Below are positions 1 to 64,000 of a stretch of DNA of 64,000 bases, in pieces (positions within the stretch are counted from its first letter, which is position 1; each line of letters begins with the position of its first letter). Source of the DNA: Phallusia mammillata (Eukaryota); the NCBI GenBank assembly GCA_965637545.1, contig OZ281495.1, forward strand, positions 32,674,001-32,738,000, in the 5' to 3' direction. The translations under genes were made by a program, and so were the position numbers. Under the pieces are notes generated by a model. That model was not told where the DNA came from. It did no database searches and saw only the letters and a program-made list of their open reading frames with translations.

Positions 1-5
1 CACAG

Positions 6-3000
6 CATCGTTTATGAAGATGATGAGATTGTTCAACGAAGTGTCAGCACAGCAACAAGACATGGATAGCAGGTGCGGCGATTTGTTTATGGTTTTGTTG
101 ATGTGTAAATTTGTAAAAAAGGTGCTTTGTTAGAATTGGAAAAGGACATTTTCTTATAATACTACCACACAATTGTCCATTCTGAAAGAAATTTATTGCC
201 ATTTTACTACATAGCATGTGTGTGGTCCTTTTTCTATGTTTCCAAAATTAACTTTTTTTCTTGCAAAAACACATTACAACAACAATTCCGAGCATTATAA
301 CTTGCATAAAAACAAACAATTCTTGCATAGATGTTCTTAGCAAAACTGACCCAAAGTAAACTTTTCATCAAAATCATCTTTAGATTCTCTGTAATGCAAC
401 GAACTGTTGACTTACTGGAGAAATACGACATGAAACTTCCCAATGAAACGCAGGAAATGTTTAAATCTGCTCCGGACAGATGGAACCATCTCAAAACCAA
501 AGTATCGCTTGCGAAGCAGAGGCTTGGGCCTAGAATACAGGCGAGTTATGGAATTAAACTAGTGAAGTTGTTTGGTAGAAATAACTTGGATTTGTATGAA
601 TCAATCATATTATAGATTATTCTGCAATTGTTTTGTTGCAGAAGTGTGTTGATTCGTTATATAAAAAATTAAGTCCACACATTTTTTAGTTCGTTGGTTG
701 TTCTGGATCAAAAAATGAATGTTGAATTGTAGAATATATAAAAAGAAAATACTGCATTGTACGATGCAAGCAGTTGTCTGAGCATGGTGTGTCACATGAC
801 AACAATGTAAAACAAACAATAGAAAGAGAGACAAAAAATGAACTAGAATGTGCGATCTTTTTGCCGGCAACGCCATTTAAGTTGTGCACTCCTTTGCTGA
901 ACTAATTTTTGTCTTTGACGTCAATGTCATTTCGATGCTTTTTCACCAACAGGAAGAATCAGACCGGATCACACGTGACCTGTTACGCTTCAGTGAGCGC
1001 GTGGAAGCTCTTGCATCTGAATTGCGCTCATCCGAAGTTTTCTCGCGGGAATGTCCCATCCACGACGCCAACGACATGATTGACGGATTTTTCCGCCGCT
1101 TGAAGGCGCTACAGGCCGAAGCACAAGACCTTATCGAGTTACAGGTAGGTCACATAAAGATGACTTGTTGAAATGCTTATTGTTATGAGCGTGGGTTGTT
1201 ACATATCGTTGTAAGTATGCTGGGAAATTGCCCTTGCTCTCCCTGTTTATTTCATTTTTTAAGACGGTAAAAAAGTCAGAATATGTAAGTGCTTGAACGC
1301 TAAGAAACTATATAGTTAAGTGGGCTGACCTTTAGTCTTACTTGCCGCTGTTTATTAGGTGCTATATTCTGTTCTGGTCCCAATGACCGTTTTTGGTGTG
1401 TTTGCGTAATGATAAAAAACAGCTTGGTCACGTGATTGGGATCTGACGTAACGTATGTATCGATGATGCACACAACTACACAGTTTACCGACTGGTACAT
1501 TTACAGGAACTTCTGGAGAACGCGGTTGTAAATTTCTCGGTCCTCCCCCAATATCAGCGCGACCTCCGCAACTTGAAGTTGGTGTGGGAGCATGTCCGGA
1601 TGCTGGAGGAGGAGCAGAGGGAGTGGAAGAGGAAGCACTGGCAGAAGATCGACACAAAACATCTGCATCAGAATATCCACAAGCAGAAAGATCTGATCCA
1701 GTCGCTACCACCAGAGGTCAGTAGGGTGCTGTGGTGCTAAATGTGTTAGACCAGTGATTCTTAACCGATAGGAAATTTCCTAGTAGTTGGAAAGTATGTA
1801 ATATGAAAGTATGTACAGGCAGAGGCAAAAAATGTTACATAAAGTTTTGCTTTAAATGTTACATCGAATTTATCGAAGGCCATAAATCTGATTGTTTAGT
1901 CACAAAGATAAGTGTTTTCAATTAAAGATCATTATATTGGTAATGTTCGGCACAAACTTTTAAAATGACACAGGGAAATTCAAACTTGAAATTGGCTTTG
2001 GCGGGAAAATACACCGAAAAGGTTAAGAACCACTGTGTTAGACAGAGAAACATTTCACACATCAATATCACAGAACTTTCTGTGTTTGTAACTTACCTTG
2101 CTGCGTTTTGTAGTAGTTGACATGTAATTGACTCGTACAGACGACAGAGTGGGATGTGCATGTTGGAATGATCGCATCAATCGTTGTGATCGAGCAGTGC
2201 TTGCCACTTGTAGAAGATTTGAACCATCCGGCGATGAGAACGAGACATTGGAAACAACTTGTCAGAATTACAGGTAAAAAATGTTTCTCAAAGCATAGCA
2301 AGTATTTTCGCAACAACGAATCATGTTTATTCTGTCGCTTCATCAAAAACTACTTCCATACATAAGGCATAAAAAGTGAAGCTCAAATACTATAGTAATT
2401 TTCTTCACAAATAAATAGGCAGTTTTATCGTATAACAACCAGTGTTTTTCAGGTGGTTTGCTTCAAACTGACACAGACAGCTTGAGGAAAATGATTCTCG
2501 GCGATTTGCTTGAGTTGGGATTACAGAAACATGCCGATGAAGTGAAGGCGATTGTACAGAGGGCTGTCAAAGGTTGGTTGGCAAACATTCTTATTTGTAA
2601 CTTTCGTGCAAGATTAAGTTACAAATCTGGGCTGTCGGTTGTGCAATTTGATTGTAACCAGATAGCAAATCGTATTTTATGACTTTATTAATCAAATTTA
2701 TAGAGCTCTCCTGGCAAGTGTAGTTTCATTCCGACGTTTCGACGTCCTTTACAGGTCGTCTTTATCAGGGTAAATTACAGTGAATGTGCGCGCGATAACG
2801 AATGATTGCGCCTCTAATCTTTGAGCAGGTGCCTGTAGCACGCTGAAAGCATCACGTCTGTTTTGATGTTCATTGTGTTGCCCCGTTGGTGGATATTCCA
2901 TGACTCAAGAAATTGTTTTTATCTGTAGTCAGGCTCTCATTAATTTTGCACATTGAAGAGGGTTACAGTTTCTGAATAAATAGCCATAAAAACATGAAAC

Positions 3001-6000
3001 ATACACAAAATTATTTATAAGGTCCCTTTGCCCTTCTTGGATGTAGACTGGTAAAGTAAATCAAAATGCTCAAAAATCGAAAACAACTAAGTCAACTCAA
3101 AGAAACGAAGTTACCAGAGAGCAAAAGTTACAGACTTTACTTAGAAGATTCCATGGTTAATTTTGCGTTTTCCTTGCAGACCTGACGATCGAGAGTTCAC
3201 TGAAGACTTGCGAGGAAGTTTGGTTGAGCAAAATATTCGAACTCCGCTCTCACACAAGAAGTCAGACTAAAAACATCGGACCGGATCTTGAAGGAAGTGA
3301 CGCAACCGGAAGTGAGATGATGCCGCATGCGATGTTGCAAACACACGAGGGAAGCAAGTATGTGACGTGGAAACACATATTGAACTTTAAAAGATGTAAA
3401 CTTAAAAAAATCAAAAAACAAATCTGCCAGAGAACTTGTTTGTCTGAGATTTATCCTTTCCGTTTTTCCTACTGTAGCCAAACAAATTTTACTAGTTAGA
3501 TTTACCCTGAAATTTTACTAGTTAGATTTATGTCTCCGGTTAAACATCTCTCTGCATGGAAACTTTTTTAGCAAACGTTTTAAACATTTCAATTGTTATA
3601 TCCAGTGTTTTTTTAAAGTGTTTTGGGGGACCGAAACGGTCCCCCAAATTTCTCCAGCGGTTTCCCAAAATTTGCCAGTAGCCTAATAAATAATTCGTTT
3701 AAGCAAATATGGCTATTTTTTGGTATTTAAATGAAACACTTGCGGTCTCTTAAAACTACTTAGCGGTCACCCAAACCAAACCTTAAAAAAAACCTGGTCA
3801 TATCATCGTAATGAGTCAGAAAAATATAAAACGGTGGTTAAGTGTAAAAAGAAAAACAAAAAACAAAGTAAACGGATGTGACGTAAATACTTTCGTTTCC
3901 GACTCAGAACTGGAGGAACTCGAACTAAGAGCATGAAGAGCGGACCTCACAGTAGATCATCCGATAAAACAGGAGCAGGATCGGTGTCTAGAGGCAGAGG
4001 AGGAGGCAGAACATCCGTCCTCTCGCTCCCCATCAGTCTCCTCAACCTGGTCGACGATCCCAGTCCGATTTGTCTCCTCAAAGATGTCGAAAAAATATTC
4101 TCCGATCTCGAGCACCACCAGGTGGACAAAATGATTTTGGTTTTGAAATCATGTGATGACGTTATGATGACGTCATCTAGTTGGGACGTCACTGTCTCTT
4201 AAATCCAAGTTTTAACAATTTTTCAAAAAAATTTACATTTTAAAACAAATTGCATAAATTTTGCATTAACTAATCCTGATTTTTGCGATGTCGTATTTGT
4301 TTTTTAATATCTGATGTTAACTTGGGGATTGTGACGTCACAGATGGAACTGACGCGAATGCAGAGCAACAGCGCGATTGGTTCGTTCCTTGACGAAGTTA
4401 CGAAGTGGCAGAAACGTTTGCATCTGATAGAAGCAGTGCTGGAGGCTTGGGTGAATGTGCAGAGCAAATGGGTTCAACTTGATGAAATATATTCAGGTTT
4501 GGTTCAAGGCAAAGTTACCGTAGAGATCCACAAAATCCATTGTCGTAATTTGTCGTCGCATAAGTCATTCCCCACGTCGTAACAAATGAGGCAGAGCTTT
4601 TTTGGTAGATAATAACTCATGCAGTTAGAACGTGGATAAATAATACGCTTTAAAAATAGAGGTTATTAAAATTGCTTATGATAGAAAGTTGTTTAGTTTC
4701 TTTCAACAGTCAATTGTAGAAATGAATATAAAACACTATTTTGGAACCTTTAGGGCTTCTGCAGAGCTCAAAAGTTCGTGTAGGGCTTATAGAAACTCTT
4801 ACTATCATACCAGACACTGTTGCACGAACTCCCTGTATATGTATTCTTGTATTACACCGTTTCAACCTATGAACAGGTGCAGATGTTCGCACAGCATTAG
4901 CACACGAGGCCAACATGTTCGCTGTGATCAGCAAAGACTTCAGGCTGCTGATGCGAGCCACAGAAAAGAACACAAACGTGCTTCAGGGATGCTCCAGGAA
5001 AGGTTGGTAACCGTTGCTACGTGCCACGTTGCCTTGACAACCGTTACGCATCATCGCGCAGGTCTCCTCCCGATGCTCGAGAAAATGGACTTCAAGATGG
5101 AACAGTGTCGTCACGCGTTGCTAGGCAACCTGGAGCGTCGACGTCAGCGCTTCCCACGCTTTTACTTCCTGTCGCCGGAAGATGTGATGAACATCGTGTG
5201 TTACGGATACGACCTGAACGCGGTCAACAAGTGGGTTGCATGGATAAGTTGATTTAAGTTTAACTGATAGCCTCGCTGCACAAATGTTGCGTTTGACTTG
5301 AAGTGAGATTACTAAAACTTGCAAAACAATTACCTTATTTAAGCCAGTGGTTCCCAACCGTAGCGGAATTTTAAAACTTGGATGGAGGAATTTACTTTAA
5401 TTTCTACATGTGGTTTGTAAATAGACACTTAAGCTCTGGAAATATAACCTGTGAAGTTAATAAAAGACTTGCTTTTAAATGATCTTTGTATGGTTTAGCA
5501 TCTACTATGTAGTATATTGGCGAGGAATGAAAATGTTTTGAATTGTTAAGTGAGGAATTCGTCGAAAAGTTTGGGAACCACTGATTTAAACGATTATATA
5601 ATTTGCTAAGTGGTAACCGTTTCTAAAAATTTGCTTTTTTTGCTATTTCTGATTTTGAGTTTTATTATGTTCTCATACGTACAGTTTTGTGAAGTAGACC
5701 GTTGTTTAAGTGTTTGTTAACTTTTAGTAAGAATCAATAGCAGCACATCTTATTAACTTTGTTTCATTTTCAGATATTTGTGCAAAGTTCTGCCGCATCT
5801 CGGTCGACTCGTCTTTACTGAGCAGCCCCTAGTAGTGAATAAACCTTCCCCGGGTCGTGCCTCCGCTGGTGGGCGCAAGAGGTACAAGGTCACCGGTGTG
5901 TCGAGCACGGCAGGAGAGGTCATGACCTTTCACCGACCCTTGATATACGAAGGACCGATGTCGCTATGGTTACCACAACTTCTTATGGCCATCCAAGCTA

Positions 6001-9000
6001 CATTGCAAGTCAGTTCACGTTTTGAAATATATTAACTTAGTAGTTGTTACTCGTCTCCATGTGTTTCTAACGGAATGTTGTATTAACACTGATGTGCTTT
6101 AAAGGATTGAGTTGAGTTTGTTTCGGTGGGTAAATGAATACATAGAGACGCAAATGCACTGAAACAGAAGTTGGCAACCTTTTTAGGCGATACGAGCAGA
6201 GAGATTTGTGCATGTTGACTGGATGTTAAGACTAGTGCTTAACAACAACCTAAAAATAAGCACTGTAACAGGTTAACTTGTCTGCTTGATATATCGTTTG
6301 GCGTGCCATGATATCTACCTCGTGTGCCAGGGGTTGCCCACCCCTGCACTAAAGCAATCATAAAGTCGGAAATACGTTGAGACGTTATGCAGCGCAAAAC
6401 AGTGGACAGAACAATTGGTGGATAATGACTGAATACGATGCAGTAACATCGTTATCTCTTCAATTCATACACCTTTGTGTTTGTGATGTTAATTTCTTAT
6501 GCAACTTTTTGTATCCCTGTTCCCAGGAGCATCTTCACGTTTCCCTTGGCAACGATCCTCGTCCTGCTCAGATCCAACAAACTCTTCGGAGCGTGGGAGC
6601 GTCCAGGGTGAGAATAAGTCGACCCTCTAGCGCCATCTCGCAACGATCTGGAGGATCCGATCCCGTCCAGAAGGTGGCGATGTCGCCCACGTTGCAACCA
6701 CAAGTGGCGTCAGAGAGCGATTCAGGAAAGGAAGATCAGCCACTAGGTGTCCCACCTCAGGTACGCCTGACCCATGTACAGACCAAAAAATCTGTATCGG
6801 GATTCGTCCCCGGGATTGTAGAAAAAGCATATGACAGAACGCTTGACATTATTCAATTCTCCGTATTAGTTCAATGACAAAAAGTGTTTATTTAATGATT
6901 GTGTGTTAAAAACACACCGTTTTGCCGAACATGCTTCCTTCAAAATCTATGGCTAGTGTTCCTGTATTAAAATCATCAGTTAAAGTAACACATGTACCTA
7001 ATCTTTCAAATCCTTACGAAAGACATTGTACAAGTCTACTATAAGGGTCAATGCCTCTCTAAGTTTTAGAGTTGAGAAAATGAAATTAAACATTGGAAAA
7101 CTTATTCTAGAGATCAGAGGTTGCTGCTCAACTCAACGCTACCTTGGGAGGCTCGATAGAAAACAGCCAAGTTTCCTGGACATTGGACAATTCAACGCAA
7201 GTTGTATTGCTTGCAACAACTGTAAAGGTAACTTGGGATTGCAATTTGATTACTTGCTTGAAGATGAAACCATTACGAAAACCGAACATTGTGTATTATT
7301 GTGATGAGATGTTTTCAATAATTAGTAAAAAACATTTTTTTTTCAATAAAGAGATACCGTAAAAAAATTTAAAATACAAATTTTTCAATGAAGAAATACT
7401 AATGTACTTAATTTTCGAAACTTACACATCAAACGTTCTGTTAGTATTGGGCCATCAAGTTTTTTTACCATGATAGTGGTAAGAGCGAAAAACGAACTTT
7501 CCTATTCCACTTGCAACTTGAGTTTGAAATTCTTACTTTAAACCTAATTATCTCACCTGGTTTTAGTTAAACAACCGAATGGAAGAAGCGTTGAAATCAA
7601 CATCTGAAGGGGATCACCTTGCTTTGGTGAAAGTTGCTGATGACATCAGTGATAACCTTCATGCCGCTGTGATTATGCTGAAGGTAAATAATCATCTTGA
7701 AACTAATATTCAATACACTATAGATTAACAAATTGGATGGGTTTAAGCAGTGGTGGGATTCAGCCGGTTTGCACAGGCTCTATGGAACCGTCTCACGAAA
7801 TTTTATGAGATCAGCGAACCGGTTAGCATTACTGGTTACTGTCAATGGATTTTTTTGTAACAAAACCGGCTGAAAAATATGACTTTTGTGATAAAACCGG
7901 CTGAAAAAATATGACTTTTGTAATAGAACCGGATGACAAAAATTTGAATTCCAAGTTGAGACAATCGCTCTTCTCTTCTACAGAGACTAATTATGAGTAA
8001 TTATGAGAACCTTTCCCTCCGATAGTAGATAGACTCAAGAATGTATTTGTTTTGTGTGTGGTTTCGTTTGTATCACAAACACAAATAAATAGCACTAACT
8101 TCTTAAAGATAGCAATTATTGTAACGCTTCGTCTCACGTCTCATCCAACCATACATCACTTTCAGGGTATAGAAGATGAGCGCATGGTTCACACGAAAAG
8201 TGCGAAGAAGAAAGTTGGGAGCAGAGGACGGGAGAAGGATCAGGATGAGGGAAGGAATCTCTCTGATGGATCTGACTCTATTGGAGCTCCTTCAACCAAG
8301 TAAGACATGAAAAACTTTTTTCGGTGGACTGTGAATAAATCAAGCATGTTTCGTAGCATATTTGAGTGAGAGGCGTCAGTATGAATTTGTTGACCATTAA
8401 TTTATCCCCAGCTCTCAGTAAAAGACAAATCTACCTTAAGAAAACATGTTGGCATATATTAATAGTAGGGATGGACCAAAACAGCAAATGTTATGTTTGG
8501 TCGAGCACGCTCGGTGCATTGTAACGTCACAAACATTTCCAATTCCGCGCTAGTTTTGTAACTTTCCAAGGTCCCTTGTGTCACCAGCTGTGTATTAGGC
8601 TGTACAGGCCCCAGAAGTACACGTTTTTCCACCATCTAACGCATTTAAAAACAGCCATTTTTGTTCTTACCCTTTCAAACAGAATTTCGTATACATGAAA
8701 AACAGCGATGCTCTGTACCTAGTACTCGGGTTCTGGCTCGGCTCATCCCTAATTAATAGCATGAGGAACATCGTGTATTAGAACTTTTGTCTGGTATATA
8801 TTAACAGATCGATGTTGGATGACGACATGGACATTGGAGAGGATTCCTATGTTGATGACGCAATGGTCGGAGAATCAGGTACGGTAGCAAAATAGATGTT
8901 TTGAACATTTAACAAAAAAAAACTACAACCTTTTTCACTAGCCCGCATTTGCATTAGTAACTTTCACTGAGAACCTTTCATGAAAATATGAATGACGAGT

Positions 9001-12000
9001 CGCCAGAGAGAATCAACATACCAGGCTGATACACAATAAATATGAGACTTTAATTAAGTTCACAGTCCAATTACCCAAACATTTTAATTTACACTGTTTC
9101 GTCACAATAATGTCATAATGATGTTATTGACGTCACAATGCAGGACGTAGCGGGCCGATAAATACGATGCAGAGTTTGCTTTTCACCGAGCAAGTTAGAT
9201 CGGGAAGCAGAGGAACGAGAGGAGATGTGTTGGATGGAGAGAATGCGAGAGATGGAACGGATCAGGTCGGTTGCTTCAAAGTTGCAGATGTTTAAAGTCG
9301 AAGAAATCTCTATTTGATATTCATTTATACTCGTTGTTGACTTCAGTTAAATTTGGCTTCTGATGTTGAAAAAAGCATAAAAGATTCTTAAAGCTGTTTA
9401 TCTTTAGCAAGATCTGTTAATAGGTTGTAACAATTTTGTTGGTTTTGGACCTTTTAAGCAAAAATAGAAACCTGGGTTAGCAAACCGTAGTATGCAATAC
9501 AATGCAGAACTGGCTTTTTTCCCTTGATTGTTTAAAATCGTGAATTGAGCACATAACGATAAAAAATCTCGGCACTTAACGTGATTAATTTTTTTAGGAC
9601 CAACAAGCATTGAGCACAGCGCCATCTGACGGCAAACTTTTGCTCTTTCCATCACAAATTCGCAAAATCAGCGGTCTCATTGGATTATTGACGCAACAAA
9701 GAGATCTTTGTTATCTTTTGCGAAGTTCGATCGCCAATCAATCTACAGAAAAGGTAAGAAATTTAAAAAAATATCTCAAAAAGTGGAAAATTACTCACAA
9801 GCTGTGAGGGACTTAGATAAATTCGAGACCCAATCATTGGTTATCGCACAGTGTTTTCGTCGCGTTGTGTCGTGCTTGCGTTGAATTTATCGTGCACTGT
9901 ACTACGCGCATTCAGTGTTATTTACCCTGATGAATGCGACCTGTATAGGACGTCGAAACGTCGGAATAAAAATACAATTGCCAGAATAGCTTTGTAAATT
10001 TGATATGAGAAACTAGTTTAATTTTTTAGCAACTTGTTTTTTGCTGTATCTAACTTCCGTAAGTTTTGTCTTTTTCATCAGTTGTTCGATTGGGAAGCTC
10101 ATCTCAAACACGTTTACACTCCTGACGACATGGGGGTCAAAGTTCAAACCATGACGTGGAACTTCGATTACGGATTTGAATATCAGGGCTCGTGTCAGAG
10201 GTACGGAAAATTGCAATGCGACTTTTAACGTTGGATGTGGTCAATTTCTGAGGTTTTTAGTCAATAAATGTTCTTCAACAACATAAATTTTAATGGTGAA
10301 AATAACCGCCCACACAGACGTAAAAAGCGACATGCTTTATTTGCCATGAAAGCATGTCGCTTTTTTACGTCTATTTATTTTCACCTATAAACCTATGAAC
10401 AGATCCGTATATATTGTTCCAACATAAATTTTGTACACGAATCACGGTTTCAAATACTTCATGCAGAAAAATGTAGGAAACTTTGCCATTTATCCAACCG
10501 ATATGCTGCTTTGTATCTTTTTGTTGAAAGAACGAGTTTTTCAAATAATTATTGCACCCCCAGATACGTTGTTACGCCCTCTTGTGACCGCGTCCTCCTC
10601 TCAATGTGCCAAGCTCTTCAATCCTTCTCCGGAGTTGCAATCTCCTCCTCATCAATGGCTCCTCCAGAAACGCTCTCTGAACTCTCATATCAACTCGGCA
10701 GAGGAATGTACTCGGTACTTTGCACACAATCTATGGATCATTTCATGCTCGGTAGGCTTTTCTGAAATGATTTTTTGTGTGTTTGGAACAAAATTTCTGT
10801 GGTTCATCAAGACCAAGTGTTGATGTTTAATGGGATCCTTTAAACAAAAACATAGAAAAGTGGTGGCAAATAGTAAATCTAAGGTTTTTGATGAAAGGTT
10901 TCAGAATAATAACATGTGGTAGCCAAGCACATCCCTAGCACCAAAGCGGCTTTATGTAAAAATTCTGTTTGTTTGCGTACAGAAATCTTTCGAAAGTTAA
11001 GGGGATGTGCACAAATTTAAGTCCTTAAAATCCAAACGCCTTGTGTACAAATTTTGTCATTTTTTTAGTGTAATAAACAGAAATATTTCACAGGCGACCT
11101 GTTCAAGGGGATAGCAGAGACGGGATGTTGGATTTGCTTACAGAGGTTCAACACTCTCCGCAACTCACTACTCTCTGTGGCTGGCCAACTCGCAAGTGAA
11201 GTTCAAAAAGCGTTGAGAGCCGGGAAAAGTTCCATCACACTAATGAGCGAGGACATTGACCTTTCACCTACTGCAGCCTGCTTCGTCACGCTTGACCCGG
11301 TTCCAAGAGTCCCGGATGTAAGGGCTATGCTAAACCGAAGTCAGCCAAGTGTAGCGTCCAGTTTGCCTGAGGGATGTGTTGGATATTTCAGGTAAACTCA
11401 TTTTACCAGAACTGACGTAATTTCACAGAATTCCTATATTGATTGTGACGTCATAAATGCAGGATTGTCTACGCAACACAGCCTGACAGAAGAACTGTTC
11501 TGGAAATCCATCTGTTGTCGCAAGGTTTTACTCAGGCTCACGAATTATCGAGAAAACTTTGTCATCTTCTGGATCTTTGTGGTTCGCTGCTTTCAACCAT
11601 TCCTGCCAATTCTCTTCAAACAGGTAAACTGTGGATTATTTTTCTTCTTTAAGTAGAAACTCAACTCGAAAACTCAGTACGACTCTAATAAGCAACAATA
11701 GTATTACATCAATAAAATGCTTTAGAAGGTCAAAAATAATTTAACTTTGAATGTAGGTAAAATGTAGGTAAGTTTTATAAATCGCCTAAAAAAACTTTTT
11801 TTGAAACAGCTCCAAGAGAAGAATTTGCCGCTGGAGGCAGCAAACTACACATCATGTACGGCGACAACGCTGTGACGTCACTTCCGCTGATTGAGCACGT
11901 GATCGCGGGTGCGGGCGTCTCGTTGGATGTTCTGATGCGTGAACAGTTGGAGTTGAAGCAGGAATACAGAGACATGATCACACAGAAGACCAGAAAGTTT

Positions 12001-15000
12001 ACCAATATATGGAAACACAGGTGACGGTCTGCAAGGCGGGAAAAATTTCACTTTTATTTGAATGTGCAAGGCTTCTTATTTTTCACGAAAGCTACGCGTT
12101 CATACTTTATTTCGCAAGACCAATTTCCCAATTTATTTCCGTCAACTTTGTTCTATCGCATACTTTTTTGAGTAGCAGCATATTTTCTGTAGCGAAGGGC
12201 TTTGTTTCCTTTTTCATAGATATGTTAATATAAGTTAGTTTCAATAACTTCCATACAAAAAATCACGTTTCTGCCCCTTTTTGAGATTGCTTACAAACGA
12301 TTTTTCTTTCCAAGTAGTCTCTGTTATTGCCAACACGTTCGATGCAAAATTTTTTGGGCGATTTTTAATTTCAATTCACTTGAACTTTGTTTCAGGTCAA
12401 GTTTAATGTCAAGTTCTGGAGGTTTGGCTGCAAGTTCAACAGCTGCTGACGACAGCGGAGCGGAAGGAGGACCTCTAGTGGCTGTAGGGGGGCCTCTAGT
12501 GGAAGGTGGACTATCTTCTTCTTCCCAGGAACAATCCTTGGACCAATCAACGCAAGAAGCGATCCAAATCAGCAAGGAGTAAGCACACGAATAATGTTTA
12601 ATTGTTTGATTGTGTCACGCGCTGTGAAGCCTCTTAAACCTGTTTAGTGGTTCAGTCCAGAGCTGACGTTGATGTACAAAGGTAAAAATTACTTTACTCT
12701 CTTGTATATTACTATTTTCAATAAAAATTTGTCCACAAATTAATCTATTTTATTGTATCGTATGTAAAGTTTTTGCCACCGACCCAATCCTATGAAATGG
12801 AAAGAGGACGGCGCCTAGCTTGAGAAACCCTGTGTAAAGTAGTTTGAACAACTTGGTAAAAACTTGGCCGAATAATGTGAGTCACATGATTCATGCACAC
12901 ATATACAAACATGATGTGGAGCATCCTGTGTTCAAAACCCTTTCATTTTGAATTAATTTTTTAGTCGTGGAATCATTGAGTCGTTTTCACCAAAAAGATT
13001 TTCGTCCAGAACATGATATATTGTTTTTCAGCGTATGTAAACTGCTTAGGCGCCGAGGTTGAGATGATCAGTGTACAGTAATTAAATAGAAAGCTTGGCA
13101 CATGACTCAAACACAGACTTAATGTTCGGGAATGTCCTGTGATCGAACTTCGAAATGGAGTAAATACTCCAATTATTGTTTCAGTCGTGAACTTATTGAA
13201 TCTGATGCTGAAAACATGAAGAAGATTGAGGAGATTGCTCTCATCACCGCCCTCCGCAACATCCTGCTCCCTCGACTCCCTGGAAAGGAGGAGCGGAGTC
13301 TCCTCTTCACATTCGTCACTGATCTCTTCCCTGCAGCATCCGAGGAAGTCGACTTCGTGGTGGATGATGAGGAAGTGAAAGATGAGGAGCTGATGCAGAG
13401 CATGGGAGGAGACATGAATTTGGAAGTGAGTGAAAACAGTGGAAACTGTGTAAGAGCAATTGTGTAGTTTATTTTGGTCAAGTTTTTGTAAGGTTCAATT
13501 TTTTGCTACAGCATGACATCCTTGTAGCAGAAGTTGTGTGTTGTAAGGATAAAATTGAGTTGATTGAAATTCCTTTAAATGTTTTTTACGTTATGAAATC
13601 TTTAGGTTATGAGACTGTTGTTATGGTTTAAAGTCACTTGTTTCAAGTCAAGGTCAAATTTGTATATTGTAACAAAATTGGGGGCAGAATCAGTGCCGGA
13701 TTAACCATTAGGCAAAGTAGGCACGTGCCTACAGGCCAGTCCAAAATCCAGGCCACTTTACAACAACGATCTTTGTGACAATGATTTGGCAACACTGATA
13801 ATTCTATTGTTTTAGTTGGCAACCCTGATTTTCGGGCCACTTATAAAATGTGACTACAGGCCAGCAGACCCTTAATCCGGCACTGGGCAGAATGTCAATT
13901 TCAGTAAAATATGGATAATTGTTTGATCCAAGTTCAATATCGTAAAACAAAAACTAATGTACGAGCAGATTTCGATTCCGGAGCACCGGTTGGAATCGGA
14001 TTCTCGCCCTTTCGAACCGAAACCATCCGAGCATGAACCAATCAACGACGTGGAAGCGGCCGTTGCCGTGGCAACCGCCGAATGCGGACTTAGTCCCGCA
14101 GCAGCCTTGCAGAACAAAACTGCGCAACTGGCCGAGGTGGGATTGTGTGATGACGAATGTAGTTATTGCTAGACTTGCTAAAGCTTTTATATAAGGACAG
14201 GGAACCTGTGGCCTAAATATCACATGTGGCCATTTGAGTCAACCACTGCGGCATTTATTGTAACTAAATGTTAAAATGTATTTCTTCTTGCACCTAATCC
14301 ATAAACGGACAAATAACATCCCATACACCTGTGGCCATTAAAGAATTGTTAGTTGGTCTTTATAGACAATAATTCAGCTGCTTTCTTCATATTTGTTAGC
14401 AACTGACGTGACATTAGTGTTTTTCGTGTTAACATTTTTTTCTTTCCCAGCTCGCCGAGTCCATGAGATCAGTAATAGTGTGTGGAGATGCTGGTTGTGG
14501 AAAATCCCGGTGTATTGATGTTTATGCTGAAACTCAGAGACAACTTGGTTTTAAAGTAACAACAAAGAAGGTAAGTTTCATTCTTGACATGTTTTGCTTC
14601 TTATTGTGTGTATGTTATCCAATTTGTACAGATAGTTTGGGGTGTTTTTTCGTACTTGGTGCTGCTTTATTTTACAATGCAATATGATTCTCGGGTTCAA
14701 ATATCACATGGAAACGCAAAACAAAAATCTTCTCGTAATTGTTGCGAAAAATATACTAACATCGACATGTTTTACCTTCAGACGCTCCACATTTACACAA
14801 GATCAGTAACAAATATCGCTTGAGATTGTAACATAAACATGTTTTTTTACCATCAAATTCACGCGTTCGTTTCTTCTTTTGGTCGAAATGTTGTATTCCA
14901 TGTAATTCATTGACTGATTCTGTTATTTGATAAAATATTTTTATTTCTTAGCTTCCTATTTATTGTCATAAACAATGAACTTCAATGACCATGCTGTCTG

Positions 15001-18000
15001 TTGGAGGGGCTGATATTGTTCAGTATAACCACTTGCGAATATTGTTTCAGGTTTTCGTGAACGCAGTTGATTCCCGTCGTAAAGTTTTCGGATATTTCGA
15101 ACCTGAAGGCCGAGAGTGGAAAGATGGATTAATTCAACAAATGATCAGACCGCATTGTGTGGAACAAGACGCTCCTACTTCTACAGGGGTGAGTGTATAT
15201 TAATACGGAAATCGTTTGAAGTCCGATTGCTACAAAAACATCTTTATTGGATGGGTAAGTTTCGTCGGGTTCATCACTAAGCCTGTGTAGCTTAGTTTGT
15301 AGAGCGCGAGTCCCGGAAAGACTCCTGTCGTGGGTTAGAACCCCGCCGCAGGCTAGTTTTTTTCTAGCCTATGCCTTACCAAATGGGAATGCTTGGTGAC
15401 CGTCTGATTCGGCACAACGTCTTTAATAGGCCTGGCGTACTTTGATTATTGGGTGATGTTGACTATTTAAGTCATATCATTTTACCCTGGACGTTTAAAA
15501 TGTGCAAGTCTATGTAAGTCTGTCACTAAAACGTGAATATTGAGGACTTGAGGATCATACAGAAATCGTGAACGTTTGTTTAACCCTTGGAAAAAAGATA
15601 TATTCCTTATAGAAGCCTATAGAAAGGCACACCACTTCCAATGCGCCAACTAAATTGCGTTTTCCCCACTAATTAATCACCAAAAGCTCTCAACCTTATT
15701 TGTTCACTTGCAGAGATCCACAAAACCGAGTGTCCTCCTCCTCCATGTTGACGGGAGGATGGAAGCAGAAGATGCCGATATCTTCCTTCAGCTCCTCCGC
15801 TCCGAACCGGGATCAGCTGCATCTGGTGGTCCAACATCCGGACATGTGGGAAGCTCCTCCTGGCTGTCGTTGCCTAACAACGAGAGATTGAATCTTCCTC
15901 TTGATCTCCGCGTCATCTGGGAGGCTGCCGATTTATCATGTCTTGCTCCGAATCTTCTTTCACAACTTGGAGTTCTCGGATTTAGTGGAACTGGTGAGTT
16001 GATAGGAATGGATTGAAAATATGTTACGTTTAACTTGGGCACTGTTCAAATCTGAAACAAGCATGTCATTATCAACTCGACATGGACATTCCAAAGTCCT
16101 GTATGATGACAAAACGATTGGCAAAAATGTTTCTTACAGCTAAATTCTGGATTGGAAAATGAAAACTGTTGAAAACATACACAAATAGAACCAATAAAAC
16201 GTTATTTAAATACCGCGTAAGTTTGAGTAAAAAATAAAGTGTTACGTTTCATGCTGCTCACAGTGCTCAGCAAAGGTTATGGCCTATCACCTCAATCGTA
16301 TACCTTCTGTGCGTCGCATCCCTTCAGTCATTTGGACCTCTGATTAATTTTCAGAACTCAGCTGGGATCTTCATCTCACTCACTGGCTCAAGAACCTTTC
16401 TGACGTCACCCGCTCTTTCACCCATGACGTCATCATGCGTTATCTTCCCCGGCTAGTGACGTTTTTCAACTCTTCGACCACTCCTCCCCACCTCGTCGGC
16501 GACAATGACGTCACGCCCCGATTACGTCAGACCGTGCGCGTCAGTACGTCATCGATGACGTGTACCTTCTGCAAGTTGCTCGATTGTCTGTTGCCGAGTG
16601 ATTCCTCGCCCGTTGAGAGAGAGAGATATGTTGCTTATGGTGCGTTCTGGGCCTTTGGAGGAACTTTGGAGGCGGATTCGAGGGAGCTCTTCTCCTCCTG
16701 GTGGTGCAGGATTTGGCCAAACTCCTTCCCAACTGCCCTCGGTGATCCCTGGCGCCAGTTTGTGGACGCGGAGAGCCGAAACTTCGTCCGCTGGGAGGAG
16801 CACTTGCCGCAGTTTTCTGGTTCCGCTGGTGGTTCGGGAAGTGTGTTCGTTCACACGCCTGACGCGAGTCAACTCATGCATCTGATTGGTGCGCTGATGG
16901 ACGCCGGTCATGCTTCGATGCTCGCCGGTCCGCTCGGGTGTGGCAAGAGCGCCATCGTGCGGGAGCGTGTTAACAACGTGAGCAGTGGTGAAGTGGCGGA
17001 AGTGCTGAGTTTGTTTGTCCATTGTAACCGACTCACGGAGGCTGGGAATTTGTGGACGCGGATTACGGAACATCTCGAATGGAAACATGGAGTCACATTC
17101 ACTCCACGCGGGAACAAGAAGCTGCTTTGTATGGTTGATGACCTCAATCTCGCAAGATCTATTGGATCAGGTGGGTGATAAAATTGTGTTAATTCTGTCA
17201 TTGGTTGATCAGAAAAGTTAGGTGTTAATATGCTGCTGTCGTGGGTTCGAATCCCATCGTAGCCTAGACTTTCTGACCTGCGCTGAGCAATTGCTTAGAA
17301 TCTGAGGCTAATATTCCCTGTAGGCCTAATAGACAATTTCTTTCTCCACATTTTTATCTTTCAATGCTTCTCTTTTACTTTCAGAAGGTGAATCCCCCAA
17401 CCTGCAATCAGCTTGTGAATTGGTTCGTCAACATCTTGACGTGGGAGGAGTAAGGAATCCTGTCACCTATAAATGGCAGCAGGTATAACAACAAAACTGC
17501 AACACTTAAGTGCTTGTGGCAGATACAACTATATAGCTCATATATATTTTACAAATCTTCAAAAAGTTGGTGTTTTGTGGTGGCAACAATTGTGTTAGTG
17601 ATGATTTTACATGTTCAACAGTAAGGGTATGCTATTTGGTGCGTTTATACCCTGGTAAAGAGGTCACAAAGAAGAAGTCGACACGCCGAATAATAAAGAT
17701 AAAATTGCCGCAAAAACAACGATAGTTAGAATGTCCTGCCTAGCAACGAGGTACTATTATTCGCAGGTTAGCAACACCGCTTACGTCACAACGATCAATC
17801 CCCGGCCCTTCTCGTGTTCAAATGTGATGAGTCAGCGCATGACGAGGCACTTCTCGGTCTTTTCGTGCCCGTATCCGTCCGTTGCCACGCAACACTCCAT
17901 TTTCAGGTAAGTAAACAACATTACTTGGGGTAGAAGTTGTGACTTTGTAAACGTCCATTTCTTTTTCCGCAGCACACTCATACAAAGTCGGTTGCTTCTC

Positions 18001-21000
18001 ACACACGGTGGTTCCCCTACTTCGTCCGATGCTCTCAACGAAAAACCAATGGAGGTGAGAAAAATGTCGAAACCTTACCTCAAAATCTTTGGGAAATGTT
18101 TATTTCCAGGTTTATATCAGTTGACAATCTTATAAAGAACCAAATATATTTTGCTAAAAACCATCTTTAGTGTTTATAAGGGCAATAAAAAGTAACTTGA
18201 GTTTCATTTTGCAGGAGCAACGTAGCCCAAGTTTCTTGTTTTAATACAGTTATTCCCAACCTAGACTCGCTTAAACTTTTCTGTGAAGAATCACTGTTAA
18301 AATAAAAGACTAAAAAAGTGTCAGTATGTGAACCATCAACCTTCTGAACATCACAATATTTTCTTCCTCTTCACAGACCCTCCTCTCGAACATCACCATA
18401 GTAACGGTGGAGCTGCAGGAGCGATTGAGGGGGATGTACCTGCGCACCCCCGAACGAGCCCACTACACATTCGCCCTCGGCGACCTTGAGAAGATATTCC
18501 GTAACCTCATGACGTCACTGGCACCGGGATGTCGCCAGCGCGAGTTGTTGTTGCTATGGCGACACGAGTGCGATTGGACGTACATGAAGCGCATGGTGGG
18601 TTGGCATGATAACAGCAATCAAAAACTTTAAATAATTTAATTTAAATTCTCAACTGGGTGAAATTGCCTTTATGGTATGTTTCTGTTTTTTCTTCTCCAA
18701 ATCCTCTGTTGTTTTTGAGTCCATGGTATGTAAATTTGGATTTTATTTTAGAACTTTTTTTCCATACCATTGACTATTATTAGTTTAACTTAACAAAACA
18801 GTCGGTTTGGTGAAATATTCTATTTTATAATTTGGCTGGTCACAGGTTTCCAACGTCGATTGTGAGAGATACCAGCAAGCCATGGATACTTCGGTGCGCA
18901 AATATTTAACCGAGAACAAATTCCTATCCCTGCTGCTAGCCTCGAAGCAGCCTCTATTCAGCAGCGTCCGTGAGTTGGAGAGTGGAATTATCACCGCAGG
19001 GAGGTAAGCGAACTTTCCATCAACTTGTGGCTTAAATTGGTGGTTACAATGAACTTTTCGGTTTTGCAGAAACTTCGGACGAAATTCGAGCAATCGCAGA
19101 TCTGACGTCACCACTGCTCACGTGACCGACTATTACAAGGTTGCAGCCAATCAGAAGGAAGTACACGACCTTCTACTGGAGGCGTTAAAGGTGGGACACT
19201 CAAACATACATTGTACTCCATAACTATTCTCGATATTTTACATTTCTTTTCAGGAATACAACAAAGTAAACGTGAAGATGCGACTGAACTTTTACGATGA
19301 CACCATCAAGTTAATCTGCCGAGCTTCTCGAATTCTTCAGAGTTCTCAATCCCAGTCTCATTCTGTGATGTTTGGGGACGGTTGTCCAGCCATGGCCGCG
19401 CTAATCGTCAACATATGTAAGTTGGGAGAAGTTGAAACAACAAATAGCGAAGTTAGAAGGGTTTGGTTCCAACCCTAGTGTGGGAAACATAACAGAAACT
19501 TTTTGAAGCTGACCTTTTTTACTCTGAAATTTGCAAATGAAACAATTCCCAAGACTTCCGATAACAAACAAAATCAATGTATAAGCATCAAGCCAAAAAA
19601 TAACAAGTAAGCTGCAGACGGTACACACCGTTTTCACCTAATAGGTTGGATGGCTATACATTAGCCAATACTACCAATGTCTTGTCACCAGCTGTCCCAA
19701 ATGAAACCTTATAGGTCAAAACAGTGTGTACCGTCTGCAACTTACTTGCCGCAACATCAAGTTTCGCAATTTGCATCACCTTTTCCTTTTGTTTTTTTCG
19801 CAGCTGCCCACTTGGGTGGTTTCCGTGTTGTCACCCTCCCCCCACTCATAACCCCGTCATCGGGTGATTCCCCCCATCACCCGAACCCCACCAGTTCGAC
19901 CCCAGCCTCACTTGCCGAACCCGACCAGAAACGTCTCCAACATTTCAAAAGATTCCTGGTTCAACTTTACAACAATGCTGGGGTTAAAGGTCAAAAGATC
20001 GTCTTCATACTCCATGATGATAAGTACGTCATAATACAGTATTGCTTACGTAACAATATATTTTTTCATTACTGCTTACTTCCTAGCCTAATGATACACG
20101 TCATAAGTTGTAAGTTATTTGTTTATGGCGTATTTACTACAGAGAGCTGAACAACGAATGTTTGACGGTGATCGAAGAGTTGGTTTGCTACGGGGCGATT
20201 TCACACCTATTCACACCCGATGAACAGACAACCATAGCGAACTCTGTACGAAGCGAAGTGACTGCGGCTGGTCTCACTTATTCCAAGGAAGTCGCGTGGC
20301 ACTTCTTTCTCACAACGGTTCGCAACAATCTAAGGATCGTCCTCATTTGCTCCAACACCGGTAAGTGTCAATTTAAGCTAAAACAGTAATAGATAAGCTA
20401 TTGCTGCCAGGCATAATATCAACTTTATAGTCACTTCGTCGTTTTCGTCATTTGACAGTGATGTACAAGAGCGTTTTTGTCTCAACATTTATGCACAGTG
20501 TCTTTCTTTGTCTGGCGTCGAATTTTCCAGTTGATTCTTAATCACAATGGCACCCAGATTCGAATGGAAGACTAGGTCAGACAGTTTGTGCAAAGAGTGC
20601 AGTGGAAGGTCAACTTCAAATACGTGTTCGTGGAACGCTTCAGTTTGACGCTGGATGAACATATACATACACCAGAAACAGACTTTATCTGAATGTTAAA
20701 GTTAATGCGTGGGACAAACAAATCTAGGAGTCTGGGTATGGTACGAGTCAATGGTGGTTAATCTGCTTAAATGAGTCTCCAACTTGTTACCAAACATCTA
20801 AATGACTTCGGTTGGATTTTAAAAAGCAAGTTTTTGGCTGTGTAACCGACGGTGCCGCGGTAATGGTAAAATTCGGAAGGTTGGCCACGGCCGAGCACCA
20901 ACAGTGATTTGCTCATGCCCCTCGATCTTGCTGTGTGCGATGTAATATACAAAAAAACCTTGTTGAATAATTGCTGCCGACACGTCAACACGTCAATGCT

Positions 21001-24000
21001 CTTCTGGCAATTGTATTTTTATTCCGACGTTTCGACGTCCTATACAGGCCGCCTTCATCAGGGTAAATAACACTGAATGCGCGTAGCAGTGCACGATAAA
21101 TAAAAGGTAAAAAAGGAATTAAACGAAGTACGCAACAATGCAAGGAAAACACTGCGCGATAACGAATGATTGGGCCTCTAATCTTTAAGCAGTTGCCTGT
21201 AGCACGCTGGAAGCATCACGTCTGTTTTGATGTTACCGTAACTAGAACAGTTATTTAGGACGAAAAGTACCAGCTGATAGTTGTAAGTAACTACCAACTG
21301 CAAAAAAACTAAGTTTTTTAACAATACTTTCCACGCAGGGGACGCTTTCATGGAGAAAAGTTTAGAATTTCCATCCTTGTTCAGTCGCATGAACATGATA
21401 GCCCTGCATCACTGGAACAGAGAACAACTCGTCACAAACGCCCTTTATCACTTCAACAAGCGTCACGGTGACGTCACAATGGACGATGATGACGTAACAA
21501 CCAAACCCGGGTCACGTGGTCGACGTCACGTGATGGATAAGCGCGGAAAAGAGAATGTCGCTCACTTGTTAGCAAACATGCACATGCTGGTCCGGATTAG
21601 GGACGACAATAAATTTTACAGGTCAGATACGGTTGGCTGCACAAAGCTAGCTTGAAGCGTGCTCAGATGTGAAAACTGTGTGAACAGAACTTTATTCTGT
21701 TACTTTATCATATTGGAAAAAGTTGTGCATTGAAAACGTGATGCTGTTGTATCTAAAAAATAGTATTTATGCAATTCACGCAAGAGTTGCATTTCAACCA
21801 ATGTCAGCCGTTAGACTGTTTAATTTTTCCAACCTACCCATTTAACCTACCATCACAGCTACATTAAACGTTGGTTCAAAAGCACTACTTCAACAAATTT
21901 TTATTAGCAATAATATTTTTTCCAGGGTTCCGGGCCACGTAAGCAACTATGCGTACGAAAAGTTAGTGGAAAGATTCGTTCACTTGTACCGCGAGCGACG
22001 CCAAGCGGTCAAGCAGAGTCACCTGGCCACGCGAGGCGCCCTTGAGAACATCGATCGCGAGAACTCGGTCGCGGAAGTCTTGCAGAAAGATTTGGACAGA
22101 GAGCAAAAGGTGAAAACTAAAACTGTTCGATGTGTGGCAGAAAACAGCTGATCTTCACCTCGTCATTCCGAACTAGTTTGCTTAATTGCTGCGATCCACT
22201 TAACCGTGACGGTTTTGTAAATCGTAAACCGTTGGCGAGCATTTGTTTAGAAATAATTTTAATGCAATCCGCTTAATCGGGAAATTCCGGTAATTGGGAC
22301 GATAGAGTGGGCAAAGTGGAGTTGCGATTAACCGGATTCGTATGTATACCATGATGCTCAAAATAGTGTGGCAAGTACAACGTTTTGGAAAACAAAAAAC
22401 AAAGTTTTGGCAAAAATAGAACCAGACTCTTTCACTTCCATGTTTTTGGGATGTGATTTTAAATTTTTTCGTTTTAGGTTCTTGAGGAGCACAGAGCTGG
22501 AACTTTACAATTACTTGCACAGATCGGACAGGACATGGTGATAACGGAACAACAGGTGAGTTTGTAAATATATAGGGACTGTTGTGCTTGAAAAACGAAG
22601 TGGGAAGTTTTATTGCTGGTTTTTGGAAGGCTTATATTTTTCTATAGCCCCCGGCTGACGCAATTTTAAAGAATTTTGTTGTAGCGTTTTATGCAGCAAA
22701 ACTGTCTCCCAGTCGTATATACCCACAATGCACCAACCTCACTTTCTTGTGAGTCCCAGTCACACAACTCTTTATAATACGGTGTAGGCTTGGTGATTGT
22801 TTAGTGCAATTGTGTCGCTATGTTGACCAAGTGAAATAAACTCAACTCAAATTAACAACCAGTTAGAAAACCTGATTATTTAAAGTTGTTCAGCTCAGTA
22901 AATATCAACAGCTTTCAATATTTTGTAATCCCTGTTCCAGGTTTCAGCGGTGAAGCGACAGATTAAGAGAATTCGACATCTGAAGAAAACTTTACCGGAA
23001 TATCAACTTGCACATGAAAAGGCGATTTACAAAACCACGGCGATTGTTGCCGACACTAAAAAAGTTGTCCAAGAAATTGACGTTCAGGTAAACCATGTTT
23101 AAAGTTGCATTCACCAGAAAATAAGGAAACCAGTAGTGCTTAATGTTGTTCAGTGCTCTCTACCTATCGACATTGTTCAGTTTGACGCCTTTCCCAGGTG
23201 ACTTCATCTCATTTTGACTCAATAACTTACAATGAAAATATTAAAAGCTATTACAAAACACCAAGTCCTAAAACAAGATCTTTTTCCTGCAAATCAAACA
23301 GCAAAAGACTGTAGACTGTAGTTTTACTACTTAGAATAAAACATACGAGAAGTATCGATCCTCTGACAGGCAGCATACTTAACGACGATCACTTTTTTCA
23401 AGTACAACTCTAAATATGGAAACAGATTCTCCATGAAACAGAATCAGTCAATAAAAACTTAAGAATATAAATTTCGGCTATTGACGTCGTCGGTTTGTAA
23501 CATCTGGTTTAGTGATATTCGATCTTCTTATTATTATCGTCCTCGTCTCCAGGCTCTTCAGGAGCTCCGATCCCTCCAGAAGCCGGATGCAGAGGTGGAA
23601 GACATGATGGCAGCCATCATAATGATCCTGAAATCTCCAAACTCCGATGTTTCGTGGAGCAAAGGTGCGAAGAGGCAGATGGCAAACCTGGACCGCTTCC
23701 TGGATGAGCTGATGAGTTTTGATGAGATGACTCTTCCACTGGTGAGATGTTGTACCTGATATTGTGTCAAGTCAATAACAATTCGCAGGCTTTTTCACCT
23801 CAGCATATAGCTTTACTTTTTGAACATCATCATCTAGTAATGAGCTGTGACTATAGATGCAATTGAAAAAAGCAAAGCAAGCTGAAAGCATGTAATGTAG
23901 CATTAACATCAACTCCCAATGCAGACTTTTGTTTTATTGCCAACGTATAATCCAGTTTATTGAGTTCGTTATCCCAATTATGTCTTCACACCCCGTGATT

Positions 24001-27000
24001 GCTTATGTAACAAGTCCATTTATTACTTTTTGTCAGTAGTTTATACGTGATACCAAATCCATGGGCTTTATCAATAGACCATTTTCCCTGTAGATATCAT
24101 GTTTGCTTATAAGCTAAGAATCAACTCTTTTCACATGCCACTTAACATTTCAACACAGTTACTTTAAACTCTCATTCATGCGTCACAGGCAACTTTGGAA
24201 AATCTTGAAAGTTTTCTGGAGAAAGAAACCTTTGCCCCGGAAGTTCTCACGCAAAAAGCAGGGGGAAACCCCGCAGCTGGTGGGAATTGTGAAATTTATG
24301 AATGAAAGTAGTTGACCGTGTGAAAACTTACATTATGTCTATTCAGGTTCGTTGGTGAAATGGGTTCAGGGAGTCTTCAGGTATCACACCACACTGATCA
24401 GCAAAGTTAAACCGCTCCATGAGAAGGTTGAGGAAACTTCTGTATCGATTGGTGAGTGTGGTTTAGAACGGGGGTGGGGAACCTGCGGCCCGCTTGCCTT
24501 TTTAATGTGGCCCGCGTCACAATTTTGTTAAGGTACAACATAAAACGTAGCATAAAAAAACAATAATAAAATGTTTGTGTACAATTGTACGTAAAATAGT
24601 AAATATATTTACTTGAAAAGACTTCGACTTTTCTGCATTTGACGTCAAACTTATTAAAATTACCACACATTCAACCACTTGCTGTATTTGTGACGTAACA
24701 GTCACTCGATTGTCTCTCCTTGCAGTAACAAATCATTTGCCATGTGGTGTTAGTTTTAAATGAAGCTATAGGGTGTTCCAGAAACAATGGACAGATTTTA
24801 GTCGAATTAAGTGATAAACCTGTATGCCTTGTTTGTTGCAAACAAGTAACAGCAAAGAAAAAATCAAATCTGCAGCGATGAAATATAAAATCACTTGTGT
24901 GCTTAGGGTAATATTACACGGAATTTGAAAATAAAAAAATATTTGGCCCGCCCGAAAATGTTGTGCAATTCATGCGGCCCGCAGTACTAAGTAGGTTCCC
25001 CACCCCTGGTTTAGAATCATGCAAATATTTGATGCGAATGATCAGGTGTTATTGCTGGACTTTGGTCCTGGTGTTTGAGTTTGAGTGAGCGCATAAAGTT
25101 GCCATATGAAAAAGCTTTACGTTGAATTAGATTTATAGGAAATGCAGTAGATTTGAAATAGACATGCAAATGCGTTGCATGATTACATCCACATAAGCCC
25201 AGTACTCAAAGATTACTTCCTTTATGAAAAACAGGGGCGTAGAATATTGAGCTTCCCATTCCAAAAACATGCACAAAAATGTTACCGATGAGATTTGTAT
25301 TATTCGTGTATTAATCTTCTATACATTTTTAGGTGACGCCCAACACAAACTTCGTCAGTTGGAGAGCAAGAAAGAAGCTTTGGAAGCTCGACTGCGCGAT
25401 CTAGCGGATGGATTCGAGCAGGCAACAGCAGATAAAAATACTCAGGTTGAGAAACGCAGTGAAATGGAAGAACATCTGAGAGTTGCTGCTCAATTCCGTC
25501 AGATATTGGCTGGGGAACATAGACGGTGTTGTGGTGTGCTCAACACATACGAGGTGGGTGAGGTTAAATTACTGTTGTTTGCAAATGAGATCTAAATGTC
25601 AAGTTGAAGAACTGAAAAACAGTAAACAGACCTGGCCTGAAACCGTCCACTTATGTTGCTTGTTGTGTTGTTAGTGTATACTGCTATGGACTCCTATACC
25701 TTTGGAGAAGGGACTTATTTGTACATAAATAAAACAAGTCGTACGCAATTTTAGTTGTGTTTTACCACTGATCTCCCTAAGTACAGTCTTTCACATACTG
25801 ACCACTCATCTGACAGGATCGGCTGGATTGGGTGACTGGGGCAGCGGCGGTTTCATCCGGTTTCGCAACTTACCTCTCAGCTTACCCTTACGCCCTCCGA
25901 CGGATGATTCTCACCAGAGACTGGCCTGTTTGCCTCGCGGATCGGGGAGTTCCCCTCGTCTTCGATTCGATTGACCCCGTGAACGGTCACGTGATCGAGT
26001 TCATGCTTGACGTCAACGGTTAGTGATTGTGACGTCAATAATGTCCATATTATTCTTTGAAACTTTGTTTTTGGGGAAATAGAAAACATTATGGACGTGA
26101 GCCCGCGCAAAATGAGCGAGGGTGACGCAATGCTCGACGCTGTCATGGCAACCGCAGGCAATATGACGTCACAAGGGGAAGAGGAGGGCGACGGGGAAGC
26201 CCCTTCTGCAGATTTTAACCAATCGAGTTCTGAGGATTTACCGAATGAAGGTTTTTAGTTTTTCAGTTCATTTAACACGTGACATAGCATACTTCTGTTA
26301 CTATGACGTCATATTTTCCGGCGTCATCTTTGTTGTTTTAATTTGTGAAAACTTTCTGTGTCTTAGGAATGGAAACATCGAACCAAGCCATCAACACGCT
26401 CCCACCCGTCGCCGAGGAAACCGACGCCGATGACGAAGCTGATGACGTAGGTGCTGACGAAGAGCATGACGTCAGTGAAGAGAATGAGCAAGTGGAAGAT
26501 CGGAGGAGCGAAGCGCGGAAAGCGAGTCAGCCTGAAATTGAAACAACAGCGAGTAAAATCTCGCAGGGAATTCTGTTCCAACCTTACACTGTGGAAAACC
26601 TCAGGTTCATTAGTCAGGAGGAATACCAGGTGCGTGGGATTGGGATGTTTCCTGTAATTGCGGTGCATTTAATTCCTGACTTGAAAATGTTGGACCGACT
26701 CCTTCCATGTGTCCGAAAATATTGATATTTAAGTGTTTATTTAACTTTTTGCAGGGTCAGTGCTACCGTCGCGCTTGTGATTTGTTTGCGATCGCTGCAA
26801 TGTTACCCTTCCACTTTGCAATATGCTTCCATTTAAGAACAGATTTGCAAGTACCACTATTGCGTTTGAGGCGTTTAGTGATAGGATAGACGAGGCAACA
26901 TTGCTTGTACATCAACTCACTACATAAAATGTTTCCTCTATGTTGCAGAGTTATCTGAGTTCATTGATCAAAGTGCTTGTGGGTGAAGATGTGCTGCAGG

Positions 27001-30000
27001 AATGGAAAACTAAAGGATTCGCTCATCACCAGGTAACAACATATTACCTTCCAGTGTCAATAAATATGATTCGGTTTAAGTTAATAATTTGATCAATTAT
27101 TTTATTATCCACGTATTACTTCAGTTACAAAACGCTGCGGTGATGCTGTCGTCATGGCAACGCCCACCGTTGCTATTGGATCCCTACCTGACGGGCGTTG
27201 ATTGGTGCGCGGTCCACCTACGTCAGAATCGGGCCGTCACCCCGGTTAATCTCGCGCCCAAAATCGACTCAAGTCACGTGACATCGATTGAGAAATCTGT
27301 GTTGGGAGGTGAGAGTTTGGAAAGTTGATATTTTTAAGTGTTTGTTTGCCAGCTGTAAAGCCAATAAAGCAGAGGTCGGCAACCTTTTTTGCACTGCGGG
27401 CCGTTTAGAAATTTAAATTTAATCCCCGACGGGCCTTCCAAAAAATTATATTCAGCAATGATGTACTGCACTCCTACAAAAATGTTTTTCAACTTGAAAA
27501 AATATGCGGCCCAGTATCGAACTCCTGATGGACTGGTGGTTCCAACCACTGCAGAAGAGGTTGTTGAAGTTAAAACTTTATTTAAAATCGTCCCCCAAAT
27601 TTGAAACTTGTGAAGATGAGTATTTTGTTATCATCGAAATATCAGTTATCAATTTCACCATCAAGGCCGTTTTATATCGAAGCTATATATGTTTTTAAGG
27701 CAACACCCTGATTTTAATGGACTGCGAACACCACGCTGGCGCCCTCGTGCGGCCACTGATACACTACGCAAATACCGCTGGAGGTCGCAATGAGCGCTCG
27801 GATGAATCACAGACTGTTCGTTTCCTGGGAAGAAGACTTGTGTGCCCTGATACGTTCAGGTAAACACAAACAACCCGGTGTATAATCCCGGCATGTTAGA
27901 TGTATTCAGTGGTGGTATTCAAGATTTTTGCCAGCAGGTTCTATCACAAAAGTCGTATTTTGTCAGCTTGTTCTATTACAAAAAGTCGATTGACAGTAAC
28001 CAGTAATGCTAACCGGTTCGCTGATCTCATGAAATTTTGTGAGACAGTTCTATAGAACACCACTGGATCCCGCCACTGGATGTACTCCTATCGTATCAAT
28101 GTTGGTGGCATAAGTAATTGCTGAAAGGTTTTATACATAAAGCGCCGTTCTAAAGGTCAAAGAACCAGAAAATGTACCAAAAGAATCAATAGCAATTCCA
28201 TGTTAAGTATTGCGAGGAACTCTTTGGTTGTAATATGATATAGACAGGTCTAAATGGTCGAAAGTAGTAATGACTCGTTCTGTCTTGAATCCAGACTTTA
28301 CCTCACCACAACCCAAATGACGTCAGCTCGAATACATCCTGACGTCATCGCCGCCACACAGCTGATCAGTTACGTCAGCAACGCAGAAACGCTTCAGGTG
28401 GGTTAATAATGTCAAGTGTGATTTGTGTCTTGTTGATAGAGGACGATTTGTAAGCGAAGAAAACAAATGTTGCTCAACCCTGACAACCAGAAACAAACTT
28501 GGATAATTTAGATGTTAATTTAATAAATCACAGCACGCCATCGAAGGCTTAATACCGAATCAGCCGGTCTCCCAAGCAATCCATATAGCAAAGCACTAGC
28601 TAAAAATATCTAGCCTGCGGTGGGATTCGAATCCACGACAGGAGCCTTTTGGGGACTCGCGCTCTACCTACACAGGCTCAGTGGAGAATCGGCCGAAAGC
28701 CGAATCACAAGCACCGTTGCCTGCCTTGTATGCTGCACATGTCAGCTTCGTAGTTGGGGATCGTAAGTTCGACCATTGATCAACTAAGAGGAACAGACTT
28801 TACTATGTATTTATCTCAATTTAATTGTTGAAGTTAACGATTTCTGTTTCACATCCTCAGGAGGATCTTCTCCTGCGGGCACTCATGCGTATCCGGCCTG
28901 ATATATACCGCGAGCGCCGCCACGTGGCCAGAGCAGTGCGACAACATCGCCACACGTTGGCGCAGTTGGACTCGACTTTATGTGAAAGGCTGGTGACCGG
29001 GGATGATCCGAAAACAATCGAAAACTCAACCAAGTTTCTTTCGAATGTCGTGGAACTGAAAGCAATGGTGAGGTCACAATGAGTTTGGAATATTTCTTAC
29101 TTCAAACCAGAGTTCGGAGCGGGCTTTTCAGGCCGGGTTTGGGCGTAGGTTTCTTGAAAAAAAAAACGGGCTTGATTCAGGTCTGACTTTACACTCTGTG
29201 TCAGTATTTTCTTGAATAAAATTAACTGGCTAAGTAGCCAGTTGCTGGACCTTGCCTAATGTCAAACAGTCCTAAAACGCGCTATGTTTTGAGACCAATT
29301 GTCTATTATTGTCCATTGTGTATGTTGTCTTTCTTAGGGCTTCAATGTATAGGAACTGTCAATCAAACTTTCGGGTTCGGGCTTCAATTTCAAGCCCGCT
29401 TACATCTCTGCTTCAAACAGTTAATTCGATTCTCCTGCAGTGTCCTTAATATGTTTTTTAGTTCAGTTTACATTCCCAAACCCTTTGTCGTGAAATTTAT
29501 TTAAAACACGTTTCGTAGATTTTTGAAGAATAATCATTTTCCCTTTTCATTCAGGTTTCCCATAAACTCGAAGAAGCCGAACAGATTCTTTCCACACTGA
29601 ACAATTTTACAGAAGAGCTTTATCCCATAGCACAACGAGCCGCGATGCTTCATTCCATATGCCGAGCCATCCCTGCTCTCAATATACATTACCAGGTTTG
29701 CCCTAATACTGGTTGTAATCAGTAGTGGCATTCAGCCGGTTCGCACCGGTTCTATAGAACCGCCTCACGAAATTTTATGAGATCAGAGAACCGGTTAGCA
29801 TTACTGGTTACTGTCAATGTACTTTTTGTAACAGAACCGGCTGAAAAATATGACTTTTGTGATAGAACCTGCTGGCAAAAATCTTGAATTTTGATCCCAC
29901 CACTGGTTGTAATACTGAGTAACCATAAGATGCTTTTACCTACAAATTGTCATTTTTACTTTTCCGTTATTTCCTCGATTCCACCTTTTCCAGATTCCGC

Positions 30001-33000
30001 TCCCGTTTTTCCTTCATCTCTTCGACACATCGGTTGGCGACGATTTTGAGGACGACGAAGCTGAGGGGAGTTCATTCGTGCTGAAGGACATCGAGATCAT
30101 ACACGGTAGTGACGTAGGTGATGACGTACAGCTCGGAGATGCGGAGGAGAGCAAGAGGAGGAGAGAGGCTCTTGCGAGGAGGAAAGCGAGTTTGAGGTTG
30201 GGGAGCGCTTCACACAAACTCAAGAAGGGAAGAAGAGGTTCGTGGATTGAAGTTGTTTTCTTTTTACTGCCTAAATTTGCTTTTGCTATGAGTGCAATAC
30301 AATACATAGAATCTCCGAGATCGTTGCTTGGTGGATGAAGACTATATGCAACCTTATTCTATTTGAATAAGATAATGATGATGCTGTAAGCGGTTCGATC
30401 ATTTGTGCTTGTGATGTAATACTTGTACATCAAACTTAAATATAGTATCACCAAGAACCTTTAAAACAGGAGTGGGCAACCTGCGGCCCGCGGGCCGCAT
30501 GCGGCCCTTTATTAAAGGTTGTGCGGCCCGCAGAGACGCTTGGATTTCAAAAGTAATGGCAAACGAGTCCAATTATTACATATTTTTGAGCTGATTAATG
30601 CGCCTGGTGCTAGTTTTCTGCGATCTGGCAAAATGTGGATAGAATCAAATACGAATTATACTTGTAGTTATGCATATTTGGTAAGAAACAAAGCAAAATC
30701 ACTTTTTGTCATGCACATGTGCGGCCCGCGATCCAATTTTGACATTCATAATTGGCCCTACAGTAACAAAGGTTGCCCACCCCTGCTTTAAAAGGATACT
30801 GATGATGCCGTGAACACGAAACATGTATATATTAAAATCTCAAGGACGAATGACTTAATGTTTTTTTCATGAACTTGCTCTGACTGTTAACAAATCGAAA
30901 GTCACGTTTTCCACGCTTTGTGGTAATTTGTGGTTTTCCGCAGTTGCTGCAATTGCTGAAGGAAGCGAAGATGAAAATGAGGAAGAGATTTTTGACACTG
31001 ATTCAAGCGACAAACAGAAGACAAGTGGTAAGCAAATTTCTATCCTTCAATTTAAGTTGCTGACATTGATTTGTTTCGTCAAACTCAAATATTACGTCAC
31101 AATGTTTTAGATTCTGACGAGGCTCACGTCAGTGATGACGACACAGAAAGCAAACCGGGAGAAGGCGGAAGTCACGTCATCGTACCGGAAGTCACGTCAA
31201 TGAGGGGAGAGGACCAGGATTTCGGGGGTTTCCCTAGTGAGAAAGTGAAACAAATTGTGGACGAGCTGACGAAAAGAGTTTTTGCGAACTTATACGGAAG
31301 GTGGGTTGAAATAAGCCGAAGTTTTGTTGCAAATCCGATTTAGTGGCGGTCACGCCTGAAGCAGTGGTCCAATTTGTTACCAAGTTCGTTCTTAATTATT
31401 CGAAAACATAACTCACAGAGAACTCGTGTATAGAGTACATTTTAGTGCAGACCTTCCAATTATCGCTGTTGTCACCAAGTTCTTTCTTAAATGTTTGTTC
31501 AGAAGCGCATTAGACTTTTTCTAGGCTACGCTTCGTAGCGTGGGGATGTTTATAAGACGGGCTGCATTTAGTAAGAACTAAGAAGCATTTTACAGGCCTG
31601 GCATATTTTAATCAGTCTGCAAATGTTAGATTGGTTTTACAGTTCTGTTCATCAGTCAGACATACTTTGTTTATTTCCTTTGAAAACTGAGTAATGATTA
31701 CCTTGTTCTGCTCCTTGTGATTCGATTCTTATTTTTCAAGTGTTCATCCCGAGCATCGAATCCTCATCACAACATTGACGCTCCTCAACATCCAGATGGA
31801 TGCGGCCGAACCTCCTTTCACGGAGGAAGAATCAAATCTTCTCGTTCACGGAAATCCCGGATTAGGAGCGGAGACGAAAGTTTCTTTGTCGGATTTTGGG
31901 AGTGATGGTTCTGCTCCTGAGTGGCTCCCAGCGGATCGATGGGAGGACCTCCTCGCATACTCTGTTCTTCCGGGAGCACTGGAGGGGATTTGTGTCCACG
32001 TGGCTGAGGATGAGGATCACTGGAAGAGCTGGTATGAGCTCCAAAATCCAGAGGTAGGAAAAAGCATTTCAATAATCAAACCTTTAAAACGTTTACAAAA
32101 GATACGTGTAAGAAAATGAAATAAGCAGATCATATTTTGTCTTGCAAGAGATACCATTATCCTGACGAAGGCGTCTTGTATAAGACGTAAAATATTTACA
32201 ATAAAACTGCTGGATAAGCAATATTCGGTTAAGCAGGTCAAATGCTTACACAAGATTTTTGAAGGTTTAAGTTGGCTTTTCTTATTAACGTTGATCAAGG
32301 TCTAATTTTAATCCGACTTTTTTGCTTAACAAGTTGATACATTAGTGTCAAAATTTTCCACCACAGAAAGTGAATCTTCCCTCTCCTCCGGATGAAGTTA
32401 AGGATGACAAACCGGAGCTCACCGACTTCCAACGTCTGCTCCTCATCAAAACTCTTCGTCCCGACCGATTCGAACCCGCTCTGTACTCCTACGTCACCAA
32501 GTACATCGGGGAAACCCCCCTACATGACGTAAGTGCTTCTTTAATGCCAAGGGATGACAACTTTTTAAACGCCGCATGATAAATTACCTAAAGGCGTGCC
32601 AATTTTTGTGTGTGAAATAGCAGTTTATTGTGCCAGCTGATTTAAATGGTAATAAAAAGCAGGCAGAACCGTGCGTTTAGGCTGTTTTTTACGACTAATA
32701 TCAAAATAAACTGAAAACCTGCAGTGTATTAGTTCAAAATCTGTCAAAAATTGTCGTCAATCCAACGTAGACGTGTTAAATTCGATTCATTCCATTCAGA
32801 TTGTTTCCACTTCTTCGCCTCCCGTCGACGCCGAGACGCTCTTCCGTGACGTCACAAACACGTTGGGAATTTTGGTGTTGCTTCCTGACGATGACGAACC
32901 GGAAGTGACGTCACGCGTATCCACGCAACCCGCTGACGCAATCAGACGACTTGCAGAAAAGTGAGTGGAATAATCTTGAAATTGTGGTGTACTAAAATGG

Positions 33001-36000
33001 AATTATAACATTCCGGTGTTTTTTGTGAGGTTGTTGAAACTTGGGTAAAGATTAAAAAAGCTGTTGCTGCCAGGCATAATGTATAACCGAGTATTGATCA
33101 TCCAGAAGTTTTATTGTAAATAATCGACGTCCTATTGAGTTTCGGCGTCCTATTGAGTTTCGGTAAAAACTAAAAACTTCTTCTTCCATGTTGGTTTGAA
33201 CTAATTGTCTGTGAAACGTACCTTGCGTTACAGGATCAGTTGGAAAAACCTTATGTTGTCATGAAGGTTGAAGGTAAAGTTAACCACCTCGCCTGAATCC
33301 TAGGCCAAGTTCGGGATCACCTAATTAATTTCAGTTACACTACATCAATCGTATAAACTTTATGTTGTCATGCAGGTTGAAGGTAACCATGGAAACAGTG
33401 ACGTTGGGTGACGGTTACCAACAAGAAGCGACACGCTGCATCGACAGCGCGTTGAGTCAGGACAGCTGGGCTCTAATACATGGATTGCACCTAGCGCCTG
33501 AGAAGTGAGTAATATCTTTAGCTGGCCCTAAGAAACTTTGTGTATTTTGCGATCTTAAAAACTACAGTGCAGCTGCAGCTCGTTCAGCCATTATCCACCA
33601 TTTGTGCCCGACGCTTTTATGCGCCTCATAACGTCTCAACGTTGCGCAGCTCCTTCCGGCTTGGTGATTGTTTTAGTGCAAAAATGTTTTCTTTCACCAA
33701 GCGAAATAAACTCAACGCTTCGGTTTAGATTTTTTGAAGACCTCCAAATTCAACTGGCGCGAGTCGGAAACGTCAGTCGGAACGAAGGAGATAATGGGAG
33801 TACTGTGACGTCACAAGGAGCGCACTTCCAAGTATGGATGACGTCAAAATCTCACGCTTCGTTGCCCTCGCTACTGACGCAATATCTCTACAAAATGTCG
33901 TGGGACTCTCTGCTGCAGCTAGTGGTCGAGGTTTGTCACGTTATGCCAATATTACGTGTCTTAATTCTTTTTTCCTTTGTTTATCGAGCACTGCACTAGT
34001 CGCATTCTGTGTTATTTACCCTGATGAAGGCGACCTGTATAGGACGTCGAAACGTCGTTATAAAAATACAATTGCTAGAAGAGCTCTATAAACTTGATAT
34101 TATGCCTGGCAGCAATAGTTTATATATTACGTGTGTTAGTTGTGTGGAAACGTTTCTATCTAGGATCCCATACACACATATGTAGTCGCTTGGTAACAAC
34201 TGAACTTCGTCTTTATGCAGGACCGTTCGATTGCTGCCTTATCTGCGTCAACTTGTTCAATCCTCAAATCTTGTCTGATCTCAACATTTTCCCAGGTAGG
34301 ATCGCGTTGATCTCATCAACTGACTTAAGCGAAGTTCCTCATTCTCACTTTATGCTTCACAGATATCCACAGAGGTGATGACGTCATGGTCTGAGGTATC
34401 CGGACCATCAGCGTCGCTGCTTTACGCCGTTCCCATCTGCCACGCCTTCCTATTGGCTCGCCAGTGTTTCGGTTGGCATGGTAACCACGAAAACTATCCG
34501 ATCAAAGAGTCGATTCTTAACCAAGCTCTCCTGTTTGTCATCAAAGGTCGGTTTGCAAGTATATTTGTATTTGTGATGTCACTATAGCGGGTGTTTCGTA
34601 TTTTTCGAATCAGACAAAGGTAGTGTGGCGTCACTGAAACAAATCTACACGGACGTCATCACCACAAACACAGACCAGGTAGGTGACGTAATTATAAATT
34701 AGACGTAATTGTCAAGGATTTCATTGCCGATCTAAAATCTCATGCAGATTTTCATGGAGAGATTGTTTGATGACGTCATAGAGCAGATTGGAACTTCGAA
34801 GAATTCCGTGCAAGTAGATCACGTGACTGTGCCCGTTCCCCCTAGCAACGTGCCAGTCAATGGTCAGTAAATGTTAAGACGAACATAAATTCACAACTGG
34901 GATCAGCCCTAAAGCGTTTAGGCGGGTTCACCACTAAGCCTGTGTAGCTCAGTTGGTAGAGCGCGAGTCCCGGAAAGACTCCGGTCGTGGGTTCGAATCC
35001 CACCACAGGCTAAATTTATCTTGGCTGCGCCTTGCTATGTGGTGGTGAATGCTTGGTGACCGGCTGATTCGGTATAGCGCCTTCAATGGGACGAATTATT
35101 TGATGTGGAGTTTAACAACCAAACATATATGCAGCAGTGCGGAAATGTATTTTTTGTTTTTCCCAGACATCGCATCTTGGCTTCGCGAGAATATTCCAGA
35201 TGCTCTTGACGTCACTTCCTCCCTGTCGCTACCCAAGTGCGCCCTCTCGTGGCGAACGTCGCAGAGGGGAGAGAGAATTCTCACGCAGATGCAAAATCTT
35301 TTCAACGCAGTGCAAGAACCAGGTAAATTGTGAAAATCTGATTTCAATAGAGAATTTTTTCCTGATTATCAACAAACGGATTTAGTTTATGGGGTGTCGT
35401 ATCTACTGCTACTTTCATTCAGGGCTGATCACAGTATGAATGTATGTTCATCTTAGCTGATCAATGGCGATCCCCTACTACGAAGCAGACAGGTGCAGCG
35501 TAAGAGGCAGCCAACGGTACTTGTGATTCAACTTTCGGCGGTTTCTCCACTGAGCCTGTGTAGCTCAGTTGGTAGAGTCCCGGAAAGACTCCTGTCGTGG
35601 GTTCGAATCCCACCACAAGCTAGATTTTTTTATCCTATGCCTTGCCATATGGTGATGCTTGGGGGAACAGGTTTAATTGGCACAACGCCTTCAAATGGGT
35701 CTGTCGTACAAACTGCTACTTCGTTTTGTATCATTTTCTTGTACACTTACGACGTAATTTTGCACCCCCAGGTTACGAGTCGACTCTCCTGTCACCGGGA
35801 AGCACCAGTGACGTAAGCAAGCCGACTTTGACCTTGATCAGGTTGCAGAATGTCCTTGACGCATGCGCAGAGAAACTCCCTCCTCTGCTGGAGCTTGGTG
35901 ATGCGAACCAGGGAAGACTGAAAACTTACGACTTTCCATATCACAGACCATCCGTAATAAGCACTGAAGAGACGGGGATGCCTCATATGCCGGAATCTAT

Positions 36001-39000
36001 TGGGTGAGCTCAAGATAAAAGAGATGTTACTGCCGTGGGTTCGAATCCCACCCCTGACACTTGGTAGTGTTATGATCAATCCAAGTCGCTGTTAAACTAC
36101 ATTCTTTTCTGTAATGCTTCTCAGATGTTGCAAGCGTTTTTGTTTAGTTCAGTAACAGAAGCAAAATACAATACAGGAACAAAAATAAAAATAAACTATC
36201 TTACAGGCCTGTGGTGCTGGAGATTTTCCTCACACCATAGCATAACTCAAACTTTTGTTTTACCAAATTCGCCCTTTTCTTGTATATGGCGATGTCCATT
36301 GAAAATTTTAACATGCAAGTCAATAATCCGCTTTATGTCAGTTTCATTGCCTTACATGTGATCTGACATACTGTATTTCATACTCTATATTTTTCACACA
36401 GTTTCGTGCTCCTGCAAGAGTGCATCTGGTTCAATCGTTGTGTGTGTTTGGCGCGTCAGCAGTTGCACGACATACGTTCACACCTGTTCGTGACTTCCGA
36501 CTACCAACTCGCCCCCGATCTGCGTGAGACCGCTGTCGCCCTTTACCACGAAGAAGTTCCCCTCGCATGGTAAGTCACCTGAACATTTAACACTAGTTGT
36601 ATCCAGTGGTGGGATTCAGCCGGTTCGCACTGGTTCTATAGAACCGTCTCACGAAATTTTATGAGATTAGCGAACCGGTTAGCATTACTGGTTACCACTG
36701 GTATTCATGTGTATGCTTCGTTCAGGCAACATCCCAACGAGATCCCCAACACTCACGTGCTGCTCACGTGGTTGGATTACGTCACAAAGAAGTATATGCA
36801 AATGAGGTCGTGGGTCAAGACCGGGATGGTTCCGGTGGACGGGAAAACCCCTGTGGTGAGTATAAACAGATGTAACAAAAATCCAAATGTTAACAGACTT
36901 GATTATAGGAATGGGTCAAATCGGCAGGCTTTCAGTGTTTAGTCCAGTGGTTCTGAACCTGTGGGTATTTACTCTCTACAAATCTGAAAATTTGACATCT
37001 TTCAGGGACTACTGACTATTTCTTCTGACTAGCACACCCATACATTACGTCGTGATGTGTTGATAAAGTAAAGTAGAATCGTAAGTAACCAGCACAGTTA
37101 AATTATTCAGGGCCCCGTTACATCAATTTGGTTGGGCGGCCTCGTCAACCCTGGAGCCCTGCTCATGGCTTTGTGCACCGAAGCAGTGGCCGCACATGAG
37201 ACTACACATGACCAGGTACCATTCTGACATCACAATAGCATTTGTTACGTCTGAATACGTATTATGTTGAACACAATGTTACAGATCCGCATCAGTTGCA
37301 AGCCCGTACGTCATGATAGTGACATCACAGAACACACGGCGGGAATGTATTTGGAAAATGTTCACACCATGAATTGTGTGTGGGATGAAGAGAGAGGTGC
37401 GTGGATGGGAAGGACTCATGTGTTTGGGTTTCGAAAGGGATTTGGCTCGAGCTTGAGATATAGAATATAAAGATGCTAGGGCCAAAACCCTTTCGGGTAT
37501 ATAGCGGTGACTTTTGGTGACAATATCAAAACATCTGGCAGCTGCCGTGGGTACCATGAATTATAACAGACAAAAAATAGACAAGAACGTTACCTTCTCT
37601 TCTTTTTTTCAACTGTTTTAGAAAAACATAATGCGATAAGGATGATCCCAATAATACACACATGTCCATGGTTATTCGACTCCAGCATCTAGAGCATTTT
37701 GCCTCATCTTTTGTCTTGTCGGAAATCAAGATCAGACCCTTAAACTGCACAATCCCTTTTCAACCGACACACTGAGAGACAGACTTGAAATATTTGGTTG
37801 AACAACTCGAGCAAATTTGCTTTAGGTTGCTTCCAGCGAACGAACCAAGATGAACCCGTGTGCGTTCATCCGTGTCCTCGCATGTACTTTTTTCCCACAA
37901 TGCACTCCGAAGAGGAGGAGGAGCAGGAGAAAACGAGCGATGACGTAGTGGAATACCCGGTCTACGTGAACATGGTGGGTGTCAAAATTTCTGAATCTGT
38001 TGTTCATTTCGATTTCTTTCACAACGATAAATCATAGTACGCCAGGCCCATTAAAGGCGTGCGTGTAGCAAATCAGCTGGTCTCCCAAGCATTTCCATAC
38101 AGCAAGGCACAGGCTAGAAAAATGTAGCCTGCGGTGGGATTCGAACCCACGACAGGAGTCTTTCCGGGACTCGCGTGTGCCTAGCTGTATGGAAATGCTT
38201 GGGAGACCAGCTGATTTGGTACACACCTTTAATGGGCCTGGCGTACTATGATTTATCCAAGTATGAATATGTTCATCTTTCACAATGAGTTTAATCTTTT
38301 TAGTCACGTCAGTGCCTTGTGACGTATTTTACCCTCCCATCGAGTGACGTCAGTCGCTACCGACGTCATCCGAAAGAAACAGCGCGAGCGTTCGATTGTG
38401 GATTGATCCTACAGGACGGCCCCGACCTATCACAGCGCGACACGTATAAGTCACGTGCTTACCTGGCGCACAAAAGGCGGGAAGAGTGGTCACGTGTTTC
38501 GCCGGCTGTCAGCGAGTTGATGTCGAGGTCAGGAACCCGGATGTCCTCGGCGAGACACTCGTTATCCGGTGGGTTGGATGATTAATCATGGGTGGAAAGC
38601 AAATTGACGTAGGTTTAAGTGGCACAGTGTGGAAAGCAGACCTAAGCTGGTTCAGACTACGTGTTAAATTTTCGGACAAATTCTGCCCAAAACAGTTTTT
38701 TTCAAAGCTTTGGCGAAGTTGGAGCCAAAATGCTCAGTAGCGCTATTGGATCTAAAATCACAAGAATTCTTCGTAAAACAGAATAGTGTTTCACTGCTAT
38801 TGCACCGTAAGGCAACAAACAGCGACACTGGTAAAGAACTAACTCAGTTTTTCAACAAAATAAGTAACATAAAGTTTAAACTACTTCATTTATTTTTCAG
38901 GTCCGCGTATGTCAGTGACATCACTACCTGTGAGCGTCACAACCGCGTTGAAGTCACAGGTAGCTTCGAGCCAACAAGCAGAAGGTCCAGGGATCGAATC

Positions 39001-40053
39001 CCGACCCCAACTCTACCCCGAAGATACATTCGTCGTTTCACAAAAATCACAATCGAGTCTTGCGTCATCACTCAGTGACTTGACACAACACAACGAACGT
39101 GAGACAATTTCTCAATTTGAAAAAATACTTTGGTATTTGCACACTTCGAAAAACATGAGACTGAAAACTGAAGTCGTCCACCGTTTTTTTTGTGTTTAGA
39201 TAAATATATTTCACCTAAGTAATAGGCAATCATGTAACTTATTGAAATAGAACTTCTAAAAAACTTTTGGTATCTTTAAAAATCTATTTTCACTTTAGAT
39301 CAACAAAAATCCCAAACTCGACCACCGTTGGCTAATGGTGACGTCAAACATTTGGTAAGTATGACGTCAGTAGGAAGTATGCATCCAAATTTAATGTGGA
39401 GAAATTTTTAAACAGAAATCTGAAGTTTTATCCGAGGGAGACGAAAGTGCGACACATGGTGGTGATGTTCCCAACCAACAAGATCCACCAACGGGCGATG
39501 AAGAGGTAAAAACAATATTTGGGAACAGAAACATGTATTTAGTGGTGGGTTTCAATTTTTTTTTTTTGTCAGATATTTCTATCACAAAAGTCATATTTTT
39601 CAGCATGTTCTGTTACAAAAAGTCCATTGACAGTAACCAGTAATGCTAACCGGTTCGCTGATCTCATAAAATTTCGTGAGGCAGTTCTATAGAACCGATG
39701 CGAACTGACTGAATCCCACCACTGAAACATGTTTGCTCATCCAGTAAAACCAACCCCTCGACTACTTGGTGGCTAACATTAGGTTTAAACAAAACTAACA
39801 AACCTATTCTGCTCATTGACAGGAAACTCAATCCAACGTTGAACCTGATTCGGGCCGCTCTCAGTCACCAGATGGCGCTCATACTGATCCGTCTCAACAA
39901 GGAAGTAATGATGACACACAGGTACCACTATAGACATCATAAACATAGTTGCAGAGTCAAATAACATAAATGTTTATCTGATAGTTGGAGCGGGAAGGAA
40001 GTTTGTTGCAAACTATCTTGGATGAGGGGCAGACCACAGAAGATGAACCATAA
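6..40053 (+). CDS. Divergent dynein heavy chain-like protein, 5'-partial (N-terminal tail upstream of window), ~82 exons, ~4600 aa in window
   Basis: Phase-compatible exons follow DHC domain order. Linker: MRTRHW (2141-2273), RFPRFYFLS (5062-5230). AAA1: FDYGFEYQG..YVVTP (10082-11391). AAA2: GDAGCGKS (14484-14507), EWKDG, LPNNERL. AAA3: GPLGCGKS (16927-16950), MVDDLN, LWRHE. AAA4 (19254-21621). Stalk/MTBD: ELRSLQKP..W..FLDELMSFD (23553-23741). AAA5: RPPLLLDP. AAA6: FQRLLLIKTLRPDR, WALIHGLHL. C-domain: EVPLAW, WLGGL, EYPVY. Stop TAA at 40051-40053. Orthology unresolved, so no symbol given. Confidence 0.93.
541..952 (+). other. Probable GC-AG intron in the dynein-like gene
   Basis: CAG|GCGAGT donor joins in phase 0 to caacag|GAAGAA (RIQ-EESDR). 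No phase-compatible GT donor was seen before the stop at 613-615. Confidence 0.7.
1752..2035. mobile_element. hAT (Charlie/Buster-type) MITE
   Basis: TIR CAGTGATTCTTAACC / GGTTAAGAACCACTG; perfect 8-bp TSD tgttagac. Confidence 0.9.
2700..2930 (-). mobile_element. Penelope-like retroelement 3' fragment (family C): GIY-YIG C-terminal remnant plus minimal hammerhead
   Basis: Minus-strand translation YR*KQFLESWNIHQRGNTMNIKTDVMLSACYRHLLKD* (stop at 2814-2816), followed by CTGATAA..GACG/CGTC..GAAACGTC (2725-2780). Confidence 0.78.
3603..3796. mobile_element. hAT-type MITE
   Basis: TIR cagtgttttttttaaag / ccttaaaaaaaacctg; TSD gttatatc / gtcatatc. Confidence 0.75.
5345..5583. mobile_element. hAT MITE; second copy at 45667-45908
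   Basis: TIR CAGTGGTTCCCAAC / TTGGGAACCACTG; TSD atttaagc / atttaaac; internal homology to 45667-45908. Confidence 0.88.
6165..6346. mobile_element. hAT MITE, degenerate
   Basis: cagaagttggcaacc / ggttgcccacccctg; TSD cactgaaa / cactaaag. Confidence 0.7.
7748..7950 (+). mobile_element. hAT MITE family A (CAGTGGTGGGATTC) with an internal ~28-bp tandem duplication
   Basis: Homologous to 27907-28078, 29720-29905, 36604-36700, 39540-39724 and 44794-44940. Confidence 0.85.
8466..8751. mobile_element. hAT-type MITE with TAGGGATG termini
   Basis: TAGGGATG / CATCCCTA; perfect TSD attaatag. Confidence 0.85.
9826..10003 (+). mobile_element. Family C Penelope-like fragment with hammerhead (core at 9927-9962)
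   Basis: Reverse-complement match to 20998-21180; G>T at the base of stem II. Confidence 0.78.
13691..13885. mobile_element. hAT-type MITE
   Basis: Perfect 14-bp TIR CAGTGCCGGATTAA; perfect TSD ggcagaat. Confidence 0.92.
15266..15447 (+). mobile_element. tRNA-like-containing repeat, copy A (cloverleaf 15281-15353)
   Basis: A/B-box-like motifs, cloverleaf, T-run and shared tail ending ggcctggcgtactttgatt. Confidence 0.85.
19575..19750. mobile_element. Family D repeat, inverted pair of partial hammerheads
   Basis: Minus-strand 3' half at 19611-19645 and plus-strand degenerate copy at 19691-19743, tails pointing outward. Confidence 0.75.
20560..20960 (+). pseudogene. hAT transposase catalytic-domain fossil
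   Basis: Frameshifted translation RFSLTLDE..RNRLYLNV..RSLGMVRVNG..LVTKHLNDFG..GCVTDGAAVMVKFG..HQQ*FAHALDLAVCDVIYK. This matches the first two catalytic Asp motifs and the decayed CxxH of hAT transposases. Confidence 0.8.
20998..21230 (-). mobile_element. Family C Penelope-like fragment with the best-preserved short-stem-III hammerhead (21013-21075)
   Basis: NIKTDVMLPACYRQLLKD* then ttatttacc-CTGATGA-A-GGCG.CCT-GTAT-AGG.CGTC-GAAACGTC-ggaataa on the minus strand. Confidence 0.8.
24469..25008 (+). mobile_element. hAT (Charlie/SPIN-like) deletion derivative with an N-terminal transposase remnant
   Basis: TIR (c)ggggtggggaacct / aggttccccacccctg; perfect TSD gtttagaa; YRVFQKQWTDF/VELSDKPVCLVCC..KKSNLQR* at ~24767-24881. 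Confidence 0.88.
27370..27551. mobile_element. hAT MITE, degenerate
   Basis: cagaggtcggcaacc / ggttccaaccactg; TSD only partly retained. Confidence 0.6.
27907..28078 (-). mobile_element. hAT MITE family A
   Basis: TSD gatgtatt / gatgtact. Confidence 0.88.
28526..28795 (-). mobile_element. tRNA-like-containing repeat, copy B (cloverleaf 28613-28677, D-arm deletion)
   Basis: Shares leader and tail with copies D and F. Confidence 0.85.
29108..29410. mobile_element. hAT-type MITE; related copy in opposite orientation at 49155-49424
   Basis: cagagttcggagcgggc / gcccgcttacatctctg; perfect TSD cttcaaac. Confidence 0.85.
29720..29905 (+). mobile_element. hAT MITE family A, full length
   Basis: TIRs plus perfect TSD gttgtaat. 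Confidence 0.92.
30467..30785. mobile_element. hAT (Charlie-type) MITE
   Basis: CAGGAGTGGGCAACCT / AGGTTGCCCACCCCTG; GCGGCCCG subterminal repeats; perfect TSD ctttaaaa. Confidence 0.92.
33984..34128 (+). mobile_element. Family C Penelope-like fragment with hammerhead (core at 34021-34056)
   Basis: CTGATGAAGGCGACCTGTATAGGACGTCGAAACGTC plus the family tail (..ttgatattatgcctggcagcaatag). Confidence 0.8.
34895..35095 (+). mobile_element. tRNA-like-containing repeat, copy C (complete 73-nt cloverleaf 34938-35010)
   Basis: GCCTGTG/CACAGGC, GCTC/GAGC, GAGTC/GACTC and GTGGG/CCCAC stems are all perfect; TAGCTCAGTTGG and GGTTCGAATCC boxes. Confidence 0.9.
35418..35712 (+). mobile_element. tRNA-like-containing repeat, copy D (cloverleaf 35554-35620) with ~135-nt leader
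   Basis: Leader matches the reverse complement of 28680-28795 and 48960-49030. Confidence 0.88.
36604..36700 (+). mobile_element. hAT MITE family A, truncated
   Basis: 5' half matches 29720-29815. Confidence 0.85.
38030..38253. mobile_element. tRNA-like-containing repeat, copy E: ~80-bp near-perfect inverted tails around a half cloverleaf (38127-38175, minus)
   Basis: aatcatagtacgccaggcccattaaagg ... cctttaatgggcctggcgtactatgatt. Confidence 0.88.
39540..39724 (-). mobile_element. hAT MITE family A
   Basis: Reverse-complement homology to 29720-29905. Confidence 0.88.
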
Positions 40054-41401
40054 GCCTTTATCCTGTAGGTTGGTCTTTATCTTTTTAACCATATGCTTGC
40101 AATAATTCCAACATTTTACTTTGTTATGTAGGAAACAAGACATTCCATCTGATCTTATGCGACAATTTTGTGGAAAATTTCACTGTGATTTTTTGAAGTG
40201 TTTTAGTTTTATTGCATCCATCAAAATGGCACACTTTTTATTCCAAAATATTTTACCTGACTCTGTGCAAAACTGACAACAACAAAAAGTTTTTTACACT
40301 ATTGTCCACAACTACTGTGATGCATGTTCAGTAGTGCTCATTTTTAATTAAATTGTGTTACTTTACCTTGTTAGTGAACAGTTTACCTTATTGGTGCTCT
40401 GTATAATTTACCTGCTTTATATAAGTTTTTAACTCTACTGTGAAATTACAAACAATTGTACCTACCACCATTACTTTGCATTTTCTCATTATCTTCAACA
40501 TTCCAGCGTGGTTTGTTTCATGGTGTTCCTTTGATCTCTGCTTTAGATCTGTTTCAAAAAATTGTATGAATGATTTTGGGGTTGTGGAAATAAATAATTG
40601 TGTGAGGATTGTTTTGTCTATTCCATCAGTTTAAAGAAGTTTGATTTCAAGTATTATTGTCTTGAAATCAAGACTTGCAACAATGAATTCAAATTAATGT
40701 GAAGACCGGAACAGAATGCTTTTGCCAAAGCAGTCCAATGCACATTTCATATCTCAATACAAATGATTCTGGTTATTAGAAACTCTAAATTGCTTGTCTT
40801 ATTTACTTTTTATTAACCTGGATATTTTCTAAACAAATAATACCTACATTTTGGATTCATTATGCATAAACATGGAATTTTCTGGAAAAACTTTTGTAAT
40901 GCACTTGAAAATACATTGCTTACTTATACTCAACCTTGTCATTACAAACAAAAGACCAGAACTGTGAAGTGACAAAAACGTAGTACCTGATTTTCCATTG
41001 CATTGGTTTTTCGTTTCTAAATTTTGGATCCAAATAAAATCCAGAATCCAGATATATGCAAAATTCAATTGCATATTTAATCCCAAGACCTAAAAAACTG
41101 ATTTGCCTTCTATGGTTGAGTTGAGTAAATATATCTTCAAACTCCTCTGAGCAGTATGGCCCTGAAAACTAAGCGTTAATTGAGCTTTTTGTTAAAATTT
41201 AGAATTACTACTTCACAGAAACACAAAAGTTTAAAATTTGACCGGCGGGTCGCAGTACAATATGCCAATGTCAAATATCCTATGCGGCAGGGTTCGTGAT
41301 AAGTCATGCGTAACGCGCCGCGGTGTTTGTTGATACTTTCCAGTGTGCAAAACTTTGTATTAAACGGAATATTTTAGTTTTCAACAATTTTCACTGAAAA
41401 T

Positions 41402-43399
41402 ATGGACGAAAGCGAAGACAGACAACTCCTTGTGGTGATATTTGACGTCAACCCGGTTTGGTGGGGTTTAAAATCGTTACATGGAGAAGCTCAGATCACA
41501 AAATGTTTGGATGCTCTGCTGGTTTTTGTCAATTCGTTTCTGATGTTACGTCATGACAACCAACTTGCTATAATTGCAAGTCATTCAACCAAAAGGTAAG
41601 TGCCTATGTTTTATTAAATATAAAAGGAAATGTTCAAGACAGGAACTATTGTTTATATAAGTTAAAACATTGGCAGTATTAGATAGGCTTAAAGGAGTAG
41701 AATAGGGCCAATAATTTGTGTGATGTGTTACCCTACTTGTAGAATAAATTAGTCTTGTTGCCAGGCGTTTTTTATAAACTTTCCTTTTGTTGAAGCAGCA
41801 AATACAAACAAATCATTCGATGTTTTGATGTCTCATGCTTCTTGTAGAATGTTAGCAAAAGATCAAACGTTAATTAAGGTTGCAAACTATGGTTTAATAA
41901 TTTCTTTCTGCAGTGTGTTTCTCTACCCTTCCTCTTCGCAAGAAGGTGAACAATCTATCTCAATTAGTGACGGCAGATACGAACATTTCGCAAGAGTGGA
42001 TTCTTCAATAATTCAAGATTTCAGACAACTAATGGCAGATGGCTGTGAAGATAAGGATATTCGAAGTGACTCACTAATTGCTGGTTCAATGTCTACTGCC
42101 CTATGCTGTATCCTTTATATTGTTTACTGTGATGTAATAGAAGTGACTTTGTGAAGACAATAGCCTATTATTATTCGGTTTACATTGTATTGCATCCTTA
42201 ACCTGACAAACATCTCAGACATACACAGAATAATGCGAGAAGCAAAATCGAGACAAAAAATCAACCCGCGGATTTTGGTGGTAAAAGCTGCAGATGATGC
42301 CGCCGCTCAGTATATGAGTTTCATGAATGTGATATTTGCTGGTTAGCATCAACAGCAATTTTTCAACTTGTCTTTGCAAATTTGCAATTACATTGAACAG
42401 TTTGTGTATAAATTTGGGCATGATTTTGGTCAGAATATCAAGGCAGCTGGTAGTTGTTGAAAACCACATATTTAACAACTAAATTTTAGAACTTGTAGCA
42501 CATTAAAGTAACACCTTTGCTTTTTGGATAAACCCTGAAAGCCTACTCAACAAAACCAGATATGGGTAAAAATCTAGTCTCTTTCATTGACCAGTTATTA
42601 AATTGCAGCAATACTTTTTTATCCAAGGATTTGAGGTGATTTGTTCAAAATTATTTTTCTTTCAGCTCAAAAGGAGCATGTGGTGATAGATGCTTGTGTT
42701 CTTGGGCAAGACTCTGGACTTCTACAACAGGCTTGTGACATGACGGGTGGAATGTATTTGAAAGTCCCAACACAAGATGTGTTGCTGCAATATTTACTGG
42801 TGAATGTTAACATTATGAATATAAAAGCATAGAGCCAATACATGATAAGCTGCAGACAGTGCACACTGTTTCAACCTATAAGGTCTGCGTTGTGGCATCA
42901 AACAGGTTGGTGAGGCATGGCTTTTTCAGCTTGCTGTTCCCAACAAACTGGAGTGTCATAAGAGCTACATTTATAACAGTGTGCACTGTCTGCACCATAA
43001 TCTTAACATTGTTTTATTTGCCTAAAATTTTATGAACCAGAGTGTTAAAAAAGGATTCATTTATTCACATCCCGAAACAAATTCTTGCTACTTTTGTGAT
43101 TTTCTTTACAGACTGCATTCCTTTCTGAAGCTGAAGTTCGGAAATCCAGTTTCAACTTTTCACAAACAAACAGTTCTCGCGATGTTGATTACCGTGCAGC
43201 GTGTTTCTGCCACCGGAGTTTAGTTGACGTCGGCTTTGTGTGTTCTGTGTGTCTTTCAATATTTTGCCAATTCAGTCCTATCTGCTCAACATGTGAAACT
43301 GCTTTCAAACCACCACCGATGTCAGCAAAGAGCAGAAAAAAGCGACGCTTGCCTGCAGGACGATCTAATTCACCTTACACTGAAGGTGTATTGAAATGA
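41402..43399 (+). CDS. GTF2H3: General transcription factor IIH subunit 3 (p34), 310 aa; exons 41402-41595, 41914-42107, 42219-42341, 42666-42799, 43112-43399
   Basis: Spliced ORF of 933 nt with consistent phases. vWA-like N-terminus ([21 protein letters not shown]), [43 protein letters not shown], and C-terminal zinc finger [35 protein letters not shown]. Confidence 0.97.
42108..42218 (+). other. U12-type (minor spliceosome) GT-AG intron, GTF2H3 intron 2
   Basis: 5' splice site GTATCCTTT at 42108, branch site TCCTTAAC at 42195-42202, AG at 42217-42218, no polypyrimidine tract. Splicing restores ALC-Y-IHR. Confidence 0.92.
42815..42996. mobile_element. Family D repeat, inverted arrangement in GTF2H3 intron 4
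   Basis: Minus-strand hammerhead lacking CTGATGA (42849-42885), followed by a plus-strand spacer matching 47643-47720 and GTGTGCACTGTCTGCA. Confidence 0.75.
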
Positions 43400-43650
43400 T
43401 TGCTTGCCTAACATTTCTGTCTGCCTCATAATAGAGGGTCAAATGAATTTGTTTGTTTTTTTCATTGTGCACTTTTTCATTTATTAAACATTGCCACAGA
43501 AAGATCCCCGTTTTCAATTTTGTATTACTGATCAGGTTTTTAACAGAATGGTGAAATGCTTTCATTCCAAATGTTCGAACAGCATTTTGAGGCTAACATG
43601 TAAAAATTTATACTGCAGGCTTTTAGATCCATTTTTCAGTAAGACTAGAC

Positions 43651-44037
43651 CAGGGGTGGGGAACCTGCGGCCTTCGATGTCAGAATACAATTTTGGATGT
43701 TGAACACTGCCAAGAGACCAAGGTTCTACAATCTTACTTGTGTTGCGAAAAAACAATTGTTTGCGCATAATCGAATGTCTTAAACTCGTCTGTGATGTCG
43801 CAAGCTGCTCTTAGATTGATATTGATAAACAAGCGAGTTTCTACGTTAATAAAATCGTGAATGTTGTAGTGAGGGTGGAAATGTAGTGACGAATTTTATT
43901 TAGCTTGGATCAACCATTCTGTATGTCAAAAAGTTTGAATGCCACTGTCCTTTGCCTGAGAAATAGTCTGTGCGGCCTGAACGAGTGTCAATAAACCGTT
44001 TGGCGGCCTTCACAAACAAAAAGGTTCCCCACCCCTG
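43651..44037. mobile_element. hAT (Charlie-type) MITE just downstream of the GTF2H3 stop
   Basis: Perfect TIR CAGGGGTGGGGAACCT; perfect TSD gactagac. Confidence 0.93.
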
Positions 44038-44793
44038 GACTAGACTATGATTTTTGTTCCTAAAAATATGTCTATGAGCAATATTTCTCCGTAATCAAGC
44101 AAAGAGCAATACGCCATTTAATTTTTCCCGCTTCTGTAATTAAAATCAAGCTAGTTGTGAAATCACAGCCAAGAACTAATATCAAGAAATCCCAACCTGA
44201 CCTCACTAGCTACTGAACTTTGAACATCAACACACAAACCATTGAAATCTGCAGTCTACTGAATTTCATTGTTAACAAACAATAAGGAAACAAATGTAGG
44301 GAGTGCAAAGCGGCACATTTCGGGGGTCAGAGTGCGACACCGTGTGGAAGCGTCTATCGAAGATTGAAGTAAATTCTAAGTGCCTTCGCAAAATCTTAAC
44401 AGGTTCGTCGTTAGTCGATGGAACTTATAGAGAAAAGTTGTTAGGCAAAGTGGCGTTTAGAAACACTAAAATTCGAGGGAGTGTAACTTTGGTGCGTTAC
44501 CCTGGAAATCAATTAGCATGGACTGAAAAAGTGCTTTACGTCCATTTTAAAAATGTGTCATCGCAGAAATACCAACAAGCGCTCTTGTGCCATCGAGTGT
44601 TCGAAACTTCCTTATTCAGCTGGGTGGCGCTGGGGAGCAAGTATGGCAGCAACACGTGGGCGGAAATAGAATACTGAAGTCTGTTACGTATGTTGCAAGT
44701 TAAGTCGTTATTTGCTGGCAACACAGGGTACCGAATAAATGGAAATAAGTCACGTACGTAGGGGTGAATTCGAGGGGTAATAGGGTATTTTTG

Positions 44794-44940
44794 CAGTGGT
44801 GGGATTCACATTTTTGTCAGCCGGTTCTATCACAAAAGTCATATTTTTCAGTCGGTTCTGTTACAAAAATTCAATTGAGGGTAACCGGTAATGCCAACCG
44901 GTTCGCTGATCTCATAAAATTTCGTGAGACGGTTCTACTG
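44794..44940 (-). mobile_element. hAT MITE family A, truncated
   Basis: Homology to 27907-28078. Confidence 0.82.
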
Positions 44941-45578
44941 GACACTTATGCAGGTGTCGATGTAAAAAAAGCACCTCGCAACAAATTTCGGGTGCCAGGG
45001 GGGTTAAAAAGGGGATTCACCGGGAGATAGGGGGTTATGATGACTCTCTGTACACATGTACAAAACGAACGCAGTAAAGCGAAGAAAAAAAACACGAAAT
45101 AATTGGCATAAAATGTTTAAAACAGCGTCATCGATTAAACGCCGCCATGTACAAAAACGGGAAACGGGAAGTAAAATTTACAAGAACGCAGTAAAAGCGG
45201 GAAAAAGTTGTGATAAGAACAAGCAAAAAATAGAAGAGATAAAGTGTAGGAAAAGTGGAACTGAGTTTGTTGAAGAGGAACGACCCGCGGTTGGCGACTC
45301 TCATATCGGGAAAGATCCACACTTCCGCCTCGCAATATTTTTCAACGCGTGAACAATCGCAATTGTTTCAGACACAAATACCGGAATGTTTTCATTGTTT
45401 GAGGCGGTCCAGCCGCTCCACCCACACTCACACCGCACAATTACCGTGTCCGTACAAGAACGATACATAGAAACAACAAATTTGGCGTGTGTACCTTACA
45501 AAAACAATCGACACCTTCAACCTGACCGAAAGTAACCTCTCAAGCTCACTCTAAATGACCAAAAGTAACCTCTCAAGC

Positions 45579-63536
<17,958 letters not shown>

Positions 63537-64000
63537 CTAACACTATAAGAGACATGATGGTTAAGTAATAGTTTGATGCTTTTGTTGCTTCATAAGATTT
63601 TGTGTTTTTAGAAATGACATTCTTCTGATGGGGCTTCTTGTATGGGACGTCGAAACATTGATTGTTTGTAATAAAACCGCAAGCCATACATCTGGCAGGT
63701 ATATGTAAAAAACTATTGTCATAAATCCCAAAATGTGCAAGCACTTGAAATGCACATAAACTCACTTCAACACACAGCCTTTGCAAACTCACAGGTTCGT
63801 GCAGTTTTTTACAATAAACTTTTAGGGCAGTGGTTCTTTTAAATACCTCATAAAGGTGATTATTTAGTCACAAAGTGAAATATTTTTAATCAAAGTTGGC
63901 AAAAATCATCATCATAAAAATAACAGAGGGGGGTAAATTTGATTAAATTAAGTGGGAAACTATACTAAAATGGTTAAGAGCCATTGTTTTAGGGGATTTT

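What the first reader, a model, noticed from the sequence alone, without database searches (positions are those of the whole stretch)
916..39370. Strong excess of TGACGTCA (CRE palindrome) in and next to dynein coding exons
I counted 30 perfect TGACGTCA sites in the dynein gene by eye (e.g. 916, 4332, 9128, 11873, 16401, 16425, 16506, 26008, 26164, 28318, 32847, 32906, 33806, 34379, 39339, 39362). 21 lie in ~13.8 kb of coding exon, where about 0.2 are expected at 50% GC. 8 of the 9 intronic sites lie within ~60 nt of a splice junction. Only 2 were seen in 41.4-64 kb (GTF2H3 and CIC). The motif is read in different frames (DV, MTS, VTS), so it is unlikely to be protein-driven. Inference: an exon-associated DNA-level code, such as bZIP binding, protection from gene-body methylation or nucleosome marking, superimposed on the coding sequence.
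Basis: partly seen in the sequence, partly recalled or inferred. Interest (0 to 1): 0.7.

Follow-up and report, generated by a model that had tools for sequence, protein, structure and literature searches.

The report
Exon-linked excess of TGACGTCA palindrome
The exact 8-letter palindrome TGACGTCA (the classic CRE binding site) occurs about 40 times more often than expected in and right next to the exons of a CpG-rich dynein gene. It is written over codon choice and even amino acids, also in related species, and I found no description of this for an animal genome.

Summary
TGACGTCA occurs 32 times in the window against about 1 expected, and 30 of these lie in the dynein gene.

With an exon model backed by RNA contigs and cross-species matches:
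- 21 sites lie in exons (49x) and 7 in intron flanks of 60 nt or less (58x).
- Only 1 lies in 17 kb of intron interior, and 2 in the 24 kb CpG-depleted neighbourhood.
- Shuffling synonymous codons gives 1.0 sites (maximum 4) against 21 observed.
- The peak is very sharp: perfect sites 40x, one-mismatch 2.8x, two-mismatch 1.1x.
- Half-sites are symmetric between strands, which points to recognition of double-stranded DNA.
- The peptides MTS, VTS and DVT are 5-7x over-represented.

Orthologous loci from at least three related species also carry the excess (about 7-21x) and it is again exon-linked. Most sites are lineage-specific and arose through several substitutions, for example MLS to MTS.

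Best reading: these are recognition sites of a methylation-sensitive CREB/ATF-type bZIP dimer. A directional pressure, either selection or binding-dependent drive, keeps writing them into exon-proximal DNA of germline-unmethylated genes. The binding factor and the function were not tested.

Other first-reader notes of this scan report the same excess on other DNA of this genome. The closest analogue is cyanobacterial HIP1. I found no paper describing this in an animal.

The parts
953..40053 (+). Divergent axonemal-type dynein heavy chain gene. 79 modelled exons, 13,503 nt of CDS in the window; the gene probably continues upstream of the window. It forms the CpG-undepleted domain that carries 30 of the 32 sites.
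   Evidence: PDB matches to dynein heavy chains. Orthologous ORFs carry Pfam AAA_6, AAA_7, Dynein_AAA_lid and AAA_8. Exon model. 13-kb spliced RNA contigs. CpG o/e is 0.99 in exons and 0.84 in introns.
40054..64000 (.). Neighbouring CpG-depleted region (CpG o/e 0.64; GTF2H3/Tfb4 from about 41.8 kb on the + strand) with only 2 sites.
916..923 (.). TGACGTCA, 29 nt upstream of the first modelled acceptor (953).
4168..4175 (.). TGACGTCA, intronic, 46 nt after the donor. The near-sites TGACGTTA and GGACGTCA lie 11 and 16 nt away.
4332..4339 (.). TGACGTCA, in the same intron as 4168, 3 nt before the acceptor.
9128..9135 (.). TGACGTCA, intronic, 8 nt before the acceptor.
11446..11453 (.). TGACGTCA, intronic (71-nt intron), 9 nt before the acceptor.
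11873..11880 (.). TGACGTCA, exonic, read as V-T-S. Relatives have S-T-S or S-S-S.
16401..16570 (.). Dense cluster at the 5' end of the 816-nt AAA3 exon. Perfect sites at 16401, 16425 and 16506, plus TTACGTCA at 16522 and several half-sites. The same stretch is a cluster in relatives.
   Evidence: Site 16506 is shared with L002. Position 16556 is a perfect site in L001 and L002 but reads TGACGTGT here.
18510..18517 (.). TGACGTCA, exonic, ATG-ACG-TCA (MTS). All three relatives have ATG-CTN-TCN (MLS).
19103..19110 (.). TGACGTCA, exonic (S-D-V-T), in a variable segment.
21469..21476 (.). TGACGTCA, exonic (G-D-V-T). Shared with L001; L002 has CGACGTCA.
24640..24647 (.). TGACGTCA, the only deep-intron site (188 nt from the donor, 685 nt from the acceptor).
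26008..26037 (.). Pair of sites 22 nt apart that straddles the 5' splice site of a 64-nt intron: 26008 is exonic (L-D-V-N) and 26030 is intronic.
   Evidence: (26008 conserved in L004).
26164..26171 (.). TGACGTCA, exonic, ATG-ACG-TCA (MTS). The relative has ATG-GCG-AGC (MAS).
26304..26311 (.). TGACGTCA in the middle of a 116-nt intron.
26467..26474 (.). TGACGTCA, exonic (H-D-V-S).
28318..28347 (.). Pair of exonic sites 22 nt apart (M-T-S and P-D-V-I).
32847..32854 (.). TGACGTCA, exonic, CGT-GAC-GTC-ACA. The relative has AAG-GAT-GTC-TCG.
32906..32913 (.). TGACGTCA, exonic (V-T-S).
33806..33846 (.). Two exonic sites 33 nt apart (V-T-S and M-T-S) in an RNA-supported exon.
34379..34386 (.). TGACGTCA, exonic (M-T-S), 16 nt after an RNA-supported acceptor.
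34771..34778 (.). TGACGTCA, exonic (D-D-V-I), 23 nt after an RNA-supported acceptor.
35207..35214 (.). TGACGTCA, exonic (L-D-V-T), 40 nt after an RNA-supported acceptor.
38345..38352 (.). TGACGTCA, exonic (S-D-V-S), flanked by the near-sites TCACGTCA (38304) and CGACGTCA (38361).
39339..39369 (.). Pair of sites 23 nt apart that straddles a 5' splice site: 39339 is exonic and 39362 is intronic at +7.
41443..41450 (.). TGACGTCA between the dynein stop codon and the first recognisable GTF2H3 (Tfb4) ORF. This is a promoter-like position.
47254..47261 (.). TGACGTCA inside a + strand ORF (47174-47497) with no Pfam match.

Best explanation
TGACGTCA here is a double-stranded-DNA word read by a dimeric, sequence-exact, CpG-methylation-sensitive factor. 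The most likely reader is a CREB/ATF-class bZIP, whose canonical site this is. In this animal lineage a directional pressure keeps creating and keeping perfect sites in exons and their immediate flanks, in genes whose CpGs are not depleted (that is, genes unmethylated in the germline). It acts through ordinary substitutions at synonymous positions and at weakly constrained amino-acid positions. The result is a homotypic array of about 1.5 sites per kb of exon.

Shown here: the excess itself, its sharpness, its strand symmetry, its position relative to exons, its confinement to the CpG-rich gene, its imprint on codons and peptides, and its independent build-up in related species.

Inferred: Also inferred: that occupancy is the selected property, for example keeping exon-proximal DNA of these genes unmethylated or chromatin-marked where gene-body methylation is absent.
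For: - Exact 8-mer at 40x, one-mismatch variants at 2.8x, two-mismatch at 1.1x. This is the specificity profile of a high-affinity dimer site, not of composition.
- The only extension is R at -1 and Y at +1. The best-tolerated variant is TTACGTCA/TGACGTAA at 9x. From my own knowledge, this variant is a known functional CRE, as in the PEPCK promoter.
- Half-sites and variants are equally frequent on both strands of a transcribed gene: 44/38, 9/9 and 10/8 for half-sites, 23 against 23 for variants.
- Synonymous shuffles give 1.0 against 21 observed. Of motif-compatible peptides, 13 of 19 xDVx and 5 of 5 MTS are actually spelled as the motif. MTS, VTS and DVT are 5-7x over-represented.
- The gene with the sites has CpG o/e 0.93 and the neighbours without them 0.64. 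CpG methylation of this very sequence abolishes factor binding (Iguchi-Ariga and Schaffner 1989; I saw only the citation, in the reference list shown).
- Relatives carry 5, 5 and 4 sites per 20-41 kb against about 0.3-0.6 expected. Nine of 14 lie in aligned exons, P=0.004.
- Gains are lineage-specific and need 2-4 substitutions: MLS to MTS at 18510, AGC-GAT-GTG to AGT-GAC-GTC in L002, MAS to MTS at 26164.
- Sites cluster, with 4 pairs 22-24 nt apart, P=0.004.
Against: - No binding, accessibility or methylation data were available, so the factor and the function are inferred.
- Ordinary CREs are promoter-proximal and tolerate mismatches. Nothing known about CREB/ATF explains a preference for exons.
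- Selection for binding would more cheaply place sites in introns. Yet intron interiors are nearly empty (1 site in 17 kb), so an exon-specific role has to be assumed, or else the sequence-age explanation.
- Individual sites are not significantly more conserved than other exonic 8-mers (3 of 29 against 4.6%, P=0.15).
- Sites avoid conserved protein segments. This fits a weak pressure that could equally be non-adaptive.
Confidence: 0.45

Rival explanations
1. Non-adaptive molecular drive. A sequence-specific DNA-binding or repair activity biases gene conversion or mismatch correction toward the perfect palindrome. One route is very-short-patch-type repair. Another is that bound sites suppress local meiotic breaks, so motif-bearing alleles are over-transmitted. 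Sites then pile up wherever the DNA is unmethylated and old enough, whatever their use to the organism.
For: - Sites turn over fast and are gained independently in each lineage.
- They override amino acids, including L to T in an otherwise conserved RNLMLSLGPG segment.
- They concentrate in weakly constrained segments.
- Intensity differs several-fold between related species.
- Intron interiors and transposon ORFs, which are probably young, lack the motif.
- Precedents from my own knowledge: Vsr/Dcm and CCWGG in E. coli; uptake sequences in Haemophilus and Neisseria.
Against: - No such activity is known in animals.
- Drive should also fill old unconstrained intron sequence, but the non-repeat part of intron interiors is still nearly empty.
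- Xu et al. (PMC5861425) rejected biased repair for HIP1, the closest analogue, on the basis of site conservation. That test is inconclusive here.
Confidence: 0.27
2. RNA-level signal. UGACGUCA in the pre-mRNA acts as a splicing or exon-definition element, or the self-complementary copies pair with each other to shape the transcript. This would explain why sites sit in exons and within about 60 nt of splice junctions.
For: - Enrichment is equal in exons and in intron flanks of 60 nt or less, but absent from intron interiors.
- Two pairs straddle a 5' splice site, and one intron has a site near each end.
- Pairs fold into 8-10 bp hairpins of -9 to -16 kcal/mol.
- The gene is transcribed and spliced.
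Against: - Half-sites and one-mismatch variants are strand-symmetric on the sense strand.
- Variants that would keep G-U pairing are no commoner than their complements (5 against 8).
- An exact 8-nt palindrome is atypical for RNA-binding proteins.
- One site lies in a promoter-like, intergenic position (41443).
- An RNA signal does not explain the near absence from the adjacent CpG-poor genes unless mutation outweighs selection there.
- The hairpins follow by construction from two copies of a palindrome.
Confidence: 0.1
3. Ordinary gene-specific regulation. The sites are cAMP- or stress-responsive enhancers of this dynein gene only.
For: The sequence is the canonical CRE. Sites form homotypic clusters such as 16401-16570, and that cluster is also present in relatives.
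Against: Thirty sites spread over 40 kb is far beyond any described enhancer array. Other first-reader notes report the same excess in NLR and SOCS exons and in other stretches of this genome (not checked by me).
Confidence: 0.05
4. By-product of composition, codon usage, protein sequence or a dispersed repeat.
For: Exons are GC- and CpG-rich, and D, V, T and S are common residues.
Against: - Dinucleotide shuffles give 0.97, synonymous-codon shuffles 1.0 and codon-order shuffles 0.27.
- First-order Markov expectation is 0.43 in exons.
- Flanks of the sites share no sequence.
- Only 0.9% of exon bases have a second copy in the window.
- The sites are present in independent RNA contigs.
Confidence: 0.02

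Closest known systems
Canonical cAMP response element (CRE) bound by CREB/ATF-family bZIP dimers
   Same: Identical 8-bp palindrome. Purine/pyrimidine flank preference. The half-site variant TTACGTCA is tolerated. The central CpG is one whose methylation blocks binding. Sites are found in unmethylated DNA.
   Different: CREs are few, promoter-proximal and often imperfect. Here perfect sites occur at about 1.5 per kb inside coding exons and splice-site flanks along a 40-kb gene body, and they shape the protein sequence.
HIP1 (GCGATCGC), the highly iterated palindrome of cyanobacteria (PMC5861425, PMC4390886)
   Same: An exact 8-bp palindrome with a central CG-containing core. It is over-represented 15-300 fold, lies inside ORFs in several frames, is linked to DNA methylation, and its function is still debated.
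   Different: HIP1 is bacterial and spread over the whole chromosome. Its sites are conserved between genomes and it has cognate methyltransferases. Here the host is an animal, the word is confined to exon-proximal DNA of CpG-rich genes, and site turnover is high (3 of 29 conserved, not significant).
Duons: exonic transcription-factor sites that bias codon choice (Stergachis et al. 2013; my own knowledge)
   Same: A DNA-binding code laid over the genetic code, with effects on synonymous and amino-acid choice.
   Different: Duon effects are weak, spread over many motifs and disputed. Here a single word shows roughly 50-fold enrichment and a visible peptide imprint.
DNA uptake sequences (USS/DUS) and Vsr/Dcm-driven CCWGG excess in bacteria (my own knowledge)
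   Same: Short exact words accumulate genome-wide, including in ORFs with a peptide imprint, through a transmission or repair bias rather than a function at each site.
   Different: Those mechanisms (natural transformation, very-short-patch repair) are not known in animals. No strand or orientation feature is seen here.
PATC (periodic An/Tn clusters) in C. elegans germline genes (my own knowledge)
   Same: A gene-body DNA-level code tied to the chromatin state of a class of genes.
   Different: PATCs are intronic, AT-rich and 10-bp periodic. They are not a protein-site-like exact palindrome in exons.

Membership tests
CRE / CREB-ATF bZIP binding site | Sequence TGACGTCA (palindromic full CRE) | tested here: met
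   32 exact matches. The variant profile favours TTACGTCA and R/Y flanks.
CRE / CREB-ATF bZIP binding site | Bound by a CREB/ATF-family dimer in vitro or in vivo | not testable with these tools
   No binding or footprint data. The species' bZIP genes are not in the window.
CRE / CREB-ATF bZIP binding site | Promoter-proximal position conferring signal-dependent transcription | tested here: not met
   30 of 32 sites lie inside a gene body, 21 of them in exons. Only 41443 is in a promoter-like position.
Highly iterated palindrome (HIP-like) | Exact palindromic octamer over-represented at least 15-fold against composition-aware expectation | tested here: met
   40x in the gene, 49x in exons, 58x in intron flanks. 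No other 8-bp palindrome comes close.
Highly iterated palindrome (HIP-like) | Genome-wide and shared by related genomes | tested here: inconclusive
   Relatives show 7-21x in the orthologous gene. For this genome there are only unchecked first-reader notes from other windows.
Highly iterated palindrome (HIP-like) | Individual sites conserved beyond background | tested here: inconclusive
   3 of 29 site-relative comparisons are conserved, against 4.6% for other exonic 8-mers, P=0.15.
Highly iterated palindrome (HIP-like) | Cognate sequence-specific DNA methyltransferase | not testable with these tools
   No genome-wide gene set or methylome was available.
Duon (exonic TF site shaping codons) | Codon and amino-acid choice biased toward the motif | tested here: met
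   Synonymous shuffle gives 1.0 against 21. 13 of 19 xDVx and 5 of 5 MTS peptides are spelled as the motif. MTS occurs 5 times against 0.7 expected.
Duon (exonic TF site shaping codons) | TF footprint in exons | not testable with these tools
   No DNase or ATAC data.
Exonic/intronic splicing enhancer (RNA motif) | Sense-strand specificity | tested here: not met
   TGACG against CGTCA outside full sites: 44/38 in exons, 9/9 in flanks, 10/8 in interiors. One-mismatch variants 23 against 23.
Exonic/intronic splicing enhancer (RNA motif) | Concentration near splice junctions | tested here: inconclusive
   7 of 8 intronic sites lie within 60 nt (P=0.003). Inside exons the mean relative position is about 0.39, not significantly off-centre.
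Dispersed repeat / mobile element remnant | Shared flanking sequence or multiple copies | tested here: not met
   Flanks are unrelated. Only 0.9% of exon bases are repeated in the window. Sites are in frame in conserved exons.

The most novel reading that the evidence does not exclude
An animal counterpart of a highly iterated palindrome. This would be a clade-wide DNA code in which perfect CRE palindromes, read by a methylation-sensitive bZIP, mark the exons of genes that lack gene-body methylation. The code would be strong enough to override codon choice and weakly constrained amino acids. It would form a second, sequence-encoded system of exon or gene-body marking alongside DNA methylation.
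Probability: 0.3. Interest if true: 0.9.

Novelty: new variant of a known kind. Interest (0 to 1): 0.75.

Why it matters
If it holds genome-wide, this is a clean natural case of a non-coding DNA word competing with the genetic code in an animal. A single exact transcription-factor palindrome is enriched about 50-fold in exons, measurably changes protein sequences, and is tied to the unmethylated class of genes.

It would make several open questions directly testable:
- Whether exonic transcription-factor sites (duons) really shape protein evolution.
- What distinguishes unmethylated from methylated gene bodies in invertebrates.
- Whether motif-specific drive, as known from bacterial uptake sequences and HIP1, exists in animals.

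It also matters in practice. Such a pressure can mimic positive selection in dN/dS scans, and it biases codon-usage and motif-discovery analyses in this clade.

Tried and rejected
- Composition, codon usage or protein sequence as the cause. Rejected by dinucleotide, synonymous-codon and codon-order shuffles and by Markov expectations.
- Repeat, transposon footprint or introner origin. Rejected because flanks are unrelated, sites are in frame in exons whose boundaries match those of relatives, and a direct-repeat target-site-plus-footprint structure cannot produce this palindrome.
- Simple survival of CpGs in a favoured context. Rejected because the excess lies far above zero-order expectation and sites arise through several non-CpG substitutions. 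The deaminated forms TGATGTCA/TGACATCA are not piled up in the CpG-poor neighbours (3 against 1.4 expected).
- A longer hidden motif. None found beyond R/Y at positions -1 and +1.
- A general tendency toward palindromes. Only TGACGTCA is strongly enriched; TCACGTGA reaches 8x on 6 copies.
- RNA hairpins from paired sites. They fold, but only by construction, so this discriminates nothing.
- A 5' bias of sites inside exons. Not significant.
- Site conservation test in the manner of the HIP1 study. Inconclusive at about 64% nucleotide identity.
- Literature. Seven full-text searches aimed at this question found no description of an exonic TGACGTCA excess in an animal. An eighth search retrieved the HIP1 papers.
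- Organism identity. It is coded in the run table and I did not pursue it.
- Limits of the tools. Read laying allowed one call, so only 33.7-39.6 kb has RNA-supported exons and no polymorphism data could be collected. Exons 0-12 (953-8878) rest on the ab initio model alone.
Full report
**1. Observation**

TGACGTCA occurs 32 times in the 64-kb window. Thirty copies lie between 916 and 39369, and the other two are at 41443 and 47254. One hundred dinucleotide-preserving shuffles give a mean of 0.97 and never more than 4. It is the most over-represented 8-mer in the window (38x zero-order). It is also the only strongly over-represented 8-bp palindrome.

**2. What the region is**

The + strand from 953 to 40053 encodes a divergent axonemal-type dynein heavy chain.
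- Translated exons match dynein chains in the PDB.
- Orthologous ORFs in other assemblies carry Pfam AAA_6, AAA_7, Dynein_AAA_lid and AAA_8.
- RNA contigs of about 13 kb from four runs of the same coded organism are spliced at GT..AG introns across 33.7-39.6 kb. The 14 exons they define are in frame.

I built a dynamic-programming exon model and tuned it on those 14 exons, recovering 14 of 14 with no false exon. It gives 79 exons and 13,503 nt of CDS. Most of exons 13-66 have tblastn matches in related species, many covering the exon end to end. Exons 0-12 rest on the model alone. The gene probably continues upstream of the window. GTF2H3 (Tfb4) follows on the + strand from about 41.8 kb.

**3. 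Where the sites are**

| Class | Size | Observed | Expected (first-order Markov) | Ratio |
|---|---|---|---|---|
| Exons | 13.5 kb | 21 | 0.43 | 49x |
| Intron flanks, 60 nt or less | 8.6 kb | 7 | 0.12 | 58x |
| Intron interiors | 17 kb | 1 | 0.18 | n.s. |
| Downstream region 40-64 kb | 24 kb | 2 | 0.27 | 7x |

- Site 916 lies 29 nt upstream of the first modelled exon and is not in the table.
- Seven of the 8 sites in modelled introns lie within 60 nt of a junction, where 34% of intron bases lie (P=0.003).
- Half-site density (TGACG or CGTCA) falls from 9.0 per kb in exons to 3.7 in flanks and 1.1 in interiors. Flanks and interiors have the same GC content and CpG o/e.
- Sites cluster. Four pairs are 22-24 nt apart (P=0.004 by simulation) and near-sites gather around perfect ones. 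Two of the pairs straddle a 5' splice site.

**4. Not a by-product of coding**

- Only the two frames without a TGA stop are used: 8 sites as M/V-T-S and 13 as D-V.
- Shuffling synonymous codons with the protein kept gives 1.01 sites (maximum 4 in 2000). Shuffling codon order gives 0.27. The observed count is 21.
- Among peptides that could be spelled as the motif, 5 of 5 MTS, 3 of 9 VTS and 13 of 19 xDVx are spelled that way.
- The protein itself is skewed: MTS 5 against 0.7 expected, VTS 9 against 1.8, DVT 7 against 1.2.

**5. Recognition properties**

- The peak is very sharp: 0 mismatches 30 against 0.8 (40x), 1 mismatch 46 against 16.7 (2.8x), 2 mismatches 180 against 165 (1.1x).
- The best single variant is TTACGTCA/TGACGTAA, 13 copies (9x).
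- The motif does not extend beyond 8 bp, apart from a purine at -1 and a pyrimidine at +1.
- On the sense strand of this transcribed gene, half-sites outside full sites are symmetric: TGACG/CGTCA is 44/38 in exons, 9/9 in flanks and 10/8 in interiors.
- One-mismatch variants split 23 against 23 between the two halves.
- Variants that would preserve G-U pairing in RNA are not favoured (5 against 8).

Together these point to a symmetric reader of double-stranded DNA, not a single-stranded RNA motif.

**6. Link with CpG depletion**

- The dynein gene has CpG o/e of 0.99 in exons and 0.84 in introns. The 2-kb windows range from 0.75 to 1.13.
- From 40 kb onward CpG o/e drops to 0.64, with windows mostly between 0.45 and 0.75.
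- In invertebrates such a contrast conventionally separates germline-unmethylated from gene-body-methylated genes. This is established knowledge, not measured here.
- The motif is therefore a feature of the putatively unmethylated gene.
- The deaminated forms are not piled up next door (3 against 1.4 expected). The neighbours did not simply lose an equal load of sites.

**7. Related species**

The 271-aa AAA3 exon finds orthologues at 51-73% identity. Their contigs come from three ENA metagenome-type assemblies and one JGI sample.
- TGACGTCA counts are 5 (L001), 5 (L002), 1+3 (L003 and L004, the same contig) and 1 (L005, 3.3 kb). Expectations are 0.32, 0.24, 0.27+0.33 and 0.04.
- Nine of the 14 sites in L001-L004 lie inside aligned exons, which make up 27% or less of the loci (P=0.004). 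Three more lie within about 70 nt of an exon.
- Transposon ORFs inside those introns (6.8 kb) have none.

The sites are mostly not orthologous. Of 29 site-by-relative comparisons, 3 are perfectly conserved: 16506 with L002, 21469 with L001 and 26008 with L004. The background for other exonic 8-mers is 4.6% (P=0.15).

Gains need several changes:

| Position | Sequence with the motif | Sequence without it |
|---|---|---|
| 18510 | ATG-ACG-TCA (MTS), window | ATG-CTN-TCN (MLS), all three relatives |
| 26164 | ATG-ACG-TCA, window | ATG-GCG-AGC |
| 32847 | CGT-GAC-GTC-ACA, window | AAG-GAT-GTC-TCG |
| window 20254 | AGT-GAC-GTC-ACA, L002 | AGC-GAT-GTG-ACT in L001 (AAC in L003) |

At window position 20254, L002 alone spells the conserved S-D-V-T as the motif. 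That makes three synonymous differences within 8 nt.

Sites prefer weakly constrained segments. Relatives agree with each other at 47% of motif codons, at 60% in the 10 codons on either side, and at 75% elsewhere.

**8. Interpretation**

A directional pressure for the exact palindrome acts independently in each lineage. It acts on exon-proximal DNA of a CpG-rich gene, and it is strong enough to fix synonymous and mildly deleterious replacements.

The recognition profile is that of a dimeric DNA-binding protein. The sequence, its flanks and its tolerated variant are those of CREB/ATF-type bZIP sites. Binding of factors to this sequence is blocked by CpG methylation (I saw this only as a citation, in the reference list shown).

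- I rank occupancy-dependent selection first (0.45). Candidate functions are maintaining or marking unmethylated exon-proximal chromatin.
- A non-adaptive, binding- or repair-dependent conversion drive comes second (0.27).
- RNA-level roles are third (0.10), because of the strand symmetry.

The exon-proximity pattern is the main argument for an exon-directed role. Its main caveat is sequence age. At least 20% of intron-interior bases are repeats with other copies in this window alone, so interiors may simply be too young to have accumulated sites.

**9. Comparison with known systems**

The word is the canonical CRE. Its placement (gene body and exons), its density (1.5 per kb of exon) and its perfection are not CRE-like.

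The nearest phenomenon is HIP1 of cyanobacteria. HIP1 is an exact 8-bp palindrome, 15-300x over-represented, found inside ORFs, linked to methyltransferases and maintained by selection (PMC5861425, PMC4390886). HIP1 sites are conserved, whereas the sites here turn over.

Other analogues, all from my own knowledge, are duons, bacterial uptake sequences with Vsr-type repair bias, and C. elegans PATCs.

Seven full-text searches aimed at the question found no description of such an excess in an animal.

**10. Earlier notes of this scan**

Six other first-reader notes report the same excess on other DNA of this genome. They cover NLR exons, SOCS exons, a stretch where the excess is 'confined to the CpG-rich domain', and a stretch where it 'imprints the protein sequence'. 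I could not check those windows. The statements about the CpG-rich domain and the protein imprint hold in this window.

**11. Limits**

- No methylation, binding or polymorphism data were available.
- RNA support covers only 33.7-39.6 kb.
- The relatives are distant, at about 64% nucleotide identity in exons.
- The organism names are coded.

Noticed in passing
window 7738-7920, 15257-15447, 27900-28081, 28538-28801, 29704-29905, 33961-34139, 34916-35090, 35439-35709, 36588-36696, 38030-38175, 39533-39725, 44794-44945, 47446-47563, 48790-49028, 56711-56838: A short interspersed repeat of about 110-270 nt has at least 5 further matches within the window, mostly in intron interiors. RNA contig depth over some copies is hundreds to thousands (33897-34093, 34882-35078, 36458-36851, 38034-38230). 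The copy at 34916-35090 contains the tRNA-like cloverleaf that another first-reader note reports at 34938-35020, so this is probably a tRNA-derived SINE.
   Followed up: partly
window 38901-40053: In the ab initio model the dynein ends in a long serine-rich, low-complexity C-terminal extension, and the last four small exons (39299-40053) lack RNA or cross-species confirmation here. The in-window CDS upstream of 33729 (11,033 nt) exceeds the 10,360 nt of the longest RNA contig. Either the contig is incomplete at its 5' end or up to about 700 nt of modelled exon is wrong.
   Followed up: partly
window 40054-64000: Outside the dynein gene the half-site TGACG is three times commoner than its complement CGTCA on the + strand (21 against 7). 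The copies are scattered and are not a repeat. Unexplained; it could be chance.
   Followed up: partly
window 1-40053: The E-box palindrome TCACGTGA (6 copies, 8x) and GTCACGTG (8 copies in the window, 13x) are also over-represented. They reuse the same GTCA/TGAC half-words in everted order.
   Followed up: no
window 16401/16425, 26008/26030, 28318/28340, 39339/39362: All four close pairs of perfect sites are 22-24 nt apart start to start, about two helical turns. Distances of 16, 33 and 52 nt recur among near-sites. The numbers are too few to test periodicity here.
   Followed up: partly
window 36618 joined to 39578 (RNA contigs X7, X8, X10): Contigs join these two places with 18 foreign letters between them and no GT..AG ends. 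This is most likely a repeat-mediated assembly chimera rather than a splice.
   Followed up: no
L004 14249-16053; L001 1-1084; L003 1-2322 and 14007-15574: In relatives the introns of the orthologous dynein gene hold apparently intact hAT-like transposase and reverse-transcriptase ORFs. This makes the gene much longer than in the window's compact genome.
   Followed up: no

What the first reader, a model, noticed from the sequence alone, without database searches (positions are those of the whole stretch)
10082..15993. Full-length dynein heavy chain with every AAA1 catalytic element lost: a candidate pseudo-motor
Flanking sequence is clearly AAA1 (FDYGFEYQG-RYVVTP-CDR..CQAL), but each catalytic element is replaced. 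Walker A GPAGTGKT reads SSSSMAPPET (10564-10751). Walker B CFDEFNR reads CLQRFNT, and sensor I ITMNP reads VTLDP (11094-11391). Sensor II GLRA aligns to SLPL (11810-12020). The AAA2 arginine finger SRCG reads SQLG (~15960). The AAA4 P-loop is also dead (GDGCPAMA, 19374-19397). AAA2 (GDAGCGKS) and AAA3 (GPLGCGKS, VDDLN, finger R in LFSRM) remain, though AAA3 sensor II reads LGDL. AAA1 hydrolysis is what drives dynein motility. An open ~4600-aa frame over ~82 exons with stalk and MTBD intact suggests a maintained non-motor role, such as an axonemal brake, tether or scaffold (inference). It may or may not be orthologous to the divergent vertebrate DNHD1.
Basis: partly seen in the sequence, partly recalled or inferred. 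Interest (0 to 1): 0.8.

Follow-up and report, generated by a model that had tools for sequence, protein, structure and literature searches.

The report
Dead-engine outer-arm dynein of a sea squirt
This expressed sea-squirt gene encodes a giant dynein "motor" whose main ATP-burning site is destroyed but whose microtubule-gripping tip is carefully conserved; it belongs to an old animal family (corals to frogs) that seems never to have been described as non-motile.

Summary
Spliced transcript contigs from four runs confirm the exons at 10082-15993. They encode a dynein AAA1 module with every catalytic element replaced: Walker A (SSSSMAPPE), Walker B (CLQRFNT), sensor I (VTLDP), sensor II (SLPL) and the AAA2 arginine finger (SQLG). 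The AAA4 P-loop is also gone. The AAA2 and AAA3 P-loops remain.

The gene is neither DNHD1 nor DNAHX. The window is from the ascidian Phallusia mammillata. A deposited transcript-derived protein (CAB3238693.1, 4242 aa) maps exactly to 3933-40050 in 75 exons.

The protein belongs to an old animal family of about 5,100-6,100-aa heavy chains, found from corals to frogs and not in amniotes. The family branches beside outer-arm beta dyneins and fits Kollmar's class 13 (longer AAA5, low-complexity C-terminal tail). All members lack the AAA1 Walker B acids, the sensor II arginine and the AAA4 P-loop. Ascidians have also lost the AAA1 P-loop lysine.

Synonymous sites are saturated while pN is 0.14-0.29. 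The stalk/MTBD is the best-conserved part and folds as a canonical MTBD.

Best reading: a maintained, non-motor, microtubule-binding outer-arm-type heavy chain, possibly the unidentified partner of DNAHX. I found no paper describing this family's dead AAA1. The scan had not noted it on other DNA.

The parts
2..3311 (+). Eight upstream exons (end of the tail coiled coil and first half of the linker) that are not part of the deposited 4242-aa protein
   Evidence: They match positions 1211-1551 of the family profile at E = 1e-10 to 1e-28. They are open and can be joined in frame with GT..AG to the exon at 3916-4121. Pfam finds DYH2-5-8_CC and DHC_N2. Whether they are transcribed was not tested.
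3933..40050 (+). Coding sequence of Phallusia mammillata CAB3238693.1 / UniRef A0A6F9DAJ5 (4242 aa, 75 exons): linker, AAA1-AAA6, stalk/MTBD, C-terminal domain and extension
   Evidence: 4232 of 4242 residues map exactly and collinearly. Accession; Pfam architecture.
10082..10200 (+). First AAA1 exon (FDYGFEYQG)
   Evidence: Sequence; spliced contigs.
10564..10751 (+). AAA1 Walker A exon. The P-loop remnant SSSSMAPPE lies at 10643-10669: Lys and Thr are both Pro, and the loop is one residue shorter.
   Evidence: The orthologous ascidian loci L001 and L002 have an even shorter loop.
11094..11391 (+). AAA1 Walker B remnant CLQRFNT (11135) and sensor I VTLDP (11285), followed by a family-specific insertion
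11810..12020 (+). AAA1 lid exon with the sensor II position TSLPL (Arg replaced by Pro, 11875)
14451..14570 (+). AAA2 P-loop exon (GDAGCGKS at 14484), retained
15714..15993 (+). AAA2 exon carrying the arginine-finger position for AAA1 (LSQLG, Arg replaced by Gln, 15957)
16355..17170 (+). Large AAA2-lid/AAA3 exon with the AAA3 P-loop GPLGCGKS (16927) and Walker B VDDLN (17134), both retained
18377..18598 (+). AAA3 lid exon. Sensor II reads ALGDL (Arg replaced by Gly, 18473), as in all four ascidian sequences.
19254..19415 (+). AAA4 exon with the P-loop remnant GDGCPAMA (19374-19397). The loss is family-wide.
22520..25922 (+). Stalk coiled coils and microtubule-binding domain (MTBD core about 23553-24453). 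Canonical length, and the best-conserved part of the protein.
   Evidence: Pfam MT covers residues 2226-2524 and profile positions 46-340 of 344. Alignment and identity table. AlphaFold model with pLDDT 91. Its best Foldseek matches are solved dynein MTBDs.
25923..26999 (+). Insertion of about 165 aa between the stalk and AAA5, largely acidic and low-complexity; present at varying length in all family members
38340..40050 (+). Low-complexity C-terminal extension of about 245 aa beyond the Dynein_C domain

Best explanation
The window carries the Phallusia mammillata (ascidian) member of an ancient animal subfamily of axonemal dynein heavy chains. The subfamily arose from the outer-arm beta (DNAH9/11/17) lineage and is most probably Kollmar's class 13 (DHC13). 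It is distinct from DNHD1 and from DNAHX.

Shown:
- The gene is transcribed, correctly spliced, open throughout and under strong purifying selection.
- Its AAA1 site lacks the Walker A Lys/Thr, the Walker B Asp-Glu, the sensor I Asn, the sensor II Arg and the trans arginine finger.
- AAA4 has no P-loop. AAA2 and AAA3 keep their P-loops.
- The stalk and MTBD have canonical length and fold and are the most conserved region.

Inferred:
- The protein cannot run the AAA1-driven power-stroke cycle, so it is not a force-producing motor.
- An AAA1 that cannot take up nucleotide should resemble the apo state. From what I know of AAA1 P-loop mutants of cytoplasmic dynein, that state binds microtubules tightly and is insensitive to ATP.
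- It therefore most likely acts as a microtubule-binding, non-motor subunit (tether, brake or regulator) of an outer-arm-like two-headed complex in cilia or sperm flagella of externally fertilising animals. Its partner may be DNAHX (probably class 12, by matching descriptions).
- Nucleotide binding at AAA2/AAA3 may still tune it, but in ascidians the AAA3 sensor II arginine is gone too.
For: Exons and expression:
- Spliced contigs from four runs confirm the exons.
- The 702-aa AAA1-AAA2 chain is open.
- The deposited 4242-aa protein maps exactly on the window.

Motifs.

Family identity:
- The nearest proteins are 5.1-6.1k-aa 'dynein beta chain-like' proteins from corals, molluscs, annelids, echinoderms, amphioxus, sturgeon, gar, lungfish and amphibians. 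No amniote appears.
- In the tree the window lies inside this family (100*) as sister to its vertebrate members (97*). The family clade is sister to outer-arm beta (98*), and DNHD1 is separate.
- Against solved dyneins, Chlamydomonas beta scores 1011 bits, DNAH9 989 and DNAH17 984, against 630 for DNAH5.
- Not DNAHX: the Lytechinus variegatus members are XP_041470146.1 and XP_041471110.1, not XP_041462850. No further sea-urchin cluster appears among the 120 listed hits of 411.

Class-13 hallmarks (PMC5100056): a longer AAA5 region and a low-complexity C-terminal extension are both present.

Selection:
- pS is 0.76-0.85 (saturated) against pN 0.14-0.29, also within AAA1 alone.
- Conservation is inverted relative to outer-arm beta. 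MTBD and CC1 are 0.54-0.65 identical within the family and AAA1 0.28-0.41, whereas AAA1 is 0.82 in outer-arm beta.

MTBD fold: pLDDT 91; best matches are 3ERR, 6RZB and 6RZA.
Against: - There is no functional, localisation or tissue information. The runs are coded, and their 'RNA' label is a guess that rests on the spliced contigs.
- The class-13 label is inferred from published descriptions, not from reference sequences.
- The tree lacks DNAH5/8 and DNAHX sequences and was a quick LG+G4 search with several long branches.
- The N-terminus is unresolved. The deposited protein and all four contigs begin mid-linker, 100 nt before the ATG at 3933. The expressed product might therefore lack the tail needed to join a complex.
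- AAA2 and AAA3 keep their P-loops, so some nucleotide-dependent behaviour is not excluded.
- The rigor-like prediction rests on my knowledge of mutant cytoplasmic dyneins, not on a test.
Confidence: 0.7

Rival explanations
1. It is the ascidian orthologue of vertebrate DNHD1 (Kollmar class 11), the known orphan heavy chain with a degenerate AAA1.
For: Both have a degenerate AAA1 without the Walker B acids. DNHD1 is reported as such in bioRxiv 10.1101/2025.01.18.633724.
Against: - DNHD1 from Colossoma and Crotalus forms its own clade, far from the window's family.
- With the gar orthologue as query, DNHD1 scores E = 3.7e-35 and 1.3e-13, against 0.0 for family members.
- Fish have both genes: Colossoma has DNHD1, while gar and sturgeon have this family.
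Confidence: 0.01
2. It is a member of the DNAHX subfamily (the non-motile heavy chain found in sea-urchin sperm, derived from outer-arm alpha/DNAH8).
For: - The phyletic pattern is similar: aquatic, externally fertilising animals up to frogs, absent from amniotes.
- Both are unusually long and have degenerate AAA1 motifs.
- The deposited Phallusia protein is even named 'DNAH8-like'.
Against: - In L. variegatus, where DNAHX is XP_041462850, this family is represented by other accessions.
- DNAHX is absent from the 120 listed hits (of 411) of a starfish family query.
- DNAHX keeps DNAH8's spacing of 172 residues from Walker A to sensor II. Here the spacing is 207, because of two insertions.
- DNAHX has stalk/MTBD insertions and a folded-back stalk. 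Here the stalk/MTBD is canonical.
- The nearest canonical class is outer-arm beta, not DNAH5/8.
Confidence: 0.03
3. It is a decaying gene: a pseudogene, or a 'ghost' remnant on its way out.
For: - Catalytic sites have been lost progressively. Corals keep GKT in AAA1, bilaterians keep only the Lys, and ascidians keep nothing.
- In ascidians the AAA3 sensor II is lost as well.
Against: - 75 exons and 4242 codons have no stop.
- Splicing is correct in four samples.
- The same exons are open in three other deeply diverged genomes.
- pN is far below the saturated pS, even within AAA1.
- The MTBD exon is 87% identical between ascidians whose synonymous sites are saturated.
Confidence: 0.02
4. It is still a motor, but one driven from AAA3 (or AAA2) instead of AAA1.
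For: - The AAA2 and AAA3 Walker A loops, the AAA3 Walker B (DD, as in canonical axonemal dyneins) and the AAA4 arginine finger into AAA3 (LFSRM) are retained across the family.
- The linker and AAA3 are among the better-conserved parts.
Against: - To my knowledge no dynein is known to produce a power stroke from AAA3.
- The AAA3 sensor II Arg is replaced in all four ascidians and in several other members.
- The Walker B glutamate is absent from AAA3, as in other axonemal dyneins.
Confidence: 0.1
5. The expressed product is a tail-less, N-terminally truncated protein from an internal promoter near 3833. It would act alone, not as a subunit of an arm-like complex.
For: - All four contigs begin at the same point, 100 nt before the ATG at 3933.
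- If the contigs are collinear with the genome there, an in-frame TGA lies at 3879-3881.
- The deposited protein starts with that Met, at position 171 of the 403-position linker profile.
Against: - Eight upstream exons are open, splice-compatible and match the family profile strongly. That would not be expected in a fast-evolving tunicate genome if they were unused.
- Contigs of this kind break at graph branch points, so a shared end may only mark alternative upstream sequence.
- Other family members have full tails.
Confidence: 0.25

Closest known systems
Kollmar 2016 class-13 dynein heavy chains (DHC13), PMC5100056
   Same: - Restricted to animals.
- Related to outer-arm class 4 (beta).
- Longer AAA5 region and a poorly conserved, low-complexity C-terminal extension.
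- Typical stalk.
All these features were checked here and fit.
   Different: That paper states that the ATP-hydrolysis and microtubule-binding sites were not analysed. The dead AAA1 and AAA4 and the hyper-conserved MTBD are additions. My tree also finds ichthyosporean and choanoflagellate relatives just outside the animal family.
DNAHX / dynein-X (Chai et al., bioRxiv 10.1101/2025.01.18.633724)
   Same: - An outer-arm-derived, over-long heavy chain.
- Degenerate AAA1.
- Found in externally fertilising animals and absent from amniotes.
- Proposed to be non-motile.
   Different: - DNAHX derives from the alpha/DNAH8 lineage.
- It still binds ATP at AAA1 (Walker A Thr>Val, sensor II Arg>Lys).
- It has stalk/MTBD and AAA4S insertions that disable microtubule binding.
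- It has different accessions in the same sea urchin.

Here the origin is the beta lineage, the Walker B acids and (in ascidians) the P-loop lysine are gone, AAA4 is dead, and the MTBD is canonical and highly conserved.
DNHD1 (class 11, orphan heavy chain of vertebrates)
   Same: A divergent heavy chain with disordered insertions and an AAA1 lacking the Walker B catalytic residues. It is needed for ciliogenesis and sperm flagella.
   Different: A separate and much more distant lineage. It is present in mammals and reptiles, where this family was not found.
Outer-arm beta heavy chains (DNAH9, DNAH11, DNAH17; Chlamydomonas beta)
   Same: The nearest canonical class by score and by tree. Same domain order, and stalk/MTBD of the same length.
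   Different: In the canonical class AAA1 is the best-conserved module (0.82 identity, bee against vertebrates) with intact GPAGTGKT and CFDEFNR. Here AAA1 is among the least conserved modules and every catalytic residue is replaced.

Membership tests
Dynein heavy chain (general architecture) | Linker (DHC_N2), AAA1-AAA4 modules, stalk/MTBD, AAA5, AAA6 and C-terminal domain in canonical order | tested here: met
   Pfam on P0251 finds DHC_N2, AAA_6, AAA_7, AAA_8, MT, AAA_9, Dynein_heavy and Dynein_C in order.
Outer-arm beta dynein (class 4: DNAH9/11/17) | Groups inside the class | tested here: not met
   The family is sister to the outer-arm beta clade, not inside it, although outer-arm beta is the best-scoring canonical class.
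Outer-arm beta dynein (class 4: DNAH9/11/17) | Intact AAA1 catalytic site | tested here: not met
   AAA1 Walker A, Walker B, sensor I and sensor II are all replaced.
DNHD1 (class 11) | Clusters with DNHD1 orthologues in a heavy-chain tree and in similarity ranking | tested here: not met
   DNHD1 forms a separate 100* clade and scores E = 1e-35 and 1e-13 against 0.0 for family members.
DNAHX | Orthology to XP_041462850 of Lytechinus variegatus | tested here: not met
   The L. variegatus members of this family are XP_041470146.1 and XP_041471110.1. No further urchin cluster appears among the 120 listed hits of 411. The DNAHX sequence itself was not available for alignment.
DNAHX | Insertions in the stalk and MTBD (pre-H3, H5) giving a folded-back stalk | tested here: not met
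   The Pfam MT match has no length change. There are no indels against outer-arm beta in the stalk/MTBD. The model is a six-helix MTBD between two long helices that matches solved MTBDs.
DNAHX | AAA1 with DNAH8-like spacing (172 residues from Walker A to sensor II), Walker A Thr>Val and sensor II Arg>Lys | tested here: not met
   The spacing here is 207 residues (P682 to P889 of P0251). The P-loop Lys and Thr are both Pro, and sensor II is Pro.
Kollmar class 13 (DHC13) | Affinity to outer-arm class 4 (the paper states it for the tail) | tested here: met
   Outer-arm beta is the top canonical class, and the match includes a tail stretch: sterlet residues 550-1224 against DNAH17 1029-1687. In the tree the family is sister to outer-arm beta. 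The window itself holds only the last part of the tail.
Kollmar class 13 (DHC13) | Longer AAA5 domain | tested here: met
   About 165 extra residues lie between the stalk and AAA_9, and about 190 between AAA_9 and Dynein_heavy, relative to DNAH11.
Kollmar class 13 (DHC13) | Unique low-complexity C-terminal extension, not conserved between homologues | tested here: met
   245 residues follow Dynein_C in P0251. Other members have 200-600 unalignable low-complexity residues.
Kollmar class 13 (DHC13) | Clusters with the CyMoBase DHC13 reference sequences | not testable with these tools
   The reference sequences are not in any collection I could reach. The assignment rests on the described features and on excluding classes 11 and 12.

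The most novel reading that the evidence does not exclude
This family is the missing half of 'dynein-X'. It is an outer-arm-beta-derived heavy chain with dead AAA1 and AAA4 and a conserved, canonical stalk/MTBD. It would pair through outer-arm-type tails with DNAHX, the alpha-derived chain that is locked pre-power-stroke with a disabled MTBD. The pair would form a wholly non-motile paralogue of the outer dynein arm in sperm or cilia of broadcast-spawning animals, from cnidarians to amphibians.

The beta-type head would be the microtubule anchor. Its AAA1 was already non-hydrolytic before animals arose and has decayed stepwise since: the P-loop is intact in corals, keeps only the Lys in most bilaterians, and is erased in ascidians.

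Three observations fit this idea:
- Kollmar predicted a class-12/class-13 heterodimer.
- The cryo-EM study saw an unidentified second head with a canonical extended stalk.
- That study recorded a minor 'DNAH9' at 3.18% by mass spectrometry, and the Strongylocentrotus purpuratus member of this family is annotated as DNAH9.
Probability: 0.3. Interest if true: 0.75.

Novelty: new variant of a known kind. Interest (0 to 1): 0.55.

Why it matters
Dynein's power stroke depends on AAA1. A heavy chain kept for hundreds of millions of years with AAA1 (and AAA4) destroyed, while its microtubule-binding tip is its most constrained part, shows that the dynein scaffold has a selectable non-motor use.

Non-motile heavy chains have so far been proposed for DNAHX and DNHD1. 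This would be a third, independent lineage with a different design: the MTBD is kept rather than disabled. It also shows a graded series of decay across phyla, which could guide experiments on what each AAA1 element is needed for.

It makes two open points directly testable. One is the identity of the second heavy chain of dynein-X. The other is Kollmar's predicted class-12/class-13 outer-arm-like heterodimer. Ascidians (Ciona, Phallusia) and Xenopus are tractable systems for knockout and sperm or cilia imaging.

Tried and rejected
- Teleost gene. I first took the window for a fish gene. The exact match to Phallusia mammillata CAB3238693.1 corrected that.
- DNHD1 orthology was my leading guess. 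The homologue searches and the tree rejected it.
- DNAHX membership was rejected (and features).
- Exon-sized protein queries gave little. The search for homologous proteins with the 247-aa AAA3 exon returned only unnamed fragments because of the length filter. The atlas search gave only generic dynein clusters. The AAA2 finger exon alone found nothing in the PDB sequences.
- dN/dS could not be computed as a ratio. Synonymous sites are saturated in every pair (pS at or above about 0.75), so only the bound pN << pS is reported.
- Naming unnamed representatives to obtain DNAH5/8 sequences for the tree failed. The tree therefore lacks outer-arm alpha/gamma. I used the ranking against solved structures instead.
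- A search for a hidden P-loop exon in 9000-12500 found none.
- Ciona papers searched for a sperm-specific odd heavy chain gave nothing useful.
- My ab initio splice refinement missed about 17 small or divergent exons, and one acceptor was off by 15 nt (13984 instead of 13969). The exact mapping of P0251 superseded it.

Full report
**What is in the window.** The + strand from the first bases to about 40 kb is one multi-exon dynein heavy chain gene. GC content is about 0.40. Pfam finds a DYH2-5-8 coiled coil and the DHC_N2 linker in the first exons, and AAA_7 with its lid in the 247-aa exon at 16435-17175. A Tfb4/GTF2H3 exon at 41378 marks the next gene.

Reading 10020-12100 directly gives these exons:
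- ...FDYGFEYQGSCQ|RYVVTPSCDR...SFSGVAISSSSMAPPETLSELSYQLGRG...
- ...GCWICLQRFNTL...ACFVTLDPVPRV...
- ...DNAVTSLPLIEHV...

Alignments to solved dyneins place SSMAPPET opposite AGTGKTET with a one-residue deletion, CLQRFN opposite CFDEFN, and VTLDP opposite ITMNP/ITLNP.
- AAA2 GDAGCGKS
- AAA2 finger position LSQLG
- AAA3 GPLGCGKS and VDDLN
- AAA3 sensor II ALGDL
- AAA4 GDGCPAMA
- LFSRM

**Transcription and splicing.** A search for sequencing runs found four runs of one study that hold about 30% of the words of 10050-16000, which is roughly its exonic share. Laid on that stretch, each run has one contig of 12.8-13.2 kb that skips ten GT..AG introns with no mismatch. This gives exons 10082-10200, 10564-10751, 11094-11391, 11463-11623, 11810-12020, 12396-12578, 13185-13425, 13969-14136, 14451-14570, 15051-15188 and 15714-15993. 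The 'RNA' label of the runs is a guess, but spliced contigs are hard to explain otherwise. The chain translates to 702 aa without a stop. No frame on either strand of 9000-12500 can encode a canonical P-loop, so there is no alternative exon that could restore it.

**Whose gene it is.** An exhaustive profile-free search with the AAA3 exon, followed by name look-ups, did not lead to DNHD1. It led to long proteins annotated 'dynein beta chain, flagellar outer arm-like': spotted gar (5254 aa), lungfish (5930 aa), newt (5410-5702 aa), Saccoglossus and a flatworm.

Searches with the gar and starfish proteins widened the family. It includes sturgeon, axolotl, many frogs, amphioxus, sea stars, crinoids, sea urchins, bivalves, gastropods, a brachiopod, an annelid, a nemertean and corals. 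No amniote member appeared. The next-best hits are DNAH11/17/9, at about 860 bits against more than 1500 for family members.

While aligning echinoderm AAA1 regions I noticed that one family hit had the window's own sequence: 'dynein heavy chain 8, axonemal-like' of Phallusia mammillata. Its 4242 residues map onto the window at 3933-40050 in 75 exons, with 4232 exact matches. The accessions are CAB3238693.1 and UniRef A0A6F9DAJ5. The window is therefore ascidian, not fish. That explains the compact introns and the long branch.

Three orthologous loci fetched through exon-sized fragments (L001-L003, from ENA assemblies) are presumably other ascidians; this is inference. The gar protein aligns collinearly from its residue 1210 at window base 2. 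The tail therefore lies upstream of the window.

**Not DNHD1, not DNAHX.** Two families of heavy chains with degenerate AAA1 are in the literature:
- DNHD1, called an 'orphan' or 'ghost' gene in PMC8754002. Its AAA1 is said to lack the Walker B catalytic residues.
- DNAHX, found in sea-urchin sperm. It derives from outer-arm alpha/DNAH8, is locked pre-power-stroke, and has stalk/MTBD insertions (bioRxiv 10.1101/2025.01.18.633724).

In my tree of 41 heavy chains over 1408 columns:
- the window falls inside the new family (100*), as sister to its vertebrate members (97*), as expected for a tunicate;
- the family, with an ichthyosporean and a choanoflagellate sequence just outside it, is sister to outer-arm beta (98*);
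- DNHD1 is a separate, distant clade.

This was a quick LG+G4 search with some long branches and without DNAH5/8 or DNAHX, so I also ranked solved dyneins with the sturgeon protein. Chlamydomonas beta scores 1011 bits, DNAH9 989 and DNAH17 984. DNAH10 scores about 685 and DNAH5 630.

For DNAHX the clearest evidence comes from Lytechinus variegatus, where DNAHX is XP_041462850. There this family is XP_041470146.1 plus XP_041471110.1, and the S. purpuratus member is XP_030834564.1 (5936 aa). No other urchin cluster appears among the 120 listed hits (of 411) of the starfish query. The features also differ:
- DNAHX keeps DNAH8's 172-residue spacing from Walker A to sensor II. Here it is 207, because of insertions after sensor I and before sensor II.
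- DNAHX has a disrupted stalk/MTBD. Here the stalk/MTBD is canonical.

**Fit to Kollmar's class 13.** PMC5100056 defines three divergent animal classes:
- Class 11 is DNHD1.
- Class 12 has an outer-arm class-3-like tail and an abnormal stalk without a typical MTBD. This matches the description of DNAHX.
- Class 13 has a class-4 (beta)-like tail, a longer AAA5 and a low-complexity C-terminal extension. The paper predicts a class-12/class-13 heterodimer.

Pfam coordinates of P0251 and the sturgeon protein, compared with DNAH11, show the following:
- a stalk/MTBD of unchanged length;
- about 165 extra, mostly acidic, residues between CC2 and AAA5;
- about 190 extra residues between AAA5 and AAA6;
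- 245 low-complexity residues after Dynein_C.

The C-terminal tails of other members are long and unalignable. The family thus meets every described class-13 feature. I could not compare it with the reference sequences. The same paper states that the ATP-hydrolysis and microtubule-binding sites were not analysed. A literature search for DNAHX, dynein-X or DHC13 found nothing further on this family.

**The catalytic sites across the family**.
- *AAA1 Walker B.* The Asp-Glu pair is absent in every member: gar CFDSIDR, newt CFNGLEQ, amphioxus GFLHLDI, starfish CLNNLSH, coral CLNNIST. It is also absent in the holozoan relatives just outside the family.
- *AAA1 sensor I and II.* Sensor I is followed by an insertion of about 20 residues. 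Its Asn is replaced in most members, though two ascidian loci (FVTLNS, FVTFNS) and one coral keep an Asn near that position. The sensor II Arg is absent in all animal members that are aligned at that position (the lungfish row is gapped there).
- *AAA1 Walker A.* It decays stepwise. GKT is intact in corals and the holozoan relatives. Most bilaterians have GK followed by K, R, Q, F or L. In ascidians nothing is left: the window reads SSSSMAPPE, and L001 and L002 have an even shorter loop.
- *AAA2 arginine finger.* It survives in amphioxus, echinoderms and newt but is Gln in the window and Lys in the other ascidians.
- *AAA4 P-loop.* It is missing family-wide (EGCPG...).
- *AAA2 and AAA3.* Their P-loops and the AAA3 Walker B (DD, as in canonical axonemal dyneins) are kept throughout.
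- *AAA3 sensor II.* The Arg is kept in most members but is Gly in all four ascidians.

**Selection and what is conserved.**
- Between the window and L001-L003, and among those three, the synonymous difference is saturated (pS 0.76-0.85). pN is 0.14-0.29 over 500-800 codons and 0.20-0.29 within the AAA1 module alone. A ratio cannot be computed, but the contrast shows strong purifying selection even on the dead module.
- The orthologous exons are open in all four genomes.
- Domain-wise identity is inverted relative to canonical outer-arm beta. Within the family the MTBD and CC1 are the best conserved (0.54-0.65) and AAA1 among the worst (0.28-0.41). In outer-arm beta, AAA1 is the best (0.82).
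- The MTBD exon is 87% identical between the window and L002.
- An AlphaFold model of P0251 residues 2255-2470, built with 26 family sequences, has mean pLDDT 91 and shows six short helices between two long ones.
- All listed Foldseek matches in the PDB are dynein stalks or MTBDs. Examples are 3ERR (rmsd 2.6 Å), and 6RZB and 6RZA bound to microtubules (TM 0.73-0.78 by target).

**How it most likely works.**
- *Shown:* the AAA1 site has none of the residues needed to bind and hydrolyse ATP. AAA4 cannot bind nucleotide. AAA2 and AAA3 probably can. The microtubule-binding tip is intact and under the strongest constraint.
- *Inferred:* there is no AAA1-driven power stroke. AAA1 P-loop mutants of cytoplasmic dynein bind microtubules tightly and are ATP-insensitive (my knowledge of that literature, not tested here). 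A nucleotide-free AAA1 should likewise favour a rigor-like, high-affinity state.
- The protein would then act as a static or AAA3-tuned cross-bridge, brake or anchor, assembled through an outer-arm-type tail.
- The phyletic pattern resembles that reported for DNAHX: externally fertilising aquatic animals, none found in amniotes.
- Kollmar predicted a class-12/class-13 dimer. The cryo-EM study left the second dynein-X head unidentified, noting a canonical extended stalk. It also recorded a minor 'DNAH9' at 3.18%. The S. purpuratus member of this family is annotated as DNAH9.
- I rate the partner idea at about 0.3.

**Open point: the N-terminus.** All four contigs start at the same place, 1922 nt before 10080. 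That is 100 nt upstream of the ATG at 3933, which starts the deposited protein. If the contigs are collinear with the genome there, an in-frame TGA lies at 3879-3881. That would mean an internal start in mid-linker and a tail-less product.

On the other hand, eight upstream exons (2-3311) are open, match the family profile at E = 1e-10 to 1e-28, and splice in frame to 3916. Contigs of this kind also break at graph branches.

**Verdict.**
It is wrong about possible DNHD1 orthology, and incomplete because the loss is a family trait.
- The protein is already deposited but uncharacterised, and the family was classified in 2016 without its active sites being examined.
- Non-motile heavy chains are a known kind since the DNAHX work. 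This is a third, independent lineage of different design, so I class it as a new variant of a known kind.

Noticed in passing
window 916-47261 (30 of 32 sites lie between 916 and 39369): The palindrome TGACGTCA (CRE consensus) occurs 32 times, against about 1 expected (largest shuffle 4). Of the 28 sites inside the span of the deposited protein, 20 lie in exons, which make up 35% of that span. The orthologous loci L001 and L002 have 5 sites each in about 21 kb, and L003 has 1. The cause is unknown; candidates are codon context such as Asp-Val-Thr/Ser, CREM-type germline regulation, or something else.
   Followed up: partly
window 3833-3933: All four transcript contigs share one 5' end, 100 nt upstream of the ATG at 3933 that starts the deposited protein. 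A TGACGTAA half-CRE lies at 3879-3886, and its TGA is in frame. This could be an internal promoter giving a tail-less isoform, or an assembly-graph break point.
   Followed up: partly
window 15281-15354 (+), 34938-35011 (+), 35554-35621 (+), 48885-48959 (-): Four Rfam tRNA matches (42-59 bits), three of them in dynein introns. The one at 15281 coincides with extra transcript-contig depth at 15224-15422 that ends in unrelated sequence, so these look like dispersed tRNA-derived repeats. Another expressed repeat lies at 13632-13885.
   Followed up: no
window 41378-41596 (+): An exon of a Tfb4/GTF2H3 (TFIIH p34) gene lies about 1.3 kb downstream of the dynein stop codon.
   Followed up: no
L002 14170-14337 and 14462-14545: In one orthologous ascidian locus the exon holding the AAA4 P-loop remnant (FGEGCPVLAAL) appears twice in tandem. 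This could be a local duplication or a pair of alternative exons.
   Followed up: no
Lytechinus variegatus XP_041470146.1 (2115 aa) and XP_041471110.1 (4257 aa): In the sea urchin used for the DNAHX work, this family's gene seems to be split into two models. The S. purpuratus orthologue is named 'DNAH9'. Either could hide the protein in mass-spectrometry or BLAST-based identification.
   Followed up: no
Proteins P0028 (Chromosphaera perkinsii), P0103 (choanoflagellate UC4), P0036: Unicellular holozoan heavy chains branch just outside the animal family. They already lack the AAA1 Walker B Asp-Glu but keep GKT/GKS and the sensor II Arg. Two of them (P0103, P0036) also have a degenerate AAA4 P-loop. 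This suggests the loss of AAA1 hydrolysis predates animals.
   Followed up: partly
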